Virus record (IMG/VR): IMGVR_UViG_3300047558_000137
Location: 186,001-250,000 of that record
DNA length: 64,000 bases
Reading direction: 5' to 3' (one strand)
Shown: positions 1-64,000 of the stretch, piece after piece
Numbering within the stretch: position 1 is the stretch's first letter
How the letters are laid out: every line of letters starts with the position of its first letter
The notes under the pieces: model-generated
Told to the model about the DNA's origin: nothing
What the model saw: the letters and a program-made list of their open reading frames with translations, nothing else
Databases searched by the model: none
Position numbers and translations under genes: made by a program

Positions 1-124
1 CTAGTAATCTAGCAATAGTATCATTACCGCCGCCGGGACTATATGGAACTACAATTTTAGTTTCGTTTGCATGAACACACAAAGAAATTGCCATAGAAGC
101 AATTACAATTATTTTTTTAATCAT
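1..124 (-). CDS. Partial (5' end) Bug/TctC tripartite tricarboxylate transporter substrate-binding protein
   Basis: Manual translation from ATG at 124 gives MIKKIIVIASMAISLCVHANETKIVVPYSPGGGNDTIARLL, which runs off the window edge. It has a signal peptide followed by the IVVPxxPGGxxDxxAR Bug/TctC motif. Confidence 0.8.
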   Translation of the reverse strand, partial: MIKKIIVIASMAISLCVHANETKIVVPYSPGGGNDTIARLL

Positions 125-144
125 TGGATATATGTATTTGAATA

Positions 145-475
145 GTGGTAGCTTATTCTGTTACGAGGAAAGCTACCGAAACCCTAGGCGGCGTTTAGGC
201 TACCAATGCGAACTGTGAGTCGTTTGCGTTTACTTTTTTGCTTCTACGGCCGGGAAACCCCAACCCTAAGGGCTTTCACATTGCCCTGCTGTCCACTCTG
301 TTACTCTTGACCCAATCGATCCTGTGTCAGGCCCATTATAAAACACACTAAGCACGACTACATTGCCAAAAAGACCTGGAAGTCAAAAACAATGTACATA
401 ATGTGTTTTATGGTGGACCTGGGCGGCACTGCCCCGCCGTCTTGAATCCTTTTCTCTTTGCTTCATACAGCAATA
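145..475 (-). ncRNA. ssrA: Circularly permuted (two-piece) tmRNA, tag ANDSQFALVA
   Basis: On the minus strand the acceptor piece ends GGCGG-GGCAGTG-CCGCC-CAGGTCC-ACCA (CCA end at 411). An intervening hairpin follows at 335-410. The coding piece starts GGGCCTG at 334 and pairs with CAGGTCC to give G3:U70. The tag ORF is at 227-195 and AACAGAA is at 162-156. Outer ends are approximate. Confidence 0.93.
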
Positions 476-477
476 AC

Positions 478-921
478 TTAATACTCTTCTACTTTAACAA
501 TCTTTGCGGCAGTTGTCAAATATTCCCACACACTTTCATTGTAGTGTGGCTTACCTGCCCAATAGTTTTCTGCCGCTGATTTAACTTCAGCACTGTCAAT
601 TGCATGTCCGTCACCGATTAACATACTTACTTCACTGCCCCAGTTTAGATCGTGACGTTGCACAGGACCTTCTGGGACTACAGTAAATAACCAATCAGTT
701 GCACCACCAGCTAAATCTACATCATCTGGATCGCTACACATAAAAACACTTTGCTTATGTGATAGCATGTTTTGTGGACGATACATTTCCAATGGACGAT
801 AAAAGTCCGTATGCCCCCAATTGGCCTCATAGTTGTTGCGTGGGGTTAGAACTGTACCTACTGGTAATTCTGTGGAACTGCCGTGGTAAAATGTTGGACT
901 AGTAATCTCTGTAATACGCAT
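478..921 (-). CDS. Putative ADP-ribosyltransferase (Arr-like fold)
   Basis: FYHGS..LPVGTVLTP, VFMCSD, FTVVPEG and a C-terminal E strand resemble the Arr ART family. TAAATA lies just upstream. Confidence 0.55.
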   Translation of the reverse strand: MRITEITSPTFYHGSSTELPVGTVLTPRNNYEANWGHTDFYRPLEMYRPQNMLSHKQSVFMCSDPDDVDLAGGATDWLFTVVPEGPVQRHDLNWGSEVSMLIGDGHAIDSAEVKSAAENYWAGKPHYNESVWEYLTTAAKIVKVEEY

Positions 922-966
922 TTTATATTTATATCCAAGTTGGTCAACAATCTGACTTGACAGATA

Positions 967-1049
967 GTAGGCTCAACCAACCTAGTGTTCCGGGCTCATT
1001 TCGTGTCTTCTTGGATACAAATAGGTTGCCCTACCGAAGTAGGGCTACC
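967..1049 (-). other. Structured intergenic element (candidate ncRNA or 3' UTR structure)
   Basis: GCCCTAC-TTCG-GTAGGGC hairpin (C-UUCG-G on the minus strand) at 1028-1045, plus a CAACCTA/TAGGTTG stem (978-984/1022-1028) enclosing a further stem. Confidence 0.4.
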
Positions 1050-1074
1050 ACATTAACTAAGGAGAAATCCGCAA

Positions 1075-1398
1075 TTAAGCGGCTGCTTTTTCTGCGGCAC
1101 GAGCTTGGATAGACTCCATGCTAGGCTTAACAGCCTTGGCCTTAACAGTTGCCACAGCATTATACTTGGCATCTGCTGTGTCAATGGCTTCTTTGTATGC
1201 GGCATTAGAATACAAGTCAGTTGTTTTGAGATGGCTAACCAACTCAGCTTTGGTCATGGCCTTGGGCAACTCAAACAGTTGCACATCTGTGTCTGTCTTT
1301 GCCAAGATCTTGACACGGGTCATGTCGGTTGCAAAGCGAACTTTGTAACCAGATTTGCACTTACTAACACCACCAACTTTAAAAAGTTTATCAGTCAT
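1075..1398 (-). CDS. Hypothetical phage protein
   Basis: ORF with a GGAG RBS and phage-like codon usage. Confidence 0.75.
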   Translation of the reverse strand: MTDKLFKVGGVSKCKSGYKVRFATDMTRVKILAKTDTDVQLFELPKAMTKAELVSHLKTTDLYSNAAYKEAIDTADAKYNAVATVKAKAVKPSMESIQARAAEKAAA

Positions 1399-1509
1399 AA
1401 TTTACTCCATAAAAAGACTGTTGTTGAAATGTCCACACACTGGACATATTCAAATTGTAGTTGAAACCGAATTTAGCGTCAACCACAATTTGAACCTTGT
1501 TTGCCCATT

Positions 1510-1638
1510 TTACTGGGCCAATTCCTTGCTGTGCTCTTTAACAGCACCAATACCGTTGTCCAGAATTCGAGCAACACCGCTAAAGCCGACTGTGGCTACA
1601 ACGATGCCCAAAATGAATCCAATTAGAATGTTACGCAT
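1510..1638 (-). CDS. Small membrane protein (42 aa)
   Basis: Manual translation MRNILIGFILGIVVATVGFSGVARILDNGIGAVKEHSKELAQ, with a GAGG RBS. Confidence 0.7.
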   Translation of the reverse strand: MRNILIGFILGIVVATVGFSGVARILDNGIGAVKEHSKELAQ

Positions 1639-1652
1639 TTTGGGCCTCTTGA

Positions 1653-1988
1653 TTAACGGGTAAGTTTGTACATTGTGCCTTTGGGAGTAACTTTACCCCA
1701 GACACCTTCTTTGGCCCAATCTGCTTCGAGCAGTTTGAGAGCTTGGCCATCTGTAATACGATAGCCAATTGCAACTTTTACATAGGCTGTTTTCTTGTCA
1801 TAGCTAACAGGGTAAATAGTTCCTTCAATAACCTCGCCAAGTCCAATTTTGACTTTTTCCAAAAGGAGACTCTGTTTATCAGTATAAAGGCTACGATTAA
1901 CGCTGTTCTTCATACGACGGTCGAGCCATGCGCCGCCCTTGCGGGTAGGGGGTGCTTCGTTTGAAAAATTAGAAACAATAACTTGCAT
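1653..1988 (-). CDS. Hypothetical early protein
   Basis: CAGGAG RBS, downstream of an early promoter unit. Confidence 0.75.
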   Translation of the reverse strand: MQVIVSNFSNEAPPTRKGGAWLDRRMKNSVNRSLYTDKQSLLLEKVKIGLGEVIEGTIYPVSYDKKTAYVKVAIGYRITDGQALKLLEADWAKEGVWGKVTPKGTMYKLTR

Positions 1989-2042
1989 TTTTACACTCCT
2001 GTGTGTAGTTAAAAAATGTTGCTTGTTTGTTGCAACACCTTA

Positions 2043-2130
2043 ATTATACAACAGAAATGGGCTGTTTTTGCCCAGAATTCCCAAATTGTTGCAGAAATAC
2101 AACGGGCACAAAAGTAATACTCAAGTATTA
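2043..2130 (-). promoter_or_regulatory. Early promoter unit with TTGTTG-N8-CAAC and TAATACT-NN-AGTATTA palindromes
   Basis: TATAAT at 2048-2043 and palindromes at 2086-2103 and 2115-2130. The same layout recurs at 15.8, 19.35 and 48.75 kb. Confidence 0.65.
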
Positions 2131-2161
2131 AGTTATAAATACACTAATAAAGGATTCCTAC

Positions 2162-2728
2162 ATGATCACCGAAATTAAAAAATCAAAGCGCTCTAGCACG
2201 TCAGTACAATTTTATAATGAGTCTGGCTCTGCAATTCATGCTGCCGTAGCTGCCGCTGGACAAACATTCATTGATGCAGGAAAAGTAACTGTCAATGAAA
2301 CATTAAGCGACGATGGACTTACAAAAACATACACAACTACGTTTGCTGATTTAGAAACATACGGTCAAGTTGATTCATTAAAAACTGTTGCAATGGATTT
2401 GGATTTCTTGGACTATGTTGGATCACATGGATTCCCATTGTTACCTGACCATTATGTACAAACTGGTATTGAGCAACCATTTGATCATATTATAACCTAT
2501 TCGTTTCCTGAAGGCGCAACAAATGCAGATGGCGAAGAATTAATTACAGCTATTCCGGCTGCGGCATTGAGCAACTATGTATCAGATGTTAATGTTACTG
2601 CAACTAGCGTTGCTATTACCTATAGATTTAATAATTCAACAGAATTTACACAGAATCATTTTAACGATCTTCCGTATTTGACTCAATGGCCAAATGTAAG
2701 CCGCACTCTTTCTTATCAACTTGTATAA
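2162..2728 (+). CDS. Hypothetical late protein
   Basis: TATAAATA at 2134-2141, AAGGA RBS, 188 aa. Confidence 0.75.
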   Translation: MITEIKKSKRSSTSVQFYNESGSAIHAAVAAAGQTFIDAGKVTVNETLSDDGLTKTYTTTFADLETYGQVDSLKTVAMDLDFLDYVGSHGFPLLPDHYVQTGIEQPFDHIITYSFPEGATNADGEELITAIPAAALSNYVSDVNVTATSVAITYRFNNSTEFTQNHFNDLPYLTQWPNVSRTLSYQLV

Positions 2729-2746
2729 TAACAATAACAGTTCAAC

Positions 2747-2775
2747 AAAAAACCCGCCTAGGCGGGTTTTGTTTT
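2747..2775. terminator. Bidirectional intrinsic terminator
   Basis: AAAAAACCCGCC-TA-GGCGGGTTTT between convergent genes. Confidence 0.85.
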
Positions 2776-2788
2776 GGGTAAACAGATC

Positions 2789-3613
2789 TTACTCTGCGTT
2801 CTTACCGCATTTAGCACGTTTAGCATTTGTTAACGCACCAAAGTCCACTGGCCATTCTTGACCAGGTGCAAGTTCTTTGGCGTTAGCTGGAAACTTATAT
2901 TGTACACCAGCTTGTTGTTGAATCTGTGCTACTGGAACACGGAACTTAGTTAAGTCATTGCCTAGGTTAACATAGGGCTTGGTGTGCGGAAATGCCCATC
3001 CAGCAACTGCACCTGTAGCATTGTTAATTACAATTTTATAATATCCATGTGGAACAATGATATCTTTCTTTGCACCGATAAACTCATCACCAGCGCCATA
3101 GAATGCGCCAACGTATATCGTAAAGGGTTGATTCAGTTGTACCGACCATCCTCTTACAGACGTTTCCAGTAATTTCCATATCCCACGATTTAGGCTTCCG
3201 TGTTGTGGGTACATATTTGTCATTAAAAAACTTTCGTACTCTACAATAGCACTCCAGCTTAAATCACCGTCTGGGGCAGCGTGTCCTTTATCGTAGCCAG
3301 TGCCAGCGTAATCATCTGGACGAGCACCACCTTGTACACTTGCGTCGGCAACGAAAGCGTTTGTGCGTGGGAAACAACCCAATGCGTTTTGTGGTAACAA
3401 TGTGTAGGCTACATAAGCAGGTATCTTGACAGGAGCATCATATGCTACTAGGTATGCTTCACGGCAAATAGGTTGCACTTGACGTGCTGTTTGTGCAAAG
3501 CCGTACGGGCTATGTGGTTGGCAAGCCTGTGGTGCCAATGGAGCTCGTTGATCCCAAGCATAACCTGATATGCTTAACGCCGCGAGAATTAGTGAAAAGA
3601 GAATTTTTTTCAT
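2789..3613 (-). CDS. Secreted DNA/RNA non-specific endonuclease (NucA/EndoG family)
   Basis: Signal peptide; YDKGH active-site motif; SFLMTNMYPQ..LNRGIWKLLE. Confidence 0.9.
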   Translation of the reverse strand: MKKILFSLILAALSISGYAWDQRAPLAPQACQPHSPYGFAQTARQVQPICREAYLVAYDAPVKIPAYVAYTLLPQNALGCFPRTNAFVADASVQGGARPDDYAGTGYDKGHAAPDGDLSWSAIVEYESFLMTNMYPQHGSLNRGIWKLLETSVRGWSVQLNQPFTIYVGAFYGAGDEFIGAKKDIIVPHGYYKIVINNATGAVAGWAFPHTKPYVNLGNDLTKFRVPVAQIQQQAGVQYKFPANAKELAPGQEWPVDFGALTNAKRAKCGKNAE

Positions 3614-3664
3614 CGAAAGTCCTTTATAATGGTAAAGTATTTACCAAATTTTGGACTAACTTTG

Positions 3665-3880
3665 TCAGTCAAACTTTGCTAACTGTGTGTAGTAGTCGGG
3701 GCGCTCTTTAAGATGATCTAGAGCGATTTCACGGGCGGTTGCTGTGTTTTTTGTATGCTCATGTTCCACGGAGATACCTTTAGCTAACTGTTGTTTAATA
3801 TATTCAACAGATACACTGTGTCGCTTGGCCAACTGCTCAGGGGACAGTGTGGGTTTATCAAGTATCTCGTGTGCTCTCAT
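3665..3880 (-). CDS. Small conserved phage protein (DUF5661-like)
   Basis: GISVEHEH..AREIALDHLKERPDYYTQL motif. Confidence 0.65.
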   Translation of the reverse strand: MRAHEILDKPTLSPEQLAKRHSVSVEYIKQQLAKGISVEHEHTKNTATAREIALDHLKERPDYYTQLAKFD

Positions 3881-5148
3881 TAGTGTTCTAGCAAGTATGT
3901 GCCAATAACGTCACGACTGTTGGCACTTGTGTCGGGGAATCCAGGACGAACAATAACGTTCCACTTTGGTGTTTCTGGATCGTGCTGTTCATCAGGCAAA
4001 TCTGTCCATTCGTCATAGTCAAGAATGCTTTCAACAGGAACATTGTAGGCTTGAGCTATGCGATTTTTTAGTTCTTCTAAAGCACCTTCTTTGTAACCCC
4101 AGATCTTATCCTTACCCTTAAGATCAAACGGATCTGGTATACGTTCTAATAGGCCTTTAAACATTTCACGTGGAACAATTTGGCTGTGTTTGACACGTTT
4201 ACCAGTCTGCTGTTGGTGAATCTTAATTACTTTACGCTGTTCGCCCTTAGCGCCTTCACTCCAGTTAGGATCAAAGTTTGGTGGCAAATCGGCAGTAATA
4301 GTGTTGGCCATTTTGCTGTAGCAATAGAACTTAACTTCAGGAAAACGTTTGGCAATACGTATGGCCATTTGCAAGTAGGCATCACTAAAGAAGTCGCCGG
4401 CATCATGCCACCGAACGTTAACTTGTATCTTCTGACGCTTGTAGGCTAGATACTGTCCTTGTATTTCGTGACTTAGTTGTTCCTCAAACCCCTGTGGATC
4501 ATTTAGCAAGAAGTTTAAGTTCTGACTCATTGTTTTCCATGGGCCATCAAACACAATGTAAAAGCCGCCTTTAACATAGCAGTTCTGTTGGCAAGAGCCT
4601 GCACCCGGGCAAGTGTTTACATAGACAAACTTATTTGTTTCTTCGTCTACTGCCAGCCCTTTTAATGCAGGCAATGAAGTGTTAAAGTAAACACCAGATT
4701 TTTGCATCTTGCTGTTCTGTGCTAGGATAGATTTAGGTCTAGTTTTAATAATAGCCTTCATTGCTTCAACATCAATGGTTTTACCATCGGCCATAAACTT
4801 AATGCTACTGGCATGAATGTAAGGCTTTGTGTAATAGTCAGTGGTCTTTTCTTTTTCACTACGTGTTTCTGGAGCATCTGGGCCCCATGTTTGTAATGTC
4901 TGTTGACTCTGTTGCTGAGTCTTGCTAGTCTTTTTCTCAGCATCTCTACGCAGTGCATCAGCTTTAATACGACCTAGATAGTCGGCCATTTCTTCATCAG
5001 GTACTTCAGTGTGTGGTGCGTCTAGACCGATTGCTTCATCTACTTCAGCGTCGGGCTGTTGACCTTTAAACAATGCACTCAGTGGCTTTACTTCTACGCC
5101 AGGTAGTTTGATGCTTTCGTATAATTTGTTAAATTCTTTGTATCTCAT
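3880..5148 (-). CDS. GP88-like Fe-S/radical-SAM-like protein
   Basis: TCPGAGSCQQNCY, VRWHDAGDFFS and FYCYSK motifs typical of the phage gene product 88 family. Confidence 0.7.
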   Translation of the reverse strand: MRYKEFNKLYESIKLPGVEVKPLSALFKGQQPDAEVDEAIGLDAPHTEVPDEEMADYLGRIKADALRRDAEKKTSKTQQQSQQTLQTWGPDAPETRSEKEKTTDYYTKPYIHASSIKFMADGKTIDVEAMKAIIKTRPKSILAQNSKMQKSGVYFNTSLPALKGLAVDEETNKFVYVNTCPGAGSCQQNCYVKGGFYIVFDGPWKTMSQNLNFLLNDPQGFEEQLSHEIQGQYLAYKRQKIQVNVRWHDAGDFFSDAYLQMAIRIAKRFPEVKFYCYSKMANTITADLPPNFDPNWSEGAKGEQRKVIKIHQQQTGKRVKHSQIVPREMFKGLLERIPDPFDLKGKDKIWGYKEGALEELKNRIAQAYNVPVESILDYDEWTDLPDEQHDPETPKWNVIVRPGFPDTSANSRDVIGTYLLEH

Positions 5149-5157
5149 ATTGTTCTC

Positions 5158-6405
5158 TTATAATCTGCTGGTAGCATCTTTAATTATGCCTGGTAATACT
5201 TTTTCAATTGCACCTGATACCAATGTAGAAAGATCTCCTTCTAATGTCATTCCGGCATGTTGGAATACATCGGGATCGATTTCATCCAGTTCTTCTACAT
5301 ACATCCAAAATTCTTCTTTACGCATCCAATCGCCAGTTAGGTTAAAGATAAGATCATACATGCCATCTATATTTCCCCAATCGTTTGGACTTGATTGATA
5401 TGCAATTTGTTTGGCTAGGTCCCAAGAATGTGTTAACGAAGTTTCTATCATTGCATATAGTTCTTCATAATCAATAATATCTCTTACCAGGGAATCTGAC
5501 CGTACAACATCTCTAGCAAGTTTCTTGGCTTCGGTGCTTGCAGTATTCTTTAGATATGTTGATAGCTGTTTAGTTAATTGAGATTTAACATCTTGTTCTA
5601 TTGTGTCAAACTGTTCGGGCGAATACAAGAACGCATAGGCACCAGTACGTTCGGCAGTGGCACGGAACAGATCTCTTAATTGTGGAAACCTATCAAGCAA
5701 TGAAGGAATGTCAGTCTGACGATCATTCTCGTCCATAAACTGTTTAGCTTCAAAATGGAATTGATATTTTTCGCCGGGATGTGAAGGCTTTGTTGGGATA
5801 ACAATGTACAATGGTCCGGACTTGGCGTATTGGTCAAACATATTGTTGTCTCGACCTGCTGTACACCAACGTGTGCCTTGCCCATAGTAGCATGATGCTT
5901 TTTCATCGTTGGGCTTAATAACACGCACATCAGCATCGCGGTAGACTTCTTCTGCTGATCCACGGTCTACATTTTTAGGTTCGTCAACAACATCAGGAAA
6001 CTGGTCAACTACCTGACTTAGGTCGGGTAATCCACGATAACGATTAATGTCGTTTTGCGGAACTGGAATCTTTTTCTTTTGTACTAATTTAAAGAATTTA
6101 GCAAGGTAAGGAGTATACTTGCTCATATCTTCAAATTTTACATCACCCTGTGCATAGGCACGTGCCAACCAGGCAACATACTGTTTGTTTGCTGTAGGAT
6201 CAAACTGTTCTAGTTTAACCAACAAATGATGAATAATGTTGGCTGTGCCTTCTTCGCTAGGATTGGCGGGCATGGGCAAAATACGATCTTGCCATGACTT
6301 AGGCTCACGTTGAAACTTTGCCAATAAAGCATTGCCCAGCTTTTGTGCTGTAATGTCTCTATTGTATTCTCTTAATACCTGCGGGCCAAATTGTTTAAAA
6401 CGCAT
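5158..6405 (-). CDS. Conserved jumbo-phage hypothetical protein (WCT motif)
   Basis: ASCYYGQGTRWCTA..F..Y..GPLY..KYQFHF..QFMDEND. Confidence 0.7.
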   Translation of the reverse strand: MRFKQFGPQVLREYNRDITAQKLGNALLAKFQREPKSWQDRILPMPANPSEEGTANIIHHLLVKLEQFDPTANKQYVAWLARAYAQGDVKFEDMSKYTPYLAKFFKLVQKKKIPVPQNDINRYRGLPDLSQVVDQFPDVVDEPKNVDRGSAEEVYRDADVRVIKPNDEKASCYYGQGTRWCTAGRDNNMFDQYAKSGPLYIVIPTKPSHPGEKYQFHFEAKQFMDENDRQTDIPSLLDRFPQLRDLFRATAERTGAYAFLYSPEQFDTIEQDVKSQLTKQLSTYLKNTASTEAKKLARDVVRSDSLVRDIIDYEELYAMIETSLTHSWDLAKQIAYQSSPNDWGNIDGMYDLIFNLTGDWMRKEEFWMYVEELDEIDPDVFQHAGMTLEGDLSTLVSGAIEKVLPGIIKDATSRL

Positions 6406-6418
6406 AAAATAACCAGTT

Positions 6419-7357
6419 TCAGTTATTTATGCGACTATTGTAAGGCATTAGTGCAAGGATTTGATCCAGTCCACGTGCCTGTGCAGCCATGGCACGATGA
6501 TTACCATCTAGTACCCAGCCATCTGCATCAACGACAATTGGCTTACGATTTACGTTATAGCTACTAACATCATCAATGTGGTCCCAGTTGATATCAATAA
6601 CTCGACGATATGGATCATCTTGGTGTACATACTCAGGAGTTTTTAATGAGCTCACTGGTACATATCCTAGTACCCAAACTTTACTGGCCAGAATAGGTTT
6701 TTCTAAATGATACTCGTGATGTATGCCCTGTACATATTTTAGTACCTGGCGGCTAGTAAACAATTTACCAACACCTTTAGGACTATCAATTTCTTCATCA
6801 ACTGGATCACGTTTACTTGGTCTAATCTGCCCATGCAGTGCATCACGTAGTTTCTGTAATGTTATTTTCCAATCAGTATCAACGTGTAATATGCCAATGC
6901 CGCCATGCGATTCCCATAAACGAATATTAGTTTCCCAATCATCAATTAAGATGTTGGGTGTTTCGTCTGGCTGCTGTGCATAGCGATATTTTTCGTGATC
7001 AAATATAACTGCCTGTGGCTGATCCTTGCGGATATACTTGTCTAGCCATTTGGCTTTTTCTTCGCTACTTTGATCCACATTGCTTAGTAAGGGACTGCTT
7101 AGTATGCTGTAGTTGCCGGCAATTTTAATAACGCCTTGTAGTAAATTACTGGCGTTAGGCATTGGGGGCAGTGTCTCGAAGAACTCAGGTTGCTTGGCAA
7201 TTTGATCGATGCCTATGTCTTGACGGTGTATTTCGCGCCAATACTCAACTCCATGTTTGCGGGCAATTTCCCCAAAGAAGTCAGCAAGAACCCCGTCCAT
7301 ATCTACGTAGACTAGGGGTTTTGAATGATATTGATTTTCTAGTTCAAAAAGTTTCAC
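6419..7357 (-). CDS. HAD 5'(3')-deoxyribonucleotidase fused to a ParB/Srx-like domain
   Basis: VYVDMDGVLADF and ILIDD (NT5C-type HAD); C-terminal PIVVDADGWVLDGNHRAMAA (ParB-like). Confidence 0.75.
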   Translation of the reverse strand: MKLFELENQYHSKPLVYVDMDGVLADFFGEIARKHGVEYWREIHRQDIGIDQIAKQPEFFETLPPMPNASNLLQGVIKIAGNYSILSSPLLSNVDQSSEEKAKWLDKYIRKDQPQAVIFDHEKYRYAQQPDETPNILIDDWETNIRLWESHGGIGILHVDTDWKITLQKLRDALHGQIRPSKRDPVDEEIDSPKGVGKLFTSRQVLKYVQGIHHEYHLEKPILASKVWVLGYVPVSSLKTPEYVHQDDPYRRVIDINWDHIDDVSSYNVNRKPIVVDADGWVLDGNHRAMAAQARGLDQILALMPYNSRINN

Positions 7358-7377
7358 AGTAATATATTTATTACTGT

Positions 7378-7935
7378 TTAGCCGTATATCTCTGCAAATA
7401 GTGGGTTAGTATTTTGCAGGAACATTCTGTACACATTGCGGTTACGTGTGACAATTTCTTGTGTGATTGTATTCAAGTCTGCTGGGGGCAAGGGCAGTTT
7501 GGTTTCTGTTTCCCCGTATTCAGATCTAAGTGACATTCCATACTTTGTGCATAGATGCTTAATCGGTTGATTCCAGCTTAGACAGTGCATATACAGACTG
7601 TTATAACCACGATTACGTGCCCAAACAATTGCCTCGCTCATCATACGATCAGCAATGCCATTTCCGCGATGTTCGGCATCAACAATAACGCCAAACTCAA
7701 CTTCGTCAATTTGGCTTTCAGAAATATGAATTGTGCCAATCCACGAACCTTTATATTCTGCAACTAAAAAGTGATGCTTAGGAGCGGATTCAACGACGCC
7801 TTCTACTAGACGATCAATTTGCTCATCTGAGCAGTGTATTCCAAAATACGTTTGTCTAGTTTCAGCATCTAGCTTCTTTAGCCAAACTGCATACTGCCCG
7901 TATTCGGTAATTGATAATAAACGTGTAGTAATCAT
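7378..7935 (-). CDS. GNAT acetyltransferase
   Basis: EFGVIVDAEHRGNGIA motif A; N..IKHLCTKYG motif B. Confidence 0.85.
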   Translation of the reverse strand: MITTRLLSITEYGQYAVWLKKLDAETRQTYFGIHCSDEQIDRLVEGVVESAPKHHFLVAEYKGSWIGTIHISESQIDEVEFGVIVDAEHRGNGIADRMMSEAIVWARNRGYNSLYMHCLSWNQPIKHLCTKYGMSLRSEYGETETKLPLPPADLNTITQEIVTRNRNVYRMFLQNTNPLFAEIYG

Positions 7936-8045
7936 TGTGCAATAATCAAATAAACTACCATCAGCGCAATACCCCAGGCTGCAATTTTTGTGCCTAATTC
8001 ACTTGGTTCAGTAACAACAGAATTGTTGTTTTTTACATTGCTCAT
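7932..8045 (-). CDS. Small membrane peptide (37 aa)
   Basis: Manual translation MSNVKNNNSVVTEPSELGTKIAAWGIALMVVYLIIAQ, with ATGA overlaps on both sides. Confidence 0.55.
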   Translation of the reverse strand: MSNVKNNNSVVTEPSELGTKIAAWGIALMVVYLIIAQ

Positions 8046-8197
8046 AATGCCCAGTCCTTACGGCGGGTGTCATACTCCCTAATCCAATACTCAACTTCTG
8101 CTGTGCTAGTTGGGTATTTACTTGCTACATAATATTCAACGCTGTCTTGGTAAGTGCGTTCTGTAAATAGACTTTTGATCCATTCTAATAGTTTCAT
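8042..8197 (-). CDS. DUF3563-like small protein (51 aa)
   Basis: Manual translation MKLLEWIKSLFTERTYQDSVEYYVASKYPTSTAEVEYWIREYDTRRKDWAL. TAAATA and an AAGG RBS lie upstream. Confidence 0.55.
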   Translation of the reverse strand: MKLLEWIKSLFTERTYQDSVEYYVASKYPTSTAEVEYWIREYDTRRKDWAL

Positions 8198-8280
8198 AGT
8201 TTTCTACCTTTCGTAGTATTTACCACTAGTACTCAGTAGAAACCATGATATTCCTACCAAAATCTGTAACAGATGTTACA

Positions 8281-8901
8281 TCAGCGTTTTTCCACAACTT
8301 GATCGGCTAGACCAAACGCAACAGCTTCTTCTGCTGACAAGAATGTATCAAACTTCATAGTATCGAACATTTCATCGTATGTTTTGCCCACTGTGTTGTG
8401 CTTAACATAAAGTTCAGTTAGACGCTTGTTCAGGCGTTGGCTTTCCTCAAAAGTGCGTTTTGCATCTTCGAACTCCAGCTCTTGAACGTGTACAGATCCT
8501 TTAGTGCTGGGTGTGCCTGAACTAACACGGTGAATCATTGTTCGCGATTCGGGCAATACTAGTCGTTTGCCAGGGGCACCTGCCTGGGCAAGAAGACTTC
8601 CCATAGAGCAGGCTTGTCCCACAACAATGGTACTAACATCGGGTTTGATAAACTGCATAGTGTCATAGATAGCCAAGCCTGCTGTAACGAGACCGCCTGG
8701 GCTATTAATGTAGAATAAGATGTCTGCATCGGGATTTTCACTTTCTAAAAAGAGCATTTGAGCAACAACAAGGCTAGCACTGTGTTCGCTAACCTCAGTG
8801 TCGAGCATGACAATGCGATCTTTGAGCAAACGACTATAGATGTCGTAAGCACGTTCGCCATTAGCGGTTTTTTCTAATACGGTTGGTACAAAATTAGGCA
8901 T
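8281..8901 (-). CDS. clpP: ATP-dependent Clp protease proteolytic subunit
   Basis: [18 protein letters not shown], catalytic Ser in QACSMG, His in MIHR and Asp in DTFL. Confidence 0.96.
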
Positions 8902-9002
8902 AATTCCTGTTAACAGTTGTTGAGTATCTATTATAACACTAGTTTGAATTTTTACAAAGACCTATGATCATGTAAAAATAAATAATACATAAAAGATCAT
9001 TT

Positions 9003-10538
9003 ATGAACATCTATTTCTATAGTCCAAGCTCGGGCTATGTGAGACCGGAACAAGATCCGGACCTTTATCTAAACACCGTACCATTATACCTTGATAGCTA
9101 CATTAAAAATGAAGCTCCGCATCTCTATGAGCATATAACCTGGTGCAAAATACAATTATTAAGAAAGACCCAACAAGAAATTGTTGAACAACTAAAAGAA
9201 TACAACGCCGACATGTTATGTCTGAGCAGTTATATCTGGAACCATGTGCAAGTTATGGCTATAGCAACAGGAATTAAGCAATTCCTGCCAAACCTTATTG
9301 TAGTAGTTGGTGGTCCAAGTATTGATGTTTACCGAAATAGAGAATTTTTAAATCAACATATAGATGTTGACTATGCGGTTTATTCCCAAGGCGAAGAAGC
9401 ATTTGTGGAAATATTGGAGCATGAAATAAATCAGAGACCAATTGATCGGTTACGTGCATCAAATTTAAGTTGGCGAACTTCAACTGGAATTAGAGTTGCT
9501 GATCACAGAGTTTATAAAAAAACCAGTGGTAGTTATTATATCGATTCTAAACATTTACTTGAGCAAATAGTAGCAGATACAGAATATACTGGATACGAAT
9601 TTGCATTGCCTTATGAGACTAGTCGAGGGTGTCCGTTTAAATGCAGTTTTTGCGATTGGACCTCGGGTATTACACATAAGGTAAGCAAACGTCGATTTAA
9701 TTATCGAGATGAGTTTGAATTGTTTGGTAATCTAAACATATTGAAATTTTTTATGGCCGATGCAAACATTGGGCAATGGGACGACGACGTTGGTGTTGCC
9801 CATGCTATGTCTGATTTAAAACGTGAACGCGGATTCCAATTTCAAATACAAGGATGGAATGCTAGTAAAACCCACAAGAAAAATGCATTTGAAATGATGG
9901 ATATATTAGTCGGTGCAGACATTCTATATGCGCCTAAAATATCAGTGCAGGATATAAATGACCAAATTCTATTAGAAAATGATCGTCCTGATATCCCGTG
10001 GACTGAACATCTTACATATATACAACAATTAAAAAATAAACATCCGCATAAACCAGTAATAATAGAAATTATGATTGGACTGGTAGGACAAACTCGAGCG
10101 AGTATGCGTACTATGTTTAGAGAAATCTCTTTACATAAGTTTGTGTTTTTCCCACACCTATGGATTATGCTTCCCAATTCTCCCGCAGGTTACGACTTAG
10201 AATTTCGAAATAAAAATGAAATTGAAACTAGAATAATTGAATGCAATTATTTTATGAGTGAGCCAGCGGAAGGTGTAGTTAGCACCAAAAGTTATTCTCA
10301 AGAAGACTATGCCTACTTTGTTTTATTAACAGCCATTTATAGAATAATACAAATGGAATTTAAGCCGAAATACATCAGCATGAGTATTGATCAAATTGAA
10401 TCAACTGTTGACCGTTTAGTTTCTTCTGTAGTATTCCAAAAGGTATTTAAACAAACAGTATCCAATCTTCAACATAGTGTCGATTTATTTGACGCGGATG
10501 TCATAAGACAAATGGTATCGTTTTACTTAGTTGAATAA
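9003..10538 (+). CDS. B12-binding-domain radical SAM enzyme
   Basis: LSSYIWN..VVGGPS..GEEAF (B12-binding domain); ETSRGCPFKCSFCDW CxxxCxxC. Confidence 0.88.
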   Translation: MNIYFYSPSSGYVRPEQDPDLYLNTVPLYLDSYIKNEAPHLYEHITWCKIQLLRKTQQEIVEQLKEYNADMLCLSSYIWNHVQVMAIATGIKQFLPNLIVVVGGPSIDVYRNREFLNQHIDVDYAVYSQGEEAFVEILEHEINQRPIDRLRASNLSWRTSTGIRVADHRVYKKTSGSYYIDSKHLLEQIVADTEYTGYEFALPYETSRGCPFKCSFCDWTSGITHKVSKRRFNYRDEFELFGNLNILKFFMADANIGQWDDDVGVAHAMSDLKRERGFQFQIQGWNASKTHKKNAFEMMDILVGADILYAPKISVQDINDQILLENDRPDIPWTEHLTYIQQLKNKHPHKPVIIEIMIGLVGQTRASMRTMFREISLHKFVFFPHLWIMLPNSPAGYDLEFRNKNEIETRIIECNYFMSEPAEGVVSTKSYSQEDYAYFVLLTAIYRIIQMEFKPKYISMSIDQIESTVDRLVSSVVFQKVFKQTVSNLQHSVDLFDADVIRQMVSFYLVE

Positions 10539-11378
10539 AACTGATTTAACGCATTGATACCCAGCTAACACTGTTAAGTCTATAGGACTGACTAGATCTG
10601 CTACAGGCAAACTGCCGTTTGTATAGCACCATTGCCAGTCACCAAAAAACTCTCGATGCTTCTGATAGTATTCTAGCATTATAGCATGTTTCCTATTTGC
10701 CTGCACCTGATCTTGTGTAAAAAATCTTACTACAAAATCTGCGCTGTAATGCCTAAATGGTTGAAATGCTTCAGGGGCAATATACTGATCATTGTCCTCG
10801 GCTAGTTCCATAATGGTTTTGCCAATTTCAACATAGTTTAAAAATACAGTGCCCGGTGCCCATGTATCCACAAAGTAAGAGTAATCTGCAATATCAAGTG
10901 TGCGATCTTTTGGCAATCCAAACCAAGTAACAACATGCCTAGGTTCTGCACCCCTGGCCACTGTTTCACAACGATGCACCCAGATGTTTAAATCTGCTAG
11001 AGCACGTCTAGCAGATTCTGGTGCTGTACTCCAGTAGTCTCCAGTCTGTTGATCTAGTAGCCCGTGATGTACTTCAAACACGTGATGTAGGTAGTTAAGT
11101 GTGTCCTGATCACGTATATCCAGCAAAACTCTATTAATAATAGGTCTATGACTGTTTACCATGTCTATACATTTGTTAATGCCCGTTAATGCGTTTTTTA
11201 TTTGTTCTTCTTCTGCACCAAAGCCATAGAAGCGTTTGGGGTCATCAATTGGGTAATTGGCCTGTGCTGTTTTAACTCTTTCAATCCAGCGTTCAACTAC
11301 AGGATTGTCCCGTAGTGCAAATTCTAGTGTTATTGAGTCTGTAGAGTTTGTGTATTCTATTAACAGGCTTTTATGCAT
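10527..11378 (-). CDS. Conserved hypothetical phage protein
   Basis: 283 aa ORF with LNYLHHVFE..LNIWVHRCE His-rich motifs. Confidence 0.7.
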   Translation of the reverse strand: MHKSLLIEYTNSTDSITLEFALRDNPVVERWIERVKTAQANYPIDDPKRFYGFGAEEEQIKNALTGINKCIDMVNSHRPIINRVLLDIRDQDTLNYLHHVFEVHHGLLDQQTGDYWSTAPESARRALADLNIWVHRCETVARGAEPRHVVTWFGLPKDRTLDIADYSYFVDTWAPGTVFLNYVEIGKTIMELAEDNDQYIAPEAFQPFRHYSADFVVRFFTQDQVQANRKHAIMLEYYQKHREFFGDWQWCYTNGSLPVADLVSPIDLTVLAGYQCVKSVLFN

Positions 11379-11398
11379 CTAGGCATTTTAGCAGTTAA

Positions 11399-11896
11399 TT
11401 AACATTTTGTAAAGTCTTGATACTTAAACCACCGGCGTTGCCCATGTGATATTTTTAGATTAAGTCCATAATCGGCAAAACGATCTCGCCAAGCATAAAA
11501 GCTAGGTCCATGTGCGCCGGACTGTTCATACATGGGTCGGCCATAAAGATCAAGGTGCTCCCAACGGTAGATGTCCCACTGATATTGGTGAACCATTTCG
11601 TGTGCTAGGGTATTCAGGAACCATTGGGAGCAGAACCATTTATCCATTAGACTAATAACGCAATAGGAACCCGAAGGCTGTTTGTTGTAGAACCAGCGAC
11701 AGTGGCCCCATGCTTTGCGTATGGACTTTACGTGTATGTCTGGGCGTTTTAGGGCATTGTCAAACACATGCCTGTTTAGAATGTTATATGCGTATATAAC
11801 TTCGTTTGGGTCGGGGCGAAATAACTTACGGCGTTGATAAGTTAGACTAGGAAGCTCTGCTTCCATGATTGCTCTTACTGGGTTTGGTCTAGCCAT
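11399..11896 (-). CDS. SprT-like zinc metalloprotease
   Basis: TLAHEMVHQYQ (HExxH) and AHGPSF. Confidence 0.8.
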   Translation of the reverse strand: MARPNPVRAIMEAELPSLTYQRRKLFRPDPNEVIYAYNILNRHVFDNALKRPDIHVKSIRKAWGHCRWFYNKQPSGSYCVISLMDKWFCSQWFLNTLAHEMVHQYQWDIYRWEHLDLYGRPMYEQSGAHGPSFYAWRDRFADYGLNLKISHGQRRWFKYQDFTKC

Positions 11897-11952
11897 AAAA
11901 AAGCCCTCGCTAAGGTATTTACATACCCCAGGAGAGCTCTTTATAGCTGTGT

Positions 11953-12672
11953 TTAACGAACTGTAGTTTGCCCGATAACTGCGCCTTCTTTTTGCAGTGC
12001 CGCATCACGTTTTTGCACGTATTCTTTGTTATCTACATTAAGCAAAGTAATACCGCCTGTAACTGCTGGCTTGTCTGGATCAGCATTAGACTGTGGCTTA
12101 CCATCAACCTTTTCGTCAAGTTCCTTAAAGGCTTTTTCTTTGCGTTCACCTTCTGTTAAGCGGTCTTTACGAGCATCAGCTTCTTTACGCATTGTGTTAG
12201 CATCGCCAATTGGTAGTGCAACCAACACGTATGTGCGTACACGATTACCTTCGGCCACGTGCTTCATCTCCACAGTTTCAACACCAGTGATATCTACGTC
12301 AGGGCAAATACTGCGAACTGCCATTTCCATAGTCATACCATCTTGTGTGCCAAACATTTTAGTTTGACTACGAACACGGCCGCCTGCGGCTACACAGATC
12401 TTAGTGTAGGCAATAGTCTTGGCCATCATGTCAGCCATTGCAAAGTCTGCGCTGACTGCTGTGCCGTTTTCGTAGACAGCGTTTGTGCTCTTAGGCAACT
12501 TGCTCATCCAGTCCGGGGCCTGGGTAACTGCCTGTGTTGCGGCCTGTGCCTGTGCGGCACGTTCTTGCGCGGCACGATTGCCATATGGGTCAGCTGACGC
12601 TGTAGTCTCAGGCTTAGTTGAGCTACATGCTGTGAGCAATGCAACTGCGGCGATTGTTAAAAGATGTTTCAT
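11953..12672 (-). CDS. Lipoprotein
   Basis: Lipobox LLTAC; APDWM motif. Confidence 0.75.
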   Translation of the reverse strand: MKHLLTIAAVALLTACSSTKPETTASADPYGNRAAQERAAQAQAATQAVTQAPDWMSKLPKSTNAVYENGTAVSADFAMADMMAKTIAYTKICVAAGGRVRSQTKMFGTQDGMTMEMAVRSICPDVDITGVETVEMKHVAEGNRVRTYVLVALPIGDANTMRKEADARKDRLTEGERKEKAFKELDEKVDGKPQSNADPDKPAVTGGITLLNVDNKEYVQKRDAALQKEGAVIGQTTVR

Positions 12673-12718
12673 GTTTTACCTTTCGGTTGTTTAAAATTAA
12701 ATTATAGCACCAAAATCT

Positions 12719-13402
12719 TTAGGCCTGTTGTTTTTCTGCAACAAATGCTAAAAATTCTTCGTCTAGGGCTTTTTGCTTAGGATCTTCCCACAAGAACTTA
12801 TGGGTAGGGGCAGTGGGTCTGGACTTGTTTTGCAACTCAGCCCAAACACAATCTTTTTCGTATTGCTCAATGATACCAGCAGTAACTTCTGGCCAATCAT
12901 AATCAAAGATACGAAAATCCCAGCTATAGCAATTAACTGGACCAAAAACATCTGTGCTGTTGTTATGACCAAAGCGTTGGAATCGTGCGCTGGACACCTT
13001 GGACCATGGTCCATTATAAGATCCGCCACCGCCAGTGCCGGTGTGAACTAATGCTCGGCGGAATGGGTCACTGCCAAAAGTGTAGCCACGTTCGTATCGG
13101 TAACGAACCCATACACGACCTGTCCACCCTGGGTAGCCTGTGGGCACACCATCTTTACGCATGAAATTCTGTGGGTAGCCTTCGGGCCCGCTGTGGCTAT
13201 TACTGACATGGTCAGTATGCGTTACTTGCCAACTAAGACCAACACATTCCACCTTGGGGCTTTCTGTGTAGACCTGTTTGCGTTTAACTGTGGAAATACG
13301 GCGCTCACGATGTTCGTTGAGAACCTGAATTACTGCAAACCCAAGCTCGTCCATTGTACGAGGTTCGGTACCGTAAATTGATTTGGCGTATTGTTTGTTC
13401 AT
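12719..13402 (-). CDS. Hypothetical protein (start revised to MNKQY, probably leaderless)
   Basis: TATAAT lies 6 nt upstream of the ATG at 13402. Confidence 0.7.
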   Translation of the reverse strand: MNKQYAKSIYGTEPRTMDELGFAVIQVLNEHRERRISTVKRKQVYTESPKVECVGLSWQVTHTDHVSNSHSGPEGYPQNFMRKDGVPTGYPGWTGRVWVRYRYERGYTFGSDPFRRALVHTGTGGGGSYNGPWSKVSSARFQRFGHNNSTDVFGPVNCYSWDFRIFDYDWPEVTAGIIEQYEKDCVWAELQNKSRPTAPTHKFLWEDPKQKALDEEFLAFVAEKQQA

Positions 13403-13425
13403 AGCTATATTATAACACCAAAAAC

Positions 13426-13986
13426 TCAGTATTTGTCCACAACTTGCCATTTGGAGTTTTTTGTTGTATTTTCGCGACAAATAACACCTTGATGTGTATA
13501 CAAATTACGATCATTTGAGTTACGCTCTACAAACATACGGCACTGCGTATTCTTGTAGCGGAAGTAGGGGCGCTCTGCAGGAATGATGTGTACGTCAACT
13601 TCGCTTTCCCAAATTGACTCACCAATCCTAACACGGCGAACACGTATGTCTGGAAGATCGCTACAGACCATCTGCTGATCTGCGCCAACTCGCTGTGGCA
13701 CAACTTCTGTTAGCACGGCGCCACGTTTCATGTCCATTGCTTGAGCGCAGGCCTGTGCTTCGGTTTTGCCAACGCCTTCGCCTTCAATGGTTTGCCAATC
13801 TTCGTTAATGTTAAGACGATAGCGTATAACACATTTCTGTCCACGAGCATCTGGCGTTACCATGCGTTGAATGTCTGTGGGCTCTCCAAACACTGTCTTG
13901 GTAGACAAGTTCACAGCAACACGCATATGACAATCTGCATAGACTGCGCCAGATGCAATTAACAGTAGTAAGGCTAATCGTTTCAT
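13426..13986 (-). CDS. Secreted Cys-containing hypothetical protein
   Basis: Signal peptide MKRLALLLLIASGAVYA. Confidence 0.7.
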   Translation of the reverse strand: MKRLALLLLIASGAVYADCHMRVAVNLSTKTVFGEPTDIQRMVTPDARGQKCVIRYRLNINEDWQTIEGEGVGKTEAQACAQAMDMKRGAVLTEVVPQRVGADQQMVCSDLPDIRVRRVRIGESIWESEVDVHIIPAERPYFRYKNTQCRMFVERNSNDRNLYTHQGVICRENTTKNSKWQVVDKY

Positions 13987-14279
13987 TTCTTTGCGTACCT
14001 GTCAGGGTTTGCACAACCAATGCGTAGACTCCAAATTTGAATTCGAGCTGTAGCATTGAACTCTCTGTCCTCGCCATGCAGGTCCTCGGGATTTGCATAG
14101 AAGGTGCCACGCAACCTAAGTTGATTTTCGGCCCACTTAACTCGCTGATCAATGTATGGGCAATCGCGACTGCTCAACTTGACGGCTTTAAGTTCGGCCA
14201 AACTTACACTCTTAGGCTGGGGTGGCGCCTGTGTAGCACACCCAGTAAGTAGGGCAAGAATGATTAGGCCGACTCGCAC
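13983..14279 (-). CDS. Lipoprotein
   Basis: Lipobox LLTGC. Confidence 0.7.
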   Translation of the reverse strand: MRVGLIILALLTGCATQAPPQPKSVSLAELKAVKLSSRDCPYIDQRVKWAENQLRLRGTFYANPEDLHGEDREFNATARIQIWSLRIGCANPDRYAKK

Positions 14280-14449
14280 TGTGTACGGGGTTGTTTGTGG
14301 AATGTTACCACAGATTTAATGGCCTGCTTGGCAGTGGCCTCGTTAACACCAGCGTTACGCTGAACATAGCGAACAGCATCATAGGTGTTAAATTGCAGGG
14401 TGAAGATTGCTTCGTTAGCAAAGCGTTCGACTTGGTTAGTTTGCATCAT
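14264..14449 (-). CDS. Hypothetical protein
   Basis: AAGGAGA RBS. Confidence 0.7.
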   Translation of the reverse strand: MMQTNQVERFANEAIFTLQFNTYDAVRYVQRNAGVNEATAKQAIKSVVTFHKQPRTQCESA

Positions 14450-14493
14450 TTTCTCCTTTAGATGGATGCTTGGGTTTACGTTGATATTGTAAC

Positions 14494-14811
14494 TTAGATT
14501 TGATTTGTTTTGGCCGAAACGGACTGTTTTCGTCGAACAGTACCCGATGTGCCCGTGGGTTTGGATTTGGGTTTCTTGGGATTTTTAGTTTTAGCCTTTC
14601 TGACATTTTTAAATTCCTCTTTTACATACCATTCAAGCATCAAGTTATTCACATGGCTCACTAGGTCTGTAGTTAAACTTTCTGCCATAAACCGCACAGG
14701 GCATTGGCCCCAACTGCGTTTTACGGTAAACTCCTGATACCATTTTCTGTGTTCCGGATTCTCAGGGTTAAACGCCACAATAGGCCGGGACCGTAAGTAT
14801 AATAAACTCAA
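14494..14811 (-). CDS. Hypothetical protein with a basic tail
   Basis: AGGAG RBS, promoter-like TATAAT upstream. Confidence 0.65.
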   Translation of the reverse strand: MSLLYLRSRPIVAFNPENPEHRKWYQEFTVKRSWGQCPVRFMAESLTTDLVSHVNNLMLEWYVKEEFKNVRKAKTKNPKKPKSKPTGTSGTVRRKQSVSAKTNQI

Positions 14812-14857
14812 GTTGGACTCCTAGTCTAAACAAGTGCATATTATACTGCGTCTTGAA

Positions 14858-15061
14858 TTAAACTAACGACTCGTAGGCCATTTCATTGACCATTTCCGGG
14901 CAGGCGCGAGTCAATTGCTCTAACTCATCGTCGGTTAGCTCAGTGCCATCTTCATACTCACCATATGAAAAATAAGCATCGCAGAAGTCTGGGTAGTCTG
15001 TGCTGTCAACACCGTCGACTTCCAAACTGTTTATTGCAATAGCACGACCATTGAGTTCCAT
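14858..15061 (-). CDS. Small acidic conserved phage protein
   Basis: DGVDSTDYPDFCDAY..DGTELTDDELE. Confidence 0.7.
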   Translation of the reverse strand: MELNGRAIAINSLEVDGVDSTDYPDFCDAYFSYGEYEDGTELTDDELEQLTRACPEMVNEMAYESLV

Positions 15062-15363
15062 TATGCGGCTTCCAACATATTAGCTGGCACACGCCAGGTT
15101 GATGTGATCAGTGAACCAGTGCGTTGTTCAGCTACTAGAATGTATTTAATGTTGATCTTTTTAATAGTACCAACAGTAATACCACCAGATCGATTGTTGC
15201 GGAACTTAACAGTATCACCTACTGAGAACTGACGTTTGTTTTCTTTTGTAAGTTGAGCTCTACGATACTTGACTGCATCAGTGATTGAGTTCAACTCATC
15301 GTTAGTAAGATTACCAAACATGATAGCAGTGTTGATCTGCTGGATTTGAGTTAGCTGTTCCAT
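15061..15363 (-). CDS. Hypothetical SH3-like protein
   Basis: FSVGDTVKF..GTIKKIN..WRVPANML. Confidence 0.7.
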   Translation of the reverse strand: MEQLTQIQQINTAIMFGNLTNDELNSITDAVKYRRAQLTKENKRQFSVGDTVKFRNNRSGGITVGTIKKINIKYILVAEQRTGSLITSTWRVPANMLEAA

Positions 15364-15759
15364 TTAAGCCTCCACGGTGTAGGGTTTGTTCCAAGAACCA
15401 ATATTAACATCAACATACCAGCCCACATCAAAGTAGTCCGACTGTATGTCACTACGATCATGATTGCCTTGATTCATTGCTGTGAACAATTCAATCAGAA
15501 ACTCTTTTGCATCACCATCAAAGTGATTGCGATAGTGATAAGGATTAACATCAATGGCCTGCTTCTGTGCGGCCCAACCGTCGGGTTGATCAATAACACG
15601 AACATGGTTACCAATCAGATCCAAACGACCTGACTTGATGTTAACGCAAAGTGTCATATGATTGCGAACTGCAATAGTTGCCTTGATGCCGTATTTCTTG
15701 CAGGCTGCTTTGATAGCCGGGGCCAACTGTGCTTTGCGTTCTTGACTCATATATGCCAT
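15364..15759 (-). CDS. Conserved early phage protein (LPD29-like)
   Basis: DRSDIQSDYFDVGWY motif; CAGGAG RBS downstream of the early promoter. Confidence 0.65.
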   Translation of the reverse strand: MAYMSQERKAQLAPAIKAACKKYGIKATIAVRNHMTLCVNIKSGRLDLIGNHVRVIDQPDGWAAQKQAIDVNPYHYRNHFDGDAKEFLIELFTAMNQGNHDRSDIQSDYFDVGWYVDVNIGSWNKPYTVEA

Positions 15760-15760
15760 T

Positions 15761-15855
15761 TTCAACTCCTGGTTGTTTGTTGCTATGTCTAAATTATAGC
15801 ACCATTTTGGGCAGATTTATCCAAAAAGTGTTGTTTTGTTGCAAAAATACAACAA
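15761..15855 (-). promoter_or_regulatory. Early promoter/RBS unit (near-duplicate of 19321-19417)
   Basis: GCCCAAAATGGTGCTATAAT..GACATAGCAACAAACAACCAGGAGTT; palindrome TTGTTGCAAAAATACAACAA at 15836-15855. Confidence 0.75.
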
Positions 15856-15858
15856 AAA

Positions 15859-16023
15859 TCAATCAATTTGTACGTCAGCAATCTTCCCGTTACGGAAAAT
15901 GTAATACGAATTTACTAATCCGTAGCTAACCCAAATGCAGTTGTTACCCGCTTGCATACTGTAGTTTTCAATGCCACGTTTACGCAGATCTTCAATGACC
16001 AGCATCTGCTCAAACTCATTCAT
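15859..16023 (-). CDS. Small hypothetical protein (54 aa)
   Basis: Manual translation MNEFEQMLVIEDLRKRGIENYSMQAGNNCIWVSYGLVNSYYIFRNGKIADVQID. Confidence 0.6.
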   Translation of the reverse strand: MNEFEQMLVIEDLRKRGIENYSMQAGNNCIWVSYGLVNSYYIFRNGKIADVQID

Positions 16024-16222
16024 TTTTACCCCAAATAAATTCTTCTAAGTCGTAGAGGACTTCTGCTTTACTGTTTCCACTTTTAGAAACGATTGTCATA
16101 CATTCTTTGACGAGCAACTCGGCGAACTTTTCTTTGTCAAAGATCCAACCTTCACCGCTTGTTGATGTTGGCTCAATGTAAGTCGTAGCCTGTTCAGCAA
16201 GTTGTTTAATTCGTTCGTTCAT
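16016..16222 (-). CDS. MNERI-family small protein
   Basis: MNERIKQLAEQA..EKFAELLVKEC. Confidence 0.8.
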   Translation of the reverse strand: MNERIKQLAEQATTYIEPTSTSGEGWIFDKEKFAELLVKECMTIVSKSGNSKAEVLYDLEEFIWGKNE

Positions 16223-16419
16223 ACATATACTCCTGATTCGTATCCTTCTACGCCTTTGATGACTTCTTCAAGTGTGTAAGTATTACCAAACAACTCAATT
16301 TCTTCGGGCCAGTCGTCCATTAGCCCTTCTTGCAATCCGTATGATTGTAGTTTTCCGTTTGGCAAACGCTTACCAGCGAGGTCAAATCCTGCTAAAAACG
16401 GTTTTAATTCTTCGTTCAT
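16219..16419 (-). CDS. Hypothetical cargo protein
   Basis: ATGA-coupled within the array. Confidence 0.7.
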   Translation of the reverse strand: MNEELKPFLAGFDLAGKRLPNGKLQSYGLQEGLMDDWPEEIELFGNTYTLEEVIKGVEGYESGVYV

Positions 16420-16613
16420 TCTTCATCACTCCTTAACGGCACGGTATAACTGCTGGCACCATGAATCTTCATCATGTGTTGGGCCAAAAGCACAGCATTT
16501 TCTCGGTTTGTGGCAAACACAGGATAAAAACTAATACTGGCTTGATACTCACCATTGGGTTTTTCTCCCAACTGAGTGAAACTCAAATTCACCACAAACT
16601 CTTTGGCTTTCAT
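16416..16613 (-). CDS. Hypothetical cargo protein
   Basis: Starts at GGAGTTGAAGAATGA and ends in the variant GGAGTGATGAAGAATGA. Confidence 0.7.
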   Translation of the reverse strand: MKAKEFVVNLSFTQLGEKPNGEYQASISFYPVFATNRENAVLLAQHMMKIHGASSYTVPLRSDEE

Positions 16614-16624
16614 TCTTCAACTCC

Positions 16625-16900
16625 TTATTGAAATTGCCGACGGCTACGACCGATTTCATCACACTTGGCAACAAACTTTGGATTCAATTCAAATGGTTTA
16701 TTGATTGGATCGGTGTTCATCATACGCTTGAGTTCATCAGCATTAGCAAGAATCAACTCAGCGAACTTTTTAAGTTCATCTTCGATAAAATCTTCAGCCC
16801 AAAAGTATTCGTGACCGTTTTGGTAATTACCAACCGTGTAGATAGCACCATTGGTTTCAAACCCAGCCCGTAGAGCAAGTTCTTTTAATCGTTCATTCAT
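16625..16900 (-). CDS. MNERI-family small protein
   Basis: MNERLKELA..KKFAELIL. Confidence 0.8.
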   Translation of the reverse strand: MNERLKELALRAGFETNGAIYTVGNYQNGHEYFWAEDFIEDELKKFAELILANADELKRMMNTDPINKPFELNPKFVAKCDEIGRSRRQFQ

Positions 16901-17136
16901 TCTTCAACTCCAAAATGTTCTTTAATATTGTCTGAGCAGGCCTTAGTGACTATTGCTACCCTAATTGGATAGATTCCGAATCTTTCAACATCTTTGTGTT
17001 TATAACAAGCATCGGCACATTCCCGAACAATTAACTCAGCAAATTTTTCAACATCGCTGTCATCTGAAAAATGCCACTCTCCATTATCGTAACGGAATCC
17101 TGTCTGTTCAGCAAGTTGTTTAATTCGTTCGTTCAC
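16897..17136 (-). CDS. MNERI-family small protein
   Basis: MNERIKQLAEQ..EKFAELIVREC..KEHFGVEE (GTG start). Confidence 0.85.
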   Translation of the reverse strand: MNERIKQLAEQTGFRYDNGEWHFSDDSDVEKFAELIVRECADACYKHKDVERFGIYPIRVAIVTKACSDNIKEHFGVEE

Positions 17137-17357
17137 GGCACCCTCACAAAATCAACATTTTCAACTGCGTCAGTTTTGAACACTCTACCCAGGATGCGAC
17201 TACCAACCGTACCACTCTTACTCAAGTAGTAATCATTGTTTGGCATCAACGAACCGTAGATAGTGCCGCCCACTTTTACTCCACTACCAGGAATCTTTTT
17301 CAATAGCTTTGCTTTGAAAACAACAAGTAAATTAGGATTACTATTATGGATAATCAT
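17133..17357 (-). CDS. Hypothetical cargo protein
   Basis: Coupled between repeat blocks. Confidence 0.7.
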   Translation of the reverse strand: MIIHNSNPNLLVVFKAKLLKKIPGSGVKVGGTIYGSLMPNNDYYLSKSGTVGSRILGRVFKTDAVENVDFVRVP

Positions 17358-17578
17358 TCTTCAACTCCGAAATGTTCTTTGTATCGGTTTAGCATCCGTT
17401 CAAACGCATTGAACGCTAACTCTTGTCGATTCAATTCAATGCATTCCTTTACAATCAACTCGGCGTGCTTGACAGAAACAATGGCATAGTAAATGTCATT
17501 GTATCGGAGTGCTGGTGGCACTTTGCTATCAGCATATTCCAACGCTTGAGTGTATAGTTCTCCAATTCGTTCATTCAT
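17354..17578 (-). CDS. MNERI-family small protein
   Basis: MNERIGEL..KHAELIVKEC..KEHFGVEE. Confidence 0.85.
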   Translation of the reverse strand: MNERIGELYTQALEYADSKVPPALRYNDIYYAIVSVKHAELIVKECIELNRQELAFNAFERMLNRYKEHFGVEE

Positions 17579-17581
17579 TCT

Positions 17582-17803
17582 TCAACTCCGAAATGTTCTT
17601 GCCACATACGCTTGGGTTCGCTGATTATTGGTTGCTTTGCCATGAAACCATTCAGATTCTACCATTGCATCCAACACCATTCGTTCCATCAACTCTACAT
17701 ACTTTTCTGCGTATGCTTGACTATACGGCATTGCTGTAGTTTCGTTTTGCTTGACAGCATAGATACGAGCCTGTTGCTCAAGTTCTTGAATTCGTTCGTT
17801 CAT
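17582..17803 (-). CDS. MNERI-family small protein (3' block read in a shifted frame)
   Basis: MNERIQELEQQA..EKYVEL. Ends RTFRS over the DNA AGAACATTTCGGAGTTGA. Confidence 0.75.
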   Translation of the reverse strand: MNERIQELEQQARIYAVKQNETTAMPYSQAYAEKYVELMERMVLDAMVESEWFHGKATNNQRTQAYVARTFRS

Positions 17804-18108
17804 TTCATTGCCCCCATAATCAGGTTAGCAAACATTTGTTCTTGCTTGCTGATAGTTTCTTCAATGTCTGCATCAAGATCACGGAACTCAACATTAGAAC
17901 GGTTGCGTTGCAGAGTATAGCCGCGGCGTGCCATGAAGTGCAGGAACACATCAACAGTGTAGATCTGTGCAGTTATAAAATCAATCTGTGGCTCAGGCTT
18001 AACACGACTGTGGATTGTTTTAAATAGATCCTTGCAGTCGTGAAAGTCTTTCATGCACTCGGGCAGGTGGCGCTTTTCTTCTAACCAAGCTTCAAGATTC
18101 TTTGACAT
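17800..18108 (-). CDS. Conserved phage hypothetical protein
   Basis: HLPECMKDFHDCKDLFK..YTVDVFLHFMARRGYTLQR. Confidence 0.75.
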   Translation of the reverse strand: MSKNLEAWLEEKRHLPECMKDFHDCKDLFKTIHSRVKPEPQIDFITAQIYTVDVFLHFMARRGYTLQRNRSNVEFRDLDADIEETISKQEQMFANLIMGAMK

Positions 18109-18289
18109 CTGTGTCTCCTTGCGACATTACTTTTGAGTTGGGAATAGAAACCTTAAACCCTGCAGGATGTTCTGCAATGATATGCATACAACCATGAGCG
18201 TTTGTTTCGGGCAGAGTGTGACTAATATAAGTCAGCACCGTACCCGGTGTGATATCGTAGTGCTGTTCTATTACAACAAACTTTTTCAT
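18092..18289 (-). CDS. Hypothetical protein
   Basis: ORF with RBS in the operon. Confidence 0.65.
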   Translation of the reverse strand: MKKFVVIEQHYDITPGTVLTYISHTLPETNAHGCMHIIAEHPAGFKVSIPNSKVMSQGDTDVKES

Positions 18290-18291
18290 CT

Positions 18292-18555
18292 TTAATCCTT
18301 AAAACGCTCACGCATCACTTCCAACACGTACAACGCACTGTTGACTCGTTTGTTGACTTCTTCGGCAGAGAGACCATCATTGAATCCAGTTTGAGCGATG
18401 CGTGTGGCAGTTTGTTTAACTGTTTCAGTGAATTCAACGATCATCAACTCGGCAAAGTGATTTACCATTGCTGACAATTCTTCACTCATGCCAGCAATAC
18501 CTGTTGGGTTTTTGCTAACATACTCTTTAATATCTTCTGGTTTAATATAATTCAT
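18292..18555 (-). CDS. Divergent MNERI-related protein (start MNYIK)
   Basis: Carries HFAELMI over the block-B DNA at 18445. Confidence 0.6.
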   Translation of the reverse strand: MNYIKPEDIKEYVSKNPTGIAGMSEELSAMVNHFAELMIVEFTETVKQTATRIAQTGFNDGLSAEEVNKRVNSALYVLEVMRERFKD

Positions 18556-18677
18556 TTTGCAACTCCATTCAAATAGCGCCATCCGAGTCGTTGTCCCGAA
18601 TAATAAAACAATTTGCCATACCAGTTTTGAAACTGACCCATGGGCTGTGCCAAACGGGTTTTGTCATCGATGTACAT
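18552..18677 (-). CDS. Small hypothetical protein (41 aa)
   Basis: Manual translation MYIDDKTRLAQPMGQFQNWYGKLFYYSGQRLGWRYLNGVAK, ending in GGAGTTGCAAAATGA. Confidence 0.55.
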   Translation of the reverse strand: MYIDDKTRLAQPMGQFQNWYGKLFYYSGQRLGWRYLNGVAK

Positions 18678-18678
18678 G

Positions 18679-18882
18679 TTAGTCCTTTACTCGCTCAACT
18701 TGAGCATGTTCGATTATAACACGGTCACGGATTGCGCCATAAACTGTAATAGGCTGTGTCAACACAATGTGGTGATTAACACGACCACCATAGGCTACAC
18801 GGCTAAGTTCAACACGACCCGACACAGGAATTTCTTCCAGGTATGTGGCTTCAACATACATGCCTTCTAAGTTCCAGCTCAT
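18679..18882 (-). CDS. Hypothetical protein (start MSWNLEG)
   Basis: AAGGA RBS, ATGA overlap. Confidence 0.7.
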   Translation of the reverse strand: MSWNLEGMYVEATYLEEIPVSGRVELSRVAYGGRVNHHIVLTQPITVYGAIRDRVIIEHAQVERVKD

Positions 18883-19103
18883 TTTGTTCCTTTCAACAAC
18901 CAAGTAGTTAGAAATGGTGTGTCATCAATAATACAACATTCGTTCCCGGCTCGCATTTTGTCTTTAACTAACTGCCAACCCATGGCATTATTAAGAGACA
19001 CACGTTTACCATCTTTGGCAATTTGTTTGACACGGTAAACTCGTCCATTGTAAAAAACAACGTTTCCGATATTAATTTCACGACCAATTGCATCTTGTAT
19101 CAT
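18879..19103 (-). CDS. Hypothetical SH3-like protein
   Basis: DAIGREINIGNVV motif. Confidence 0.65.
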   Translation of the reverse strand: MIQDAIGREINIGNVVFYNGRVYRVKQIAKDGKRVSLNNAMGWQLVKDKMRAGNECCIIDDTPFLTTWLLKGTK

Positions 19104-19112
19104 ACCAACTCC

Positions 19113-19319
19113 TTAGGCAACAAAATCAAAATTATAACCGTAGGATCCATCTCGGCTAACTTGAACTTTGTTATTGTAGTCCTTGTTCAACTGTTTGAGA
19201 ATTTTGCGTGATTCGGCTTCGGTGCAGATAACTGACAGCGTACCAAAGAAGAATGTAGCAAGATCTTCTGACTTGACAATTTCTGCTACTTTGCTAAGAA
19301 CTTCTTTTTCGAATGACAT
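19113..19319 (-). CDS. Hypothetical early protein
   Basis: First gene after the early promoter unit. Confidence 0.7.
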   Translation of the reverse strand: MSFEKEVLSKVAEIVKSEDLATFFFGTLSVICTEAESRKILKQLNKDYNNKVQVSRDGSYGYNFDFVA

Positions 19320-19320
19320 T

Positions 19321-19417
19321 TATAACTCCTGGTTGTTTGTTGCTATGTCATTAGTATAACACCATTTTGGGCAAAAGACACCAAATTTCAATCTTTTTTG
19401 TTGTATTTTTACAACAA
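19321..19417 (-). promoter_or_regulatory. Early promoter/RBS unit
   Basis: GCCCAAAATGGTGTTATACT; palindrome TTGTTGTATTTTTACAACAA at 19398-19417. Confidence 0.75.
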
Positions 19418-19420
19418 AGT

Positions 19421-19564
19421 GTAACTTTACGACTATCCCGATAGGACAAGTTACTGCGCTAGCTACTGCAAAATTACCCCAGGTAGCTCAAGGGTTCTCA
19501 AGGAGCCCGGGTGCCCAATCCGGAGGGAATATTGCAATCCCAGAAAAACGCAGGGCGATTTTGT
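19421..19564. ncRNA. Candidate structured non-coding RNA
   Basis: GC-rich intergenic stretch with several stems and potential pseudoknot pairings. Confidence 0.4.
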
Positions 19565-19768
19565 TTATTTGTGTGTGTTTGCAGTCGTGCCCAAGACACG
19601 CTTCTTGCCCAGGCGGATGCCGCACACGTTGTCGTTTACGTCCACAAACAATACAGGGAATGGGCGCTCAAATTTGTAGTCGTCGTTTAAGTAATCTAGG
19701 CACAAGTGCTTAACGTCAGGGCGCTGTTGCAACTGTGTAATGTATGTGCGTTGAAATTGTGTAAGCAT
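19565..19768 (-). CDS. Hypothetical protein (start MLTQF)
   Basis: TGCTATAAT promoter at about 19802-19810. Confidence 0.6.
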   Translation of the reverse strand: MLTQFQRTYITQLQQRPDVKHLCLDYLNDDYKFERPFPVLFVDVNDNVCGIRLGKKRVLGTTANTHK

Positions 19769-19820
19769 TTTGGTACTACTTAGTTTGTTGAACAAGTCTG
19801 TATTATAGCACAAAAAAGCC

Positions 19821-19852
19821 AAAAGAAAGCCCCGCGGACGGGGCTATTTTTT
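19821..19852 (-). terminator. Intrinsic terminator after the phasin-like gene
   Basis: AGCCCCG-TCCG-CGGGGCT-TTCTTTT. Confidence 0.75.
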
Positions 19853-19866
19853 GTAGTACTTGAGTA

Positions 19867-20139
19867 TTACTTTTTAGCTGGTGTAAAAGCCTTGCTAAAT
19901 GCTTCGGTTACTTTTGTGTAATCGAACTTAGCGGCTTCTTGGCCCAACTTAACAGCTTCGCTGGCCAACTTGGTGCCAACTTCTGTGCCAGCTTTAACAG
20001 CGGCTTTTGTGTACTCAGTTTGTGCGTCAACAAAACCGTTTAGTGCCTTAGCAACGGCTTCGTGGTTTGCAAATGCTGTGTTAACGAATTGCTTTTTTGC
20101 TGTCTGAACAGCGTCGATGGTTGTGTCTAATGTAAACAT
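19867..20139 (-). CDS. Phasin-like (PHA granule-associated) protein
   Basis: Small Ala-rich amphipathic helical protein (IDAVQTAKKQFV..FVDAQTEYTK). TGTTGCAGTGCAACA lies upstream. Confidence 0.55.
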   Translation of the reverse strand: MFTLDTTIDAVQTAKKQFVNTAFANHEAVAKALNGFVDAQTEYTKAAVKAGTEVGTKLASEAVKLGQEAAKFDYTKVTEAFSKAFTPAKK

Positions 20140-20215
20140 TGTTTTCTCCTAAATAGACGAAATACTTTTGTCCGGCCCGCCCCATGCAGCACCGTTAAAG
20201 TATTTAGCAATTATA

Positions 20216-20230
20216 TGTTGCAGTGCAACA
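20216..20230. promoter_or_regulatory. PhaR-box-like palindrome
   Basis: TGTTGC-AGT-GCAACA upstream of the phasin-like gene. Confidence 0.5.
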
Positions 20231-20324
20231 AAAATCAAGCATTTTCTCTAGTGAGCTGTCACTAATTTTTTGTCTCCCAAAAAGTCTGCTAATTAAGTGT
20301 ATCAACATTTAGAAGGAGATATTA

Positions 20325-20945
20325 ATGTTCGATATTTTTAAAGGCGTAGACAAAGGCATGCTATCCAAATTGGTATTGCTACACATCGCCGTAATTATTG
20401 TAAGTAACGCTCTAGTCTCAATCCCAGTAGAAATTCTAGGATTCAAACTAACATGGGCAGCATTTACATTCCCATTGGTTATTTTAGCCACTGACTTGAC
20501 TATCCGTTTAATTGGTAAACAGATTGCAAGGGCAACTATTGCAGCCGCTTACCCGTTTGCCATTCTTGGCAGTATTGCGGTAGTGCTTGCAGAAGGCGCA
20601 CCCGAATCGGTTGCTATGCGTATTGGCTTTGCCAGTGCCACAGCGTATCTAATTGGTACATTGTTGGACGTATACGTATTCCAAATCATTCGTGAGCGTT
20701 TCACTAAGCAATGGTGGGCAGCACCAGCATTAAGTGCTATTGTTGCTAACATTATCGACAGTTATACATTCTTCGCTGTAGCATTTAACAACAGTGCAGA
20801 CGAGTATATGGCCGCTAACTGGATGGAAATTGCCATGTCGCAATCCATTCTTAAAATTGCAGTTGGTTTGATTTTCTTCTTACCAGCGTACGGCGTTTTA
20901 TTATCTTACCTCAAGAATCGTATGCACGATACTGATCAAGGTTAA
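20325..20945 (+). CDS. yhhQ: preQ0/preQ1 (queuosine precursor) transporter
   Basis: SNALV..TWAAFTFPLVILATDLT..LDVYVF..WWAAP..HWMEIA-like..FFLPAYGVLL closely follows E. coli YhhQ. Confidence 0.9.
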   Translation: MFDIFKGVDKGMLSKLVLLHIAVIIVSNALVSIPVEILGFKLTWAAFTFPLVILATDLTIRLIGKQIARATIAAAYPFAILGSIAVVLAEGAPESVAMRIGFASATAYLIGTLLDVYVFQIIRERFTKQWWAAPALSAIVANIIDSYTFFAVAFNNSADEYMAANWMEIAMSQSILKIAVGLIFFLPAYGVLLSYLKNRMHDTDQG

Positions 20946-20980
20946 ATAATATACTAATATTTTTCAACTAGGAGAAAATC

Positions 20981-21292
20981 ATGGAATTAGTAATTGGTAT
21001 TTTAGCTCTAATGGTAATCGGATACATTGTATTCTGGCCAAAGACTAAAGAAGAAGTTAAAGAAGCAGTTTCACCTGCCGCACCATATAAAGTAGAAGCA
21101 CCTGCTCCTGTACCAGAAGCAGTTACCGCAGCTATCGTTGAAGGTGCAGGTACTGTAGAAGCAGCACCAGCTAAGAAAGCACCAGCCAAGAAGGCTCCTG
21201 CTAAAAAGCCTGCTGCCGCAAAGAAGCCAGCTGCCGCTAAAAAAGCACCAGCTAAAAAGGCTCCTGCAAAAGCCAAAAAAGCCGCTAAGTAA
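20981..21292 (+). CDS. Membrane-anchored protein with a histone-H1-like AKKPA repeat tail
   Basis: N-terminal transmembrane helix; APAKK/PAAAKK repeats. Confidence 0.7.
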   Translation: MELVIGILALMVIGYIVFWPKTKEEVKEAVSPAAPYKVEAPAPVPEAVTAAIVEGAGTVEAAPAKKAPAKKAPAKKPAAAKKPAAAKKAPAKKAPAKAKKAAK

Positions 21293-21304
21293 TTGGTAGC
21301 CAAC

Positions 21305-22357
21305 ATGGTAGGGGTGTTTGTTCCGCAAGAAACAGACGCCCTTTTTTCTTTTCATTTTTCCCGTTGTTACTTGCAACATCAGATACAGGTCTACAGCGAC
21401 CTCGATCTATTTCGTGCTAGCAGTCACAGTCGCAAGATTGCCTGCTTTCAAATGCCATACCCTTATCAGGAATCATTTGAAACTCTGGTGCAGAGTCTAG
21501 AGTGTGATCATGTTCTGATCTTAATGGCAGAGCTACACGATCGTACAGTAGACTTTATTCGTCGTAATGATCGTAAAGATATAAGTTATTTCATCTGTGG
21601 TGAATTAAATTTTACAGTGGATCATAGTCCCATACATAAATTCTACGATTGGTTTACTACTACTGTACACTTTTATAAGAACGAACGTCCGCAACTGTTA
21701 GACAACAGTCTACATCCATATGAAACTAAACAGTTTTATTTTGACGCCTTACTTGGTCGCAAGAAGAGGCACAGAGACATTGCCTATGATCATTTAGATC
21801 GTACATTAAATGTTGTAACCTACTTAAATGATACTGAATGTGATTTTAGTACGCCCGATAAATGGCGCTGGGAAAGTTCAGGATTAGTAATTGAACAGCC
21901 AGTTGAATGGACTGTCGAACGTGTAAACTATCACGGCTATCGTATGAGTCTGAGTCAGATTGTTCCAATAGAAATTTACAATCAAACTGCATATAGTTTA
22001 GTTGCCGAAACAAACTACAGTAATCACTATAGTTTCTATACAGAAAAAACAGTTAAGCCCATACTGGGACAACGGTTGTTTATCGCCCTATCAGGGCAAT
22101 ATGCCTTACGCAACTTACAGGCATTAGGATTTAAAACGTTTGATGGAATCATTGATGAGACCTATGACAAGATTGAACCATTTGAAGAACGATTCCGTGC
22201 TGCACTTGAGCAGGTTCGTTTATTGTCTAGACGTGATCAACGTGAAGTTCTCGATGAAGTTCGCAATCGATGCGAACATAACTACAGCCACATGATGCGT
22301 ACACCCTGGTACCAAGCATACTTTATGCCTGCGTTTGTCAGTTACTTTAATCAATAA
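21305..22357 (+). CDS. Putative glycosyltransferase-like phage protein
   Basis: SLVAET..TEKTVKPI..GFKTFDGIIDETYD..N C-terminal module shared with 26992-28224. Confidence 0.55.
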   Translation: MVGVFVPQETDALFSFHFSRCYLQHQIQVYSDLDLFRASSHSRKIACFQMPYPYQESFETLVQSLECDHVLILMAELHDRTVDFIRRNDRKDISYFICGELNFTVDHSPIHKFYDWFTTTVHFYKNERPQLLDNSLHPYETKQFYFDALLGRKKRHRDIAYDHLDRTLNVVTYLNDTECDFSTPDKWRWESSGLVIEQPVEWTVERVNYHGYRMSLSQIVPIEIYNQTAYSLVAETNYSNHYSFYTEKTVKPILGQRLFIALSGQYALRNLQALGFKTFDGIIDETYDKIEPFEERFRAALEQVRLLSRRDQREVLDEVRNRCEHNYSHMMRTPWYQAYFMPAFVSYFNQ

Positions 22358-23612
22358 GACCAAAATTAGCCCAACGTGCTTCACCAAGGCTTATCCAGCC
22401 TAGTGGGCCACCTAATGTTGGGTTAGCATTAAACACAACAGTACCTTTTGGTCTGTTGTCGCTTGGTGGTGTGTTACTGCTAGTTAACGTTACTGCACCT
22501 ATAGAAATCTTGTTGACTTCTACACCACCATCTGTAGTTAGAACAATATTGTTTTTACCATTAGTAGTTAACACTAATTTATGTGCCCTAGGTGTTCCGA
22601 TAAAGCCGGTATTGGTTTCTACTTTACCAAATCCTAGTTCTATTTCTTGATCCCAAATGCTCAGTGCATGTGTAGGTTCAATGGTGTTAATGCCCACACG
22701 CTTTTGACTTACGTATAGTGTTTGAGCCAAGAATGCTTCGCCTGTTACTTGCAATTCTTGTAATGCACCAACTGTTTGTAAATTACTTTGTGTAATAAAC
22801 GTACCAAGCATAGATCCATTAACAACATCTTGCCCGTTGACAGTAATCTTATCTAATGTGATACCTTCGTCACGTAGTTTATCTAATACAGTTTTTGCAT
22901 AGGCATCAAACATGCTTTTATCTAAACTGGTTCTTAGATTGTTTGTAGCGGCGTTGACAAACTTTGTAAACATAGGACTATTCTCGGGAATAGAACCGGT
23001 TACATTTAGATCACCCTCAATGGTAGTAGATCCTTTTACAGTTAGATCTTTAGTTAGTAAATTGTTTTCTACAACGGTAACGTCATCTGTAATCGTTAAT
23101 TGGCATCCTGATGCTAGATCTTCAATGCCTGTACTACCAAATTTAGTTATAATGCCGCCCGCTACTTGATCGCCGGTAATAGATAGTTTTGTTAAATCAA
23201 TCGAGCTGGGATCAATACTAGCATGGGGGAATGTTACTTGACCATTTTGTATTGCAGAGATAATAGTTTTTTGATATTCACCACGAAAGTCTAGTGCATT
23301 TATCTTATTATTAACTACATCATTGATTGCAATGACTGCTTGATTTTCAACATTTTCTGTTGCCGTTTGTGCCGCAACATTTAAACGAGTTGCTAACTCA
23401 CGTTCAACTGACTTTGCATCAATTGGCAATTGGTTAAGTTTTGCATCAATGCGTTGACTTAATTTTTCGGACAGCAATGGAGTATAGTCAATTGCATTAA
23501 CTACCTCAGTTACTCTTTGATTAATAATATCAGCAACTTGGCTTTGAACCTTAGTTGTTATTTCTGCTACTATTCCCTGTACTATTTGATTTACGTGTTG
23601 GTCTAGATCCAT
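22347..23612 (-). CDS. Putative virion fibre/structural protein
   Basis: Helical N-terminus, SNLQTVGALQELQV and RVGINT motifs, C-terminal G..VFN..P..GGPLGW. Confidence 0.6.
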   Translation of the reverse strand: MDLDQHVNQIVQGIVAEITTKVQSQVADIINQRVTEVVNAIDYTPLLSEKLSQRIDAKLNQLPIDAKSVERELATRLNVAAQTATENVENQAVIAINDVVNNKINALDFRGEYQKTIISAIQNGQVTFPHASIDPSSIDLTKLSITGDQVAGGIITKFGSTGIEDLASGCQLTITDDVTVVENNLLTKDLTVKGSTTIEGDLNVTGSIPENSPMFTKFVNAATNNLRTSLDKSMFDAYAKTVLDKLRDEGITLDKITVNGQDVVNGSMLGTFITQSNLQTVGALQELQVTGEAFLAQTLYVSQKRVGINTIEPTHALSIWDQEIELGFGKVETNTGFIGTPRAHKLVLTTNGKNNIVLTTDGGVEVNKISIGAVTLTSSNTPPSDNRPKGTVVFNANPTLGGPLGWISLGEARWANFGLID

Positions 23613-23613
23613 T

Positions 23614-24348
23614 TTAGTCGAATTGAATAGAAACTACGTGTTCGTAGTTTTTCTTTATTAGAGATTTGTACATTAGATTCTTGTGTACAAAGAAATTTGC
23701 CGCACCCGAATCCATACTAAACTTAGCCAACTGCTTAAAGTACATGGTCCTACGATTAAATGGACCATATGTTACTAGTTCGTTATCTGGGGTGTTAATT
23801 TCATGCACTGAGGTATGCCACAATGTACGATCCTTAATATCCCAATTATGGTTTTCTAAGAATAACTTACTAGACTCACCATTTTTAACTAGAGCAGGAT
23901 GACTAAATTCGCGATCTTTGAAATCTTGATTTTTATAATCGCGTAGTGTACTTATAACAAAATTTTTAGCCAGGCTACAAATCTTGTTTATTTTTGTCTG
24001 TTGATCTTGATCCGAGTCTGCAAATGTAAAATACTCGTCCATTGCAATTACGCATTGGAATTGTTTACGGTATTGACCTAAATCATCTTCGTTAATATAA
24101 GATACATTAACGCCGCGGCTTTTTACAAAAGATAATGCTGCGTCACTGATTTCGGTAACAGAAATTGATTTAGACTTGCAACTTAACAAGGCAGGATTAA
24201 ATCCCACGAACAATATGCTGGTAGGATCTAGGTTTTCTGTACTGTAGACGCCATCAAGTATATCTTGTTTACGGGCGACTACTTCATTTAACTTAGGATT
24301 AAATTGTAATGCAGATAAAACTGCATCGGTATATCTTGCGAAACTCAT
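23614..24348 (-). CDS. Hypothetical protein (possible Rossmann methyltransferase-like fold)
   Basis: SILFVGF..SVTEIS..FQCVIAMDEYF pattern. Confidence 0.5.
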   Translation of the reverse strand: MSFARYTDAVLSALQFNPKLNEVVARKQDILDGVYSTENLDPTSILFVGFNPALLSCKSKSISVTEISDAALSFVKSRGVNVSYINEDDLGQYRKQFQCVIAMDEYFTFADSDQDQQTKINKICSLAKNFVISTLRDYKNQDFKDREFSHPALVKNGESSKLFLENHNWDIKDRTLWHTSVHEINTPDNELVTYGPFNRRTMYFKQLAKFSMDSGAANFFVHKNLMYKSLIKKNYEHVVSIQFD

Positions 24349-24352
24349 GTAG

Positions 24353-25270
24353 TTATTTATCGGACCGAACCAAATCCAGAGTCACACAATGAAAGCCGCC
24401 TCCTAGGGTTCTACTGTGTCGCAATGTTGAAGGAATAACTGTGAATCCTCTTTTTTCCAAAGTACTGTGTAACGCCGTTTGTTGACTATCACATATAACT
24501 GTGTTGCTGTCCACTGAGAGCATGTTAAGGGCGATCCACTTGCTTGCATACGGGTACTGGTAAAAATTTTGAGGTTCAACAGTATCCACAAAAATCTTCT
24601 CCCAATCCCGGAATACAGCAGGACACGTTTCTTCAGTAACTCTGCTTCCATTTAATAATACCAACCCTTCTCTTAATGCTACAACGGTGCTGTCAATATG
24701 TACACCACTGTAAAAGTTGCACAGTTCGATTTCTACATCGGGAAACTGTTGGCACAACCAATCATAGGCTGCACGATTTCCGCTGGCAGATTCTAACATA
24801 AGCATACGATCGTTAAGACGTAGTACGTTAGCGGCATCCAACACCATGCCATGACTTCTGGGCATGTGTAGAATACGTCCTGCATCTTCTAGTATATCTA
24901 TATAACATTGATATTCCATATCCCTGCAAGGGTACATCATTGCAGGATCTACTACAGTATCACCGTAGACTAGTAAACGATCACGGGGACAATAGTTATA
25001 AAGCCCATCATGCACTTGAAAGTTCATCCAGTCAGGCCGCACAACCTCTACACCCAGCTTGACCAATGTCTGGCATAGCGTATGTAGATCTTCTTCTGTT
25101 TCGTCAATTATCCATTGAGGGACAGGACCCGAAGGGGCTGGAGTTTCTGTCCATAAACTGTTTGCGGCTTCTGCACGATAAACTGGATCATTTACAGGCC
25201 AGTTAGCATAGTCTGCACGACCCACTACTATCTTTTTGAGACTATCCCATTCATTATAACTTGATATCAT
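24353..25270 (-). CDS. Amidinotransferase (glycine/inosamine-phosphate amidinotransferase family)
   Basis: YNEWDSLKKIVVG, CPRD, DAAN, HIDS, GGGFHCVTLD. Confidence 0.9.
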   Translation of the reverse strand: MISSYNEWDSLKKIVVGRADYANWPVNDPVYRAEAANSLWTETPAPSGPVPQWIIDETEEDLHTLCQTLVKLGVEVVRPDWMNFQVHDGLYNYCPRDRLLVYGDTVVDPAMMYPCRDMEYQCYIDILEDAGRILHMPRSHGMVLDAANVLRLNDRMLMLESASGNRAAYDWLCQQFPDVEIELCNFYSGVHIDSTVVALREGLVLLNGSRVTEETCPAVFRDWEKIFVDTVEPQNFYQYPYASKWIALNMLSVDSNTVICDSQQTALHSTLEKRGFTVIPSTLRHSRTLGGGFHCVTLDLVRSDK

Positions 25271-25785
25271 ACCCAACCTGTAATTTGTAGTGTGTAGCGA
25301 TCTTCTAATCCAATATTGGCAGCACTGTGTGGTTCATCATACGCCCATTCTACTGTATCTCCAGCTGTCCAGTTAACATATGGTTTGCCGCCAACTTCTA
25401 AATAATGGCCAGGACGCCAATCCTCGAGCAATACTAGTGCTCTACGAATACGTGTTTCTTTGCCTTGTAATTTAAATAGTTCAATATATCTCTTGTATAC
25501 GTCACTATGCACAGGCATTACTGTGCCAGTCTTCATACGATAGAAGGCTATTCCAATATCGTGCCATCCAAATTCTCGATATATCTTAAAGAACTTGTCT
25601 GACCACGTGGGCAAACGATGACGCATGTCACACAGATCACCGGTGATCTTATTGGTATAGCCCTGTGTAATCCATAAGTCAACACTTACAGGATCATTAA
25701 ATGGTTCTTGTATGTAATCTAGCTTTTTAAATTCATCGTCCCAGAATGGAGTTAGATGATATTTAAATGGTGCGGGTGTTGCCAT
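25267..25785 (-). CDS. 2OG-Fe(II)/cupin dioxygenase
   Basis: MPVHSD..W..GD..PHSAANIG..RYTLQITG. Confidence 0.75.
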   Translation of the reverse strand: MATPAPFKYHLTPFWDDEFKKLDYIQEPFNDPVSVDLWITQGYTNKITGDLCDMRHRLPTWSDKFFKIYREFGWHDIGIAFYRMKTGTVMPVHSDVYKRYIELFKLQGKETRIRRALVLLEDWRPGHYLEVGGKPYVNWTAGDTVEWAYDEPHSAANIGLEDRYTLQITGWV

Positions 25786-26989
25786 AGTGTAATACCTTGA
25801 TGTCTGGATCCGAGACGGTGTAGGTGCGCCATGGATCAACAATTACGCTGCCCTTTAAGAATAGACAGTATTGACTTTGTGGTGTATTAACCCCAGCATA
25901 CCCATACGTTACTTGTCTATTGTGTGCAAGTAGAACAACACCACGAACTTCTTGTGGTACTGTGTCTTCTGTTAGTGGGTCAATGTATATTGGTTCGTGC
26001 CCAAACTCTCTACAGTAATGCCCAACCAACAAACTATAACTGCCTTCTATGTAGGCAACATCAGGTTTGTATGCCTTACCGTGAATGTAAATAGGCAATT
26101 CATATAACTCTGCCTGCTCTACTAGTGACAAAGCCATTAACTTTGCCTGCTTTTCTCTGGCGTGCATGATAGCATCAAACAGATCATAGCCTAGTTCTAG
26201 TTTCTCTGCCAAGAAACGTAAGGCAATGTTGTCACGTGGGTGGCAGGGGCCTGCATCACCTAAACCCGCAGTCATATATTTAGGTCCCATAATTCGCATT
26301 GAGCTTTTCGCTAGTGCGTTTGTTACTACGTCAACATTGATATTGCCTTGTTTGATGGCAACATCCTGGATCATATTAACCAAGCCTATCTTGGCACTGA
26401 TAAATGTGTTGTAGAAGACCTTGATGCATTCAGCTTCGTCCCACGTACCAACTTCATAGCGTGGATCATTTTGCATTAAGGGCTTGTAGAAGTCGATTAG
26501 TTCCTGTGCATCCGTAGTTGTGTCTCCGCCTTCGGTGCCAATGATAACCATTTCGGGATTAACCATGTCCCATTCTACACTGCCCATTGCAATTAAGTAA
26601 GGATTGTAGATAAAACGTGCATTAGTGATTAATGGGCGTAGTCGTTCTCGGGTTGTGCCTGGTAGTACGGTACTAATAAGAACAATTAATTGGTTAGGTC
26701 TGGCCCAACAATTAACTTGTCGAAGAACATTTTCAACGATAGTATAATCAAAGTCTACGTTTTTAAGATGTGTAATAGGTTCTGCGCCGCCATACATTGG
26801 ATCGTGCGGTGTTTGTGTTGCAATAAAAACAATGTCCTTACCTAATACAGCGTCCTTGAGATTGGATGCAATTTTAATCTTGTCACTGGTCTTTGGGTAA
26901 ATATCATAGCCAGTCACATCATATTTTGTTGCCATCACTTCGGCACACGCCATTCCCAATTTGCCTATTCCAATAAAACCAACGTTCAA
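25763..26989 (-). CDS. UDP-glucose/GDP-mannose 6-dehydrogenase family protein
   Basis: GIGKLG, TQTP, STVLPGT, YNP, KVFYNTF, GPCHPRD, AYKP. TTG start with GGAG RBS. Confidence 0.9.
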   Translation of the reverse strand: MNVGFIGIGKLGMACAEVMATKYDVTGYDIYPKTSDKIKIASNLKDAVLGKDIVFIATQTPHDPMYGGAEPITHLKNVDFDYTIVENVLRQVNCWARPNQLIVLISTVLPGTTRERLRPLITNARFIYNPYLIAMGSVEWDMVNPEMVIIGTEGGDTTTDAQELIDFYKPLMQNDPRYEVGTWDEAECIKVFYNTFISAKIGLVNMIQDVAIKQGNINVDVVTNALAKSSMRIMGPKYMTAGLGDAGPCHPRDNIALRFLAEKLELGYDLFDAIMHAREKQAKLMALSLVEQAELYELPIYIHGKAYKPDVAYIEGSYSLLVGHYCREFGHEPIYIDPLTEDTVPQEVRGVVLLAHNRQVTYGYAGVNTPQSQYCLFLKGSVIVDPWRTYTVSDPDIKVLHYGNTRTI

Positions 26990-26991
26990 TT

Positions 26992-28224
26992 ATGTTCTCC
27001 TTAGATAAGTTTTATAATATTCTTCACAATAATTTGATTGCACCATTACATCATACAGGCAGATCAGTTTATTTTTATCCATTTGGTACCTATAACACTA
27101 CTGTTCAGTTACATGATAAGTTCGAAACACCCTGTGATCAAGTTGAAACTAGAACTCTATATGCTGAAAAATCATCATTGCAATGTTATTTCTTTGATCA
27201 AGAACCTCTATACAATTATACATTACCTATACTTAAAAATACACTATTATTTCCTACATATCAAGCAAAAGTTTTTCCACGATACCTAGGTATACTTGCA
27301 AACAGTGAACATTCGGACATTAAAAATCAATGTCTCAGAGATAACAATTTACAAGATTGGTATTATTTTTATCACGGCTTTGCTGCGCTTGATTGGTTTA
27401 GAGATTTTCAGTATGTAAAGCCAAATAGCTTTAATCGAATTAACAAAGTATTTATATGTTACAACCATTTAATATCTAAATATAGATCTTATAGACTGCA
27501 CCTAGTAAGCAATTTAATAGAACAGGACCTTGTTAAGCATGGTAGTGTTAGTTTAAGCCTTTGTGATGAAAATGGAACTTGGCGAGATACTATTGAAAGC
27601 CCAACAAACCCATTAGATAGTCGTGCTAGGATCAAAATATACAATTCACTGAAACAACTTGATGGGCCGTTAATTGCAGATACCCCTAGCGTAAACGGAA
27701 CCTACAGTTCTAACTTAAATCTAGATCATTTAACTGATGCATTGTTCCATATAGTAACAGAAACCGTGTTCTATCAGAATAAATTACACCTAACAGAAAA
27801 GACATTTAAGCCTATTGTTGCCCAACGCCCATTTATACTTGCGGCTGCACCAGGAAATTTGGCATATCTACGTAGTTACGGATTTAAAACCTTTGATCGA
27901 TGGATAGACGAGAGTTACGATCAAGAAACAGACAACTACCTACGTATAGAAATGATAACTCAAGAAATTGCTCGACTATGCCAAATGTCTAAATCTGAGC
28001 TAGATGATATGTATCTAGATATGCAGGATACATTAACTTATAACTATCATCATTTTTACAACAAATTCAAAGAGATAATAGTCGACGAACTAGTAGATAA
28101 CTTCGACAGTATACTAACTAAATTCAATAATGGTAAACAACCTGGCAATCACAGCAAGTATCACCATCGATATGAGTTTGAACCTGGCTATTTAAATTCT
28201 GTTAAACAATTACTATTGAGCTAA
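26992..28224 (+). CDS. Putative glycosyltransferase-like phage protein
   Basis: HIVTETVF..LTEKTFKPI..YGFKTFDRWIDESYD; paralog of 21305-22357. Confidence 0.55.
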   Translation: MFSLDKFYNILHNNLIAPLHHTGRSVYFYPFGTYNTTVQLHDKFETPCDQVETRTLYAEKSSLQCYFFDQEPLYNYTLPILKNTLLFPTYQAKVFPRYLGILANSEHSDIKNQCLRDNNLQDWYYFYHGFAALDWFRDFQYVKPNSFNRINKVFICYNHLISKYRSYRLHLVSNLIEQDLVKHGSVSLSLCDENGTWRDTIESPTNPLDSRARIKIYNSLKQLDGPLIADTPSVNGTYSSNLNLDHLTDALFHIVTETVFYQNKLHLTEKTFKPIVAQRPFILAAAPGNLAYLRSYGFKTFDRWIDESYDQETDNYLRIEMITQEIARLCQMSKSELDDMYLDMQDTLTYNYHHFYNKFKEIIVDELVDNFDSILTKFNNGKQPGNHSKYHHRYEFEPGYLNSVKQLLLS

Positions 28225-28977
28225 GTCAACGTTTTTGTAAATAAACTCAGCTTCGGGTATACGTGTGCGCCCGTTTTTACTGCCTAGCACAACAACTCTA
28301 CGAAGTCCACGCTCAGTTTTAACAGTTAGAATAATACACCCACCGGCTGCATTAGTTGTGCCAGTCTTACTTACAACAAATTCGTGCTTATGTCCTATTA
28401 ATGGATTGGTCTGTTTAAAGATGAGCCACTTCTTTTTGTTTTTAATTTCAACTTTAGTTTTGTTAGAGGCACTAACAATTAAATAATTCTTTTCAGCAAG
28501 TTGTAATAATAGCAATAGGTCTTCGGCTGTGCTAGTATTACCTGGTAGCAGTCCTGTTGCGTCTACTAGAGTGGTATGTCGTAGTCCCCAACGATATGCA
28601 TTGGCATTCATATCACCAATACAGTTACCGTATCCGCCACGATAATTGCGACATAATAGATCTGCGGCATGATTATCACTACGCACTAACGCCATTTCAA
28701 TTAAATCTTGGCGAGTAACCATTAGGCTATTGTTATAACGTATATACTGATTTAAATCTTGCTTTGCATCCATCACTGTTAACACAGTGAATATCTTGGT
28801 AATGGAAGCAATTGGTCTAACAGTGTCTGTGTCCTTGCTGCCCAATACTCGATTGTTCTCGTCTGCAACGAGCCAGCTTCTGGCTGTAAGGTCATCAGTG
28901 TCGTCAATAGTTGCGGCAGGTTTTGCCCAGCAATTGAGGCCGGCAAGTAATGCCAGAACAAGTATAATTTTAGCCAT
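28213..28977 (-). CDS. Peptidase S11 D-Ala-D-Ala carboxy/endopeptidase (PbpG-like)
   Basis: Signal peptide; SxxK (SITK), SDN and KTG motifs. Confidence 0.88.
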   Translation of the reverse strand: MAKIILVLALLAGLNCWAKPAATIDDTDDLTARSWLVADENNRVLGSKDTDTVRPIASITKIFTVLTVMDAKQDLNQYIRYNNSLMVTRQDLIEMALVRSDNHAADLLCRNYRGGYGNCIGDMNANAYRWGLRHTTLVDATGLLPGNTSTAEDLLLLLQLAEKNYLIVSASNKTKVEIKNKKKWLIFKQTNPLIGHKHEFVVSKTGTTNAAGGCIILTVKTERGLRRVVVLGSKNGRTRIPEAEFIYKNVDLAQ

Positions 28978-29021
28978 ATGTCGCAATATTCTTCTAGTAA
29001 CATTAGTTATTTAACCATATG

Positions 29022-29330
29022 TTAAAGACTTAGATTGGGTTTGGGATATCGATATCTAACTTCTGTGCCAACGCTGATAACACAGGCGGCTTCATGATCT
29101 ACTTCGGCAATGGTAAATGACCCAGTTTCTTTGTTAATGTAAACTGAAGTAACAACACCCGCAACTCCTGATGTTTTGCCAATGATCATTGGTTCTTCGC
29201 CATACTTTTCTTTAATCTGCTTTAGAAAAGTCTTTGTATCAAAACACACGATAGGCTTTTCGGCCCTTATAGCATCAGCATGTGCTGCCGTTGAAAGAAC
29301 AAATAGAATCGATACAAGTAATTTAGACAT
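29022..29330 (-). CDS. Secreted hypothetical protein
   Basis: Signal peptide; KPIVC..YGEEP..ETGSFT..ACVISVG. Confidence 0.65.
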   Translation of the reverse strand: MSKLLVSILFVLSTAAHADAIRAEKPIVCFDTKTFLKQIKEKYGEEPMIIGKTSGVAGVVTSVYINKETGSFTIAEVDHEAACVISVGTEVRYRYPKPNLSL

Positions 29331-29341
29331 AAAGTACTTAG

Positions 29342-29482
29342 TCATTCAATCATTGACATTATTTTAATGATGCCAACTACTACAGCTAACACAACCATAA
29401 GTGCCAACGTAGAAAAGCTAATTGCGGCAAATGCTGCAACTGCCAAACTAGAGGCCAACAGTTCTCTCCACCATTTTTTCAT
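29342..29482 (-). CDS. Small membrane peptide (46 aa)
   Basis: Manual translation MKKWWRELLASSLAVAAFAAISFSTLALMVVLAVVVGIIKIMSMIE. Confidence 0.5.
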   Translation of the reverse strand: MKKWWRELLASSLAVAAFAAISFSTLALMVVLAVVVGIIKIMSMIE

Positions 29483-30264
29483 TATCGTCCAGTCCAAACT
29501 TTTGGTTTAGCTTCTTCCTGGCGCTGTTGTTCTGTCTTGGGTATCCAGCCAGTGCCAAGGTGAGGATATTTCTCTATCCTATCTTCGACTATCAGAGCCA
29601 GTGCCAACCCAACTGTTGCCGCAACTAGTATTGATCCTATACCAATCCCAACCTCTACCATGTAGAGATTTAACATATCTCTTCTTCTTCGTTCTTTTGC
29701 TGCGTTTTCACGCATCTGTTTGGCAATTAACTGCTGTTGTTCTTTGCCCATAACTTCCATCATATCCGACACTTCGGTGTATAAGGCACCTAGTTCAGGC
29801 GGACTTTGATAAATCATTACTTCACGTAGTTCTTTACCCATTTCTTCTAATTGCTTACGCATTAGAATACGTTGTAGGGCACGTTTACCTAGGCTTGCAT
29901 CACCAGTGTATACTTCTGTTTTAGCACGGCGTTCTTCTTCGTCGAATATGGCAACACACTTGTAATAGTTGTCGTAATACTCGCCTAGCTTTTCGCCAAT
30001 TTCTTTATAGATATCAGTATGTTCGCCGCTGTTGGCTTTTTTGTTTAGCTCAACAATTTTGTTGCGCTCTTGAACATACTGATTGCGCTGTTCTACTGTA
30101 GCAGGTTTCTCGGGAGGATGTAGCTTTTTAAATTGGTCGTCGAGATCCTTGAGGACTTCTTTCACTTCCCCAGCAGCACCCTTTATGTCTTTATAAAGTT
30201 TGCACCCTTCTTTAACGAGCTTTACAGCGCCGTTAGCAAGGGCAAACAGCGTTAATGGATCCAT
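29482..30264 (-). CDS. Helical protein with a C-terminal transmembrane segment
   Basis: MDPLTLFALA N-terminus, coiled coil, C-terminal hydrophobic helix. Confidence 0.7.
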   Translation of the reverse strand: MDPLTLFALANGAVKLVKEGCKLYKDIKGAAGEVKEVLKDLDDQFKKLHPPEKPATVEQRNQYVQERNKIVELNKKANSGEHTDIYKEIGEKLGEYYDNYYKCVAIFDEEERRAKTEVYTGDASLGKRALQRILMRKQLEEMGKELREVMIYQSPPELGALYTEVSDMMEVMGKEQQQLIAKQMRENAAKERRRRDMLNLYMVEVGIGIGSILVAATVGLALALIVEDRIEKYPHLGTGWIPKTEQQRQEEAKPKVWTGR

Positions 30265-30355
30265 AGGTTTTCAGCCCATTCCTCTCTTATTATATTTAAG
30301 GAAATGGGCTGAAAAATTATCGCTGCGTTTAAGTTATACTAAATAAAACCCCAGA

Positions 30356-31123
30356 TTACTTGCCAGCTAATGGGTTATCCATAGCCTTTTGTATCTTTTG
30401 GTCTACTTCACGCTGTAGTTGCTTTACTGTTTGATCCATTTCTTTGCTGTTCTTGCGTAGATCTTGTTGTACTTCACGAACAGCCAAATCGGCTTCACGA
30501 GCGTTTTGTTTGCTACTACGCTCAACACTTTCAACTACACCTTCTAATCGACGAATATCACTCTTTAGGTCGTTCTTAATATCTTGTGTATATTGAACTG
30601 ACTTTTCAGAATTCTGTTCGGCGATTTCTACTTTCTTGTAGATTTCACTTAGGTCTGGAGCAACATACATAGCAATCTTCTTCTTCATGTCCATGTAGTC
30701 TTTGTAGACTTCAAAGGAACCATAAAGTCCGCCAAGGGCAGATGATATGATAGTACCTACAATCATTAACTTAGCAGGAGTAAAGCTGTAGCCTGCTATG
30801 GTCCATACAGTGTTCTTATCTGTTAGCTTTTGAAGTTTTTCAACTTCGGCGTTAACATCTACTGTACCTGCAGGCATTGCTGGCTTGGCGGATGTCTTAG
30901 CGACTGGTTTTGCACCTTTCTTAGACTTGGCACCTGCTTTACCTTTAGCTGGTTTCTTGCTGCCTTTACGTGCTAATGCACCTGCTGCCGCGGCTCCAGC
31001 AAGACCGGCTAACGCACCAGCATTAGATCCTTCATCTTCGGATTCTTCAGTATCTTCTTCTGACTCATCTAGTTCTTCAGATTCGTCTAGTTCTTCGTCT
31101 TCTGGTTTATTTTCTTCTGACAT
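30356..31123 (-). CDS. Membrane coiled-coil protein with an acidic/basic low-complexity N-terminus
   Basis: EDEELDES repeats, a transmembrane segment, a coiled coil and a DNPLA end. Confidence 0.7.
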   Translation of the reverse strand: MSEENKPEDEELDESEELDESEEDTEESEDEGSNAGALAGLAGAAAAGALARKGSKKPAKGKAGAKSKKGAKPVAKTSAKPAMPAGTVDVNAEVEKLQKLTDKNTVWTIAGYSFTPAKLMIVGTIISSALGGLYGSFEVYKDYMDMKKKIAMYVAPDLSEIYKKVEIAEQNSEKSVQYTQDIKNDLKSDIRRLEGVVESVERSSKQNAREADLAVREVQQDLRKNSKEMDQTVKQLQREVDQKIQKAMDNPLAGK

Positions 31124-31124
31124 T

Positions 31125-33599
31125 TTAGTTTCCTAATTTATATTGGCTATCAACCATTTCTTGCCATTTTGCATCGCTGGCGCCGGACAGTCTTCGCTGG
31201 GCATTGCGATTATCGACGGTAGGTTTGTGATACTGGCGTGCTACTGCGTTCGCTAAAGTATCTGGTACGATTGAATTTTGATATGCCGAGAATCCTGGCA
31301 CGTACCCCATTAGGCCTACTACTAAACCTTGTGTTGCAGCCTGTGCTTCCATTGTGGTTGCGTTGGCACTTGCTGCTGCTGCATCTTTGGCGGCTGCTGC
31401 CGCATTACCACGGGCGGCTGCTTTGGCCACTGCACCTTCTGTTTTCTTTGCATCTGCTTTTGCTTCTGCACTAGGTTGTGGTGCAGGTGCAGGTGTTGTG
31501 GCTGCTGCGGTAGCTGCTGTGGTTGCACTGTTACTAGGAGGGTTAATTACACTAGTTACACTTGTTGGACTGGTTGTACTTGTGGTAGTAGGTGTACTCA
31601 CCGCCGAACTTACCACAGGATCACTGATTGCCACTGCGGCAGGATTGCTTATTACTGTAGCAGGAGATTCTGTAGTTATTGTTACAACCGATGTAGTTGT
31701 TGTCTTTGGTGTAGACAATATGTTCTTGGCTGCGTATGCTGTCGCATAGTTAGGACATGTTCTGTCATACAGTCCGTTTAGTTGACACTGTTGACTAAAA
31801 TAAGCCTGTTGGTAGTTAGGGCAACTAGTTGAATATAGTTGGCTAATGTTACATTGTTGTGTTAAGTATGCTGCCTGATATCCTGGGCAGTCACTCATAT
31901 ACAATGGATTGGCTGTACATTGCTGTGTATGATATGCTTGTGCGTACCCAACACAGTCTGTTGCGTACAACGGATTAATACTGCACTGCTGATTCTTATA
32001 GGCCACTGCATAACCAGGGCATTGGTTACTGTATAATGGATTGGCTGTACATTGCTGACTAAAGTATGCTTGCTGGTATCCCGGACAATCACTCATATAC
32101 AAAGCACTGATACTGCATTGCTGGTCATGATAGGCAACCGCATATCCAGTACATTGATTACTGTACAATGGACTAATGTTACATTGTTGTGTTAGGTAGG
32201 CCTGTGCATATCCAGTACAGTCACTCATATACAAAGGATTAAGACTGCATTGTTGATTATGGTAAGCTGTTGCATAACCGGGACATTGATTACTATATAA
32301 CGCACTAGCGGCACATTGTTGATTAAAATAGGCCAGCTGGTATCCGGGACAGGTTGTATCACTTAGTGGATTGTTTGTGCATTGTTGTGTAAATAATGCC
32401 TGTGCATATCCAGGACAACTTTGACTATATAGCTGATTGGCTGTACATTGCTGTGTTAGATAGGCAGACTGATATCCTGGGCAGTCACTTGCCCATAGTG
32501 GATTAATGTTACATTGTTGGTCATGATATGCCTGTTGGTACCCTGGACAGCTAGTACTACTCAATGGATTAACAGTACAAGGATCTGGTGTGTATTCAAA
32601 GTTACTCCAGACATTGTCAATACTTGCTACGCCAGTGGTTGATACAGAAAAACTCACACTACCCAACGTTGATAGGTTGCGACTTGCAGGAAATAGATAA
32701 CGATAACTAGGCGAACCAGATATGTTCTGTCCAGTGTGAGTATGACTATTTGAATACAACGAATTATTGGCACTATCAGTTAGTCCAACATTTAATGTAA
32801 CGCTACTATTAGTCCACCCCCAGCATCCTAAGAACTGCCAACCAGAACAATATTGTCCTCCCACACTGTAATCATATCCATAATTAAATGCGTGGATCAT
32901 TACATTGGCGCCACTAAGACCCAATGCTTGATTAATAGCATAACTCTGTCCAACAACATTACTTAAAATGTTACTGCTAGTCTGTACGGTGCTATAATTT
33001 GGGCAAGTTGGACTATATGCAGGATTAGTAACACAAGGATCAACTCTGTAGTTCAAACTCATGCCTACATTACGAACTTCTGGCCCAAAGTATCCAGCCC
33101 AAAATCCGCTGTCCTTACTGTTAAAGGATATACTTAAATTCCCTACGCCACTTAGGTTAGCCGGATTGGTTAATGTTTGTGTACCAGTAAATGTAGTCCA
33201 ATCAAACTTTGTATTGTGTGTCGTGGTGTTAGTTAATAGGGTAGCGCCAGTGTTACTAGTCATCTTAGTAACCACAGTCATAGTGTCCACACTGCCTTGT
33301 CTGTTATCGCCGTTCATGTTACGCAGATCGTAGGTATAGTTATACCCATCTACCTGTACGCCAGACCCGCTTAATGCGTTATTAATTGCTGTAGTCTTAG
33401 AGGCAGTGGCTTGATTATAACTCCAGTTAACTGTGCCGGTTGCAGTATCGTAAAGTAGAACAGAACCTGGCATACGATTAGCAGGTAAAGTGCCGTTGGT
33501 TACTCCGGTCCAGTTTGTCCCACTTAATACGTTGCTAGTTGTGTCTGCGTTAACTGCTGAAACAACTAGTGCCAGAATCAGCGCAATTAGTTGTTTCAT
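31125..33599 (-). CDS. Secreted protein with 13 tandem 22-aa Cys repeats
   Basis: Signal peptide; CxxNPLYxxxCPGYxxAYxxQQ repeats; Thr/Ala-rich linker. Confidence 0.8.
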   Translation of the reverse strand: MKQLIALILALVVSAVNADTTSNVLSGTNWTGVTNGTLPANRMPGSVLLYDTATGTVNWSYNQATASKTTAINNALSGSGVQVDGYNYTYDLRNMNGDNRQGSVDTMTVVTKMTSNTGATLLTNTTTHNTKFDWTTFTGTQTLTNPANLSGVGNLSISFNSKDSGFWAGYFGPEVRNVGMSLNYRVDPCVTNPAYSPTCPNYSTVQTSSNILSNVVGQSYAINQALGLSGANVMIHAFNYGYDYSVGGQYCSGWQFLGCWGWTNSSVTLNVGLTDSANNSLYSNSHTHTGQNISGSPSYRYLFPASRNLSTLGSVSFSVSTTGVASIDNVWSNFEYTPDPCTVNPLSSTSCPGYQQAYHDQQCNINPLWASDCPGYQSAYLTQQCTANQLYSQSCPGYAQALFTQQCTNNPLSDTTCPGYQLAYFNQQCAASALYSNQCPGYATAYHNQQCSLNPLYMSDCTGYAQAYLTQQCNISPLYSNQCTGYAVAYHDQQCSISALYMSDCPGYQQAYFSQQCTANPLYSNQCPGYAVAYKNQQCSINPLYATDCVGYAQAYHTQQCTANPLYMSDCPGYQAAYLTQQCNISQLYSTSCPNYQQAYFSQQCQLNGLYDRTCPNYATAYAAKNILSTPKTTTTSVVTITTESPATVISNPAAVAISDPVVSSAVSTPTTTSTTSPTSVTSVINPPSNSATTAATAAATTPAPAPQPSAEAKADAKKTEGAVAKAAARGNAAAAAKDAAAASANATTMEAQAATQGLVVGLMGYVPGFSAYQNSIVPDTLANAVARQYHKPTVDNRNAQRRLSGASDAKWQEMVDSQYKLGN
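31722..32579 (-). repeat. Coding tandem repeat, 13 x 66 bp (degenerate)
   Basis: Repeat units counted in the translation. Confidence 0.85.
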
Positions 33600-34081
33600 T
33601 TCTTCTCAATGACTACTTTCGGTGTACGGGCCGGGTTCGCTTCCCATACCGCTTTTGCTTCCGCACCGATCTTGCCATCAATGGGACAGGGCGTGCCTGC
33701 GTCCATCATAGCATCCCATACGCGGCGGTCTTGACACATAGTAGCAACTGCTGCCACTTTCATGCCCATGTCAAATAAGGTTTTGCTTAGTTTTAGTCGT
33801 TCACAGTTATAGTCGGTTGTAGTACCGCCCATACTGATACCTAGAATTTGTGTTTGTACTGCACCAGATGCTGCAACTGCACATACGTCATTATTAATAA
33901 CTGTAACTGCTGGCGCAATGGCACTAGGTGGTGGACTATGTACAGTGGTCTTACTGTCGCTAAAAGTCGTAGTTGTACTGTTTGAAGTTGATTGAGTGAT
34001 AATTGGGTCTGTTTGTGCAACCGCTGACCCAACGGCAAAAGCCATAACAATGGCCAATAATCTAGTCTTCGCTCCCTGCAT
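33596..34081 (-). CDS. Secreted conserved T4-like phage protein
   Basis: SPPPSAIAP..DVC..GAVQTQILGIS.G..D.NCERLKL..GMKVAAV..CQD.RV..AM..AGTPCP. Confidence 0.75.
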   Translation of the reverse strand: MQGAKTRLLAIVMAFAVGSAVAQTDPIITQSTSNSTTTTFSDSKTTVHSPPPSAIAPAVTVINNDVCAVAASGAVQTQILGISMGGTTTDYNCERLKLSKTLFDMGMKVAAVATMCQDRRVWDAMMDAGTPCPIDGKIGAEAKAVWEANPARTPKVVIEKK

Positions 34082-34162
34082 TTTCTCATCTCCTGTTATG
34101 GTTTTCTTATTATACTAACTAAGAAAAATGCGTATTAGTATTTACAATGAGTTTGTTCTAGA

Positions 34163-34345
34163 TTAAATGCTGCTATCTGTTGGGAAGGTAAACCAATGAC
34201 AACGTTGTAATACCTGTATTACTCTATCACCGGTGGTGTTGAATTTCTTGGCTGCGTATTCAACAAAGTAACTCCAGTCACGTACATAATGTTCATTACC
34301 TTGTTGCCATGCTTGGTAAACGTGCTGTAGTTGAGATTCTGTCAT
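34163..34345 (-). CDS. Hypothetical protein
   Basis: ATGA-coupled to the upstream small ORF. Confidence 0.55.
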   Translation of the reverse strand: MTESQLQHVYQAWQQGNEHYVRDWSYFVEYAAKKFNTTGDRVIQVLQRCHWFTFPTDSSI

Positions 34346-34470
34346 TTCTTTGATTTAGGTTTAACTGCTTCTTTTTGTTCTTTAAGAAGTTTTTGCGTTA
34401 ACGGACTAGTATGATGAGGTGTTTGTTTAGCGGGTTCTTTAACTCTAGGTCTGCGCTTAAACCAACTCAT
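34342..34470 (-). CDS. Small basic peptide (42 aa)
   Basis: Manual translation MSWFKRRPRVKEPAKQTPHHTSPLTQKLLKEQKEAVKPKSKK, with an AAGGAGG RBS and a late promoter. Confidence 0.6.
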   Translation of the reverse strand: MSWFKRRPRVKEPAKQTPHHTSPLTQKLLKEQKEAVKPKSKK

Positions 34471-34512
34471 ACTGCGTCCTCCTTTTAATATTTAAGAAGG
34501 CCGCAACAATGA

Positions 34513-34821
34513 TTATGTATTGTTAAATCTTTTTAGAATTTCTTCATAAAATGTGTCTAGTTCTCCGCCAAACTGTCCTTTAAGGTGTTCTGCAATATCA
34601 TTGCATAGTTTGCTGTCATTTTCTTTCATTGCCTTAACGAACCCTTCGTGTAGAGTTTTATAAGTTTCTAAACTAGCAAATCCATTAATACCTATTTTTT
34701 CTGGTGGAACAACACAGTATGTTGTAACGTCTTTATCCTCAACTTTGAAGGTTTCTAATTCAAGTACAGTATGTGTGCTACGCATCTGTTCTGCTACTTC
34801 TTGATTCCAAATAATCTGCAT
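34513..34821 (-). CDS. Hypothetical protein
   Basis: ORF coupled to guaC. Confidence 0.7.
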   Translation of the reverse strand: MQIIWNQEVAEQMRSTHTVLELETFKVEDKDVTTYCVVPPEKIGINGFASLETYKTLHEGFVKAMKENDSKLCNDIAEHLKGQFGGELDTFYEEILKRFNNT

Positions 34822-35915
34822 TAGACACTTCCAAACACGTTATTAATTTGTTGCGTTACACGAACAAAAGTTGTTCGTTTGCTTAATTCTTTAAGACTAC
34901 GTGCGCCCACGTATGTGCAGGTACTGCGTAGGCCTCCGAGAATATCTAGCACAGTATTGTCTACAGGACCACGATATGGCACACGAACTGTTTTGCCTTC
35001 GCTACTGCGATGATGTGCAACACCACCGCTGTGCTTGTTCATAGCTGTGTCGCTGCTCATGCCGTAGAACTCAACAAACTTTTTATATTCAAAAGTATCT
35101 GCCCAATCTCTATTTAAATTTATTTTATGTTGACGACCAGTGTTTACTCGTTCTTCAATGATTGTTCCACCACCTTCATCATGTCCGGCTAGCATACCAC
35201 CAAGCATTACAAAGTCAGCGCCGGCACCAAAGGCTTTAGCAACATCTCCAGGACAGGTGCAGCCTCCATCGGCAATAATATGACCACCAAGGCCATGAGC
35301 AGCGTCAGCACATTCAATAATAGCACTAAGCTGAGGATATCCCACACCAGTTTGTCTTCTGGTAGTACAGACCGAACCTGGGCCAATCCCAACTTTAACA
35401 ATGTCAATACCATTTAGAATTAACTCCTCTGTGATTTCTGGTGTTACTACGTTACCTGCAATCAGTGTAACGTTTGATCCTACTTCTGTACGCAACCGTT
35501 CAATAAAACGTTGAAAGGCTGCTGTGTAACCGTTCGCCACATCAATGCAGACAAACTTAATAGCAGGATATGCTGTTAGAATATATTTTAATTGTTGTAG
35601 TTCTTCTGGATTAATACCAATGCTAGGAACAATATAATCTTTAAACCCAGGCTTGGCATCTATCCAATCATTCAATGACACCTGCTTGGTAACGGTAGTT
35701 AACATACCATGCTGGCTCAAGGCTTGATGCATAGCAAATGTACCAACTCCGTCCATGTTAGCAGCCATGATAGGAATACCAGTCCATGACTGTTGGCTGT
35801 TACGGAATGTGTAGGTTCTTTTTAGATCTACTTCTTTGCGACTGTTTAGTGTGCTACGCTTGGGTACAAATAATACGTCTTTAAAATCTAACTTGGTGTC
35901 TTGAATAATTCTCAT
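34821..35915 (-). CDS. guaC: GMP reductase
   Basis: [48 protein letters not shown]. Confidence 0.95.
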
Positions 35916-36442
35916 CTTTTAGTAATACCTAATCTATTATATATAGTCTGCACCGCAACAGCTTGACTAACACAATCCTCTAACGCATTGTGTAGCCCGG
36001 CTTTATTCTTTTCTCTAGGATCACCATGCACCTTAAACAGTGTACGGCTATCGCTTATTTGCCAAAACTGCCATGGTGTGGGCCAGCCATATTGGCGATA
36101 CAAGTTTTCTAGAATAGCAATGTCAAACACGGGACCTTGTACCCAAATATTATTTACGCCTACTAGAAACCTGTTTAATTCTTTATACATCTGTTCAATG
36201 CTACAGCGGTCTTCGGTGCCCAATGCTTCTTCGCGCACATCTTCTGCCTGTTGCATCCACCATTGCAGTGTTTCTTCTTGCACTTCACGCCCGGCAGCAA
36301 TCTGTTCATCTGCATCTGGACGTAGGTAAAGGCCCGGGCCTGGGTCAGCCAATGAATATGGATCAAACTTAACTGCACCTAGAGTTAGGATAACACAACC
36401 AGGTCGTGTGCCCAACGTTTCAAGGTCCAACATTACATCCAT
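35912..36442 (-). CDS. DEDDh 3'-5' exonuclease (Rv2179c/ExoVIII-like)
   Basis: [25 protein letters not shown]. Confidence 0.85.
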
Positions 36443-36921
36443 TATTTTTCCTGTTTAAGTATCTTCATTGTTTCAGCTTCGACTACACGTTTACGTAGTC
36501 CGCTACTAGAGAATGAATGATCTCTACTGTTAAAGATATGTTCGATGCCACGATCAAATCCTTCTATTCGACCTGAGAAATCTCGATCTTGGTACTCTAT
36601 ACCCAGAATCCGTACATCGACTGGAAGGATGAGTAAGAGGTCAATGAGATCTTGTTCCGTGGAGTAAACCACGACTTCATCAACATATCGACACGCAGCC
36701 AGTTGTATCTGACGCTCCACAATACTCTGTACAGGTTTGTTCTTGGTGTCCGGTCTATCGATTGTTGGATCTGTTTGTAATCCGCAGATGAGATAGTCGC
36801 AGTGATTTTTAGCTTCTGACAACATAGCAACGTGTCCAGCATGTAGCATATCGAACGTACTAAATGTGATGCCAATGCGCTTACCTTCTGCTTTTAGTTT
36901 TTTGATGTGATTAAATATCAT
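36442..36921 (-). CDS. Cytidylyltransferase (TagD-like)
   Basis: TFDMLHAGH HxGH motif; RDHSFSSSGLR. Confidence 0.85.
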   Translation of the reverse strand: MIFNHIKKLKAEGKRIGITFSTFDMLHAGHVAMLSEAKNHCDYLICGLQTDPTIDRPDTKNKPVQSIVERQIQLAACRYVDEVVVYSTEQDLIDLLLILPVDVRILGIEYQDRDFSGRIEGFDRGIEHIFNSRDHSFSSSGLRKRVVEAETMKILKQEK

Positions 36922-37189
36922 CTTCTGTAATCTCTGCTAGTTCGTCAATACCTTCGCCAGTGGTGTGTTGATAAGTTTTGTCTCCAACTACCCAAGTGTC
37001 TGTCCAAAAACGTTGACTGTTGGTTGATTCTGGTGGAGGTAGTAAGAGCAACATAGTTTCAACTTGTTTGCGTTCTTCGCCTTCTAAGATTCTTGTAGTT
37101 TTGAGTAAACCTAGACTCTTCAGAAACGCACGGGCTTCTTCGGGAGTCTTTGGTGCCGCCGCCTTAATCCATTCCAGTGATCTGCTCAT
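36911..37189 (-). CDS. Hypothetical protein
   Basis: ORF in the operon. Confidence 0.65.
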   Translation of the reverse strand: MSRSLEWIKAAAPKTPEEARAFLKSLGLLKTTRILEGEERKQVETMLLLLPPPESTNSQRFWTDTWVVGDKTYQHTTGEGIDELAEITEDDI

Positions 37190-37503
37190 TACACGTCTTG
37201 TTCGATTTTGACTTGCAATGGGAAACCATTGTTACGTGCCAACATAGTAACTTCGATTCCTTTTTGTTCAGCAATCTCGTAAGGTAACACGGCAACTACT
37301 GCACTACCTTCTTCGTGTACTTTGACTGTTAGTGCTTCAGCAGCACCTTCATCGTAATTGAAAACAATTTTAAGAGTTTCAACAACAAACTCTACTGTAG
37401 TAGTTTCGTCGTTAATATAGATTACACGAAAATTAGGTGGCTCTTTGATATTCAGTTTAGGTTCGATTTGAGGTCGCACCTGAGCTTTGATTTTAGTCGT
37501 CAT
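37189..37503 (-). CDS. clpS: ClpS adaptor protein
   Basis: PPNFRVIYINDETTTVEFVV..VHEEGSAVV..YEIAEQK..FPLQV. Confidence 0.92.
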   Translation of the reverse strand: MTTKIKAQVRPQIEPKLNIKEPPNFRVIYINDETTTVEFVVETLKIVFNYDEGAAEALTVKVHEEGSAVVAVLPYEIAEQKGIEVTMLARNNGFPLQVKIEQDV

Positions 37504-37566
37504 GTTACTTTACTTTGCTATACAGGGGAGGTGATTCTCCCCTGCGTTAATTATACACTATTACGA

Positions 37567-38010
37567 TTATTTTGTAAACGTAATTGCAATCTTCTTAGCC
37601 TTCTTTTCCTCTGGAATGATGCGTTCCAAAGCAATCGAAAGAATGCCATTTTCCACGGTGGCAGCACGTACTTCTACGTTTTCTGCTAGTGGGAAGGTGC
37701 GTGTAAAATTACGAGTTGAAATGCCCTTATGTAGATATTCTACTTCAGGCTTATCTTCATCTTTTGCTCGCTCGCCTTTTACAGTTAGCAAGTTGTCTTT
37801 GAGTTCTACATCAACTTCACTTTCCTTGAAGCCAGCAACTGCCACTTCGATCACAAAATGTGTTTCATCCAATTGGACAATATTGTGCGGAGGGTAGTTA
37901 TCTTTGCTTGCAGCAAAAGTTCGGTTTAGTTCCTCAAACATACGATCAAAGCCAACAGCGTGGCGATGTAGTGAGGGTAGATCAAAAGTACGGATAGAAA
38001 AGTTTGTCAT
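37567..38010 (-). CDS. Small heat-shock protein (Hsp20/IbpA-like)
   Basis: VGFDRMF..YPPHNI..IEVAVAGF..YLHKGIS.RNF..NGILSI.L. Start revised to MTNFS. Confidence 0.93.
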   Translation of the reverse strand: MTNFSIRTFDLPSLHRHAVGFDRMFEELNRTFAASKDNYPPHNIVQLDETHFVIEVAVAGFKESEVDVELKDNLLTVKGERAKDEDKPEVEYLHKGISTRNFTRTFPLAENVEVRAATVENGILSIALERIIPEEKKAKKIAITFTK

Positions 38011-38080
38011 TTTATTCTCCTTTAATAAGCAAGTTATGACATAGTGTGTAGCCCAACCATTGGCACTACACAATTATTTA
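38006..38080 (-). promoter_or_regulatory. ROSE-like RNA thermometer in the sHSP 5' UTR
   Basis: TAAATA, an upstream hairpin, then GTCATAA-CTTGCT-TATTAA-AGGAG-AATAAA-ATGAC, placing UUGCU opposite the SD. Confidence 0.65.
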
Positions 38081-38097
38081 TTATAGATAAACCTAAC

Positions 38098-39186
38098 TTA
38101 GTACGCAACTAATACGGTATCGCTTGCGCCGGTTTTCATTACCTTTTGGTAATCTTCCCATTCTTCTGCAAACTGAGCTGCAAATGCTGGTTGGTGATAC
38201 GGAGTCCATGGACGATCAATTACTTTAGCATAATCAAAACTGATTCTGTATGCAATTCTACCAGGATCGCCTGCAATCCTACGATGCAAAGTAACACATT
38301 GGTCAAACAAACAAATATCGTTATTTTGCTGATAGTAATGATCGTAGATTTGATTTGCACCATCCTCCATTACACCTTTTTCAATGATGTCAATGATTCG
38401 TTGAGATTCTTCGCGGCTCATGCCCTCGATACCTACAACTGTACAACGACTATAACGAATACCACGGATGCCGCCTGGGGTTGTAATTACCACTGGCGTA
38501 GGTACACTAGCATCATCGGGAACAAAATTGCCTTTTAAAAATTCTGCGTATTCAGGGACTGCGGTATCGTAATCATTGATAGCGCCGGTGCTCCAGGCAT
38601 GCACAAATCGCATTTCATCTAATTCACTACGGAAACTTTCGCTTAGGCTTTCGTAAAAATCAACTGTCTGAACAAACCCTGTTGCAGAGCCTATCATTTT
38701 TTGATCGCCCATTAATGCAACCCCGGGAGTAAAATTTAGTAGTGCAGCTTCGTTAGCATGCCAGTGTAAATCACCATTGGTAAAGATTCCCTGTAAGTTA
38801 CCCTGATCGTCGGTTACGCCAGTGATACGTAACAAACGATTACCGTGCTCAGTTACTTTAGTAGCATGGCGCATATATTTCATACTAATAGCCATATCCT
38901 CGGGCATATTAGTTGTTGGCCAAGTGTTTGGTGGACCATATTTCTTAATCATACGATAAGCAAACATGCTTCTCCAAGAATGTTTATTAACTCGATCTTC
39001 TCCCCAAGATTGTATCATTTCAGCATACTGATCATAGTTAATTTTAACATTTCGTAAAACAGTAACTAAATCTGTGGAATGGAATTTTCCAATTTCTGCG
39101 ATTTCTTCGGGAGTAATATGGTCGAAATTGAGGCCGTCGATATAATGCCCGAATCTTCCAAGGCCAGGGATCTTAGATATTTTCAT
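38098..39186 (-). CDS. TauD/TfdA-family dioxygenase
   Basis: LHWHANE, ATGFV, DICLFDQCVTLHRR..RIAYRISF. Confidence 0.8.
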   Translation of the reverse strand: MKISKIPGLGRFGHYIDGLNFDHITPEEIAEIGKFHSTDLVTVLRNVKINYDQYAEMIQSWGEDRVNKHSWRSMFAYRMIKKYGPPNTWPTTNMPEDMAISMKYMRHATKVTEHGNRLLRITGVTDDQGNLQGIFTNGDLHWHANEAALLNFTPGVALMGDQKMIGSATGFVQTVDFYESLSESFRSELDEMRFVHAWSTGAINDYDTAVPEYAEFLKGNFVPDDASVPTPVVITTPGGIRGIRYSRCTVVGIEGMSREESQRIIDIIEKGVMEDGANQIYDHYYQQNNDICLFDQCVTLHRRIAGDPGRIAYRISFDYAKVIDRPWTPYHQPAFAAQFAEEWEDYQKVMKTGASDTVLVAY

Positions 39187-39187
39187 T

Positions 39188-39421
39188 TTAATATAATTTT
39201 TTTGGTAAACTTTGATCGGCTATCTTCTTATTCCAACGTCGAACTGCTTGGTTCTTTTTGCGCTTACGCTCAGTTGTTGGTTTTTCATAGAACTCGCGCT
39301 CACGAAGTTCTTGTAACTTGCCAGATTCTAGCACTTTCTTTTTGAATTTACGAAGGGCCTTTTCTACATTACCATCGTAGACAGAAATAGCAAGACCGCG
39401 AATTTTATCTTTATTTGACAT
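39188..39421 (-). CDS. rpsU: Ribosomal protein bS21
   Basis: [31 protein letters not shown]. Confidence 0.93.
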
Positions 39422-39425
39422 AAGT

Positions 39426-39713
39426 TTATTTAGTAAAGTAATCAGCTGGTGATTTCAAAGGGCATTCTGCACCAAACCGAATTCCAGTTAGAATGGGCAC
39501 ATCTGAGTCTTCTGCCTGTAGTACAGTGTCAGCTCTTTCTACAACCTTTACCAACCAGTTGACATCTTCCATGCCCTTGTGGTAAAAGTAAACATTGTAG
39601 GGTCGTGCCAAATCCCTACAAGCTGTAGCGCACTGCTCAATTTGTTCTTGAGTTGCGTCAACAATTAGTACAGTCTCAATTAAATCCGGGGGAGTTATAA
39701 AGTTGCTATGCAT
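39426..39713 (-). CDS. Hypothetical protein
   Basis: FITPPD N-terminal motif; ORF in the operon. Confidence 0.65.
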
Positions 39714-41220
39714 TTTTATTCAGATATTGTTGAATTTGTTCACGCTCTACGTCTGTTAGTGTATCAGGATCGTAGCGTCCAGAATCAATTTCATCTATCA
39801 GATGTTTGATATACTGTTCTTCGTAAGCATAAACGTCTGTTTGATTTTTGTCAATCTCCATCCATTTTGTGCCGTTGTACTTAAACAATCGGTTTGGTAA
39901 GAAATCTGTGCGTAAGAATAAGTCACCTTTTTCTGGACCAGCAGGATACTCGTTACCAAAACTAGTATTGCTGGCTTTACCTAAATCTGGTCCGTTGTCG
40001 GCCTGTATTGCAAAATGGCTGTGCATTACCCCACGATTAGGTGCCGGTGCGGCCTCAGGTATTCTTGTTATTGCCACTGGCTCTTCTGGTGGCACTACAT
40101 AGTCCCCGGGGCGATCAACTACATCAACGCCCATTGCCAAGATCTTAGGTTCAGGTTCTCCTTCCGAAGTTTTGATCTCTTCGGCTTGCGTATGTTTGTT
40201 CACCTCGACAGGTGTGTCTTCCTCCTGAATCTTAGCTGGAGCAATAGCAATTGATGCAGTGTCTTCCATAATAGTATGTTCAGTCTTTTCAGGCTTAAAC
40301 ACCATTGGAACTAGATCTTTAAAATGCACAAATGGTTGCTTGAGATAGGCAAAACGATCTACTTCGGGCTCTGCTGCCTTGACTTCTTGCAACTCAATAT
40401 CTTTAAGTAGTTCTTCGGCTGCATCATTCATAAATTGATCAATGCTGGCACGTTCTTCTCGGTCTTCTCTGGCCCAGCGTATACTTTGCTGTGCCGCAAT
40501 AATTAATACTAGAGCAAGAGGGTCAAACACTGCAACAATGATAATGATTACCAGTCTAACGGCTTTTTCAAGAATTGATTGATCGGGATTGTCGCCATAT
40601 ACCAAAGCGGCAATATACTTAATCGGACCAACCTCGCTTTCGACTTTGCGGAACTCTGCGGCGATTGGTGCTCGTTCTTCATTGAGTTGAGATATCTTCT
40701 TTTGTTCACTCTCAATCTCGGATAATAGTCGTTTACGTTCAGCCTGTTGCCCACGTCGAATTGCAACCGCTTTGTCAGCACCCTTTTCATCAGTAGAACG
40801 CCCCATGACTTGGTCAACGGCTTCGTCCATTTGCTTGAGTGCTTTACGGTTGGCGTCGATATTATCCTTGGATACTTTGATTTTTTCGTCATAGATTGCC
40901 ACCTTTGCCATTGAATCACCTGATACTAGACTTTGATCACTGTGTGCTTTACTTAAGAAACCAAAGATACCCATACTAGTTAACAGCATTAGGAATGCCA
41001 CAGCAGGTACTAGATAGAATTTATATAGGAAACCGGCTCGATCCCAATTAAGTTTAAGCCAAACAGCGGCAGTGACTTTACCTACTTCAAGGCTGGCGCC
41101 CATAATAAGAATAGGAATAACCGCGGCAGAGAAGATAGCAGTAAGACCTACAATACTATAGTAGGCTGCTACGGCACTGATAACCAGCGCAACAAAAAGG
41201 GTAAAGTAACCAAATATCAT
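39706..41220 (-). CDS. Conserved multi-pass membrane coiled-coil protein
   Basis: AAYYSIVGL..LEVGK..TSMGIFGFLSKAH..EVGPIKYIA..VFDPLA. Confidence 0.8.
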   Translation of the reverse strand: MIFGYFTLFVALVISAVAAYYSIVGLTAIFSAAVIPILIMGASLEVGKVTAAVWLKLNWDRAGFLYKFYLVPAVAFLMLLTSMGIFGFLSKAHSDQSLVSGDSMAKVAIYDEKIKVSKDNIDANRKALKQMDEAVDQVMGRSTDEKGADKAVAIRRGQQAERKRLLSEIESEQKKISQLNEERAPIAAEFRKVESEVGPIKYIAALVYGDNPDQSILEKAVRLVIIIIVAVFDPLALVLIIAAQQSIRWAREDREERASIDQFMNDAAEELLKDIELQEVKAAEPEVDRFAYLKQPFVHFKDLVPMVFKPEKTEHTIMEDTASIAIAPAKIQEEDTPVEVNKHTQAEEIKTSEGEPEPKILAMGVDVVDRPGDYVVPPEEPVAITRIPEAAPAPNRGVMHSHFAIQADNGPDLGKASNTSFGNEYPAGPEKGDLFLRTDFLPNRLFKYNGTKWMEIDKNQTDVYAYEEQYIKHLIDEIDSGRYDPDTLTDVEREQIQQYLNKNA

Positions 41221-41287
41221 AGTCAGTATTTATTGAGTTTTAGACTGTTAGTCTACACTGACTTTTGTTTTGTGTCAAACGTTTTGG

Positions 41288-43495
41288 TTATAGATCTTCG
41301 GTAAAGTTAAATGTAGCTATTACGCTTGAATTATCTGTGCCACCTACCAATAACTTAACGCAAAGTACAACCGTATCCGAATCGGTGTAGTCAATGTTTG
41401 AACCCATATTCAAAAAGTTTAGGGCTGTTTTAACATCACCGGTAAATGTTCCTTGTGCGTACCCTCCGATTAAGGTAATGCCACCCGTGGCTGTAGTGCC
41501 ACTGACATAGTCGAACATACGTGCGGCCTTGCCTACATTAGATGGGGCGGGTGTTGCACTGGTTGTTGGGTTTAAGACTAGACGCCATTGAAAAATACCT
41601 GAGTTCTGTGGATTCAAGTTACCCAAGTCGACTAGCTGTAGAGCGTTTACTTGAATATCGGCACGTTGGTATGGCTCACCTGCACGAATACCCAGTCCCA
41701 GGATCGCATACTCTTTTCCAACATCTGTGTTTTTATTAAACAGAACTGATACAGCAGTTTGTGCAATACCAAAGCTGGGATTTATACCAGCAGTAGTTTC
41801 TACGTTAACTGCTGATCCGCCGATGGTCATACGAGGTGTATAGTCTGGCACCCCTGTGTTAACTATCTCTTTACGATCCATTATGCCCGGGGCACTTTCA
41901 AACTGTGTGCCTGTTACGGGATCTAAATAGTTGTGCAACACATACTTGTGATCATTGTATTGTAAACTAAATCTAATACGACCCGTGCGCGAACCTCTAA
42001 AGTCAAACAAGAACACGTTGGTGTCATGGAATGGCGTGTGAGTCAGTCTGGCAGAACTAACACTTGAATATGTACCTGGATACTGATTGTATACCACGTT
42101 GGCACGACTGTTGCCTGCATCAACCGCGGTAACTAGTCCGCAACCATTAAACCCTGTAGGACTAACTCCGGTAATAGTATACTTGTCGCCTACTTTTACA
42201 TTAGCAATGTTTCCAGATATGTTATACTGAACACGATATACTGTGCCGTCACCAATGATGGCCACGTTGCTCTGAGAGTTCACCCCACTGATGGTTTCCG
42301 TAACAGTATCAGTGTTCCAATTAAGTCCACTTGGTCCTGTTCCATCCAACCGGTCAAGATTAAAATCACTACGCTTAGTGCGAGTCTCAACTAGTGTGCC
42401 ATCAGTCATTCGCTTACGAACTACACAGTATAGGTCATCGGTAACTTCAAAGAATATGCCGTTGTAGTTAGTAAACAAACCCATACGTTTTGCTACGTTG
42501 GCATCAATGCCGTCCCAGTTTATCACGCCAACCCATTCTGTACTAACACCCGGATAGGTTTTAAAACGTCTACGAGTGGCGCGAATGGCTGTGCCTGTTA
42601 AACTTGCGTTGGCGTTGTATGTTAAACCAGGTGTTATTTCTACACTAGCCAAGTTCTGAACAAAAATACTTTGTGCGCCAGTGCCTATAAATTTTTCTTG
42701 TAAACGCAGATCACCGTCTTTGTCTACAGTAGGAACATACCACCATTGTTGTCCACCTGTTACAACACGTAGACGATCGGTTGGATCCATCTGTACAGTA
42801 TCAGCAAAGTAAACTGCTGCCGGTACATTGGCTGCTGTGGACATGGTAACGTTACCTGTTACTACCCAAGGGCTAGTGCCTTGTGTAACTGAGACATTGC
42901 CAGTAACGGCTGGTAAAGTAGTAATACCACTGATATTTCCTGTAACAGAAACAGGCGGCATTGATGTAATACTTACATTGCTAGGAAAGTTGTCTACGCT
43001 AACATTACCATAGACATGCACGTTACCTGTAACTGCCGGCATACGTGATATTTCAACGTTGCCACTTACACCAACATTGCCAGTAATGCCAGGCATGTCA
43101 GTAATACGAATGTTACTTGGGAAATTGGCTACTGTGATCGTTCCGTCTGTTATGCGAACATTGCCAATTAGATTTGTGCCTGCGTCCAGTCGAACATTAC
43201 CAGCAACAGGCATCCATGGAACTGTTAATATTCCACTTGTGCCTATTTCAGTTATGTGTGAATGTATTGGATCGTCGGGGCTACTAAAGACCTGTACAAT
43301 TCCCGGAATAAGAACGTTACCAGAAATAGTAAAAGCATTGGCGCCAAGATTAACACGCAGCTCAGGTTCACCGGTACCATAGCGGTACTGCAACGCACGT
43401 TCAACTGATAATAGGTTAGTTTCCTGTGGGTGCTGATAGTCGGTAGTATTTTGTCTTGCGTCAAATCTACCCGGAGTAGGCGCTTTATAAGACAT
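41288..43495 (-). CDS. Putative virion structural/fibre protein with GNV repeats
   Basis: Repeated (V/I)TGNV units followed by a beta-rich C-terminus. Confidence 0.65.
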   Translation of the reverse strand: MSYKAPTPGRFDARQNTTDYQHPQETNLLSVERALQYRYGTGEPELRVNLGANAFTISGNVLIPGIVQVFSSPDDPIHSHITEIGTSGILTVPWMPVAGNVRLDAGTNLIGNVRITDGTITVANFPSNIRITDMPGITGNVGVSGNVEISRMPAVTGNVHVYGNVSVDNFPSNVSITSMPPVSVTGNISGITTLPAVTGNVSVTQGTSPWVVTGNVTMSTAANVPAAVYFADTVQMDPTDRLRVVTGGQQWWYVPTVDKDGDLRLQEKFIGTGAQSIFVQNLASVEITPGLTYNANASLTGTAIRATRRRFKTYPGVSTEWVGVINWDGIDANVAKRMGLFTNYNGIFFEVTDDLYCVVRKRMTDGTLVETRTKRSDFNLDRLDGTGPSGLNWNTDTVTETISGVNSQSNVAIIGDGTVYRVQYNISGNIANVKVGDKYTITGVSPTGFNGCGLVTAVDAGNSRANVVYNQYPGTYSSVSSARLTHTPFHDTNVFLFDFRGSRTGRIRFSLQYNDHKYVLHNYLDPVTGTQFESAPGIMDRKEIVNTGVPDYTPRMTIGGSAVNVETTAGINPSFGIAQTAVSVLFNKNTDVGKEYAILGLGIRAGEPYQRADIQVNALQLVDLGNLNPQNSGIFQWRLVLNPTTSATPAPSNVGKAARMFDYVSGTTATGGITLIGGYAQGTFTGDVKTALNFLNMGSNIDYTDSDTVVLCVKLLVGGTDNSSVIATFNFTEDL

Positions 43496-43498
43496 TTA

Positions 43499-43729
43499 TT
43501 AACTCCAAGGACGACCTTGGATCAACCCGCCAACGTTGGCATTATCTACTATAGTGTTGCCAGAATACTTAGTTGGTAATTTATTAATATCGTAAGTATA
43601 CCTATCATCTGCGCTAGTGGCCTGGTCTCTATTAGGAGCATCTGCCTGGCGTTTAGCGGCTGCAAGATTTAATTTAGCAACCTGTTTGGCCTGTTTAGTT
43701 GATAACTGTGCGATTCCATTTGCTGACAT
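43499..43729 (-). CDS. Small conserved phage protein
   Basis: ANGIAQL..LPTKYSGN..GL..GRPW. Confidence 0.7.
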   Translation of the reverse strand: MSANGIAQLSTKQAKQVAKLNLAAAKRQADAPNRDQATSADDRYTYDINKLPTKYSGNTIVDNANVGGLIQGRPWS

Positions 43730-44022
43730 TATCGTTTCTCCGCTTGAAATCCTGGGTACATACTAGGTGCGTTAGTTCTGATATCAGCAGGATTTTTTTC
43801 TTGGTGCATATCGTCGCCGCCAGGAAATGCAGCCGATAGTGGTGCTACAACTTCTGCTGGTTCGTTTGCATATTCTGGTTCGGGCACACCTGCTAGGGCA
43901 GATATAATTGCCACTTCGTCTGGTTTGGGCATGCCAATTGGCTCTACTGCTATTTCAACTTCTGGTTGCTCGGCTGCATCAACGATGTCTAGCACTTGTC
44001 TAATAATGTCAGTTACTCTCAT
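43729..44022 (-). CDS. Small acidic late protein (start MRVTDII)
   Basis: TAAATA lies 4 nt before the ATG at 44022. Confidence 0.7.
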   Translation of the reverse strand: MRVTDIIRQVLDIVDAAEQPEVEIAVEPIGMPKPDEVAIISALAGVPEPEYANEPAEVVAPLSAAFPGGDDMHQEKNPADIRTNAPSMYPGFQAEKR

Positions 44023-44036
44023 AGTGTATTTAGTGG

Positions 44037-44348
44037 TTAATGACCTGCTGCTCTTAGTCTTGCGGCTAGCTGGTCTAATGCGGCACCAATGGTAGTTACA
44101 CTGGTATTCCAATTGGCGCTGTTGCCCATAGTATAGCTCTGTGCATATACATTACTGGCTGCACCAACTACATCATTAACTGACAATATAATGTTTCCGG
44201 TACGACCGGCAACTGAATGCACAGGAGTAGAAGCATTGCCACTAGTAATATTGGCAAAGTTAAGATTAATTTTTTGAAATGCGTTACGTAATGGATCACC
44301 AGACCCATCATTTGCTGTTGCACCTACGTTAACGTTAGCAAAACTCAT
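44037..44348 (-). CDS. Short protein with a T4 gp9/gp10 baseplate-type N-terminal motif
   Basis: NVGATANDGSGDPLRNAFQKINLNF; VHSVAGRTGNI. Confidence 0.7.
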   Translation of the reverse strand: MSFANVNVGATANDGSGDPLRNAFQKINLNFANITSGNASTPVHSVAGRTGNIILSVNDVVGAASNVYAQSYTMGNSANWNTSVTTIGAALDQLAARLRAAGH

Positions 44349-44377
44349 ATAAATACCCTTTACGGTATTTATGGTAG

Positions 44378-45397
44378 TTATAGTGTTTTGGCTAGCTCAT
44401 ACAGTGCATGACTTGCAAGGTTCTTGCCCTTACTTTCGCACATGATATCAAAATTGTCCCTAAATGTCAATGCCCACTCGTTTACTGCGCGATTCCAGTA
44501 AAAGTCCGAATGTGCCCGCAGTTTTTGTTTTTTGTAACCTTCTACAAGCAATGCTGAGTAGCTGGGCAACGTGTCTGGGCAGTGGCCGACGAGGTAGTCT
44601 TCTCGGGAGACGGAATAATGTAAAGTAGGACGCACACCCCGCCAACTGTCAATAACTTTTGCAACACGATCGCTACCAACATCAATGTATTCCCCTTCTC
44701 GGGTCCAGTGATGATGTATATCGAGCACAATAGGTACAAGATCACACAACTCCAAACAAGTATCAAGCCCATGTGCATTCTCCTCGTTTTCAATAGTTAA
44801 GCAGTTACGAGCTTCAGGTGATAGACGCTGCCACGCACTTCTAATACCCATCGGCCCCCTCTTGCCCGAGATGTGGACATTGATCTTAAAATCCTGAAAT
44901 TCTCTGCCGTATCCCATCCAGCGGGCCATATCTGCATGATACTCAAACTCCTCTATACTGCGTTCTACGATAGCGTCGGATTCACTAGCAAGAACTGTAA
45001 ACTGGCCAGGATGAAAACTAAGGCGCACTCCACGGGCGCGAGCCAAAGCACCAATCTCAGCAAAGCCTTTTTCGCAAAAGGACTCAACCGCTGTGTCATT
45101 GTAAAATGAACCAAAAGTAGGTTCAGTATAGACAGGCAAGATATCACTACTAAGGCGTACCATACGAAGGGGTGCATCTAGTTCTCCAACTCGTTCAACG
45201 AGCTTGCGTGTGGACTCAATGTTTTGCTTGACAAGGTCCCACAGTTTCTGTTCAGCTACATCAGCAGTCTGGCGCTTGAGCCAGGCTACAGTAGTGCCGC
45301 CGGTGTTGTATTGTTTTGCATCGTCGTTGGGACCTATACCATCAACTTGATCAGGGCGGTCAATCCATTTGCAAGCAAAGCCAATACGTTTGTTCAT
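44378..45397 (-). CDS. uvsE: UV damage endonuclease (UvsE/UVDE)
   Basis: RIGFACK, RLSSD, RLSFHPGQF, INVHI, IENEE, VLDIHHH, HYS, AHSD, CESKGK. Confidence 0.92.
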   Translation of the reverse strand: MNKRIGFACKWIDRPDQVDGIGPNDDAKQYNTGGTTVAWLKRQTADVAEQKLWDLVKQNIESTRKLVERVGELDAPLRMVRLSSDILPVYTEPTFGSFYNDTAVESFCEKGFAEIGALARARGVRLSFHPGQFTVLASESDAIVERSIEEFEYHADMARWMGYGREFQDFKINVHISGKRGPMGIRSAWQRLSPEARNCLTIENEENAHGLDTCLELCDLVPIVLDIHHHWTREGEYIDVGSDRVAKVIDSWRGVRPTLHYSVSREDYLVGHCPDTLPSYSALLVEGYKKQKLRAHSDFYWNRAVNEWALTFRDNFDIMCESKGKNLASHALYELAKTL

Positions 45398-45421
45398 AGT
45401 CATATTATAACACACTTTACA

Positions 45422-45808
45422 TTAAGCAATCCAGCCCTGTCCGGATATATCATGATACCAAGTATAAAAGTTAGCAGGAATACTAAAAGTCCATGGATCC
45501 AATGTATCAATGTAACACTTTTTATTACTTGATAAGTGCTGATATTTTGGTAACACCTCTAGCCCATTCACTGTTAATCCAATATCTAATCCGCTTGTGC
45601 CTTCTTTAAACTCTATTAGATTAACATCCAGTTTAACAGGATCAAATAGATCTAATGTAAATGTAATTTTATCTACATTGATAATAAATCCGTTGAGCTT
45701 TACGAAACTATCCGTCTGGCCATAACGAGTTATTAATAGATCAACTACTAATTTTTGGTGTGTGTCAATAGCCGAGAGATCTGAGAAAGTCTTTATATCT
45801 TGGTACAT
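45422..45808 (-). CDS. Hypothetical protein
   Basis: Overlaps the end of the radical SAM gene. Confidence 0.6.
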   Translation of the reverse strand: MYQDIKTFSDLSAIDTHQKLVVDLLITRYGQTDSFVKLNGFIINVDKITFTLDLFDPVKLDVNLIEFKEGTSGLDIGLTVNGLEVLPKYQHLSSNKKCYIDTLDPWTFSIPANFYTWYHDISGQGWIA

Positions 45809-47063
45809 AATCTAAAATGGAATTCTTTCGTAGTGTTTCAAATCCCTTAAGGAATCTTATTAACTGACTTCTGTGTTGGTCTGCATCCTCGGGGACACTG
45901 TAGTTCTGCATAAAATTATAGTAGTCTATAATGGTGTCTGCAATTACCTGATTAATTCGGCTGTTATTGCGTAGGTTCAATTGTCCAGTGTGAACAAGTC
46001 CATGGCGTAGAATCACCGAAGCTATCTTATCGACAACTTCCTGTCTGATATCATCGGGCATAATCTCAATACGCAGGCAGGCTGGATCACTTAGTATATC
46101 GCAACTTTCAGCAATGACATTTTTCTCTATCATATATTCAAACAGTTGATCTAGTTCGTATGCTGTAAAAATATTAGGTGTAATACGGAGAGAAATGTAT
46201 AACCCACTTTGCTTTCGCAATTCAAGAAAGCTATCAATGTTGGCAAGTATGTCCCCAATCTTCCCGGGATACCTAACATAGTCATTTAAGTCTGTAACCG
46301 ATTCAATGCTAATGCCCATATGAAATTCTTTAAACTGTTTAATTAACTGTTCAACACGTTCGTTGTAAATTGTACCGTTGGTTGTTGTACCAACAATAAT
46401 TTCTTTGCTTAATCCTGCATCTATTAATGCCTGACATATATCATAGAAAGCTGAATCAAATAGCGTTTCGCCACCAAGGAAATGTATGTACTTAACTGGA
46501 ATTGTTTTTAGCTCTGAGACAAATTGATCCACTGCATCCCGAGTCCAACTGTGATATCGGTCGGGCTGTTTAAAAGTCTGGCTGTCAATTTGATGTAGCT
46601 TAACGTAGTCTTGTTCTAATCTACTGCTGGCGATGGGGTCACACATGATACAGGCGCTGTTACAAACATTGCCCAAATCAATTTGTAGATCAACTGGGTG
46701 CATGTCAGCTAAGCCACTATTATTTTGGCTGTGTTGAAAATGGCTGTAGTGCGGACTGCTTAGAGTCTGCAATTCAAATTGATCAGTTATTCCGCTTTTT
46801 AATAACTGTCTGCGGCGGCCGCTTAGTTTGCCAAATTGATCTTGGTAATAACAGTTTGCACAACCTGCGGGCTGTTGCCCTTCTAAAAATTGACTGCGTA
46901 GACTACGCATACGATCACTGTTATAAAACTCCATAACAGATGCGGTGCGTATATTCATAGGAGAACTGCCCCGATCTTTAAACCAGCGGCATTCTTGAAA
47001 GTCCCCGTTGTAGGTTAATCTAACGTGGAACCATGGACTAGAACAAAAAGTATTTTTTAACAT
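45765..47063 (-). CDS. Radical SAM enzyme with an N-terminal Twitch/SPASM-like Cys cluster
   Basis: FCSSPW..CANCY; GNVCNSACIMC; LGGET; TTNGT. Confidence 0.85.
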   Translation of the reverse strand: MLKNTFCSSPWFHVRLTYNGDFQECRWFKDRGSSPMNIRTASVMEFYNSDRMRSLRSQFLEGQQPAGCANCYYQDQFGKLSGRRRQLLKSGITDQFELQTLSSPHYSHFQHSQNNSGLADMHPVDLQIDLGNVCNSACIMCDPIASSRLEQDYVKLHQIDSQTFKQPDRYHSWTRDAVDQFVSELKTIPVKYIHFLGGETLFDSAFYDICQALIDAGLSKEIIVGTTTNGTIYNERVEQLIKQFKEFHMGISIESVTDLNDYVRYPGKIGDILANIDSFLELRKQSGLYISLRITPNIFTAYELDQLFEYMIEKNVIAESCDILSDPACLRIEIMPDDIRQEVVDKIASVILRHGLVHTGQLNLRNNSRINQVIADTIIDYYNFMQNYSVPEDADQHRSQLIRFLKGFETLRKNSILDYVPRYKDFLRSLGY

Positions 47064-47329
47064 TAATGTATGTAGTCTACTTCCAACTCCCAGTAGGTAT
47101 TTCCGCGGGCTTCTGCGGCTGTAATTGCCGCTTCAAAAGGATCGGCTTCTGCTTCAGCAATGGCCACAAGAATAGCATTACCTATTTCACCAGTTTCGGC
47201 CATCTTAACTAATTCCTCTGCAACCTGCCGAAATCCGTCAATGACGATGTTGTATTCTTCTTCAGTTAGATCTTCTATTGCTGTTCTACCGTAGTAAACA
47301 TCAAGTATAAGGTCCTTGGCTGCACTCAC
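47063..47329 (-). CDS. Hypothetical protein
   Basis: Coupled ORF. Confidence 0.65.
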   Translation of the reverse strand: MSAAKDLILDVYYGRTAIEDLTEEEYNIVIDGFRQVAEELVKMAETGEIGNAILVAIAEAEADPFEAAITAAEARGNTYWELEVDYIH

Positions 47330-47511
47330 AGTTGGGCCTTGATACGTGCAATAACTTCTTTTGCTTCAGGATATCCCATGGCGTCCATTTCAGCATTGGC
47401 TAGTTCTTCAGCCAGTTCCTGCAGACAGGCAAAGATAACATCATCTTCTTTTTGGTTAGGTTGAATAGTATACCTAATAGTATACAGATGCTTTGGTTCT
47501 TTATCATTCAT
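47326..47511 (-). CDS. Hypothetical protein
   Basis: Coupled ORF. Confidence 0.6.
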   Translation of the reverse strand: MNDKEPKHLYTIRYTIQPNQKEDDVIFACLQELAEELANAEMDAMGYPEAKEVIARIKAQL

Positions 47512-47906
47512 TTGATTACCCTTTCTGGTTCATTGTTACGATAACTAAACAGTTTAACGCCACGCTTACGAACTAGTTCAGCCATGTCATTGGGGTTAAG
47601 ATCAAACCCCGTTGTAATCGCATCCTTAGTCATATCAGGATCGGTATGCAACATATACAATTCGTAGTTACGTTGCGGGTTAAGTCTTGCACGAAGACTT
47701 GACACTTTAATTATATTCCCAATATCCCGCAAGGCCCGATTAGGCGGTTCCACTTCGGGAAACTTAAGGCGATCAAAAAGATTGTGCTTGTCCGTTTCCT
47801 CTACATCCACTATCTTTTGTGTAAGATCGTGACAGGCTTCTAACCCGTGACAATCCCAGAACAGGATGTAGGTATTATGCGGGGATTCGGTTTTCGTATC
47901 GCTCAT
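47508..47906 (-). CDS. Hypothetical protein
   Basis: WDCHGLE..RARLNPQRNYELY. Confidence 0.65.
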   Translation of the reverse strand: MSDTKTESPHNTYILFWDCHGLEACHDLTQKIVDVEETDKHNLFDRLKFPEVEPPNRALRDIGNIIKVSSLRARLNPQRNYELYMLHTDPDMTKDAITTGFDLNPNDMAELVRKRGVKLFSYRNNEPERVIK

Positions 47907-48228
47907 AACTTTGAATGAATTTTTTACCAACGTCTAGGCTAACATAGTTGTTGCCTTGCATGCCTTGTTCGCTGTAGTCAATATCGTCGCTAGCCAACCC
48001 AAGTTGTTTTAGGTGAGCTTTTAGCTCTTTTTCAAATTGCCGATCCGTATAGATCAGGCCATCTTTATCTACGTTCCACGTTGATTTATCAAAGTAAACA
48101 CGTAGTTCACCAAAATCTTCTTCTTCGTTAAGATATGCAATACGCATACCATTAACACGAACTTCCTTGGCTATGTCGGACCAATAGCCGCAACCATTGG
48201 TGTTAAGGGTAACGTCAAGTTTTTGCAT
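47875..48228 (-). CDS. Conserved phage hypothetical protein
   Basis: GYWS..GELRVYF..GLIYTD..YSEQGMQG..YVSLDV. Confidence 0.75.
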   Translation of the reverse strand: MQKLDVTLNTNGCGYWSDIAKEVRVNGMRIAYLNEEEDFGELRVYFDKSTWNVDKDGLIYTDRQFEKELKAHLKQLGLASDDIDYSEQGMQGNNYVSLDVGKKFIQSYERYENRIPA

Positions 48229-48237
48229 TTTGACTCC

Positions 48238-48678
48238 TTAGGCTACGTTGAGGATACTGCTAACTTTGATGTTAAACACTTCGTTGCCGTCATCTGCTTT
48301 GAACTCGCTAGCAAGAGCGGCACGTTCGGCTTCTTCTTTGGTAATTTCTACACCATCACGTGTGTAGATAGTTTTAGGAATGAAGTTGTTACGGATGCGA
48401 GTGCAACGGAAGTAGAACTCACCTTTGTGTTCGATCACATAAGGAAACACATTCCAAGTGCCCCAAGGCAGGCCTGCATTTTCTGCTGGCAGTTCACCTG
48501 ATGCACGTTTTTCTTGCACGGCTTTGATGTTATCGTAGTCTACTCCAACACGAGCTTGGAATGTACTAGTCTTAGTAATTGCTGTTTCGTTCTTACGAAC
48601 TTTGAGTGGACGAGCTGTAGTGAAAGTTGCGATTTGACCTTTACGCTCGAGCAATTTGTTTACAAATGCGTTTGACAT
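48238..48678 (-). CDS. Hypothetical early protein (start MSNAF)
   Basis: CAGGAG RBS after the early promoter. Confidence 0.7.
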   Translation of the reverse strand: MSNAFVNKLLERKGQIATFTTARPLKVRKNETAITKTSTFQARVGVDYDNIKAVQEKRASGELPAENAGLPWGTWNVFPYVIEHKGEFYFRCTRIRNNFIPKTIYTRDGVEITKEEAERAALASEFKADDGNEVFNIKVSSILNVA

Positions 48679-48711
48679 TTTTGACTCCTGTTTACTGTTG
48701 AACATGTATTG

Positions 48712-48794
48712 ATTATACAACCATTTTGCCCAAAAGACGCCTTTTTGCAAAATATTTCTGTTGTATTTTTGCAACAACTAGTACTAGAGTATTA
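48712..48794 (-). promoter_or_regulatory. Early promoter unit with both palindromes
   Basis: GGCAAAATGGTTGTATAAT; TGTTGTATTTTTGCAACA at 48759-48776; TAGTACT-AG-AGTATTA at 48779-48794. Confidence 0.7.
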
Positions 48795-49445
48795 CTTTTT
48801 AGGGTATACAAATCCTGCTTGTTTGGGCATACACTTTTCAACCACCCAATGTGCAACAATTTGTGCTATTCTGTCTAGATTTGAAGTGTGGCCCCATTCT
48901 TGCCATTCATGCGGAAATGCTTTTGGCACGATCATGTCTACTATTTTTGCATCCCAACGGAATTGTCGTTTACCTTTTGGTTCTTTCCAAGTTAGCCATA
49001 TTCTAACATGGCCCCATGAAGGATTAAACAACCGTCCTGTAACAGGAATTCCGTTTTTATCAACAAAGGTAAAATGTTTATGTTTGGGATATTGCTTGGA
49101 CTTGATCCATGTAAATGCATGATCCTCTATCAAGGCCTTGATCTTAGGATTGTTACGTTCGCGTTCTTCACGTTCTGCTTTAATCCGTAGGTCTTCTTGT
49201 TCTTCACGATACTGTTGGAATTCATCAATGTCGGTTGTTGCAATGCCCATTTCTAATGTTAGCAAAAACGCTTTAACTTGATCATCAGGATCAGCTAAAC
49301 GCCGTTGACGCTGTTCTTCTAATTCAAGCAAAGTATAGATTGTATCACTTCCATTCCAATCATCATAGATGGAATCCATGTCATGTCCCATTAGCACCAT
49401 TGTGGTGTACCACTGTTCCATTAACTTAATTTTTTCTTCAGTCAT
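48792..49445 (-). CDS. Hypothetical protein
   Basis: 217 aa coupled ORF. Confidence 0.65.
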   Translation of the reverse strand: MTEEKIKLMEQWYTTMVLMGHDMDSIYDDWNGSDTIYTLLELEEQRQRRLADPDDQVKAFLLTLEMGIATTDIDEFQQYREEQEDLRIKAEREERERNNPKIKALIEDHAFTWIKSKQYPKHKHFTFVDKNGIPVTGRLFNPSWGHVRIWLTWKEPKGKRQFRWDAKIVDMIVPKAFPHEWQEWGHTSNLDRIAQIVAHWVVEKCMPKQAGFVYPKK

Positions 49446-49735
49446 TGTTTTACTTTCAATAATGCTAGAGTAATAGTCGATTCATCTTTAACATAAATGC
49501 GGCGGCGCTTTTCGGGTCGCTTTTGCTCAAGGATATAATGATCATTTTGTTTATTACGTGGCCACCCATTGTCGTCAAAGTAACGTTCGATATGGGGGCC
49601 GTGAATTTCTGCCAGAGCTCTACTTAACTGACTCCATAACTTAGAATCTTCTAGATTGCTCCATTGGAATTGAGCAATGTAGTGGTACCCCCGATTATGG
49701 TGGTTAAAGCGTCCGTCCGACTTAAAAACTTTCAT
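49442..49735 (-). CDS. Hypothetical protein
   Basis: Coupled ORF. Confidence 0.65.
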   Translation of the reverse strand: MKVFKSDGRFNHHNRGYHYIAQFQWSNLEDSKLWSQLSRALAEIHGPHIERYFDDNGWPRNKQNDHYILEQKRPEKRRRIYVKDESTITLALLKVKQ

Positions 49736-50019
49736 ACTGTATCTTTTCTACTCAATATATCCCACACCATGCCATGCCAAGGCTTAAATGCAACATCGAC
49801 TCGAGTTGGGTCGTGCATGGCCCAATCAAGTTCCCACCACTCCGAGTTTGTGTCTAGGTAGACGATGCGAACACGATTGCCGTAGACTGAACGATAATAA
49901 TTTACTACCGCTTCAGCATCATTTGTGATCGTCATGCCGCCATCAAAGGGTGACAGGTCACGCAAGAACACAATGTTGTTTTTTTCATCGCGTTCAATAA
50001 TACCACTTCTTGCTCTCAT
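49732..50019 (-). CDS. Conserved phage hypothetical protein
   Basis: TITNDAEAVV..RIVYLDTNSEWWEL. Confidence 0.7.
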   Translation of the reverse strand: MRARSGIIERDEKNNIVFLRDLSPFDGGMTITNDAEAVVNYYRSVYGNRVRIVYLDTNSEWWELDWAMHDPTRVDVAFKPWHGMVWDILSRKDTV

Positions 50020-50022
50020 GAT

Positions 50023-50310
50023 TTATCGCCATTCATTTGCACGGTCGATTTCTTCTTGCGTAAACTGACCACCTGAACGGTCAGGGTTCTGTGCCCAACT
50101 ATCTTGTGTGGCTTTTTCGCAACACACTTCCACATCCTGCAAGATACGCTTGAGTTCGTCAATGTTAACCGCAAGGAAAGAAACTGTAGCATACAATGCC
50201 GCATCCTCGGCCATAGTACCAAGACAAAGGACCTTTCGGTGTGCTTCCAACAATTTTTCCTTGCCGGCAATTGTGTTTTTCAGATTATCTCTTACTGTAT
50301 GGATGTTCAT
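50023..50310 (-). CDS. Hypothetical cargo protein
   Basis: Starts at a repeat; ends SW..NPDRSGGQFTQEEID. Confidence 0.7.
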   Translation of the reverse strand: MNIHTVRDNLKNTIAGKEKLLEAHRKVLCLGTMAEDAALYATVSFLAVNIDELKRILQDVEVCCEKATQDSWAQNPDRSGGQFTQEEIDRANEWR

Positions 50311-50480
50311 TCTTCAACTCCAATATAAACTGCACGGCGATTCTTGTCGCTGACTTCGCTAAACCACGCAACAAAATCATCGGCCCCTTGTTTAGTATCA
50401 AACTTTTCTTCGTGATGAACTTTGTATTCTTGAGAATCCCAACGCTTGTGAATTCTGACTTCAACGATATGTTGTTTCAT
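50307..50480 (-). CDS. Cargo small protein ending GVEE (57 aa)
   Basis: Manual translation MKQHIVEVRIHKRWDSQEYKVHHEEKFDTKQGADDFVAWFSEVSDKNRRAVYIGVEE. Confidence 0.75.
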   Translation of the reverse strand: MKQHIVEVRIHKRWDSQEYKVHHEEKFDTKQGADDFVAWFSEVSDKNRRAVYIGVEE

Positions 50481-50710
50481 TCTTCAACTCCGAAATGTGC
50501 TTTCAAATCATTAGCAATAGCAAATGCTATGATCCACTTTGTATCTTCGCCGCGTTCATATTTGTAATCACGCTCGATTTTGGCGGAACATTCCTTGACA
50601 ATCAACTCGGCGAATCTTTGGGTATATGCTTTGTGGAATTCATCGCCTCGGTGGTCAGCAACAACATCATCTTCGGCCTGTTCAGCAAGTTCTTTAATTC
50701 GTTCGTTCAT
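50477..50710 (-). CDS. MNERI-family small protein
   Basis: MNERIKELAEQA..RFAELIVKEC..HFGVEE. Confidence 0.85.
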   Translation of the reverse strand: MNERIKELAEQAEDDVVADHRGDEFHKAYTQRFAELIVKECSAKIERDYKYERGEDTKWIIAFAIANDLKAHFGVEE

Positions 50711-50895
50711 TCTTCAACTCCCAAGTGATTAACGATTGCCCGAGCATTATTGTAATCAACTACATCGCAACATTCCTTGATTATCAATTCAGCGAACTTT
50801 TCTGAATACGCAATCAGCCCTTGTTCGTGGGGCAAATCTTGGTTGCGGTATTGTGCCCTGGCTTGATTCATAAGTATTGCTATTCGTTCGTTCAT
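50707..50895 (-). CDS. MNERI-family small protein
   Basis: MNERI..EKFAELIIKEC..HLGVEE. Confidence 0.85.
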   Translation of the reverse strand: MNERIAILMNQARAQYRNQDLPHEQGLIAYSEKFAELIIKECCDVVDYNNARAIVNHLGVEE

Positions 50896-51089
50896 TTTTC
50901 ATCATCCTGCAGTTTGGTTGCCAGTGCTTGACGAATTTGGTCAAACATTGACGCATTATGATTTAAGGCACTGGCAAATTTGTCTTTGATTTCAGCATCA
51001 AATAACTCGGTAGGATTACCCGTCTTGTCTGCTGTAATACGCTGTTCGGCAAGTTTTGCCAGTTCGTTAAGTTTATCGTTTAATGTCAT
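50892..51089 (-). CDS. Hypothetical cargo protein
   Basis: Lies between block C and block A. Confidence 0.7.
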   Translation of the reverse strand: MTLNDKLNELAKLAEQRITADKTGNPTELFDAEIKDKFASALNHNASMFDQIRQALATKLQDDEK

Positions 51090-51313
51090 TCTTCAACTCC
51101 AAAATGTTGTTTAACTGCGTCAAGGGCAGAGGTCGGATTCATATGTCCACGCTGTGATTTTACAATCACCTTCCATGTTTCCATAGCAACCAACTCGGCG
51201 AACTTTACTCGCCACTCATCTTGCCATTGCGTAAGCAGTAGAATTCTTTCTGTGGGAAGTTCATCTGCCCATCGTTTAGCCTCTACCATCAGTTCTTTAA
51301 TTCGTTCGTTCAT
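51086..51313 (-). CDS. MNERI-family small protein
   Basis: MNERIKELM..KFAELV..HFGVEE. Confidence 0.85.
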   Translation of the reverse strand: MNERIKELMVEAKRWADELPTERILLLTQWQDEWRVKFAELVAMETWKVIVKSQRGHMNPTSALDAVKQHFGVEE

Positions 51314-51527
51314 AGTCCAACTCCACTTCTCGTTCAACATAGGTTTTTGTTGCCATCTTTAACACAACTGCGGCACTATGGCGCCACATATCTTCACGCA
51401 TACCCAGATAACTTAACCCAAGTGCCTTAAAAGCATTGTCAAGTCCATCGTAGTCAAGTGTTGGTGCCGCAAGATGAAACTCTTTGGCACGATGCTTAAA
51501 CTCTTCCCAGGAACACGCTAATGTCAT
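51297..51527 (-). CDS. Hypothetical cargo protein
   Basis: Ends inside block A in another frame (DYERTN*). Confidence 0.7.
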   Translation of the reverse strand: MTLACSWEEFKHRAKEFHLAAPTLDYDGLDNAFKALGLSYLGMREDMWRHSAAVVLKMATKTYVEREVELDYERTN

Positions 51528-51700
51528 TCTTCAACTCCAACGAGTTCTAAAGTCCATCCAACGGGAGGTTCTTCGTTTCGTTTTTCATATCTCTTATTCA
51601 TTGTGTCACACGCTTTTAGTCTCGCTTGTTCCTCATTGATAGCACGAACGGTGACGGTTGCCGTTTTCCAGTAAGCATATTTGAAGGTATATTTGTTCAT
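51524..51700 (-). CDS. Cargo small protein ending GVEE (58 aa)
   Basis: Manual translation MNKYTFKYAYWKTATVTVRAINEEQARLKACDTMNKRYEKRNEEPPVGWTLELVGVEE. Confidence 0.75.
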   Translation of the reverse strand: MNKYTFKYAYWKTATVTVRAINEEQARLKACDTMNKRYEKRNEEPPVGWTLELVGVEE

Positions 51701-51903
51701 TCTTCAACTCCGAAATGTTTTGCAATTCTTTCACCGGCATCGTCACTGTAGTTACGGTTGGTAAAGTTTGTACCCAATGTGGCACATTCCCGAACAATCA
51801 ACTCGGCGAACTTTTCTTTATTAAAAATCTTTTGCGGAGGTGCATAGTTGTATTCCGCAAGGTCGTAAGATTCTTCAATTAGTTCTTTAATTCGTTCGTT
51901 CAT
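51697..51903 (-). CDS. MNERI-family small protein
   Basis: MNERIKEL..EKFAELIVREC..HFGVEE. Confidence 0.85.
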   Translation of the reverse strand: MNERIKELIEESYDLAEYNYAPPQKIFNKEKFAELIVRECATLGTNFTNRNYSDDAGERIAKHFGVEE

Positions 51904-52109
51904 ACCAGTTCTCCTGTAGCATCGTTGACACAGCCTCGGTAGACTGCCTTGAAAAATGATTTTGTGGGTGGTCGTTTATTATCAAACCATTCAATGTAAG
52001 CAGATGCCTCTTCTTTGGTTGAGTATTTGGTTGCAAATGTAACATCGGTCAAGTTAATCTTACCGTTCTCTACGGGGTGGACTTGGACGATGTGAAAGTA
52101 TTTGTTCAT
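51900..52109 (-). CDS. Hypothetical cargo protein
   Basis: Resembles 50307-50480. Confidence 0.7.
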   Translation of the reverse strand: MNKYFHIVQVHPVENGKINLTDVTFATKYSTKEEASAYIEWFDNKRPPTKSFFKAVYRGCVNDATGELV

Positions 52110-52273
52110 TCTTCAACTCCTTGAACCATTAGGTCCATTTCTTTTGCCAAATCTTCCATTAGATGGCGACCTTGTAGTTTCGAACCAATAAAACGGTTGT
52201 CGTAGTAGTCACTGTTCTGGCGCTCACGCTCGTCTAAGTATTCTTCTAAAACTTCTGAAAATTTACGACTCAT
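52106..52273 (-). CDS. Cargo small protein ending GVEE (55 aa)
   Basis: Manual translation MSRKFSEVLEEYLDERERQNSDYYDNRFIGSKLQGRHLMEDLAKEMDLMVQGVEE. Confidence 0.75.
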   Translation of the reverse strand: MSRKFSEVLEEYLDERERQNSDYYDNRFIGSKLQGRHLMEDLAKEMDLMVQGVEE

Positions 52274-52515
52274 TCTTCAACTCCGAAATATGTTTTCGTA
52301 TTAAGACGAATCTTTTCAATCAGTTCAGCAGACTTCTTATCGTTGTTACCGATACAATCTAACTGTTGCAACAGTAGAATGTCATCAAACTTCTTCACAA
52401 TCAACTCGGCGAACTTTTCATCAAAATACGCTTGCCTCTGTACATCATTAAACCCAATTCTTTGATTTACGGTACACCGTGCCTGATTGGCAAGTTCCCT
52501 GATTCGTTTGTTCAT
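52270..52515 (-). CDS. MNERI-family small protein (start MNKRIRELA)
   Basis: MNKRIRELANQA..EKFAELIVK..YFGVEE. Confidence 0.85.
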   Translation of the reverse strand: MNKRIRELANQARCTVNQRIGFNDVQRQAYFDEKFAELIVKKFDDILLLQQLDCIGNNDKKSAELIEKIRLNTKTYFGVEE

Positions 52516-52617
52516 TTTAATCCTTAGTATAAAGCCAGCGGCGAAATCTTGTTGATAATGTGGTTGCAACATTTACTCCAATAATCACAACCACTAACAT
52601 AATTAAAATAGTTTCAA

Positions 52618-52803
52618 TCATTTTACTTCCTCAAGTACATAATAGTCAGCATCAAACACTTGCCTGAAACGACTTGCCAACATAATAGCGTGAGATTCGT
52701 TATCTGCTTTAATATCCATTGTAACACTAGCAGCCTCATTTGTATAAAGGCTATTGTCAAGGTTAGTAAAGAATAACTCTACTTTATACGCTGTCATTTG
52801 CAT
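52618..52803 (-). CDS. Hypothetical protein
   Basis: Start revised to MQMTAYK. Confidence 0.55.
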   Translation of the reverse strand: MQMTAYKVELFFTNLDNSLYTNEAASVTMDIKADNESHAIMLASRFRQVFDADYYVLEEVK

Positions 52804-53065
52804 CTTTAAGAGTGTGCCACACTTTAGGATCAGTACCAAGATACAATGCGTACATGCGATAGTTACGCCATTGTGCAATTTTGTTTACTGTTTGTTCGGC
52901 CCAACGGAAGAAGCTGTCCCTAAACCAAAATGGATTAAGTACAGCCAATACAATGGCCACAAAAACAAAAGGGATGATTGCGTAGGTAAACGCATAGCGA
53001 AAGACCATAGCGCGGTAGTAAAAGCCACCGTCTTTAGTCATAGTAATTTCTTTGGGCAAGGACAT
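52784..53065 (-). CDS. Small membrane protein
   Basis: One transmembrane helix; AGGAG RBS. Confidence 0.7.
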   Translation of the reverse strand: MSLPKEITMTKDGGFYYRAMVFRYAFTYAIIPFVFVAIVLAVLNPFWFRDSFFRWAEQTVNKIAQWRNYRMYALYLGTDPKVWHTLKDANDSV

Positions 53066-53133
53066 AAATTCTCCTACTTAACTTGCTGTCAAGTAGTGTA
53101 GCACGATTGCCGATTTACGCCTAATGTAATACT

Positions 53134-53358
53134 TTAGTGTACTGTTTCTTCGCCCGAAATATCCCCTACATCGTGGATATTAAAAATCTTCAATATTTTA
53201 GCGATGTTTTTTGGCGCTTTGAATGGGACGTCATCGGGCAGTATTACCTGCTTTAACTCCCCTTCTGGCCCTAGAACAAAAACATAGTCTTCGTCTTCAA
53301 TATCTGAACTGTACAATTCTTCATATTCTTGTACAATATCGGTTGCTGTTTTGCTCAT
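53134..53358 (-). CDS. Hypothetical protein
   Basis: Acidic 74 aa ORF. Confidence 0.6.
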   Translation of the reverse strand: MSKTATDIVQEYEELYSSDIEDEDYVFVLGPEGELKQVILPDDVPFKAPKNIAKILKIFNIHDVGDISGEETVH

Positions 53359-53944
53359 CGCTTGGCTCCAGTCTTCTTAAGTATTTAATGATTTGCTTTT
53401 CTAATTTTACTATCACTGATTGATCTGTGTCAAAAGTATTTTGGTACACTTGATACATGGCACAGGCCCGAAAGTCTCTGCCCGAAACTACGCTGTCGGC
53501 AGCAATACTAAACCCATAGGCATCTATTTCGCTTTCGTCGCCCAAATATATTTGATCTTCTGTGTCCCCATGATATCGTTTATATCTGCGCCCACTTTGA
53601 TGTTGCTCACGATGTATAAGTTCATGGGCAGCACATTCTGCTAGATCAAAACTTAGTTGTGCCCAATTGATATTTTTGGTGTTGATACTATCTTGTGCTG
53701 GATGGTAAGATAGTGTAATTTCCACACTGGGCAAGCCCATGGCATCATGATCAGAATCATAAGTTCCTGACACAATTATCATGTTGGGGTCTGCGCCCAA
53801 ATTCCTGTCTGTAATAAAGAGAAAATCCGTAGCAGAAAACTGTCTACGGATTATTCGTGTTACTTCACCGGCTGTAACTGCTCGGGCATTAGTTGTGTAG
53901 TATTCACCTACACATAACAGCCGGTTGTAAGTACTAAAGAACAT
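53321..53944 (-). CDS. Zincin-like protein
   Basis: AHELIHREQ..YLGDESEIDAYG. Confidence 0.65.
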   Translation of the reverse strand: MFFSTYNRLLCVGEYYTTNARAVTAGEVTRIIRRQFSATDFLFITDRNLGADPNMIIVSGTYDSDHDAMGLPSVEITLSYHPAQDSINTKNINWAQLSFDLAECAAHELIHREQHQSGRRYKRYHGDTEDQIYLGDESEIDAYGFSIAADSVVSGRDFRACAMYQVYQNTFDTDQSVIVKLEKQIIKYLRRLEPSDEQNSNRYCTRI

Positions 53945-53946
53945 TG

Positions 53947-54522
53947 TTAGGCATCAGCATAAAATATATGTCCGCCAATTCTTTCCACAAAACGCTTTTG
54001 ATGTGCCCAACTGGGTTTAATTCTACGTTCATGAAAATACATGGCGTCATAGTATTTAACCCTGAGATCCTCGTAACCACCTGACATTAGTTCAGATGCT
54101 ACTTGTAGGCTTTCTGCCCATCTCCAGTCGTTTTTAACCAATTTGTTAGATTCACATTTCCAACTAAATTGGCAGATAGTACGCTTGGACCACACAGTTA
54201 CTTTTTCTGTAACTTGACGTGTAGTTTTAAAAACTGTTCCTTCTGTAACAACTTGTGTTTTTGTTACTTGAGTAGGTACACTTCTTACTGTGCGTTGATT
54301 CACTACACCACATATAGTGTCAGGAAATCTACCACTGTTGCTTCTGTTAATAGTAACAAGGCCAACTGCAACTTTGCCTTCTATTGATTCACCGCCTGCC
54401 TCGTGATAAATGTTACGAGCCAAACAGTCGAGGTCTGATTGCTTGCCGACCTCTTTCGCATGACCGGGTGCCAATACGGTCAGGGCGATTATTGATATAA
54501 TGATTTGCATCATTTTTTTCAT
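53947..54522 (-). CDS. Cell wall hydrolase (SleB/Hydrolase_2)
   Basis: CLARNIYHEAGGE..G..AVG..NR..FPDTICGVV..CQFSW..IGGHIFY. Confidence 0.9.
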   Translation of the reverse strand: MKKMMQIIISIIALTVLAPGHAKEVGKQSDLDCLARNIYHEAGGESIEGKVAVGLVTINRSNSGRFPDTICGVVNQRTVRSVPTQVTKTQVVTEGTVFKTTRQVTEKVTVWSKRTICQFSWKCESNKLVKNDWRWAESLQVASELMSGGYEDLRVKYYDAMYFHERRIKPSWAHQKRFVERIGGHIFYADA

Positions 54523-54648
54523 ATTTCGTCCTCCTTCAGGTTACGCTTTTTTAAGAGCGTAAGAATATTTAATTGATGATATAACTAGTTATAATACTAG
54601 TTAAGTTTTGGAAAGTCTATGTAAATACGGAAAATGGCCATTAACGGC

Positions 54649-56505
54649 TTACTTATTCTGGGATAAGTAGGTGCTTAATGGTATATTTTGCGCCTTTGCT
54701 TGGAAGATTGCATTGGCCGGTTGTGGATCATTGTTGGCTATAATTCCAACTGACATTAGCAATTCTGTGTTGAGTTTCTCTGCCACCGCAGCTCTAATTG
54801 TGTCGCCATAGCTGTCATTGGTTATTAGATTTGCAAAAAATTGTTTAGAATAAAACTGACTATCGTCTGATACTGCCGAGACGATACCTTGTGCAAATGA
54901 TTTTGTATAAGAGCTATCCGTAGTCATAAACTTAACTGAGTGAGCAGACAAATTACTAACTTCAGTGGACAACTTGTTTAACATTATGTAATATAGATCT
55001 TGTGCCAATATTCTTTGCGGAGTCGTAGATGAATCGTCTAATAAAGACACTAGGGAAGATACCGCAGAATTTATAGCAGAGAACGAAGGGATGTATTCTG
55101 GTACTTCTGGGACCGGTGGATCAACACTACCGGGCGAATATGGGACATAACTGGCTAGCCAAGAAAGAACAGCTGACTTCAATGTTGTTAGTGAAGCGGC
55201 CACAGTTGCCCCAAAAGTGTCAGATACTTTATTAGTTTGTTTATATGATTCAGTATAACCTGAGCCTGTGGTTGCCCCTAAGAAGTCACTTAGTACCAGA
55301 TTGTTCATTGGTCCTGTGCCAGTCCCCAATGCTGTTATAGACGACACAGTTGACGATGATAATATAGAGTCGGTTGATTTTGTTGTAGTATGAGATAGGT
55401 CAGGAACTACAATTTTGTTCATAAACGTGGCGATCTCAGCCCATGATGTAAAATTAGCATGACCTATTTTACTCTGAATAAATCTTCCAAACTCTTTAAA
55501 AGATTTTACATTAACTGTTGCCCATTGATCAATTAAATTAGGAGGCACAACCTTGTAAAAATCCAAGAAATCGTCTAGGCTAGTTATCTTATTAACAGTA
55601 GAAGCAGAAAAGCCAGTAGTCGATATCATTGTCGACAAATCAGATCCTTGCACTTGCTTGTAAATGTTCCTAATTACATCTACACTGCCGCCAGTAACAA
55701 TTGTAGTTGTTACAGTCTGTTTAATCGAAGATAATGGAATTTCGCCGTACGGCGATGTTGTTAGCTCTGTGCTTAGATCTTCAGTTGTAGTTGTTGATGA
55801 ACTAGGAATGTGAGTTATATCTGTTACATCAAGACCTGTGGCTGCTAGATTAACAGTTAGATTCCCGTACTTACCAAGACCCTGGTTTAATAAATTTTGT
55901 CCAAATACATAAGGATCATCTAATAGGTTTAGATTTGTAATATCATACATGGTTCCCCACGTAGATACTGTACTTGCAATTAGACTTCCGTAACTGCTTA
56001 ATCCGTGCGTTGCTAAATCATTTAAACCAGTGTGGCCCACACCCGTGTCAGCATAGGTTTGATTTTTAAGAATCTGTACAGATGCTACGGGGTCAAAGGT
56101 ACTGCTTATTTCTCCAAAGACTTGTGTATATACATTGGCAAATCCTGCCATACCATAACTAAAAGGTATGTTAATTTGTGTAGAAACAGTATTACTAACG
56201 CTAGCCACATTAGAGTTGCCATGATAAGATACTGTTCCACTAGATACTGGAGTTATATTACTTGGGTAAATGTCTAATAGATAATGACCATCGGTAATTG
56301 CCATTAACTTACTCGACACCGAATTATATAACAATTCCTGTGCATGACTAGGTGCATCACCAATTAAAGAAAATATATTTGCTGTTAGGACGTAAGTTGA
56401 CGTAGAGTGGAACTTGGTTATTTCTGATGTAACTGTAGTGTTTGCGGCTAACCCATGGCCAGTTAATACCGTGCTAATTGCATTTAATTCAATTGCACTT
56501 GCCAT
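54649..56505 (-). CDS. Putative virion structural protein
   Basis: 618 aa Ser/Thr-rich protein next to the PAAR gene. Confidence 0.6.
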   Translation of the reverse strand: MASAIELNAISTVLTGHGLAANTTVTSEITKFHSTSTYVLTANIFSLIGDAPSHAQELLYNSVSSKLMAITDGHYLLDIYPSNITPVSSGTVSYHGNSNVASVSNTVSTQINIPFSYGMAGFANVYTQVFGEISSTFDPVASVQILKNQTYADTGVGHTGLNDLATHGLSSYGSLIASTVSTWGTMYDITNLNLLDDPYVFGQNLLNQGLGKYGNLTVNLAATGLDVTDITHIPSSSTTTTEDLSTELTTSPYGEIPLSSIKQTVTTTIVTGGSVDVIRNIYKQVQGSDLSTMISTTGFSASTVNKITSLDDFLDFYKVVPPNLIDQWATVNVKSFKEFGRFIQSKIGHANFTSWAEIATFMNKIVVPDLSHTTTKSTDSILSSSTVSSITALGTGTGPMNNLVLSDFLGATTGSGYTESYKQTNKVSDTFGATVAASLTTLKSAVLSWLASYVPYSPGSVDPPVPEVPEYIPSFSAINSAVSSLVSLLDDSSTTPQRILAQDLYYIMLNKLSTEVSNLSAHSVKFMTTDSSYTKSFAQGIVSAVSDDSQFYSKQFFANLITNDSYGDTIRAAVAEKLNTELLMSVGIIANNDPQPANAIFQAKAQNIPLSTYLSQNK

Positions 56506-56506
56506 A

Positions 56507-56839
56507 TTATTTCCCTATTGTAACTGTGGTTGCAGCGATAGTTACCTTATGTTGCATACACGAACACATAGTTCCAAGACGTGCAGCCGGTTTTCCTTCG
56601 ATCCACACTGTGGTACTGCTACCTATAGGAGTAAGCACTGCTATATCGCACTCAACATTGAATCCTGGCATTTTAGGATTAACAGGATTCCCATGTGGTG
56701 TTGTTAAATCGCCAACACGGGCAGCAGGCGATCCTTCGATCATTACTGTAGTTGCACCAATCTCCACCATACCCGGCCCAAGTGGCGGTAGGGGAAATCC
56801 TGTGATAGAGGCCGGAATAGCAACTTTAGCAGCAAACAT
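56507..56839 (-). CDS. PAAR spike-tip protein (gp5.4-like)
   Basis: TVMIEGSPAARVGD..H..TVWIEGKPAARLG..C.C.H. Confidence 0.88.
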   Translation of the reverse strand: MFAAKVAIPASITGFPLPPLGPGMVEIGATTVMIEGSPAARVGDLTTPHGNPVNPKMPGFNVECDIAVLTPIGSSTTVWIEGKPAARLGTMCSCMQHKVTIAATTVTIGK

Positions 56840-57148
56840 TTACTTAATTAATCCTGAACTAACTGTCTCTATGCCTGTTGTGGTCTTGATATAGTGATTT
56901 TCTATATCTTTGATCACTGGGCTGTGCATGATTACATGCGCCTTTGATAGAGTTATGTTAGTATTTATGTCACCAGAAATTAGGCTCTGCATGAGACCAA
57001 TACCCTGCTGACTAGGAATAATTGTGCAGGGCTTGCTTACTACATAAGCATCTGCTTTTTCTTCTACTAACTTAGCAACAACTTCGTCGCCGTTACTGAT
57101 TTTGAAACACACAACGTCACCGACGCTGTAACCTTTTGAAATTAACAT
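56840..57148 (-). CDS. Conserved T4-like small protein (Sm-like)
   Basis: GDVVCFKISNGDEVVAK..Y...TTGI. Confidence 0.65.
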   Translation of the reverse strand: MLISKGYSVGDVVCFKISNGDEVVAKLVEEKADAYVVSKPCTIIPSQQGIGLMQSLISGDINTNITLSKAHVIMHSPVIKDIENHYIKTTTGIETVSSGLIK

Positions 57149-57149
57149 A

Positions 57150-57392
57150 TTAACCTTTTAATGTTGTCCAGAAATCGTCACCTTTGCCTGCTAGGCCTTG
57201 GTAACCACCTTGAATTAATGCTGTACCGTTGAAAATTTGTGGTACACTGCGTAAGCCCATATCTAATAGATGTTGACGTGCGTCTTGATCTTCCTCGATG
57301 CTTACTGTTTTGTATTCTACGCCCTTGCTTTCCAATAGTGCTTTTGCACGATCACAGAAAGGGCAGTTGCTTTTTGAATATACTGTTAACAT
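57150..57392 (-). CDS. Glutaredoxin
   Basis: CPFC..RSVPQIF..GGY. Confidence 0.92.
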   Translation of the reverse strand: MLTVYSKSNCPFCDRAKALLESKGVEYKTVSIEEDQDARQHLLDMGLRSVPQIFNGTALIQGGYQGLAGKGDDFWTTLKG

Positions 57393-57418
57393 TCTATCTC
57401 CTTAACTTATTATATATC

Positions 57419-58546
57419 TTAGAGACTAAAGCCTTTAAAAGTATTGCTATCAACGTCTTGCTTTGTGCCGCCTACTACATAGGTTGTGATTTCAGTTTCC
57501 TGTGGAGCAACTTGCACTTCGCTACCTGCGATCCACTTGGCTGTCCATGGTAATGGATTACTGCCGTTCTTATAGCCGCAATCTAAACCTACTGCGGTCA
57601 TACGCTTGCAGGTTAGCCAATCAACATAGTCACTTAGTAACTGTGTGTTTAGGCCAATCATTGACCCGTCCTTAAACAGATACTTGGCCCATTCTTTTTC
57701 TTGATTGGCTGCACTTAGAAACATTTCTTCACATTCAGCTCGAGTCTCTTCTTTAATTTTTGCAAAGTCTGCATCATCCTGTGGTAACAGTTTGATAAGA
57801 GTTTGTGTGCTACCCAAGTGGACGTTTTCGTCACGGCAAATCAGTTTAATGATCTTAGCATTACCTTCCATCTTCTTGAGCTCTGCAAAAGCCCAAGAGC
57901 AGGCAAACGACACATAAAAACGAATTCCTTCTAGTGCGTTTACGCTGTTAATAGCTAGCCATAGTTTCTTCTTGAGTTCATATTCGTCAATGGTAATTTG
58001 TTCTCCATTGACCACGTGATTGCCTGCACCTAATAGGCGGTGGTAGGTGCCGTATTCAATTACATCATCATAATAGCGACTGATATCCTTGGCGCAGTTA
58101 GCAATTTCTTCAATTTCTAATAGCTCATCAAAGATTCTACCAGGGTCGCTATAGACGTTACGAATAATATGGGTATAACTACGTGAGTGGATTGTTTCAT
58201 TGAATGCCCAAGTCTGGATCCATGTCTCAAGTTCAGGCAAACTGCATAAAGGTAGAAAAGCAAGGTTGGGACTACGACCTTGAACGCTGTCCAAAAGAAT
58301 TTGTCGCTTAAGATTACTTGTAAAAATGTGTTGCTCAAAGTCAGTTAACTCCTTAAAGTCTTTTGCATCACGCATAACATCAACTTCTTCAGGTCTCCAG
58401 AAAAAGCCAAGTTGTTTATCAGTTAACTTGTCAAATTGTCTGTACTTAACAGTTTCGTAACGCTGTACTGCGGTTGGCCCACTTGCATCTAAGAAGGCTA
58501 ATTTTTCTGTATGTTTTTTTGTGTCGTTAATATTAAATACGCTCAT
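57419..58546 (-). CDS. nrdB: Ribonucleotide reductase class Ia beta subunit
   Basis: FFWRPEEVD, QILLDSVQGR, ETIHSRSYTH, LEGIRFYVSF, RDENVH, QVAPQE. Confidence 0.97.
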   Translation of the reverse strand: MSVFNINDTKKHTEKLAFLDASGPTAVQRYETVKYRQFDKLTDKQLGFFWRPEEVDVMRDAKDFKELTDFEQHIFTSNLKRQILLDSVQGRSPNLAFLPLCSLPELETWIQTWAFNETIHSRSYTHIIRNVYSDPGRIFDELLEIEEIANCAKDISRYYDDVIEYGTYHRLLGAGNHVVNGEQITIDEYELKKKLWLAINSVNALEGIRFYVSFACSWAFAELKKMEGNAKIIKLICRDENVHLGSTQTLIKLLPQDDADFAKIKEETRAECEEMFLSAANQEKEWAKYLFKDGSMIGLNTQLLSDYVDWLTCKRMTAVGLDCGYKNGSNPLPWTAKWIAGSEVQVAPQETEITTYVVGGTKQDVDSNTFKGFSL

Positions 58547-59339
58547 TTTTTGTTCCTTGTATATACTCATACAATTCATCTGCAATAATTTGATGTGCTG
58601 CTACTGTAGGATGGGCAGTTGCACAATCTAACATTGATTGATTTTGTAATTCCCTAATAGATTTATTTGAAAACTGTCGTGTCTGGTCAAGTAAGTTTAA
58701 CCAAGGCACCGACGACTGGCTTACGTCGATATTATTACGTCTACATAAAAGACTTAATAAGTCATTGTTCTTTTCTCTAACACGATAAAAATGTTGGTCA
58801 GGTATGTTAACAGATAAATCAAGATCTTGAAAACTGTTGGCAAACAAATGTTCTATATTATTGTTAGATAGATAGTTACTTATCAACAAAACATCTTGAC
58901 CTAGTTTTTGCAATTCGTATTCTTCATTGAAGTATCTTGAAAAGTAATCTTTAACTTCTGCTTCAAGGCCTTGATTAGTATAGTAGCCACCAGCTAAACA
59001 CGATTCTACCTGTCTAGTGGTGCTACTGTACATTTCCCATCTATAAAGGCTAGTTATTCCCCACAAGACGAATATTCTGCTGTATTTTGAACGACTTTGG
59101 TCTATAAAATCGACCAATCTACGTGCCTGTGTCTTATTGTTAGAACCGTGCTGTGCCACAAATACTAGATCGTCTAGTTGTAGGCGTCTACGTAGAATGC
59201 CAGCAAAACTATGCTGGTCTACGTAGGAAGGATCTTCGACGTGACCATAGTCAACGTTGGTAGCGGCTGGATCAGTATCAATTGATTTTGCCGCTACCCA
59301 TGAACATCCTGCTGCAACTAGTACACTAGGCTTTGTCAT
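58533..59339 (-). CDS. SGNH-like hypothetical protein inserted between nrdA and nrdB
   Basis: AGCSW..GSNN..HPTVAAHQIIADEL. Confidence 0.6.
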   Translation of the reverse strand: MTKPSVLVAAGCSWVAAKSIDTDPAATNVDYGHVEDPSYVDQHSFAGILRRRLQLDDLVFVAQHGSNNKTQARRLVDFIDQSRSKYSRIFVLWGITSLYRWEMYSSTTRQVESCLAGGYYTNQGLEAEVKDYFSRYFNEEYELQKLGQDVLLISNYLSNNNIEHLFANSFQDLDLSVNIPDQHFYRVREKNNDLLSLLCRRNNIDVSQSSVPWLNLLDQTRQFSNKSIRELQNQSMLDCATAHPTVAAHQIIADELYEYIQGTKNERI

Positions 59340-61639
59340 ATTACGCAGCTATCACAATCCTCTTGCTCTTGAAGCACTTCCTCTGGCTGGTCAGCTTTTG
59401 TTGATAATTTATCAACATCAATTTCACCTTGGCCATCGTTAGTATTGAAATAATAAAGTTGTTTTGTTCCGTACTTGTAGCACATGATCAGGTGCTTGAG
59501 CATCTCACTCATTGGAATCTTTTCATCCTCGTAGAACGCTGGATTGTACGAGGTGTTGACACTAATGCCTTGATCAATATATTTCTGTAATACTGCACAA
59601 AGTTTTAGGTAACCCTCGGGGCTACGCTGATCCCATAACAATTCGTATTTGTTCTTTAACTTGCGATACTCAGGTACAACCTGTTTTAATACACCATGTT
59701 TGCTTTGCTTCACACTAACATAACTACGTGGAGCTTCAATACCGTTGGTGGCGTTGGAGATCTGAGCACTTGTTTCTGCTGGCATTAACGCCATTAGTGT
59801 GGCATTGCGAATGCCTGTAGTTAGAATCTGTTCACGTAGAGCACGCCATGGCATACGCTCTTGATGTTCAACTAATTCATCAACTTCTTTCTTACGTGTG
59901 TCAATTGGTAGTATACCATCGGCATACTTTAGTTCTTGCCACTTAGTGCATGGACCTTGTTCTTTAGCTAGATCTGCACTTGCTTTAATTAAGTAGTATG
60001 ACCATGCTTCTGCATATTCATCAACTAATGCCAATGCAGCTGGATCGCTGTAGCTAACACCATGCTTGGCCAAGAAGTAAGCAAAGTTAATAATACCATT
60101 GCCAATCGGGCGGAATTCTTTTGTAGCGAGTTCCGCTGCCTTAACTGGATAGTTCTGATAGCTTAACAATGCATCTAGTCCACGAACTGCTAGAGTACAC
60201 ATACGTTCAAAGTCTTTAGGCTCCTTAACGTTGCCCCAGTTCTGTGCAGAAAGTGTACACAATGCAATACGACCTTCTTCGTCGTTAACATCGTTTAATG
60301 GCTTAGTCGGTAAGTCAATTTCTGTACAGAGATTACTCATCTTAATGGGATGTATATCTTCCTTAAACGGCGAATGAGTGTTGGCGTGGTCAACGTTCAT
60401 TAGGTAAATGCGTCCTGTGTCTTTACGCTCTTGCATAAACTTAGTAAACAGTTCTGCTGCCTTGAAAGTCTTCTTACGCAACTTTGTATTACGTTCAGCC
60501 TTTTCGTATAACTCTTTAAATCGGTCTTGATCGTTAAAGAATGCTTCGTACATTTCAGGAACATCGTGTGGTGAGAACAAAGTAATGTCGCCGCCTTGAA
60601 TTAAGCGTTCATACATTAGCTTGTTAAACTGCACACCGTAGTCCATCTGACGTACACGGTTTTCTTCTGTGCCTTTGTTGTTTTTTAATACTAGTAGGTC
60701 TTCAACTTCTAAGTGCCAAATTGGATAATAGATAGTGGCAGCACCATTACGCACACCACCTTGACTGCAACTACGTGTTGCTGCCTGGAATAATTTTAAG
60801 AAAGGTGTTACTCCTGTGTGGTACGCATCGCCGTTGCGGATGGGCGAACCCAACGCTCGAATACGCCCTGCTCCGATACCGATTCCGGCCTTTTGGCTAA
60901 CGTACTTGACAATACTGCTGGCAGTAGCGTTAATGGAATCAAGACTATCATCAGACTCAATAAGAACGCACGAGCTGAATTGTTTTTGCGGTGTTCGTAC
61001 ACCAGCCATGACAGGAGTAGGTAAAGAGATATCAAAGTTAGAGATAGCATCATAGTAGTCCTTGGCCCATTGTAGGCGTGTTTCTTTTGGATAGGCCATA
61101 AACAATGTAGCCGCAATCATCATGTAGGCTACCTGTGGCGTTTCGTAGATTTCACTGGTTACACGATTTTGTACAAGGTACTTGCCACGCCATTGTTCCA
61201 TGGCAACATAGGTAAATGTCTCATCACGGTCATGTTTGATATAATTGCCTAGTGTGTTAATTTCTTCTTCTGAATAATTTTCTAGTAGTTCTTTTGTATA
61301 GTAACCGATGTCAATATTACGTTTAACTAGATCTAACAATGGCCATGGTTTGTAACCACCGTAGACTTGTTTATAGATATGATATGTTAGCAAACGACCA
61401 GCAACGTATTGATAGTTCGGTGCGTCTTCGCTAATTAAATCTGCTGCACTTTTAATTAGGGTTTCTTGAATGTCTGTGCTTTTAATGCCGTTGTAAAATT
61501 GTACATGGCTGTTGATTTCCACTTCGCTAGCACTAACTCCAGTAATTCCTTGTGTTGCCCAAAACACAACCTTGTGTAATTTTTCTAGATTTAGCGGCTC
61601 TTTACGTCCGTCTCTTTTTGTGACTAATATTTGACTCAT
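59336..61639 (-). CDS. nrdA: Ribonucleotide reductase class Ia alpha subunit
   Basis: ATP cone VTKRDGRKE, QFSSCVL, SNLCTEI, ALCTL, KQLYY, terminal CDSC. Confidence 0.97.
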   Translation of the reverse strand: MSQILVTKRDGRKEPLNLEKLHKVVFWATQGITGVSASEVEINSHVQFYNGIKSTDIQETLIKSAADLISEDAPNYQYVAGRLLTYHIYKQVYGGYKPWPLLDLVKRNIDIGYYTKELLENYSEEEINTLGNYIKHDRDETFTYVAMEQWRGKYLVQNRVTSEIYETPQVAYMMIAATLFMAYPKETRLQWAKDYYDAISNFDISLPTPVMAGVRTPQKQFSSCVLIESDDSLDSINATASSIVKYVSQKAGIGIGAGRIRALGSPIRNGDAYHTGVTPFLKLFQAATRSCSQGGVRNGAATIYYPIWHLEVEDLLVLKNNKGTEENRVRQMDYGVQFNKLMYERLIQGGDITLFSPHDVPEMYEAFFNDQDRFKELYEKAERNTKLRKKTFKAAELFTKFMQERKDTGRIYLMNVDHANTHSPFKEDIHPIKMSNLCTEIDLPTKPLNDVNDEEGRIALCTLSAQNWGNVKEPKDFERMCTLAVRGLDALLSYQNYPVKAAELATKEFRPIGNGIINFAYFLAKHGVSYSDPAALALVDEYAEAWSYYLIKASADLAKEQGPCTKWQELKYADGILPIDTRKKEVDELVEHQERMPWRALREQILTTGIRNATLMALMPAETSAQISNATNGIEAPRSYVSVKQSKHGVLKQVVPEYRKLKNKYELLWDQRSPEGYLKLCAVLQKYIDQGISVNTSYNPAFYEDEKIPMSEMLKHLIMCYKYGTKQLYYFNTNDGQGEIDVDKLSTKADQPEEVLQEQEDCDSCVI

Positions 61640-61652
61640 TGATTCCTCTTGC

Positions 61653-62099
61653 TTAATTTTCTATTTGTAATTTGTCTGCGGATAACACTTGATTTAGCTT
61701 TAATGTTTTATCGAAGTGTTCTTTATTTACAACCTGACCATCAATCAAATTAAGAACATATTTCCCTTGATTAAACCAAGCTAAATTATACGCATACCTA
61801 GTTTTGGGGTCGGTATACGTTCTAAACTCTACTTCTAAATTGTTTCTATGCGTAGTTAATGATATAGTATATATTATTCCTAGGCATTTTGCAATGTCGC
61901 AGTAGTAATTTTCTTCAATTAACTGCCAAGGGCTTGGCCAATTTTCAGGATCTTTTGGGTCTAGATAATAAGGGCTAAAGGGAGCCCGGGACCATAACTC
62001 AGCGGTTTGGTCCAAGGCTTGCTCTATAGGTAAAGAATCTAACGAAAGTCGAAAATCACGCCAAGACCTCAATCGGTCTTCGGCTGGTAGTTTGAACAT
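61653..62099 (-). CDS. Conserved hypothetical phage protein
   Basis: RLRSWRDFR..WSRAP..WPSPWQLI. Confidence 0.7.
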   Translation of the reverse strand: MFKLPAEDRLRSWRDFRLSLDSLPIEQALDQTAELWSRAPFSPYYLDPKDPENWPSPWQLIEENYYCDIAKCLGIIYTISLTTHRNNLEVEFRTYTDPKTRYAYNLAWFNQGKYVLNLIDGQVVNKEHFDKTLKLNQVLSADKLQIEN

Positions 62100-62102
62100 T
62101 TA

Positions 62103-63440
62103 TTATACGAATTGTTTAATACTGTATTTAAAGGTTTGGCTAGCAGTGGCAGCACAAATTACGCTACCATTGCCATGTATCCATAAGTTAGCATTTAATG
62201 TTGTACCAGATTCGGTATACTCGTCATCAAACACTACTTCGGATCCAGTGTTGTTGAATTTTAATACGCCATATCTGTAGTTGTTACTTGAATCATTGAT
62301 CTGATAATCAATTGCGCCTGCACCTGTAGCTACAGATGTAATAGTATTGCTACCAGTAGATAGACTTGCTTGACGTCCTGTACCAACTTTTAAGGCACCA
62401 CTATAGATACCTGTGCGGTCACCTGATCCAAATGTGTCGCCAAAACTATAAACATTGCCCGACATTGAAGACACTGGTGTTGCTACTGTGCTACTAAAAT
62501 AGTTGTTTAGACTAACAAGGCCGGAAATAAACGTTCCCGGTTGTATACCATAAGAAGTTAAACTTGTAAATTCACAATTTACTACTCTAACAGTATCAGC
62601 ATATCCTGTTGCACCAATGCCCACCAATCCACCGTCAAAAGTACAATTTCTAAAAGTAGTCGATTGTGCTGTATTCACTGAAGAAGAAAAACGTACAACT
62701 TGAAGTGTAGTTGCCGCACCACAAAACTGAACGTTTTCAAAAACAGAGTCATTGGTACTATCAAGTACAACAACTGGACTTGTGCCACTAGTTACTTCAA
62801 ACTTTATTCCAGACACAAATATATGTGTAGGCATAGCTGCACTATTTGTTCCAAAATAGGCACCAACTTGATATAAGCTATCAGTTGGCTGAATGATTGT
62901 TGTTGATGTACTTTGAATTATTGTATTTTCTTTACCATCGCCTACTAAAACACAATATGGCGGAATTAACAGTTCGCTTGATACTATATAAGTTCCAGCT
63001 GGAAAATATATTGGTCTACGAACATTAGGATGTGTGGTTAGAACAGAAGAAACGTAGATTTGTTGTATGGCACGATTAATCGCATCAGTATCATCTGTTG
63101 TGCCATCACCTGCGGCACCAAAATCTTTTACAGAAACGTGTTCATCTAATACGCTTTGAATACTGCGTGTAATTGGTGACAAACTTGTAGCACCTGTTTG
63201 GCTGGTATAGCCAGCATCTGTGCCTTTGAATGTGTAACTGAACAAGAAACCCAGAAAGTCACTGTACTCAGTTAAAATTTCTGTTACACCTTCTGTAGGT
63301 GCGCCTTCTGTTAGTGTGCCATTACCAATAAACAAACGGCGTTGGTCAACACTCCAGCCTAATTCAGCACTTGCCAATTGTGGCAAATCTTGCTGTAGAC
63401 CGCGGCGGTGCTGAATTTTTGAGATTTGTACGATTGCCAC
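62103..63440 (-). CDS. Virion protein with an Mtd-N-like start and a pectate-lyase-3 beta-helix
   Basis: IQHRRG..LASAELGW..LFIGNG; SVKDFGAAGDGTTDDTDAINRAI..YFPAGTY. Confidence 0.8.
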   Translation of the reverse strand: MAIVQISKIQHRRGLQQDLPQLASAELGWSVDQRRLFIGNGTLTEGAPTEGVTEILTEYSDFLGFLFSYTFKGTDAGYTSQTGATSLSPITRSIQSVLDEHVSVKDFGAAGDGTTDDTDAINRAIQQIYVSSVLTTHPNVRRPIYFPAGTYIVSSELLIPPYCVLVGDGKENTIIQSTSTTIIQPTDSLYQVGAYFGTNSAAMPTHIFVSGIKFEVTSGTSPVVVLDSTNDSVFENVQFCGAATTLQVVRFSSSVNTAQSTTFRNCTFDGGLVGIGATGYADTVRVVNCEFTSLTSYGIQPGTFISGLVSLNNYFSSTVATPVSSMSGNVYSFGDTFGSGDRTGIYSGALKVGTGRQASLSTGSNTITSVATGAGAIDYQINDSSNNYRYGVLKFNNTGSEVVFDDEYTESGTTLNANLWIHGNGSVICAATASQTFKYSIKQFV

Positions 63441-63539
63441 TTTATTTCTCCAATTTGTTACTATATTTATCGATCCAAACCCGCTTGCCTTCCTCCATTA
63501 CCCAGCTTTTACTTATATACTTATTTGAACTTTAGCCAT

Positions 63540-64000
63540 TTAGCTAGTCAGGTAGTATAGCTCTACTCGCTTAGTCCACTCGTCTGTCCAGTGATCAAAT
63601 TCGTCACCTGAGACTTCAAATTCCAGGTATTTTGGCGTCTCAAGGGTACCATCTTCTAGGGTTTTGGGCTGTACAGCCATCAAAATTACACCGTCACGTA
63701 TATTGGTACCATAAGTGTGATTATGTGCCTGTGCATAGGCAGCTAATTGTAAAAAGTAATCAGTGATATATTCACGCTTCTTAATCTTGTTACTTTGCTT
63801 GAAGTCTAGGATAGCAGGACGACCTTTCCATACACCAATACAGTCTGTGGTGCCAGCATATAACCCACTATAATATAATGGTACTTCACTGCCCCAGAAT
63901 TCTGTCACGTGACTTAGTCCATGTAGAATAACTTCTGCTGCCATAAACCAACTTGGATGTGCATAGGGATTAGGTGGCAAGGGTTTCATATCCTCTTGCA
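63540..64000 (-). CDS. PD-(D/E)xK exonuclease, partial (5' end outside the window)
   Basis: SEVPL..YAGTTDC..ILDFKQS..YFLQLAAYA. Confidence 0.85.
   Translation of the reverse strand, partial: QEDMKPLPPNPYAHPSWFMAAEVILHGLSHVTEFWGSEVPLYYSGLYAGTTDCIGVWKGRPAILDFKQSNKIKKREYITDYFLQLAAYAQAHNHTYGTNIRDGVILMAVQPKTLEDGTLETPKYLEFEVSGDEFDHWTDEWTKRVELYYLTS

What the first reader, a model, noticed from the sequence alone, without database searches (positions are those of the whole stretch)
145..475. Phage-encoded two-piece tmRNA with alphaproteobacterial signatures
Seen: the order is acceptor piece (CCA), a 76-nt hairpin intervening segment, then the coding piece. It has G3:U70, T-loop GGCAGUG, AACAGAA in the terminal loop, and tag ANDSQFALVA. 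Established: permutation together with a GGCRGUA T-loop and AACAGAA is the alphaproteobacterial tmRNA signature. Inference: other genes (Bug/TctC next door, phasin-like, DUF3563-like) point to a Burkholderiales-like host. The phage may therefore carry a tmRNA of a different lineage and architecture from its host's, perhaps to escape host nucleases or to retune tagging.
Basis: partly seen in the sequence, partly recalled or inferred. Interest (0 to 1): 0.75.

Follow-up and report, generated by a model that had tools for sequence, protein, structure and literature searches.

The report
Two-piece tmRNA gene in freshwater jumbo phage
A 374-kb freshwater phage carries a complete gene for a two-piece ribosome-rescue RNA (tmRNA); phage tmRNAs of this kind are already known, but this one belongs to a large uncultured clade that the usual annotation tool mostly misses.

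Summary
Rfam tmRNA_permuted scores 102 bits against a cut-off of 47. The order is acceptor piece ending in CCA, a 76-nt hairpin spacer, then the coding piece. G3:U70, the GGCAGUG T-loop, AACAGAA and the tag ANDSQFALVA are all present.

The window is part of a 374-kb IMG/VR virus record from freshwater, with 34 tRNAs and no SmpB. The gene is not a one-off. One truncated scan found the same T-arm in at least 119 viral contigs, and 108 of them have the permuted order. Across 67 unique genes the stems covary strongly. Freshwater metatranscriptomes hold abundant RNA of relatives over the two mature pieces only.

The "alphaproteobacterial signature" is only half right. The tRNA-like domain is alpha-like, but the same T-loop occurs in one-piece tmRNAs of other phyla. 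AACAGAA also occurs in a betaproteobacterial two-piece gene. The beta model scores higher than the alpha model (68.8 against 57.5 bits). The 10-residue tag is beta/gamma-like.

The host is unresolved: DUF3563 is absent, the phasin match is sub-threshold, and only Bug/TctC holds. A phage two-piece tmRNA that mismatches its host is already published (phage Melnitz, 2022). I rate this a new variant of a known kind.

The parts
491..519 (-). Candidate sigma-70-type promoter: TTGACA, 17-nt spacer, TG-extended TAAAGT
   Evidence: 10 of 12 consensus matches plus TG. The count of such sites in this region is no higher than in shuffles, so this is a candidate only.
475..483 (-). Conserved -10-like box (TATTAAGTT here; TAAGTT or AAAGTT in relatives) just upstream of the acceptor piece
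   Evidence: it lies at a fixed distance from the acceptor piece in most of the 67 relatives. RNA depth of relatives fades out at about 478-496.
411..473 (-). Acceptor piece. It holds the 5' strands of the inter-piece helices (P2a 472-468, P2c 448-442), the T arm (438-422, loop GGCAGUG 433-427), the acceptor 3' strand (421-415) and ACCA (414-411).
   Evidence: The T stem and acceptor stem are 100% paired in 67 genes, with changes on both sides.
335..410 (-). Intervening segment of 76 nt, a hairpin whose closing stem pairs UAAAACACA with UGUGUUUUA and which ends ..UAUAAU before G1. It is presumed to be removed during maturation.
   Evidence: -22 kcal/mol, z = -4.1; the closing stem is kept in 55 of 62 unique relatives and covaries; zero RNA depth at 345-401 in 4 metatranscriptome runs (reads of relatives).
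145..334 (-). Coding piece. It holds the acceptor 5' strand GGGCCUG (334-328), ACACAGGAUCGA, the P2c 3' strand (315-309), the P2a 3' strand (291-287), two conserved hairpins (about 286-270 and 266-248), the tag frame and the 3' pseudoknot.
   Evidence: RNA depth of relatives reaches 13,545 over 136-344.
195..227 (-). Tag reading frame from GCA to UAA, encoding ANDSQFALVA. The stop codon sits in the loop of a P5-like helix.
   Evidence: the helix around the stop is 72% paired against 25-50% in slid controls. The pair at the Ala wobble base shows all four Watson-Crick types.
147..177 (-). 3' terminal hairpin or pseudoknot stem GGUAGCU/AGCUACC, with CCUCGUAACAGAA in the loop (AACAGAA at 162-156)
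   Evidence: The stem covaries in relatives. CUCGUAACAGAA is present in 38 of 63 genes.
1..124 (-). Start of a Bug/TctC-family periplasmic binding-protein gene (312 aa, runs off the window start). Its ATG lies about 20 nt after the tmRNA 3' hairpin, with no terminator between.
   Evidence: ORF; PF03401 clusters, score 0.97; no minus-strand terminator.

Best explanation
This is a working ssrA gene for a circularly permuted, two-piece tmRNA carried by a 374-kb freshwater phage. It is a member of a large clade of phage-borne permuted tmRNA genes.

Proposed mechanism:
1. One precursor is transcribed on the minus strand from a promoter just upstream of the acceptor piece.
2. The acceptor stem and T arm form a tRNA-like minihelix. 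The closing stem of the spacer hairpin brings the CCA end and G1 together.
3. Host RNase P cuts 5' of G1, and host 3'-end enzymes free the encoded CCA. This removes the 76-nt spacer.
4. The two pieces stay joined by the 7-bp acceptor stem and two inter-piece helices of 7 and 5 bp.
5. Host AlaRS charges the RNA through G3:U70. Host SmpB and EF-Tu deliver it to ribosomes stalled on broken mRNAs in the infected cell.
6. Translation resumes at GCA and adds ANDSQFALVA, then stops at UAA. The ribosome is freed and the tagged peptide goes to host ClpXP-type proteases.

The likely benefit is extra ribosome-rescue capacity while the phage, which also carries 34 tRNAs and a non-specific nuclease, takes over translation and breaks down host nucleic acids.

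What is shown: the gene anatomy, the covariation, clade membership, and transcription of relatives. What is inferred: processing, charging, SmpB use, tagging, and the benefit to the phage.
For: - Covariance models: RF04321 102.2 bits against 47; RF01849 57.5 bits against 50; RF01850 68.8 bits.
- All parts are in the right order with exact coordinates.
Of these, 108 have the 5' acceptor strand 37-373 nt downstream of CCA.
- Covariation over 67 unique genes: acceptor stem 100% paired with G3:U70 invariant; T stem 100% paired; 7-bp inter-piece helix 95% paired with both-side changes at 7 of 7 pairs; 5-bp helix 84.5% paired with both-side changes at 5 of 5 pairs.
- The tag frame is kept, and the helix around the stop covaries with synonymous codon changes.
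- Conserved hairpins lie upstream of the tag.
- In four freshwater metatranscriptome runs, relatives' RNA gives depth only over 136-344 and 402-496, up to 13,545. Depth is zero over the spacer and the flanks.
- A promoter-like site lies at 519-491.
- The phage has no SmpB and no other tmRNA. It carries 34 tRNAs and an Endonuclease_NS gene 2.3 kb away.
- Published precedent for phage tmRNAs, two-piece ones included: PMC9004378, PMC7162821, PMC4131195.
Against: - No RNA data exist for this exact phage. Every RNA contig laid on the region carries the A>G change at 202 (tag ...ALAA), so all are relatives.
- The spacer is not conserved between relatives. The depth gap over it therefore does not prove processing.
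- The T-loop GGCAGUG is not the standard loop, and compatibility with the unknown host's SmpB is untested.
- No terminator follows the gene, so the 3' end is undefined.
- The window's tag ends ..LVA and not ..LAA. From my own knowledge, LVA variants of the ssrA tag are still degraded rapidly in E. coli.
- ARAGORN does not call the gene.
Confidence: 0.8

Rival explanations
1. The gene was captured recently from an alphaproteobacterial host. On this view it marks a host switch, or an alphaproteobacterial host, as was proposed for phage Melnitz.
For: The T-loop GGCAGUG and the ..ACAGGAUCGA.. segment are shared with the two-piece genes of Micavibrio, Acetobacteraceae and Rhodospirillales. The alpha model passes its cut-off. 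In the tree of the tRNA-like domain, the phage genes fall on the alpha side of a 100/99 split.
Against: - blastn finds no similarity to any alpha gene collected beyond the T arm.
- The window lies in its own phage clade of 37 unique rows (support 92/96), and the alpha genes cluster apart from it.
- The beta model scores higher.
- Across 16 relatives the better-scoring model is alpha in 8 and beta in 8.
- The tag is a 10-mer of beta/gamma type, whereas alpha tags in my sample are 11-21 residues long.
- The split is partly circular, because those sequences were collected by their T-loop.
Confidence: 0.12
2. The gene is a diverged copy of the two-piece tmRNA of a betaproteobacterial (Burkholderiales-type) host. 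On this view there is no lineage mismatch.
For: - The beta model is the best of the three older models (68.8 bits). One relative passes its cut-off (L093, 114.3 bits).
- The tag type matches ANDENFALAA and ANDERFALAA.
- The spacer design CCA-AAAG...CUUUUGAU-G1 and GGCAACAGAA are shared with L271.
- A Bug/TctC gene lies next door.
Against: - The score is below the beta cut-off of 84.
- Beta two-piece genes have the standard T-loop (GGUUCGAUU or GGUUCAAUU) and ..CUGGUUUCGAC...
- Only 3 of 151 sampled genomes of that order have a strong permuted gene, and none is of the phage type.
- The exact tag was not found in 401 genomes of that order.
Confidence: 0.1
3. The RNA is a decoy that titrates host SmpB or blocks host trans-translation and does not rescue ribosomes. 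The TLD-only RNA of mycobacteriophage DS6A is thought to act this way.
For: The phage has no SmpB of its own. The tRNA-like domain is unusual. The DS6A precedent is described in PMC4131195 and PMC11915505.
Against: The full tag frame, the resume context, the helix around the stop and the upstream hairpins are conserved. They covary across 63-67 unique genes. A pure decoy would not need them.
Confidence: 0.04
4. The region is an attachment-site remnant or a fragment of host ssrA picked up by imprecise excision, with no function of its own.
For: tmRNA genes are common integration sites for phages and genomic islands (PMC4383910, listed).
Against: The gene is complete, with a promoter-like site, both pieces and the tag. 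It is conserved with compensatory changes in more than 100 viral contigs and is transcribed in lakes.
Confidence: 0.02

Closest known systems
ssrA of Methylophilales (OM43) phage Melnitz, MZ577097 45984-46436 (Buchholz et al. 2022, PMC9004378)
   Same: - A phage-encoded permuted tmRNA with no phage SmpB reported.
- RF04321 scores 113 bits.
- An alpha-like T-loop (GGCAGUA).
- The same spacer design: a closing stem UAAACACUU/AAGUGUUUA ending UAUGAU before G1.
- The same 3' pseudoknot with AACAGAA.
- The authors argued that the gene is of a different lineage from its host's.
   Different: - Melnitz is a marine T4-like phage of 141 kb.
- Its tag is 14 residues long (ANDNYVPVDYALAA).
- ARAGORN finds it.
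- Its sequence has only 36 bits of blastn similarity to the family here.
- A glutamine riboswitch follows it, and none was found in the window.
Alphaproteobacterial two-piece tmRNA (Rfam RF01849; Caulobacter, Keiler et al. 2000)
   Same: The gene order, an encoded CCA, the GGCAGUG/GGCRGUA T-loop..A(A/C)ACAGGAUCGA.., and the 3' pseudoknot with GGCAACAGAA.
   Different: - The score is only 57.5 bits. True alpha genes score 139-148 bits on RF04321 against 102 here.
- Alpha tags in my sample are 11-21 residues long.
- There is no sequence similarity outside the T arm.
- The phage genes form a separate clade.
Betaproteobacterial two-piece tmRNA (Rfam RF01850; Sharkady and Williams 2004)
   Same: It is the best-scoring older model (68.8 bits). 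It shares the 10-residue ANDxxFALAA-type tag, the context upstream of the resume codon, the spacer ends, and an AACAGAA-type loop in L271.
   Different: The score is below the gathering score of 84. Beta genes have the standard T-loop and ..UGGUUUCGAC... CCA is not always encoded in them (L269, L270).
One-piece tmRNAs of phages (mycobacteriophage Bxz1 group, Bacillus phage G) and tmRNAs of huge phages (PMC4131195, PMC7162821)
   Same: A phage carries its own ribosome-rescue RNA, often alongside many tRNAs.
   Different: The Bxz1-group and phage G genes are listed as phage ssrA with no mention of permutation; that they are one-piece is from my own knowledge. PMC7162821 reports tmRNAs and SmpB among huge phages. 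This phage has no SmpB.

Membership tests
Permuted (two-piece) tmRNA, Rfam RF04321 | Covariance-model score at or above the gathering score | tested here: met
   102.2 bits against 47, E = 8.9e-19, full model 1-213.
Permuted (two-piece) tmRNA, Rfam RF04321 | Gene order: acceptor piece ending in CCA, then the intervening sequence, then the coding piece starting with the acceptor 5' strand | tested here: met
   473->411, 410->335 and 334->145 on the minus strand.
Permuted (two-piece) tmRNA, Rfam RF04321 | A 7-bp acceptor stem with the G3:U70 alanine identity pair, and a T arm | tested here: met
   GGGCCUG pairs with CAGGUCC. G3:U70 is invariant in 67 of 67 relatives, and both stems are 100% paired with compensatory changes. 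The T-loop is the non-standard GGCAGUG.
Permuted (two-piece) tmRNA, Rfam RF04321 | A tag frame that resumes at an Ala codon and ends in a hydrophobic degradation signal plus a stop | tested here: met
   GCA...GCC UAA encodes ANDSQFALVA. Of 67 relatives, 63 have a tag ending AA or VA.
Permuted (two-piece) tmRNA, Rfam RF04321 | The mature RNA exists as two base-paired pieces with the spacer removed | tested here: inconclusive
   Metatranscriptome contigs of relatives cover only the two pieces. The spacer diverges between relatives, and no reads of this phage itself were seen.
Permuted (two-piece) tmRNA, Rfam RF04321 | Acts together with SmpB in trans-translation | not testable with these tools
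   No SmpB (PF01668) is in the phage genome. Use of host SmpB is inferred.
alpha_tmRNA, Rfam RF01849 | Score at or above the gathering score, and the best of the lineage-specific models | tested here: inconclusive
   57.5 bits passes the cut-off of 50, but the beta model scores 68.8 bits. Among 16 relatives, alpha is best in 8 and beta in 8.
alpha_tmRNA, Rfam RF01849 | An alpha-type tRNA-like domain (T-loop GGCRGUR and ..AGGAUCGA..) | tested here: met
   This is not exclusive to alpha: the same T-loop occurs in one-piece tmRNAs of Saccharibacteria, Gracilibacteria and Elusimicrobia.
alpha_tmRNA, Rfam RF01849 | Groups with alphaproteobacterial genes by sequence, and has an alpha-type tag | tested here: not met
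   No blastn similarity beyond the T arm. The window's clade of 37 phage rows has support 92/96. The tag is a 10-mer, unlike the alpha tags of 11-21 residues.
beta_tmRNA, Rfam RF01850 | Score at or above the gathering score | tested here: not met
   68.8 bits against 84.
beta_tmRNA, Rfam RF01850 | The standard T-loop and ..UGGUUUCGAC.. of beta two-piece genes | tested here: not met
   L269-L271 have GGUUCGAYU or GGUUCAAUU. The window has GGCAGUG.

The most novel reading that the evidence does not exclude
The window's gene may belong to a phage-specific fourth lineage of permuted tmRNA. This lineage would be mosaic, with an alpha-like tRNA domain joined to a beta-like tag region and spacer ends. 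It is widespread and highly transcribed in freshwater phages and is mostly invisible to ARAGORN-based annotation. Its intervening sequence serves as a slot for small protein genes, so that one precursor is both a tmRNA precursor and an mRNA. In relatives, ORFs of 23-120 codons fill the spacer almost exactly, and one of them is a full-length DUF2061 protein.
Probability: 0.4. Interest if true: 0.65.

Novelty: new variant of a known kind. Interest (0 to 1): 0.45.

Why it matters
Phage-encoded tmRNAs, two-piece ones included, are already published. The bare finding is therefore not new, and neither is the idea of a lineage mismatch with the host.

What the follow-up adds is scale and anatomy:
- A conserved clade of more than 100 uncultured, mostly freshwater phage contigs carries this gene.
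- Its RNA is abundant in lake metatranscriptomes.
- It matches neither the alpha nor the beta model well.
- ARAGORN, which several phage studies and pipelines cited here (PMC9004378, PMC7162821) use to call tmRNAs, finds only 16 of 68 of these genes. Counts of phage tmRNAs are therefore probably too low.

If the tag tracks the host while the tRNA-like domain stays of the phage type, the clade offers a natural experiment. It could show which parts of tmRNA must match host proteases and which must match AlaRS, SmpB and the ribosome. The protein genes nested in the spacer of relatives would be a new way of packing a gene inside an RNA gene.

Tried and rejected
- ARAGORN on the window and on the whole genome gave no tmRNA call. 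This is a tool miss: it finds 13 of 13 alpha and beta controls but only 16 of 68 family genes.
- blastn against 50,697 deposited phage genomes, with the window gene and two relatives, found no family member. The only hits were a generic terminator downstream of one relative's gene.
Absence of the phage type from cellular genomes is therefore not shown.
- Host identification failed:
  - DUF3563 is absent and the phasin match is sub-threshold.
  - The ESM Atlas places the Bug protein only as Pseudomonadota.
  - The Bug protein has no strong hit in 101 genomes of the Burkholderiales-type order.
  - The exact tag is not in 401 genomes of that order.
  - A virion protein has only distant domain-level hits to a Salicola jumbo phage and to cyanophages.
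  - Genomes reached through the genome search carry no names, so L271's organism could not be identified.
- TAG recoding, suggested by a CUA-anticodon tRNA, is not needed. Coding density is already about 82% under the standard code.
- Synteny around the gene in relatives: none. They share scattered genes at 40-79% amino-acid identity, but the neighbourhood of the tmRNA gene differs.
- I did not interpret the adapter-flanked contig ends as mature RNA ends, because there were too few of them and they disagreed.

Full report
OBSERVATION

The feature is real and lies on the minus strand. Rfam's cmscan of the whole window gave two matches over their gathering scores. One is tmRNA_permuted (RF04321) at 195-472, with 102.2 bits against 47 and E = 8.9e-19. 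The other is alpha_tmRNA (RF01849) at 144-523, with 57.5 bits against 50.

Reading the reverse complement gives this layout:
- An acceptor piece at about 473->411. Its T arm is GGCGG/GGCAGUG/CCGCC (438-422). It ends CAGGUCC-ACCA (421-411).
- A 76-nt intervening segment (410->335). It folds into a single hairpin of -22 kcal/mol, z = -4.1.
- A coding piece that starts GGGCCUG (334-328). This strand pairs with CAGGUCC to give a 7-bp acceptor stem with G3:U70.
- A tag frame GCA AAC GAC UCA CAG UUC GCA UUG GUA GCC UAA (227-195), which reads ANDSQFALVA.
- A 3' hairpin GGUAGCU...AGCUACC (177-147) with AACAGAA (162-156) in its loop.

No ORF of 90 aa or more overlaps the region. ARAGORN reported nothing in the window or the genome.

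CONTEXT

The window is bases 186001-250000 of a 374,314-bp IMG/VR virus record that CheckV rates 100% complete. Its G+C content is 40.7%, and it carries 34 tRNA genes, most of them in an array at 298-317 kb.

The window holds virion structural proteins, a tail-spike-like protein and ribonucleotide reductase. It also holds a non-specific endonuclease 2.3 kb from the tmRNA gene. The phage has no SmpB and no standard tmRNA.

DNA runs of freshwater and aquatic metagenomes from several studies hold the region. "Phage-encoded" is therefore correct, and the habitat is freshwater.

A sigma-70-like promoter (TTGACA, 17 nt, TG-extended TAAAGT) lies at 519-491 on the minus strand. No terminator lies between the tmRNA 3' hairpin and the ATG at 124 of a 312-aa Bug/TctC gene.

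THE GENE IS ONE OF A LARGE PHAGE CLADE

I searched IMG/VR for a pattern made of the T arm with its GGCAGUG loop, the acceptor 3' strand and CCA. In 108 of them the 5' acceptor strand and the GGATCGA motif lie 37-373 nt downstream of CCA, which is the permuted order. Most of the rest are cut by contig ends.

There are 67 unique genes apart from the window's. Their covariation is strong:

| Helix | Cells paired | Pairs with changes on both sides |
|---|---|---|
| Acceptor stem (G3:U70 invariant) | 100% | 2 of 7 (pairs 4 and 5) |
| T stem | 100% | 2 of 5 |
| Inter-piece helix, 7 bp (GAUUCAA with UUGGGUC) | 95% | 7 of 7 |
| Inter-piece helix, 5 bp (UGCUG with CAGCA) | 84.5% | 5 of 5 |

Further conserved structure:
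- Two hairpins upstream of the tag are conserved with compensatory changes.
- A helix that encloses the stop codon is 72% paired, against 25-50% in slid controls. Its pair at the wobble base of the penultimate Ala codon shows all four Watson-Crick types.
- The spacer varies in sequence and length. Its closing stem is kept and covaries in 55 of 62 unique spacers, and it ends (U)AU(A/G)AU before G1.

Most tags are 10-mers: ANDSQFALAA in 18 genes, ANDEQFALAA in 9, and the window's ANDSQFALVA in 2. Twelve genes have tags of 11-24 residues on the same RNA chassis.

The pattern I searched with fixed parts of the T arm and the acceptor 3' strand. Those fixed positions are not independent evidence, but the covarying positions were left free.

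EXPRESSION

Four freshwater metatranscriptome runs were laid on window 60-620 at 85% likeness or more. Depth appears only in two blocks. One is 136-344, the coding piece, with summed word depth up to 13,545. The other is 402-496, the acceptor piece, with depth up to 150. Depth is zero over the spacer (345-401) and the flanks (497-620).

All the contigs carry A>G at 202 (tag ..ALAA), so they come from relatives and not from this phage. Because spacers diverge between relatives, the gap fits two-piece maturation but does not prove it. The data do show that the family is transcribed, and strongly.

WHICH LINEAGE?

- The GGCAGUG T-loop and the ..ACAGGAUCGA.. segment are shared with two-piece genes of Micavibrio, Acetobacteraceae and Rhodospirillales.
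- In a 96-column tree of the tRNA-like domain, a 100/99 split separates two groups. One holds the phage genes, the alpha genes and the candidate-phyla one-piece genes. The other holds Burkholiales-type one-piece genes and beta two-piece genes. That split is partly circular, because the first group was collected by its T-loop.
- The same T-loop occurs in one-piece tmRNAs of Saccharibacteria, Gracilibacteria and Elusimicrobia.
- AACAGAA sits in the loop of a 3' pseudoknot. That pseudoknot has the same topology in an alpha gene (L265) and a beta two-piece gene (L271..GGCAACAGAAUAGG..).
- The beta model scores higher than the alpha model (68.8 against 57.5 bits), though below its cut-off of 84.
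- Among 16 relatives the better older model is alpha in 8 and beta in 8, at 51-123 bits. True alpha and beta genes score 139-166 bits on RF04321, against 80-120 for the phage genes.
- The tag, the context of the resume codon and the spacer ends (CCA-AAAG...CUUUUGAU-G1) look like the beta gene L271.
- blastn finds no similarity between the window gene and any bacterial gene collected, beyond the T arm.
- The window falls in a phage-only clade of 37 unique rows with support 92/96.

I read the gene as a member of a distinct, mosaic phage clade. I do not read it as a recent copy of an alpha or a beta gene.

HOST

- DUF3563 is not in the phage genome, though that search rang in no control genome.
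- Phasin_2 gives 15 bits, below its cut-off of 24.9.
- The Bug protein has no match at E <= 1e-75 in 101 genomes of the order that contains Rhodoferax.
- The exact tag is not found in 401 genomes of that order.
- A virion protein has only distant hits to cultured phages.

The 10-mer tag of ANDxxFALAA type suggests a beta- or gammaproteobacterial host, but this is inference.

In 151 sampled genomes of that order, 3 have a strong beta-type two-piece gene. The others give only scores of about 51 bits or less, and the four borderline loci I read (L272-L275) are one-piece genes. None is of the phage type. If the host belongs to that order, the phage tmRNA would differ from the host's at least in its tRNA-like domain, and probably in architecture.

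COMPARISON WITH WHAT IS KNOWN

- Phage tmRNAs have long been known: the Bxz1 group, phage G, and the TLD-only RNA of DS6A (PMC4131195).
- Huge phages carry tmRNAs and SmpB (PMC7162821).
- Buchholz et al. 2022 (PMC9004378) described a two-piece ssrA in OM43 phage Melnitz and argued that it is alpha-like although the host is not. They counted 53 two-piece genes among 133 unique phage tmRNAs, 50 of them from aquatic phages.

I fetched the Melnitz gene. It scores 113 bits on RF04321 and has T-loop GGCAGUA, the same spacer closing-stem design and the same AACAGAA pseudoknot. Its tag is 14 residues long, and it has almost no sequence similarity to the family here.

No member of this family is among 50,697 deposited phage genomes by blastn. 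ARAGORN 1.2.41 finds all 13 alpha and beta controls but only 16 of 68 family genes.

VERDICT

The gene is a genuine phage two-piece tmRNA, most likely used with host AlaRS, SmpB and EF-Tu to rescue stalled ribosomes during infection. It is a new variant of a known kind. Interest is moderate, 0.45.

The most novel reading that remains open has three parts: a phage-specific mosaic lineage, under-annotation by ARAGORN, and a spacer that carries protein genes in relatives.

Noticed in passing
Relatives: L048:2886-3248(+), L064:6984-7193(+), L045:3292-3501(-), L033:3053-3271(-), L144:2754-2966(-), L090:964-1173(-), L046:7467-7625(+), L071:4627-4941(+): In relatives with long spacers (88-373 nt), one ORF fills the tmRNA intervening sequence almost exactly. 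An AAGGA Shine-Dalgarno-like motif follows CCA directly. The start codon lies 9-12 nt into the spacer, and the stop is the UGA or UAA of the conserved ..UAUGAU or ..UAUAAU end just before G1. The ORFs are 23-120 codons long and unrelated to one another. Two are full-length DUF2061 membrane proteins (75.7 and 72.6 bits). The window's own 76-nt spacer has no such ORF. I know of no report of protein genes nested in a permuted tmRNA spacer.
   Followed up: partly
window 145-473 and loci L026-L144: ARAGORN 1.2.41 calls only 16 of 68 genes of this family and misses every ANDSQFALAA, ANDSKFALAA and ANESRFLMAA type, the window's included. It of 13 alpha and beta bacterial two-piece genes. Phage annotation that relies on ARAGORN will undercount these tmRNAs.
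   Followed up: yes
G000:C1:176114-176189 (about 10 kb before the window start) and G000 298-317 kb: The phage has 34 tRNA genes, including one with a CUA anticodon (an amber suppressor, which ARAGORN labels Pyl). TAG ends only 22 of 305 long stop-to-stop frames. Coding density is about 82% under the standard code, so there is no sign that TAG is recoded genome-wide.
   Followed up: partly
L036:2633-3098 (+): In one relative the tmRNA gene lies inside a tRNA array, about 1.5 kb from a GOLLD RNA (RF02032, 202.4 bits against 150). In several relatives (L036, L039, L043, L045) the tmRNA gene sits among tRNA genes. In the window it lies more than 110 kb from the tRNA array.
   Followed up: no
window 1-124 (-), continuing to G000 184639+548: A 312-aa Bug/TctC periplasmic binding protein with a signal-peptide-like N-terminus starts about 20 nt after the tmRNA 3' hairpin, with no terminator between them. 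It may be co-transcribed with the tmRNA precursor. It is an unusual auxiliary gene for a phage.
   Followed up: partly
DUF3563 (PF12086) has no match in the phage genome. The phasin-like ORF reaches only 15 bits on Phasin_2, against a cut-off of 24.9.
   Followed up: yes
window 2789-3613 (-), 38098-39186 (-), 45765-47063 (-), 9003-10538 (+): Auxiliary-looking genes lie near the tmRNA gene: a DNA/RNA non-specific endonuclease (125 bits), a TauD-like taurine dioxygenase (PHROG 24590), a radical-SAM protein and a protein with a B12-binding domain.
   Followed up: no
Loci L105, L031, L053, L048, L071, L109 compared with G000: The contigs that carry related tmRNA genes share scattered protein genes with this phage at 40-79% amino-acid identity. 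The genes next to the tmRNA map to quite different places in G000, so the position of the tmRNA gene is not conserved.
   Followed up: partly
Run X40: One RNA run labelled with a single organism (coded 'organism A') and not as a metagenome holds a few 31-mers of the tmRNA region. It could be a culture that contains a relative or a host.
   Followed up: no

What the first reader, a model, noticed from the sequence alone, without database searches (positions are those of the whole stretch)
3618..44372. Pervasive late-promoter-inside-a-hairpin translational locks
Seen: TAAATA sits in the loop or 5' arm of an inverted repeat whose 3' arm covers the RBS and/or start codon. Sites are 3618-3657 (nuclease), 6401-6433, 7356-7377, about 8198-8246, 8964-9000 (+, radical SAM), 11895-11944 (SprT), 30268-30315, 34473-34505, 41221-41263 and 44349-44372. 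The stems differ in sequence. Established: T4 uses this logic for a few genes (e, soc, 49, I-TevI), where read-through RNA folds and is silent while the late transcript lacks the 5' arm. Inference: here it is a general timing device, with about 10 cases in 64 kb.
Basis: partly seen in the sequence, partly recalled or inferred. Interest (0 to 1): 0.66.

Follow-up and report, generated by a model that had tools for sequence, protein, structure and literature searches.

The report
Late promoters nested inside RNA hairpins
In this uncultured 374-kb freshwater jumbo phage, about one in six genes carrying the T4-like late-promoter word TAAATA has that word inside an RNA hairpin that would hide the ribosome site on read-through transcripts; this is the known phage T4 timing trick in a new lineage, and it is no more frequent here than in T4.

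Summary
TAAATA is the most enriched hexamer upstream of ORFs in this 374-kb phage genome (95 genes against 7 expected) and in 178 related loci. It has no -35 partner, and the genome encodes a gp55-family late sigma factor.

Hairpins that straddle the predicted late start site and pair the SD or start codon are 3 to 14 times more frequent at TAAATA genes than in permuted, non-TAAATA or intergenic controls. They are more stable as sense RNA than as antisense RNA.

Two window sites (11921 and 7370) keep the hairpin across 10 to 30 relatives despite changed stem sequences.

- Four are strong: 11921, 30298, 34494, 8222.
- Three are moderate: 44371, 6429, 7370.
- One is weak: 3643.
- Two fail: 8979, 41232.

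"Pervasive" is overstated. Only about 10-20% of TAAATA genes have such a hairpin. The same metric applied to T4 recovers e, 49, I-TevII and segB and gives an equal or higher share.

No RNA data exist, so start sites and timing remain inferred. The 11921 hairpin also looks like an intrinsic terminator.

Verdict: a new member of a known kind. The side finding worth following is a large class of TAAATA-N4-7-ATG starts, which look like leaderless late mRNAs.

The parts
11891..11948 (-). Strongest hairpin. It fills the whole 56-nt spacer between gene 11953-12672 and the SprT-like gene 11399-11896. TAAATA (11916-11921) is at the apex. The 3' arm carries the GAGGG SD, a T-run and the ATG (11894-11896).
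   Evidence: MFE -33.8, ddG -20.9, z -7.2. It is conserved in 30 relatives. The outer 8-bp stem is 90% paired, 7 of 8 pairs show compensatory change, and 0 of 500 shuffles reach that value.
30261..30322 (-). Near-perfect hairpin of about 18 bp (TTTTCAGCCCATTTCC / GGAATGGGCTGAAAA). TAAATA (30293-30298) lies at the end of the 5' arm and in the loop. The SD GAGAGGA is in the 3' arm. The ATG is at 30262-30264 (gene 29482-30264).
   Evidence: ddG -19.5, TIR pairing 0.80, z -5.0. No T-run follows. The upstream regions of orthologues are not homologous.
34459..34521 (-). Hairpin whose core TGCGGCCTTCTT / AAGGAGGACGCA pairs the SD AAGGAGG. TAAATA (34489-34494) sits at the junction of the 5' arm and the loop. 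The start is at 34468-34470, opening a 42-aa basic ORF (34342-34470).
   Evidence: ddG -13.0, TIR pairing 0.87, z -3.6.
8184..8261 (-). Two-tier hairpin. The outer stem CATGGTTTCTAC / GGTAGAAAACTATG covers the SD and the ATG (8195-8197) of the 51-aa gene 8042-8197. TAAATA (8217-8222) is in the inner stem-loop.
   Evidence: ddG -9.8, TIR pairing 0.81, z -3.3. In relatives the hairpin sits in other positions relative to TAAATA.
44336..44394 (-). AT-rich hairpin with core ATAAATACC / GGTATTTAT (44349-44372). TAAATA (44366-44371) is in the 5' arm. The AAAGGG SD is in the loop and 3' arm. The ATG is at 44346-44348 (baseplate-like gene 44037-44348).
   Evidence: ddG -12.4, TIR pairing 0.69, z -1.4. 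It is present only in this phage and in an identical contig, L183. Other orthologues lack it.
6401..6433 (-). Hairpin GCATAAATAAC / GTTATTTTATGC. TAAATA (6424-6429) is in the 5' arm. The stop codon of the upstream gene is in the loop. The ATG (6403-6405) of gene 5158-6405 is in the 3' arm. There is no clear SD.
   Evidence: ddG -7.5, TIR pairing 0.70, z -2.3. No orthologue start was found in the loci held.
7356..7377 (-). Hairpin CAGTAATA / TATTACTG centred on TAAATA (7365-7370). Its 3' arm runs into the GTG start (7355-7357) of the deoxyribonucleotidase-like gene 6419-7357. The spacing is leaderless-type (7 nt, no SD).
   Evidence: ddG -8.1; z is -4.4 on the 42-nt core. Ten of 12 orthologues keep a hairpin centred on TAAATA (z -3 to -5.8) in two different designs.
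3615..3660 (-). Weak two-tier hairpin before the nuclease gene 2789-3613. The inner stem is GGTAAAG / CTTTACC at TAAATA (3638-3643). The outer 5-bp stem AGTCC / GGACT touches the SD.
   Evidence: ddG -5.0, TIR pairing 0.30, z -1.7. Relative L161 keeps the outer stem (GGTCC/GGACT) with a different inner stem, AAACAGG[TAAATA]CCTGTTT.
8964..9005 (+). Claimed hairpin before the radical-SAM gene 9003-10538, with TAAATA at 8979-8984. It is not supported.
   Evidence: ddG -2.3, TIR pairing 0.14, z -0.5. The MFE structure does not pair the ribosome site with upstream sequence. It lies in a divergent intergenic region.
41221..41263 (-). Stem AGTCAGT / ACTGACT with an inner hairpin and TAAATA (41227-41232) in the large loop. 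It ends immediately before the ATG (41218-41220) of the virion-protein gene 39706-41220. The spacing is leaderless-type (6 nt). It does not fit the lock as defined.
   Evidence: ddG across the predicted start site is only -2.4 and TIR pairing 0.25. The whole region has z -2.7.
24334..24392 (-). TAAATA is at 24354-24359 with 5 nt to the ATG at 24346-24348. A long-range stem pairs codons 1-5 with upstream sequence.
   Evidence: ddG -7.7, TIR pairing 0.46, z -0.85. This is a marginal case.

Best explanation
TAAATA is the core of the late promoter read by host RNA polymerase carrying this phage's gp55-family sigma factor. It is the T4 word TATAAATA shortened to 6 bp. Transcription is inferred to start about 5-6 nt after the motif.

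At a minority of these promoters the motif lies in the loop or 5' arm of an RNA hairpin. That minority is about 9-18 of 92 in the genome and 7 of the 10 listed sites. RNA reading through from upstream genes contains both arms and folds, so the Shine-Dalgarno sequence and/or start codon is paired and not translated. RNA started at the gene's own promoter begins inside the loop or 3' arm, lacks the 5' arm and is translated. This is the mechanism shown experimentally for T4 e, I-TevI and others.

Shown here:
- The motif's enrichment and its lack of a -35 element.
- The presence of the sigma gene.
- The excess, placement and strand asymmetry of the hairpins.
- Covariation at two sites.

Inferred:
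- That TAAATA is a promoter and is late.
- The position of the start site.
- That read-through RNA exists.
- That translation is blocked.

At 11921 the same hairpin probably also terminates upstream transcription.
For: Promoter identity:
- TAAATA occurs upstream of 95 ORFs against 7.3 expected, the top hexamer alongside AAGGAG. In relatives it is 364 against 37.7.
- The -35 match distribution equals random, whereas TATAAT sites have a -35 element.
- A gp55-family sigma is encoded: phrog_12791 at 1.5e-79, phrog_234 at 8e-24, T4 gp55 at 3.5e-6.
- Motif-to-start distances cluster at 4-7 nt and at 15-29 nt, with few at 8-14.

Hairpins:
- Excess over permuted pairs, over non-TAAATA genes and over intergenic controls.
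- The cut-position scan peaks at the predicted start site.
- The excess is replicated in relatives: 13.4% against 1.5%. After clustering by N-terminus it is 13.3% against 5.2%, p = 4e-5.
- Sense RNA is more stable than antisense in 72 of 99 cases under symmetric selection.
- Covariation at the SprT-like gene and at the deoxyribonucleotidase-like gene.

Calibration and context:
- The same metric puts T4 e, 49, I-TevII and segB on top.
- The T4 mechanism is documented in PMC3014915 and PMC2988022.
- Several locked genes look structural, with tail-fibre or baseplate-like N-termini.
Against: - There are no transcript data at all, so start sites, timing class and read-through are all unverified.
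- TAAATA also precedes nucleotide-metabolism and nuclease genes, which are not late genes in T4.
- Because the motif sits only 15-25 nt from the ATG, any hairpin with the motif in its loop will overlap the SD by geometry. TIR masking may therefore be incidental.
- By soft pairing probability alone, the difference from controls is small (0.40 against 0.32).
- In relatives some TAAATA-in-loop hairpins leave the SD free: L003, L004, L027, L070, L164, L161, L229.
- Most sites are not conserved between relatives at 70-80% protein identity.
- The 11921 hairpin is GC-rich and followed by a mostly conserved T-run.
Confidence: 0.6

Rival explanations
1. The hairpins are mainly intrinsic terminators or 3'-end stabilisers of the upstream transcription unit. 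In a tightly packed genome the next gene's promoter is nested in their loop, so transcripts from that promoter escape termination. Pairing of the ribosome site is then a by-product of the short distance between motif and start codon.
For: - The 11921 hairpin starts 5 nt after the upstream stop codon, is GC-rich (-33.8 kcal/mol) and is followed by a T-run kept in most of 30 relatives.
- The site at genome position 120393 is similar.
- Relatives show GGCCCTG[TAAATA..]CAGGGCTTT-type hairpins that leave the SD free.
- A second hairpin peak 20-40 nt upstream of TAAATA shows that terminator-then-promoter is a common layout.
Against: - By eye, 30298, 34494, 44371, 8222, 6429 and 7370 have no T-run after the stem. 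My automated T-run count (1 of 25 in the genome, 8 of 97 in relatives) scored the 11921 hairpin itself as having one T and cannot be relied on.
- Stems often extend over the start codon and into the ORF.
- At the leaderless-type gene 6419-7357, design B pairs the ATG and codons 2-3. A terminator has no need for that.
Confidence: 0.25
2. UAAAUA is an RNA processing signal rather than a promoter. An endonuclease cuts near it within a hairpin and creates the 5' ends of translatable mRNAs.
For: The bimodal spacing to the start codon would also fit defined 5' ends made by cleavage. T4 has a sequence-specific mRNA endonuclease, RegB (PMC3014915).
Against: - The motif matches the core of the T4 late promoter.
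- A gp55-family sigma is present.
- Like T4 late promoters, the motif has no -35 element.
- Most TAAATA sites are not in hairpins.
Confidence: 0.05
3. The inverted repeats act on DNA, either as operators for a dimeric regulator or as cruciforms that help open a weak 6-bp promoter.
For: Several stems flank the motif tightly (L161, orthologues of 6419-7357), including at genes with no SD to mask.
Against: - Stem sequences differ at every site, so a sequence-specific protein is unlikely.
- G·U pairs are tolerated while A·C pairs are not. Sense RNA is more stable than antisense in 72 of 99 cases. That asymmetry exists only in RNA.
- Stems of 4-9 bp with loops of 5-10 nt extrude poorly as cruciforms (general knowledge).
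Confidence: 0.03
4. Chance. AT-rich motifs pair easily with AT-rich leaders such as TAAATA with TATTTA, and a reader looking for hairpins will find them.
For: The weakest listed sites (8979, 41232, 3643) and the unconserved AT-rich 44371 stem are individually compatible with chance.
Against: For the set as a whole, permuted, non-TAAATA and intergenic controls are all exceeded. Two sites covary.
Confidence: 0.04

Closest known systems
T4 late-promoter-in-hairpin translational control (genes e, soc, 49, I-TevI/II/III, segB; mobE of Aeh1)
   Same: - A gp55-type, -35-less, AT-rich promoter sits in the 5' half or loop of a hairpin whose 3' half holds the SD and AUG, so only the gene's own late transcript would be translatable.
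- Energies are similar: T4 e, 49, I-TevII and segB score -11 to -15 on my metric, and the strong sites here score -12 to -21.
- The share of late promoters involved is similar.
   Different: - The promoter word is 6 bp (TAAATA, with a weak A preference before it) rather than TATAAATA. The full 8-mer occurs only 13 times in 374 kb.
- The lineage is an uncultured freshwater jumbo phage whose sigma is closest to PA5oct, Phosso and Atu_ph07 at 40-46% identity.
- Some cases sit at leaderless-type starts where the AUG itself, not an SD, is paired.
- Nothing is experimentally mapped here.
Intrinsic (rho-independent) terminators
   Same: The 11921 hairpin, and a few others in the genome and its relatives, are GC-rich stems directly after a stop codon and followed by a T-run.
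   Different: They carry a promoter word at the apex and the next gene's SD in the 3' arm. Most of the other hairpins have no T-run (by eye; the automated count is unreliable).
Leaderless mRNAs (for example lambda cI from P_RM)
   Same: About 30 genes here and about 94 in relatives have TAAATA followed by 4-7 nt and then ATG, with no SD. This places the AUG at or next to the predicted +1.
   Different: Here it would be a whole class of gp55-type promoter transcripts. T4's first 100 kb shows no credible case. The 5' ends are unmapped.

Membership tests
T4-type late-promoter/hairpin translational control | The phage encodes a gp55-family late sigma factor. | tested here: met
   G000:C1 about 6101-6976(-), 291 aa: phrog_12791 E 1.5e-79 and phrog_234 E 8e-24. 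T4 gp55 matches at E 3.5e-6.
T4-type late-promoter/hairpin translational control | A late promoter that is a -10-type AT-rich box (T4: TATAAATA at -13 to -6) with no -35 element. | tested here: inconclusive
   The core TAAATA is enriched 13-fold upstream of ORFs and has no -35 signal. The full 8-mer is not enriched: 4 in the window against 5.1 expected, and 13 in the genome. Promoter activity itself was not tested.
T4-type late-promoter/hairpin translational control | The 5' arm of the hairpin lies upstream of the late start site, and the 3' arm contains the SD and/or start codon. | tested here: met
   Met at 7 of the 10 listed sites using the predicted start site, and enriched genome-wide. 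Not met at 8979 and 41232.
T4-type late-promoter/hairpin translational control | The late 5' ends map inside the hairpin. | not testable with these tools
   No RNA run holds this phage. The position is inferred from T4 geometry (PMC2988020) and from the spacing distribution.
T4-type late-promoter/hairpin translational control | Read-through early or middle transcripts exist and are translationally silent. | not testable with these tools
   Genes are co-directional, and sigma70-like TTGACA-N17-TATAAT promoters exist in the genome. There are no expression data.
T4-type late-promoter/hairpin translational control | The structure is under selection, that is, conserved with compensatory changes. 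| tested here: met
   Site 11921: 30 relatives, 7 of 8 pairs covary, 0 of 500 shuffles reach the observed value. Site 7370: 10 of 12 orthologues keep a hairpin. Not conserved at 30298 and 44371.
Intrinsic terminator | A GC-rich stem-loop immediately followed by a U-run. | tested here: inconclusive
   Met at 11921, where the T-run is kept in most relatives. By eye there is no T-run at 30298, 34494, 44371, 8222, 6429 or 7370. The simple scan did not flag any listed site. My automated T-run count missed the 11921 T-run and is not usable.
Leaderless mRNA | A 5'-terminal AUG on the primary transcript and no SD. | not testable with these tools
   Only the spacing is known: TAAATA-N4-7-ATG. 5' ends are unmapped.

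The most novel reading that the evidence does not exclude
The family uses a compact cassette of about 50 nt as a class switch. One hairpin terminates and/or silences everything arriving from upstream, while a 6-bp gp55-type promoter in its apex launches a transcript that is either SD-led or leaderless. About a third of these late promoters would then make leaderless mRNAs, and the lock would be adapted to them by pairing the AUG itself (design B at the orthologues of gene 6419-7357). That would be a large, previously undescribed class of leaderless late transcripts in T4-superfamily phages.
Probability: 0.3. Interest if true: 0.6.

Novelty: new member of a known kind. Interest (0 to 1): 0.42.

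Why it matters
The T4 device of nesting a late promoter in a ribosome-site hairpin appears to extend well beyond the T-even phages. It occurs in a very distant, abundant, uncultured freshwater jumbo-phage lineage that shares only the gp55-type sigma factor, and it occurs at a similar frequency. That points to an old, repeatedly reinvented solution and not a T4 oddity.

Practically, TAAATA plus its spacing gives a rule for predicting the promoter-linked (presumed late) regulon and transcript 5' ends in hundreds of metagenomic relatives. The covarying SprT-gene hairpin is a ready test object.

The leaderless-type class, if confirmed, would be the more surprising result.

Tried and rejected
- **Close relatives in the phage collection.** A near-identity search found none.
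- **RNA evidence.** No RNA run holds the sequence.
- **Strain variants.** I laid contigs of four related metagenomes on window 29400-35000 (5,601 letters, within the operators' limit). Relatives diverge right at the start codon 30264, and no listed variant fell inside the 30298 or 34494 hairpins, so this gave no covariation information.
- **Orthologue comparison at 30298 and 44371.** Upstream regions are not homologous, and the hairpins are specific to this phage.
- **Soft pairing probability of the ribosome site.** It discriminates poorly (0.40 against 0.32). The fraction at or above 0.5 is not significantly different from controls. Only stable hairpins are enriched.
- **Automated T-run count after the outermost GC pair.** It is unreliable, because stems extend through the T-run.
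- **Simple terminator and promoter scan.** It flagged none of the sites, and sigma70-like hits were at shuffle level.
- **T4 gp45 clamp.** No match by sequence in the genome. This says little, because clamps diverge fast.
- **Rfam.** No known RNA family lies at any hairpin.
- **PA5oct literature.** It gives no TAAATA-type late motif.
- **First sense/antisense comparison.** It was biased by selecting on sense energy. I redid it with symmetric selection.
- **Gene calls.** My own gene calls are crude: a codon-score greedy pick with longest starts. Some starts will be wrong.

Full report
**What the window is**

The window is bases 186001-250000 of a single 374,314-bp contig with GC 0.41. It comes from a freshwater metagenome and is rated a complete virus record. 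No cultured phage is close at the DNA level.

Its proteins place it among gp55-bearing jumbo phages. A 291-aa ORF outside the window (contig about 6101-6976, minus strand) matches the PHROG families for the late-transcription sigma factor (E 1.5e-79 and 8e-24). It also matches T4 gp55 itself (E 3.5e-6). Its nearest cultured relatives are Pseudomonas phage PA5oct (46%), Sinorhizobium phage Phosso and Agrobacterium phage Atu_ph07.

**Is TAAATA a signal?**

Counted over the whole window, TAAATA is not enriched (55 against 72 expected). The full T4 word TATAAATA is at chance level (4 against 5.1).

Position changes the picture. I made a crude gene call of my own, giving 553 ORFs.
- TAAATA is the single most enriched hexamer in the 60 nt upstream of ORF starts: 95 genes against 7.3 expected from coding-strand frequency. 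That is level with the Shine-Dalgarno word AAGGAG.
- The same holds in 178 loci from relatives: 364 against 37.7.
- The motif has no -35 partner, and its -35 match distribution equals random. The separate TATAAT class does carry TTGACA-like -35 boxes.
- The two bases before the motif are only weakly biased (A at -1), so the conserved word is 6-7 bp and not 8.

The distance from the end of TAAATA to the start codon is bimodal. It is either 4-7 nt or 15-29 nt, with very few at 8-14. This holds in the genome and in relatives. The pattern is what a -10-type promoter with a start about 5-6 nt downstream predicts, because a leader must be either absent or long enough to hold an SD. T4's box occupies -13 to -6 (PMC2988020).

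I therefore take TAAATA as the core of a gp55-type promoter with +1 about 5-6 nt after it. This is inference. No RNA run holds this phage.

**Are the hairpins there, and are they more than chance?**

For each of 92 genes with TAAATA within 45 nt upstream, I computed the free energy gained by joining the 45 nt before the predicted start site to the stretch from the start site to 12 nt past the start codon.
- The mean is -4.9 kcal/mol against -2.98 +/- 0.25 when upstream and downstream halves are permuted among genes.
- Sixteen sites reach -9 against 2.5 expected, and nine reach -12 against 0.64.
- Genes without TAAATA, cut at matched distances, behave like the permutations.
- I then restricted controls to genes with a non-coding spacer of at least 30 nt and required at least half of the SD-to-AUG nucleotides to be paired with pre-start-site sequence. 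The excess remains: 18/92 against 6.6% at -7, and 8/92 against 0.6% at -12.
- Sliding the cut shows two peaks of hairpin centres. One lies 20-40 nt upstream of the motif and corresponds to ordinary terminators preceding the promoter. The other lies 10-15 nt after its first T, at the predicted start site.

A softer measure, mean pairing probability alone, barely separates the classes (0.40 against 0.32). The effect lies in a subset of stable hairpins and not in all promoters.

**Calibration on T4**

I ran the same script on the first 100 kb of T4. It ranks the experimentally established cases at the top:
- e, from its two late promoters: -14.6 and -12.3.
- 49: -14.3.
- I-TevII: -14.0.
- segB: -11.4.
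- soc scores only -5.4.

The mechanism for these genes is described in PMC3014915 and PMC2988022.

At T4-like strength (at or below -11) T4 has 5 of 18 ATAAATA-preceded starts. This genome has 9 of 92. The device is therefore not more pervasive here than in T4.

**Site by site**

| Site | Verdict | Notes |
|---|---|---|
| 11921 | strong | SprT-like gene |
| 30298 | strong | |
| 34494 | strong | |
| 8222 | strong | |
| 44371 | moderate | AT-rich stem |
| 6429 | moderate | the ATG is paired; no clear SD |
| 7370 | moderate | the GTG start is confirmed by orthologues that have ATG there |
| 3643 | weak | tight inner stem plus a 5-bp outer stem on the SD |
| 8979 | not supported | + strand, z -0.5, divergent intergenic region with nothing to read through |
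| 41232 | not supported | the stem ends before the ATG; 6-nt leaderless-type spacing |

An unlisted marginal case lies at 24359.

**RNA or DNA?**

I selected sites symmetrically, taking any where either strand's fold reached the threshold. The sense RNA is the more stable in 72 of 99 cases (p = 7e-6). In the SprT alignment U·G pairs are common and C·A pairs are rare. This asymmetry exists only at the RNA level. It argues against operators or cruciforms.

**Relatives**

IMG/VR and JGI metagenomes hold hundreds of relatives at 40-80% protein identity. Straddling hairpins are again enriched at their TAAATA genes: 13.4% against 1.5% at -12 with the ribosome site paired. After collapsing orthologues by N-terminus it is 13.3% against 5.2% at -9, p = 4e-5.

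Two window sites are conserved structurally.
- **SprT-like gene (site 11921).** Thirty relatives keep TAAATA invariant at the apex. They keep an outer stem whose 3' arm is the GAGGG/GGAG SD. That stem is 90% paired, 7 of 8 pairs show changes on both sides, 0 of 500 shuffles reach the observed score, and slid controls pair at 35-66%.
- **Deoxyribonucleotidase-like gene (site 7370).** Ten of 12 orthologues keep a hairpin centred on the motif (z -3 to -5.8) in two designs. In one design the stem flanks the motif and abuts the ATG. In the other (GACCT...TAAATA...ATGAGGTC) the ATG and codons 2-3 form the 3' arm.

Elsewhere turnover is fast.
- Orthologues of the 30298 and 44371 genes have unrelated upstream regions. 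Some of these carry other TAAATA-in-loop hairpins, some of which leave the SD free.
- At the 8222 gene the hairpin's position relative to the motif differs between relatives.
- Laying contigs of four related metagenomes on 29400-35000 gave no usable variants inside the hairpins.

**Interpretation**

The best reading is the T4 mechanism in a new lineage. Read-through RNA folds and hides the ribosome site. RNA started at the nested promoter lacks the 5' arm.

The main rival is that the hairpins are first of all terminators or 3'-end structures of the upstream unit, with the promoter nested for compactness. That fits 11921 well: it is GC-rich, starts directly after the stop codon, and has a mostly conserved T-run. 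It also fits some relatives' hairpins. It does not fit the sites without a T-run, nor the design that pairs the AUG of a leaderless-type gene.

A caveat applies to both readings. With only 15-25 nt between motif and ATG, any hairpin that has the motif in its loop will overlap the SD. Masking and nesting therefore cannot be separated by geometry alone. The two functions need not exclude each other.

A processing-site reading and a DNA-level reading are unlikely. Chance is excluded for the set, but not for the three weakest sites.

**Limits**

- Gene starts come from my own rough caller.
- The start-site position is assumed from T4 and from the spacing distribution.
- "Late" is inferred. TAAATA also precedes nuclease and nucleotide-metabolism genes.
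- The loci from relatives were fetched around genes chosen because they have hairpins here. I mitigated this by clustering.
- No expression data exist.

Noticed in passing
window 926-931, 24354-24359, 39427-39432, 41227-41232, 7365-7370; genome-wide about 30 genes; relatives about 94 of 344: A large class of starts has TAAATA followed by 4-7 nt and then ATG, with no Shine-Dalgarno sequence. This puts the AUG at or next to the predicted +1, so these are candidate leaderless late mRNAs. More distant orthologues of the SprT-like gene use this layout in place of the SD-plus-hairpin layout. T4's first 100 kb has no credible example.
   Followed up: partly
window 144-523 (-): A permuted (two-piece) tmRNA gene: Rfam tmRNA_permuted 102 bits and alpha_tmRNA 57.5 bits. 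It overlaps the listed ORF 478-921. It may hint at the host group.
   Followed up: no
G000:C1 about 6101-6976 (-), L180:1396-2271 (-), outside the window: The gp55-family late sigma factor gene, 291 aa and so longer than T4's 185 aa. It is itself preceded by TAAATA 31 nt upstream of its GTG start.
   Followed up: partly
window 8198-8262 and orthologous 5' regions in L162, L164, L165, L167, L170-L172: The word GTAGAAAC(C/A) is conserved in the hairpin before the 51-aa gene 8042-8197. Meanwhile the hairpin's position relative to TAAATA shifts between relatives: loop around the motif in L164, and inside the late 5' UTR in L165, L167, L170 and L171. It is possibly a protein- or RNA-binding site.
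   Followed up: no
window 41250-41278 (-): A sigma70-like promoter seen by eye, TTGACA-17 nt-TAGACT, overlaps the 5' arm of the 41232 hairpin. A transcript from it would already lack that arm (sequence).
   Followed up: no
whole genome: There are two promoter classes. TATAAT upstream of 52 ORF starts is often paired with a TTGACA-like -35 box (19 with at least 4 of 6 matches). The -35-less TAAATA class is spread over the whole genome on both strands.
   Followed up: partly
window 34342-34470 (-): The gene behind the 34494 hairpin is a 42-aa, very basic ORF (MSWFKRRPRVKEP...KPKSKK) that falls below usual gene-calling length.
   Followed up: no
L183 (IMGVR_UViG_3300043451_000097): A 31-kb contig from another IMG sample is 100% identical in protein over gene 44378-45415 and carries the same 44371 hairpin. 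The same phage has therefore been sampled twice.
   Followed up: no

What the first reader, a model, noticed from the sequence alone, without database searches (positions are those of the whole stretch)
16016..18677. Second array 34 kb away shares the same blocks at near nucleotide identity
Seen: four more exact block-C copies (16610, 16897, 17354, 17575) and variants at 16416 and 18552. A 32-nt block A (CTGTTCAGCAAGTTGTTTAATTCGTTCGTTCA on +) is identical at 16190 and 17104 and has one mismatch at 50678. GGCACATTCCCGAACAAT is identical at 17014 and 51781 although the flanking sequences are unrelated. Each array lies in a cluster of small genes next to an early-promoter unit. Inference: ongoing exchange or gene conversion homogenises the blocks between distant loci, so the cassette pool is genome-wide.
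Basis: partly seen in the sequence, partly recalled or inferred. Interest (0 to 1): 0.75.

Follow-up and report, generated by a model that had tools for sequence, protein, structure and literature searches.

The report
Shuffling small-gene family in a jumbo phage
The repeated blocks are the conserved start, middle and end of a huge, undescribed family of small phage genes whose two variable segments and whole gene cassettes are reshuffled at those blocks among many freshwater phages.

Summary
All listed repeats exist, on the coding (minus) strand of a 374-kb freshwater jumbo phage with a T4-type capsid. The blocks are not free-standing repeats. They are three conserved parts of about 19 paralogous genes of 62-114 aa. 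Block A encodes the N-terminus MNERIKxLAEQ. The 18-mer lies in a mid-gene block, EKFAELIVxEC. Block C encodes HFGVEE plus the stop, and also holds the Shine-Dalgarno site and the ATGA-overlapped start of the next gene. A third array lies just outside the window.

The family has about 9,500 clusters at 50% identity, no Pfam, PHROG or PDB match, and is absent from cultured phages. Synonymous sites in the blocks are far more conserved (same codon 0.75-0.82) than codon bias (0.44-0.48) or backbone orthologues (0.50) predict. This identity is no higher within this genome than against other phages, so array-to-array gene conversion is not specifically supported.

The two variable segments reassort almost freely, with tract ends in the blocks. 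A strain about 94% identical lacks the whole array, and a relative carries the cassettes at other loci.

Best reading: homologous recombination at conserved linkers, plus translational coupling. This is a new variant of the known modular-shuffling theme. Protein function is unknown.

The parts
19313..19418 (-). Upstream promoter unit of the array-1 transcription unit: inverted-repeat stem-loop (19396-19418), extended -10 (TGnTATAC/AT), conserved leader, and SD + ATG of gene 19113-19319.
   Evidence: Direct repeat D6/D8 with 15753-15856. There are four copies in the genome. Variant contigs in other samples break here.
18552..18677 (-). 41-aa non-family ORF that ends in the block-C variant GGAGTTGCAAAATGA (tail ..NGVAK*).
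18292..18555 (-). Divergent family member (87 aa, MNYIKP.., mid block NHFAELMIVEF), started from the block-C variant. It is absent from the ~94%-identical strain in run X4.
17800..18289 (-). Two non-family small genes (18092-18289, 65 aa; 17800-18108, 102 aa). They are kept in the X4 strain, so they belong to the backbone of the operon.
17582..17803 (-). Family member (73 aa) with a degenerate mid block and a frameshifted tail (..TFRS*). The block-C nucleotides are intact but read in another frame. The same cassette occurs at 229/230 identity in a different context in run X4.
17354..17578 (-). Family member (74 aa). Its V2 plus tail is 91% identical over 111 nt to array-0 gene 182233-182433.
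17133..17357 (-). Non-family cassette (74 aa, MIIHNSNP..), preceded by block C. It has an old paralogue in array 0 (73% aa identity, same-codon 0.52).
16897..17136 (-). Family member (79 aa, GTG start overlapping the upstream stop). It holds exact block A, the 18-mer of the mid block (17014-17031) and block C. This is the protein that was modelled.
16625..16900 (-). Family member (91 aa) with a divergent tail. Its stop codon lies just before a non-coding copy of block C (16610-16624).
16219..16613 (-). Two non-family cassettes (16416-16613, 65 aa; 16219-16419, 66 aa), joined by the block-C variant GGAGTGATGAAGAATGA at 16416.
16016..16222 (-). Family member (68 aa) with exact block A and a diverged tail (..IWGKNE*). 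Its V1 type is shared with many other phages that carry different V2 types.
15753..15860 (-). Downstream promoter unit (stem-loop 15834-15856, TGcTATAAT, leader, SD). It is a direct repeat of the 19313-19418 unit and drives gene 15364-15765.
50270..52572 (-). Array 2. Family members: 50477-50710, 50707-50895, 51086-51313, 51697-51903 and 52270-52515/52572. They are interleaved with non-family cassettes, some of which carry GVEE tails. Eight exact block-C copies.

Best explanation
The region is one of three to four tandem arrays of a very large, undescribed family of small phage proteins of about 70 aa. The predicted fold is helix, beta-hairpin, long helix, variable segment, helix.

Each gene has three nucleotide-conserved blocks. 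The first is the 5' end (ATG AAC GAA CGA ATT AAA ...). The second is a 33-nt mid-gene block (GAA AAG TTC GCC GAG TTG ATT ...). The third is the 3' end (CAT TTC GGA GTT GAA GAA TGA). These blocks separate two hypervariable segments, V1 and V2.

The 3' block has a second role. It is the Shine-Dalgarno site, spacer and ATGA-overlapped start of the next gene, so the cassettes are translationally coupled in operons driven by sigma70-like promoter/stem-loop units.

General homologous recombination acts on the blocks as short homology linkers. The phage encodes a RecA/UvsX-like protein and has no reverse transcriptase or tyrosine recombinase. Recombination in the mid block reassorts V1 with V2. Recombination at the gene junctions and at the promoter units inserts, deletes and moves whole cassettes and arrays, within genomes and between co-infecting phages.

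What is shown: the family architecture, the coupling by sequence, the excess synonymous conservation, the V1/V2 reassortment, the block-bounded identity tracts, and the gain, loss and relocation of arrays in relatives.

What is inferred:
- that recombination, with pool-wide homogenisation and loss of copies that drift, keeps the mid block uniform;
- that translation-initiation function keeps block C and the first codons uniform;
- that the operons are early;
- that the proteins form a repertoire of binders with two variable surface elements, plausibly aimed at variable host factors.
For: Family architecture:
- 18-19 members in the genome share the three motifs.

Synonymous conservation, measured against codon bias in 251 members from other contigs:
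- CGA Arg 94% (background 12%); GCC Ala 93% (18%); GAG 95% (28%); TTG 92% (27%); GGA 98% (20%).
- Same codon at identical amino acids in the blocks is 0.75-0.82. Codon bias predicts 0.44-0.48, and backbone orthologues of G000 and G001 give 0.50.
- V segments of the same type give only 0.55-0.72.

Block C:
- It is kept in other reading frames and in non-coding position.
- It precedes non-family genes in 118 of 188 in-frame cases.
- 199 of 204 members with the tail overlap the next start as ATGA.

Recombination at the blocks:
- Pairs sharing a V1 type share the V2 type in only 39 of 872 cases.
- 32 of 37 multi-member V1 types combine with more than one V2 type.
- Complete four-gamete squares exist.
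- Of 70 ends of tracts at 93% identity or more, 51 lie in the blocks, which make up 26% of positions. Only 1 lies in V1 or V2, which make up 17%.

Mobility of cassettes and arrays:
- Run X4 holds a contig about 94% identical that lacks 15942-17794 and 18285-18550.
- X4 also holds cassette 17574-17803 at 229/230 identity in another context.
- Another X4 contig follows the N-terminus plus V1 of gene 16625-16900 and then diverges at the mid block.
- The relative G001 (354 kb) lacks array 1 at the syntenic site. It has an array at a site where G000 has none, and that array carries a homologue of a G000 array-0 cargo gene (83.5% aa identity, same-codon 0.66).

Enzymes:
- A RecA/UvsX-like gene is present.
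- No reverse transcriptase or integrase was found, and the control genomes did match.
Against: - No experiment shows recombination at these blocks or translational coupling. Both are read from sequence.
- The blocks are nearly invariant, so homogenisation by recombination cannot be separated from direct purifying selection on the DNA or RNA.
- Most comparison sequences are short-read metagenome assemblies. Exact repeats of 30-57 nt could create some chimeric joins, although the 33-nt mid block is shorter than the k-mers assemblers usually use, and the same combinations recur in independent data sets.
- Tract ends falling in blocks is partly expected by construction once whole V segments differ.
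- The protein's function is unknown; no fold or family match was found.
Confidence: 0.68

Rival explanations
1. One reading: ongoing gene conversion between the arrays of this genome homogenises the blocks (intragenomic concerted evolution).
For: Blocks are near-identical between arrays 20-55 kb apart. One V2-plus-tail segment is 91% identical between array 0 and array 1. Other loci show a slight within-locus excess of same-codon identity, 0.82 against 0.80.
Against: Same-codon identity within G000 (0.75) is not above identity between G000 and other phages (0.78), and values between arrays equal values within arrays. Non-block sequence duplicated between arrays is saturated at synonymous sites (0.52). 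No private block variants mark this genome.
Confidence: 0.15
2. The blocks are kept uniform mainly by direct selection on the nucleic acid, and recombination at them is a by-product. The selected element could be a translation-initiation region and coupling junction, an operator for a translational regulator or nuclease, or another DNA or RNA signal.
For: Block C is SD + spacer + ATGA start for the next gene in 199 of 204 cases. It is retained when the upstream ORF is frameshifted or ends early. The same GGAGTTGA context is used in promoter-proximal leaders of G000 and G001. Synonymous conservation in block A falls with distance from the ATG.
Against: The mid-gene block is just as conserved, with non-preferred codons, and lies far from any start codon. 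No Rfam match was found. A candidate helix between block A and the mid block fails, because its mid-block positions are the variable ones. No RegA or RegB homologue was found, although the controls for those searches were silent.
Confidence: 0.3
3. Ordinary paralogues: block identity reflects only protein constraint plus codon bias.
For: The blocks do coincide with the three conserved protein motifs.
Against: Non-preferred codons are fixed position by position, and same-codon identity is 0.75-0.82 against 0.44-0.50 in the controls. Block C is conserved in other frames and in non-coding position.
Confidence: 0.02
4. Artefact: the mosaics and arrays are chimeric joins made by metagenome assemblers at short exact repeats.
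For: Logan unitigs of the source sample break at the blocks. Array unitigs have depth 17-19 against 26-31 in the flanks.
Against: The repeats (33-57 nt) are shorter than the reads. Unitigs overlap end to end along the assembled path. The same V types and combinations recur in ENA, JGI and NCBI assemblies, and some proteins occur on up to 27 contigs. Arrays with the same junction occur in several independent jumbo contigs.
Confidence: 0.04

Closest known systems
PeSL (promoter-early stem-loop) cassettes of T4-type phages (Arbiol et al. 2010, PMC2839356; Comeau et al. 2014, PMC4122927)
   Same: Short conserved sequences in plastic regions full of small early ORFs act as homology points for insertion, deletion and replacement of genes between close relatives. 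The promoter/stem-loop units that bracket array 1 fit this description by sequence, and variant contigs break at them.
   Different: Blocks A, mid and C hold no promoter and no terminator. They are coding sequence and a translational-coupling junction, and the mid block mediates exchange inside a gene.
gp38 adhesin of T-even phages: conserved glycine-rich motifs separating hypervariable segments (Trojet et al. 2011, PMC3157838)
   Same: A conserved scaffold with interchangeable hypervariable segments that are swapped between phages at the conserved motifs.
   Different: There is no sequence relation. Here the gene is a small multi-copy gene in presumed early operons, not a single tail-fibre adhesin. 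There are two variable segments, not four. Conservation extends to synonymous sites across about 9,500 clusters.
Modular theory of phage evolution, with conserved linker or boundary sequences between modules (Botstein 1980; lambdoid boundary sequences) - cited from memory, not read here
   Same: Homologous recombination at short conserved sequences placed at module borders.
   Different: Here the linkers are frequent, sharply defined, partly intragenic and shared by thousands of genes.
Integron gene cassettes
   Same: Arrays of promoterless small cassettes expressed from an upstream promoter, with variable content between strains.
   Different: No tyrosine recombinase is present, no attC-type imperfect inverted repeats were seen, and the junction is an RBS/start overlap.
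Contingency gene families diversified by segmental recombination (e.g. pilE/pilS, vls) - general knowledge
   Same: Conserved blocks flank variable segments that are exchanged among many copies.
   Different: There is no single expression site fed by silent copies. All copies look expressed, and exchange appears to run largely between genomes.

Membership tests
PeSL cassette (applied to blocks A/C) | sigma70-like -35/-10 promoter inside the repeat | tested here: not met
   Block C plus block A is the coding end, SD and ATGA start. It holds no promoter hexamers.
PeSL cassette (applied to blocks A/C) | Stem-loop terminator/attenuator | tested here: not met
   No inverted repeat lies in or next to the blocks.
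PeSL cassette (applied to units 15753-15860 and 19313-19418) | Promoter plus stem-loop, intergenic, ending in the SD and start of the next gene | tested here: met
   Inverted repeat, TGnTATAAT, conserved leader, and CAGGAGTT.. followed by ATG. This rests on sequence only.
PeSL cassette (applied to the promoter units) | Indels between close relatives bounded by the units | tested here: inconclusive
   X4 and X3 contigs join 15857 to 19854 and 19385 to 19853/4. One contig per joint, from a metagenome.
PeSL cassette | Excised mini-circles | not testable with these tools
   Needs PCR or long reads on phage DNA.
Concerted evolution by intragenomic gene conversion | Paralogues within a genome are more alike than copies compared between genomes | tested here: not met
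   Same-codon 0.75 within G000 against 0.78 for G000 versus others.
Diversity-generating retroelement | Reverse transcriptase with a template/variable repeat pair | tested here: not met
   No RVT_1 hit in the genome while the controls matched. V segments differ in length and cannot be aligned.
Integron | IntI tyrosine recombinase and attC sites | tested here: not met
   No Phage_integrase hit while all 14 controls matched.
Translationally coupled operon | Stop/start overlap with the SD inside the upstream ORF | tested here: met
   199 of 204 members with the tail end in ATGA, with GGAG 7 nt upstream. This rests on sequence only.
Any described protein family | Significant match in Pfam, PHROGs or PDB, or a fold match | tested here: not met
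   The only matches are uncultured-phage hypothetical proteins.

The most novel reading that the evidence does not exclude
The blocks are recombination signals maintained because they make the family evolvable. On this reading, freshwater T4-type and jumbo phages share a virome-wide combinatorial library: about 160 V1 types and about 190 V2 types in a sample of 268 sequences, on one small scaffold. Each phage carries 5-20 members as a repertoire of binders against variable host factors such as defence proteins. That would be a phage counterpart of segmental antigen-receptor or adhesin diversification, but driven by ordinary homologous recombination between genomes.
Probability: 0.25. Interest if true: 0.85.

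Novelty: new variant of a known kind. Interest (0 to 1): 0.6.

Why it matters
If the reading holds, this is a clean natural case where short conserved DNA linkers, one of them inside a gene, organise combinatorial protein diversification across a whole viral community. The signal is measurable as synonymous-site conservation in thousands of genes. It also points to a very abundant small-protein family of uncultured freshwater phages that has no annotation. And it gives testable predictions: recode the linkers and measure recombination, test block C as a portable coupling junction, and look for binding partners.

Tried and rejected
- Pfam, PHROGs, the PDB profile search, the ESM Atlas and Foldseek against PDB, AFDB, BFVD and Atlas gave no family or fold beyond uncultured-phage hypothetical proteins.
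- GenBank phage isolates gave no DNA match and no protein match, apart from one weak hit in a spring-water metagenomic contig.
- Rfam found nothing credible.
- I looked for an RNA helix between block A (CGAACGA) and the mid block (UUGUUCG). I rejected it because the mid-block partners are the variable positions, the Val third base and the following codon.
- RegA and RegB homologues, as candidate GGAG or TIR-binding regulators, were not found, but those searches had silent controls, so this is uninformative.
- Reverse transcriptase (DGR) and tyrosine recombinase (integron-like) are absent, with working controls.
- Testing block C in family genes with no coupled downstream gene failed: only 5 such genes exist.
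- Many 'joints' inside the array in the read layout were set aside. They come from paralogous array 0 or from other phages that share the blocks.
- Literature searches for the motifs and for similar descriptions found nothing beyond the PeSL and gp38 papers.
Full report
**Where the window lies.** The window is bases 186001-250000 of a 374,314-bp IMG/VR virus record with 40.7% G+C. The phage has a T4-type major capsid protein (Pfam Gp23). Its nearest cultured relatives by capsid are jumbo phages: Sinorhizobium phage Phosso 76%, Vibrio phage 2.275.O 74% and Pseudomonas phage PA5oct 70%. Near-identical DNA is found only in freshwater, aquatic and riverine metagenomes.

**Check of the observation.** Block-C coordinates are one base off, and the 16416 variant carries a small insertion. 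The exact 14-mer core of block C occurs 17 times in the genome, always on one strand. The copies fall in three clusters:
- genome 181.2-183.4 kb, a third array just upstream of the window;
- genome 202.6-203.6 kb, which is this finding;
- genome 236.3-238.3 kb, the array near window position 50 kb.

**What the blocks are.** All genes here are on the minus strand. Read on that strand, block A is the first 11-12 codons of a gene (MNERIKQLAEQ). The 18-mer encodes IVRECA inside a mid-gene motif, EKFAELIVxEC. Block C is ..HFGVEE plus a TGA stop, and its GGAG and the ATGA overlap also form the ribosome-binding site and start codon of the next gene. A profile built from these genes finds 18-19 members of 62-114 aa in the genome. 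They are interleaved with unrelated small ORFs that are also preceded by block C.

**Size and status of the family.**
- The family profile matches 9,472 clusters at 50% identity, 2,385 of them at E <= 1e-10.
- A search of the 90%-identity database was limited to 8,000 scored candidates; 7,980 of them matched.
- 269 relatives were found in IMG/VR, with up to 14 members in a 12-kb locus.
- It has no Pfam, PHROG, PDB or fold match.
- It is absent from GenBank phage isolates.
- An AlphaFold model of gene 16897-17136 has mean pLDDT 84. It shows helix 3-10 (block A), a beta-hairpin at 15-22 (V1), helix 26-45 (mid block) and helix 58-75 (C block).

**Is block identity more than protein constraint?** Yes.
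- In 251 members from other contigs, non-preferred codons are fixed position by position. The figures are CGA Arg 94% (background 12%), GCC Ala 93% (18%), GAG 95% (28%), TTG 92% (27%) and GGA 98% (20%).
- The exact 21-mer CATTTCGGAGTTGAAGAATGA ends 87 of those 251 genes.
- The fraction of identical amino acids that use the same codon is 0.75-0.82 in the blocks. Codon bias predicts 0.44-0.48. Twelve backbone orthologues of this phage and its relative G001 give 0.50.
- Variable segments of the same type in different contigs give only 0.55-0.72. So the blocks are more uniform than shared ancestry would make them.
- Block C is also conserved where it is not read as HFGVEE. In this genome it is read in two other frames (tails ..TFRS*..YPRS*..ENISELKND*) and once lies after the stop codon.
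- In other loci there are 262 copies of block C. Of these, 188 end a family gene in frame, and 118 of those are followed by a non-family gene. Another 41 are in-frame tails on non-family ORFs, about 15 are in other frames, and 18 have no upstream ORF.
- Of 204 members with the tail, 199 overlap the next start as ATGA.

**Is it gene conversion between the arrays?** Not specifically.
- Same-codon identity is 0.75 within this genome and 0.78 between this genome and others. Comparisons between arrays (0.73-0.77) equal comparisons within arrays (0.70-0.77).
- A non-family gene present in both arrays 0 and 1 is 73% identical in protein and saturated at synonymous sites (0.52). Its flanking family genes carry different variable segments.
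- Whatever keeps the blocks uniform therefore acts across the whole family, not within this genome.

**Evidence for recombination at the blocks.**
- Homologues show free reassortment. Gene 16897-17136 shares its V1 with proteins that have other V2 types, and shares its V2 with proteins that have five other V1 types.
- In 268 distinct sequences, 32 of 37 multi-member V1 types pair with more than one V2 type, and 32 of 40 V2 types pair with more than one V1 type.
- Pairs that share V1 share V2 in only 39 of 872 cases, and complete four-gamete squares exist.
- A nucleotide alignment of gene 16016-16222 with a member of L026 is near-identical through block A, V1 and the mid block. All similarity stops after GAATGT.
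- Of 70 informative ends of tracts at 93% identity or more between contigs, 51 lie in the blocks (26% of positions) and 1 lies in V1 or V2 (17% of positions).

**Movement of cassettes and arrays.** The relative G001 (354 kb, syntenic, orthologues 40-90% identical) differs as follows:
- It has only about 0.8 kb where this genome has the 5-kb array-1 region.
- It has two weak members at the array-2 site, and a solo member at a further site.
- It has an array at a site where this genome has none. That array carries a homologue of an array-0 cargo gene at 83.5% identity, with a same-codon fraction of 0.66, which is above the backbone value.

In another freshwater sample, run X4:
- A 2,968-nt contig about 94% identical to the window joins 15941 to 17795 through 73 other bases and skips 18285-18550. 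That strain therefore lacks all eight array genes and the divergent member.
- The same run holds cassette 17574-17803 at 229 of 230 identity in a different context.
- Another contig follows the N-terminus and V1 of gene 16625-16900 and then diverges at the mid block.
- Further contigs join 15857 to 19854, and 19385 to about 19853, close to the two promoter/stem-loop units that bracket the array as direct repeats.
- Depth peaks over the blocks in all four runs, which shows that many other phages in these waters carry them.

**Mechanism.** The genome has no reverse transcriptase and no tyrosine recombinase, and the controls for both searches were positive. It does encode a RecA/UvsX-like protein. 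The best-supported reading is therefore general homologous recombination at short conserved linkers, as proposed for PeSLs in T4-type phages (PMC2839356, PMC4122927) and for the conserved motifs of gp38 adhesins (PMC3157838). Here it operates at three points per gene, one of them intragenic.

Block C and the first codons are also explained by their role as a translation-initiation and coupling junction. The mid block cannot be explained that way. Whether its uniformity comes from recombination-driven homogenisation or from an unknown nucleic-acid function remains open. A candidate RNA helix was rejected, and Rfam found nothing.

**Caveats.** Coupling, promoter activity, early timing and protein function are inferred from sequence only. 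Most comparison data are short-read assemblies. In the source sample the array unitigs have lower depth (17-19) than the flanks (26-31). That may reflect population heterogeneity or an effect of the repeats on assembly.

**Verdict.** The region belongs to a large unannotated small-protein family that evolves by modular shuffling at nucleotide-conserved linkers. This is a new variant of a known kind of phage genome plasticity.

Noticed in passing
outside the window, genome 178446-183702 (loci L001-L005, L102): A third array lies just upstream of the window, next to an ATP-dependent DNA ligase gene (genome 179136-180437). It holds 8 family members and 6 block-C copies.
   Followed up: partly
window 15753-15860 and 19313-19418; genome 55555 (+) and 180828 (-): Four copies of a PeSL-like unit: stem-loop, TGnTATAAT, and the leader ACATAGCAACAAACAACCAGGAGTT.. 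followed by ATG. The relative G001 has its own version with the same leader and SD context.
   Followed up: partly
window 16098-16131, 17015-17048 (mid block) versus 16610-16624, 16897-16911 (block C): The mid block and block C share TTCG..GAGTTGA, read in different frames (F-A-E-L against F-G-V-E). This could be chance, an old internal duplication, or a shared nucleic-acid signal.
   Followed up: no
window 16192-17661 versus flanks (run X1): In the probable source sample, unitigs inside the array have word depth 17-19 while the flanks have 26-31. This hints that part of the population lacks this array configuration.
   Followed up: no
protein P0011 (163 aa); genome 183358-183702: Some members read through block C in another frame (..NISELK..) and continue. 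In P0011 this fuses two family units into one protein.
   Followed up: no
window 15364-15765: This 133-aa gene sits downstream of array 1 here, but its homologue in G001 (54.5% identical) sits next to the array-2 site. Non-family genes also move between these plastic loci.
   Followed up: partly
window 62103-63440, 45765-47063, 9003-10538, 59336-61639: Other genes in the window: a pectate-lyase-like protein with an Mtd_N domain (probably a tail fibre or spike), a radical SAM/SPASM protein, a B12-binding-domain protein, and the large subunit of class I ribonucleotide reductase.
   Followed up: no
window 19828-19845: A GC-rich hairpin with T runs on both strands (a bidirectional terminator-like site) lies upstream of the array-1 promoter unit. 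Variant contigs in other samples rejoin at 19853-19854.
   Followed up: no
window 52700-52760: Upstream of array 2 there is a different promoter-like sequence: TTGACA, then a short AGCCT/AGGCT hairpin, then TGTTACAAT.
   Followed up: no
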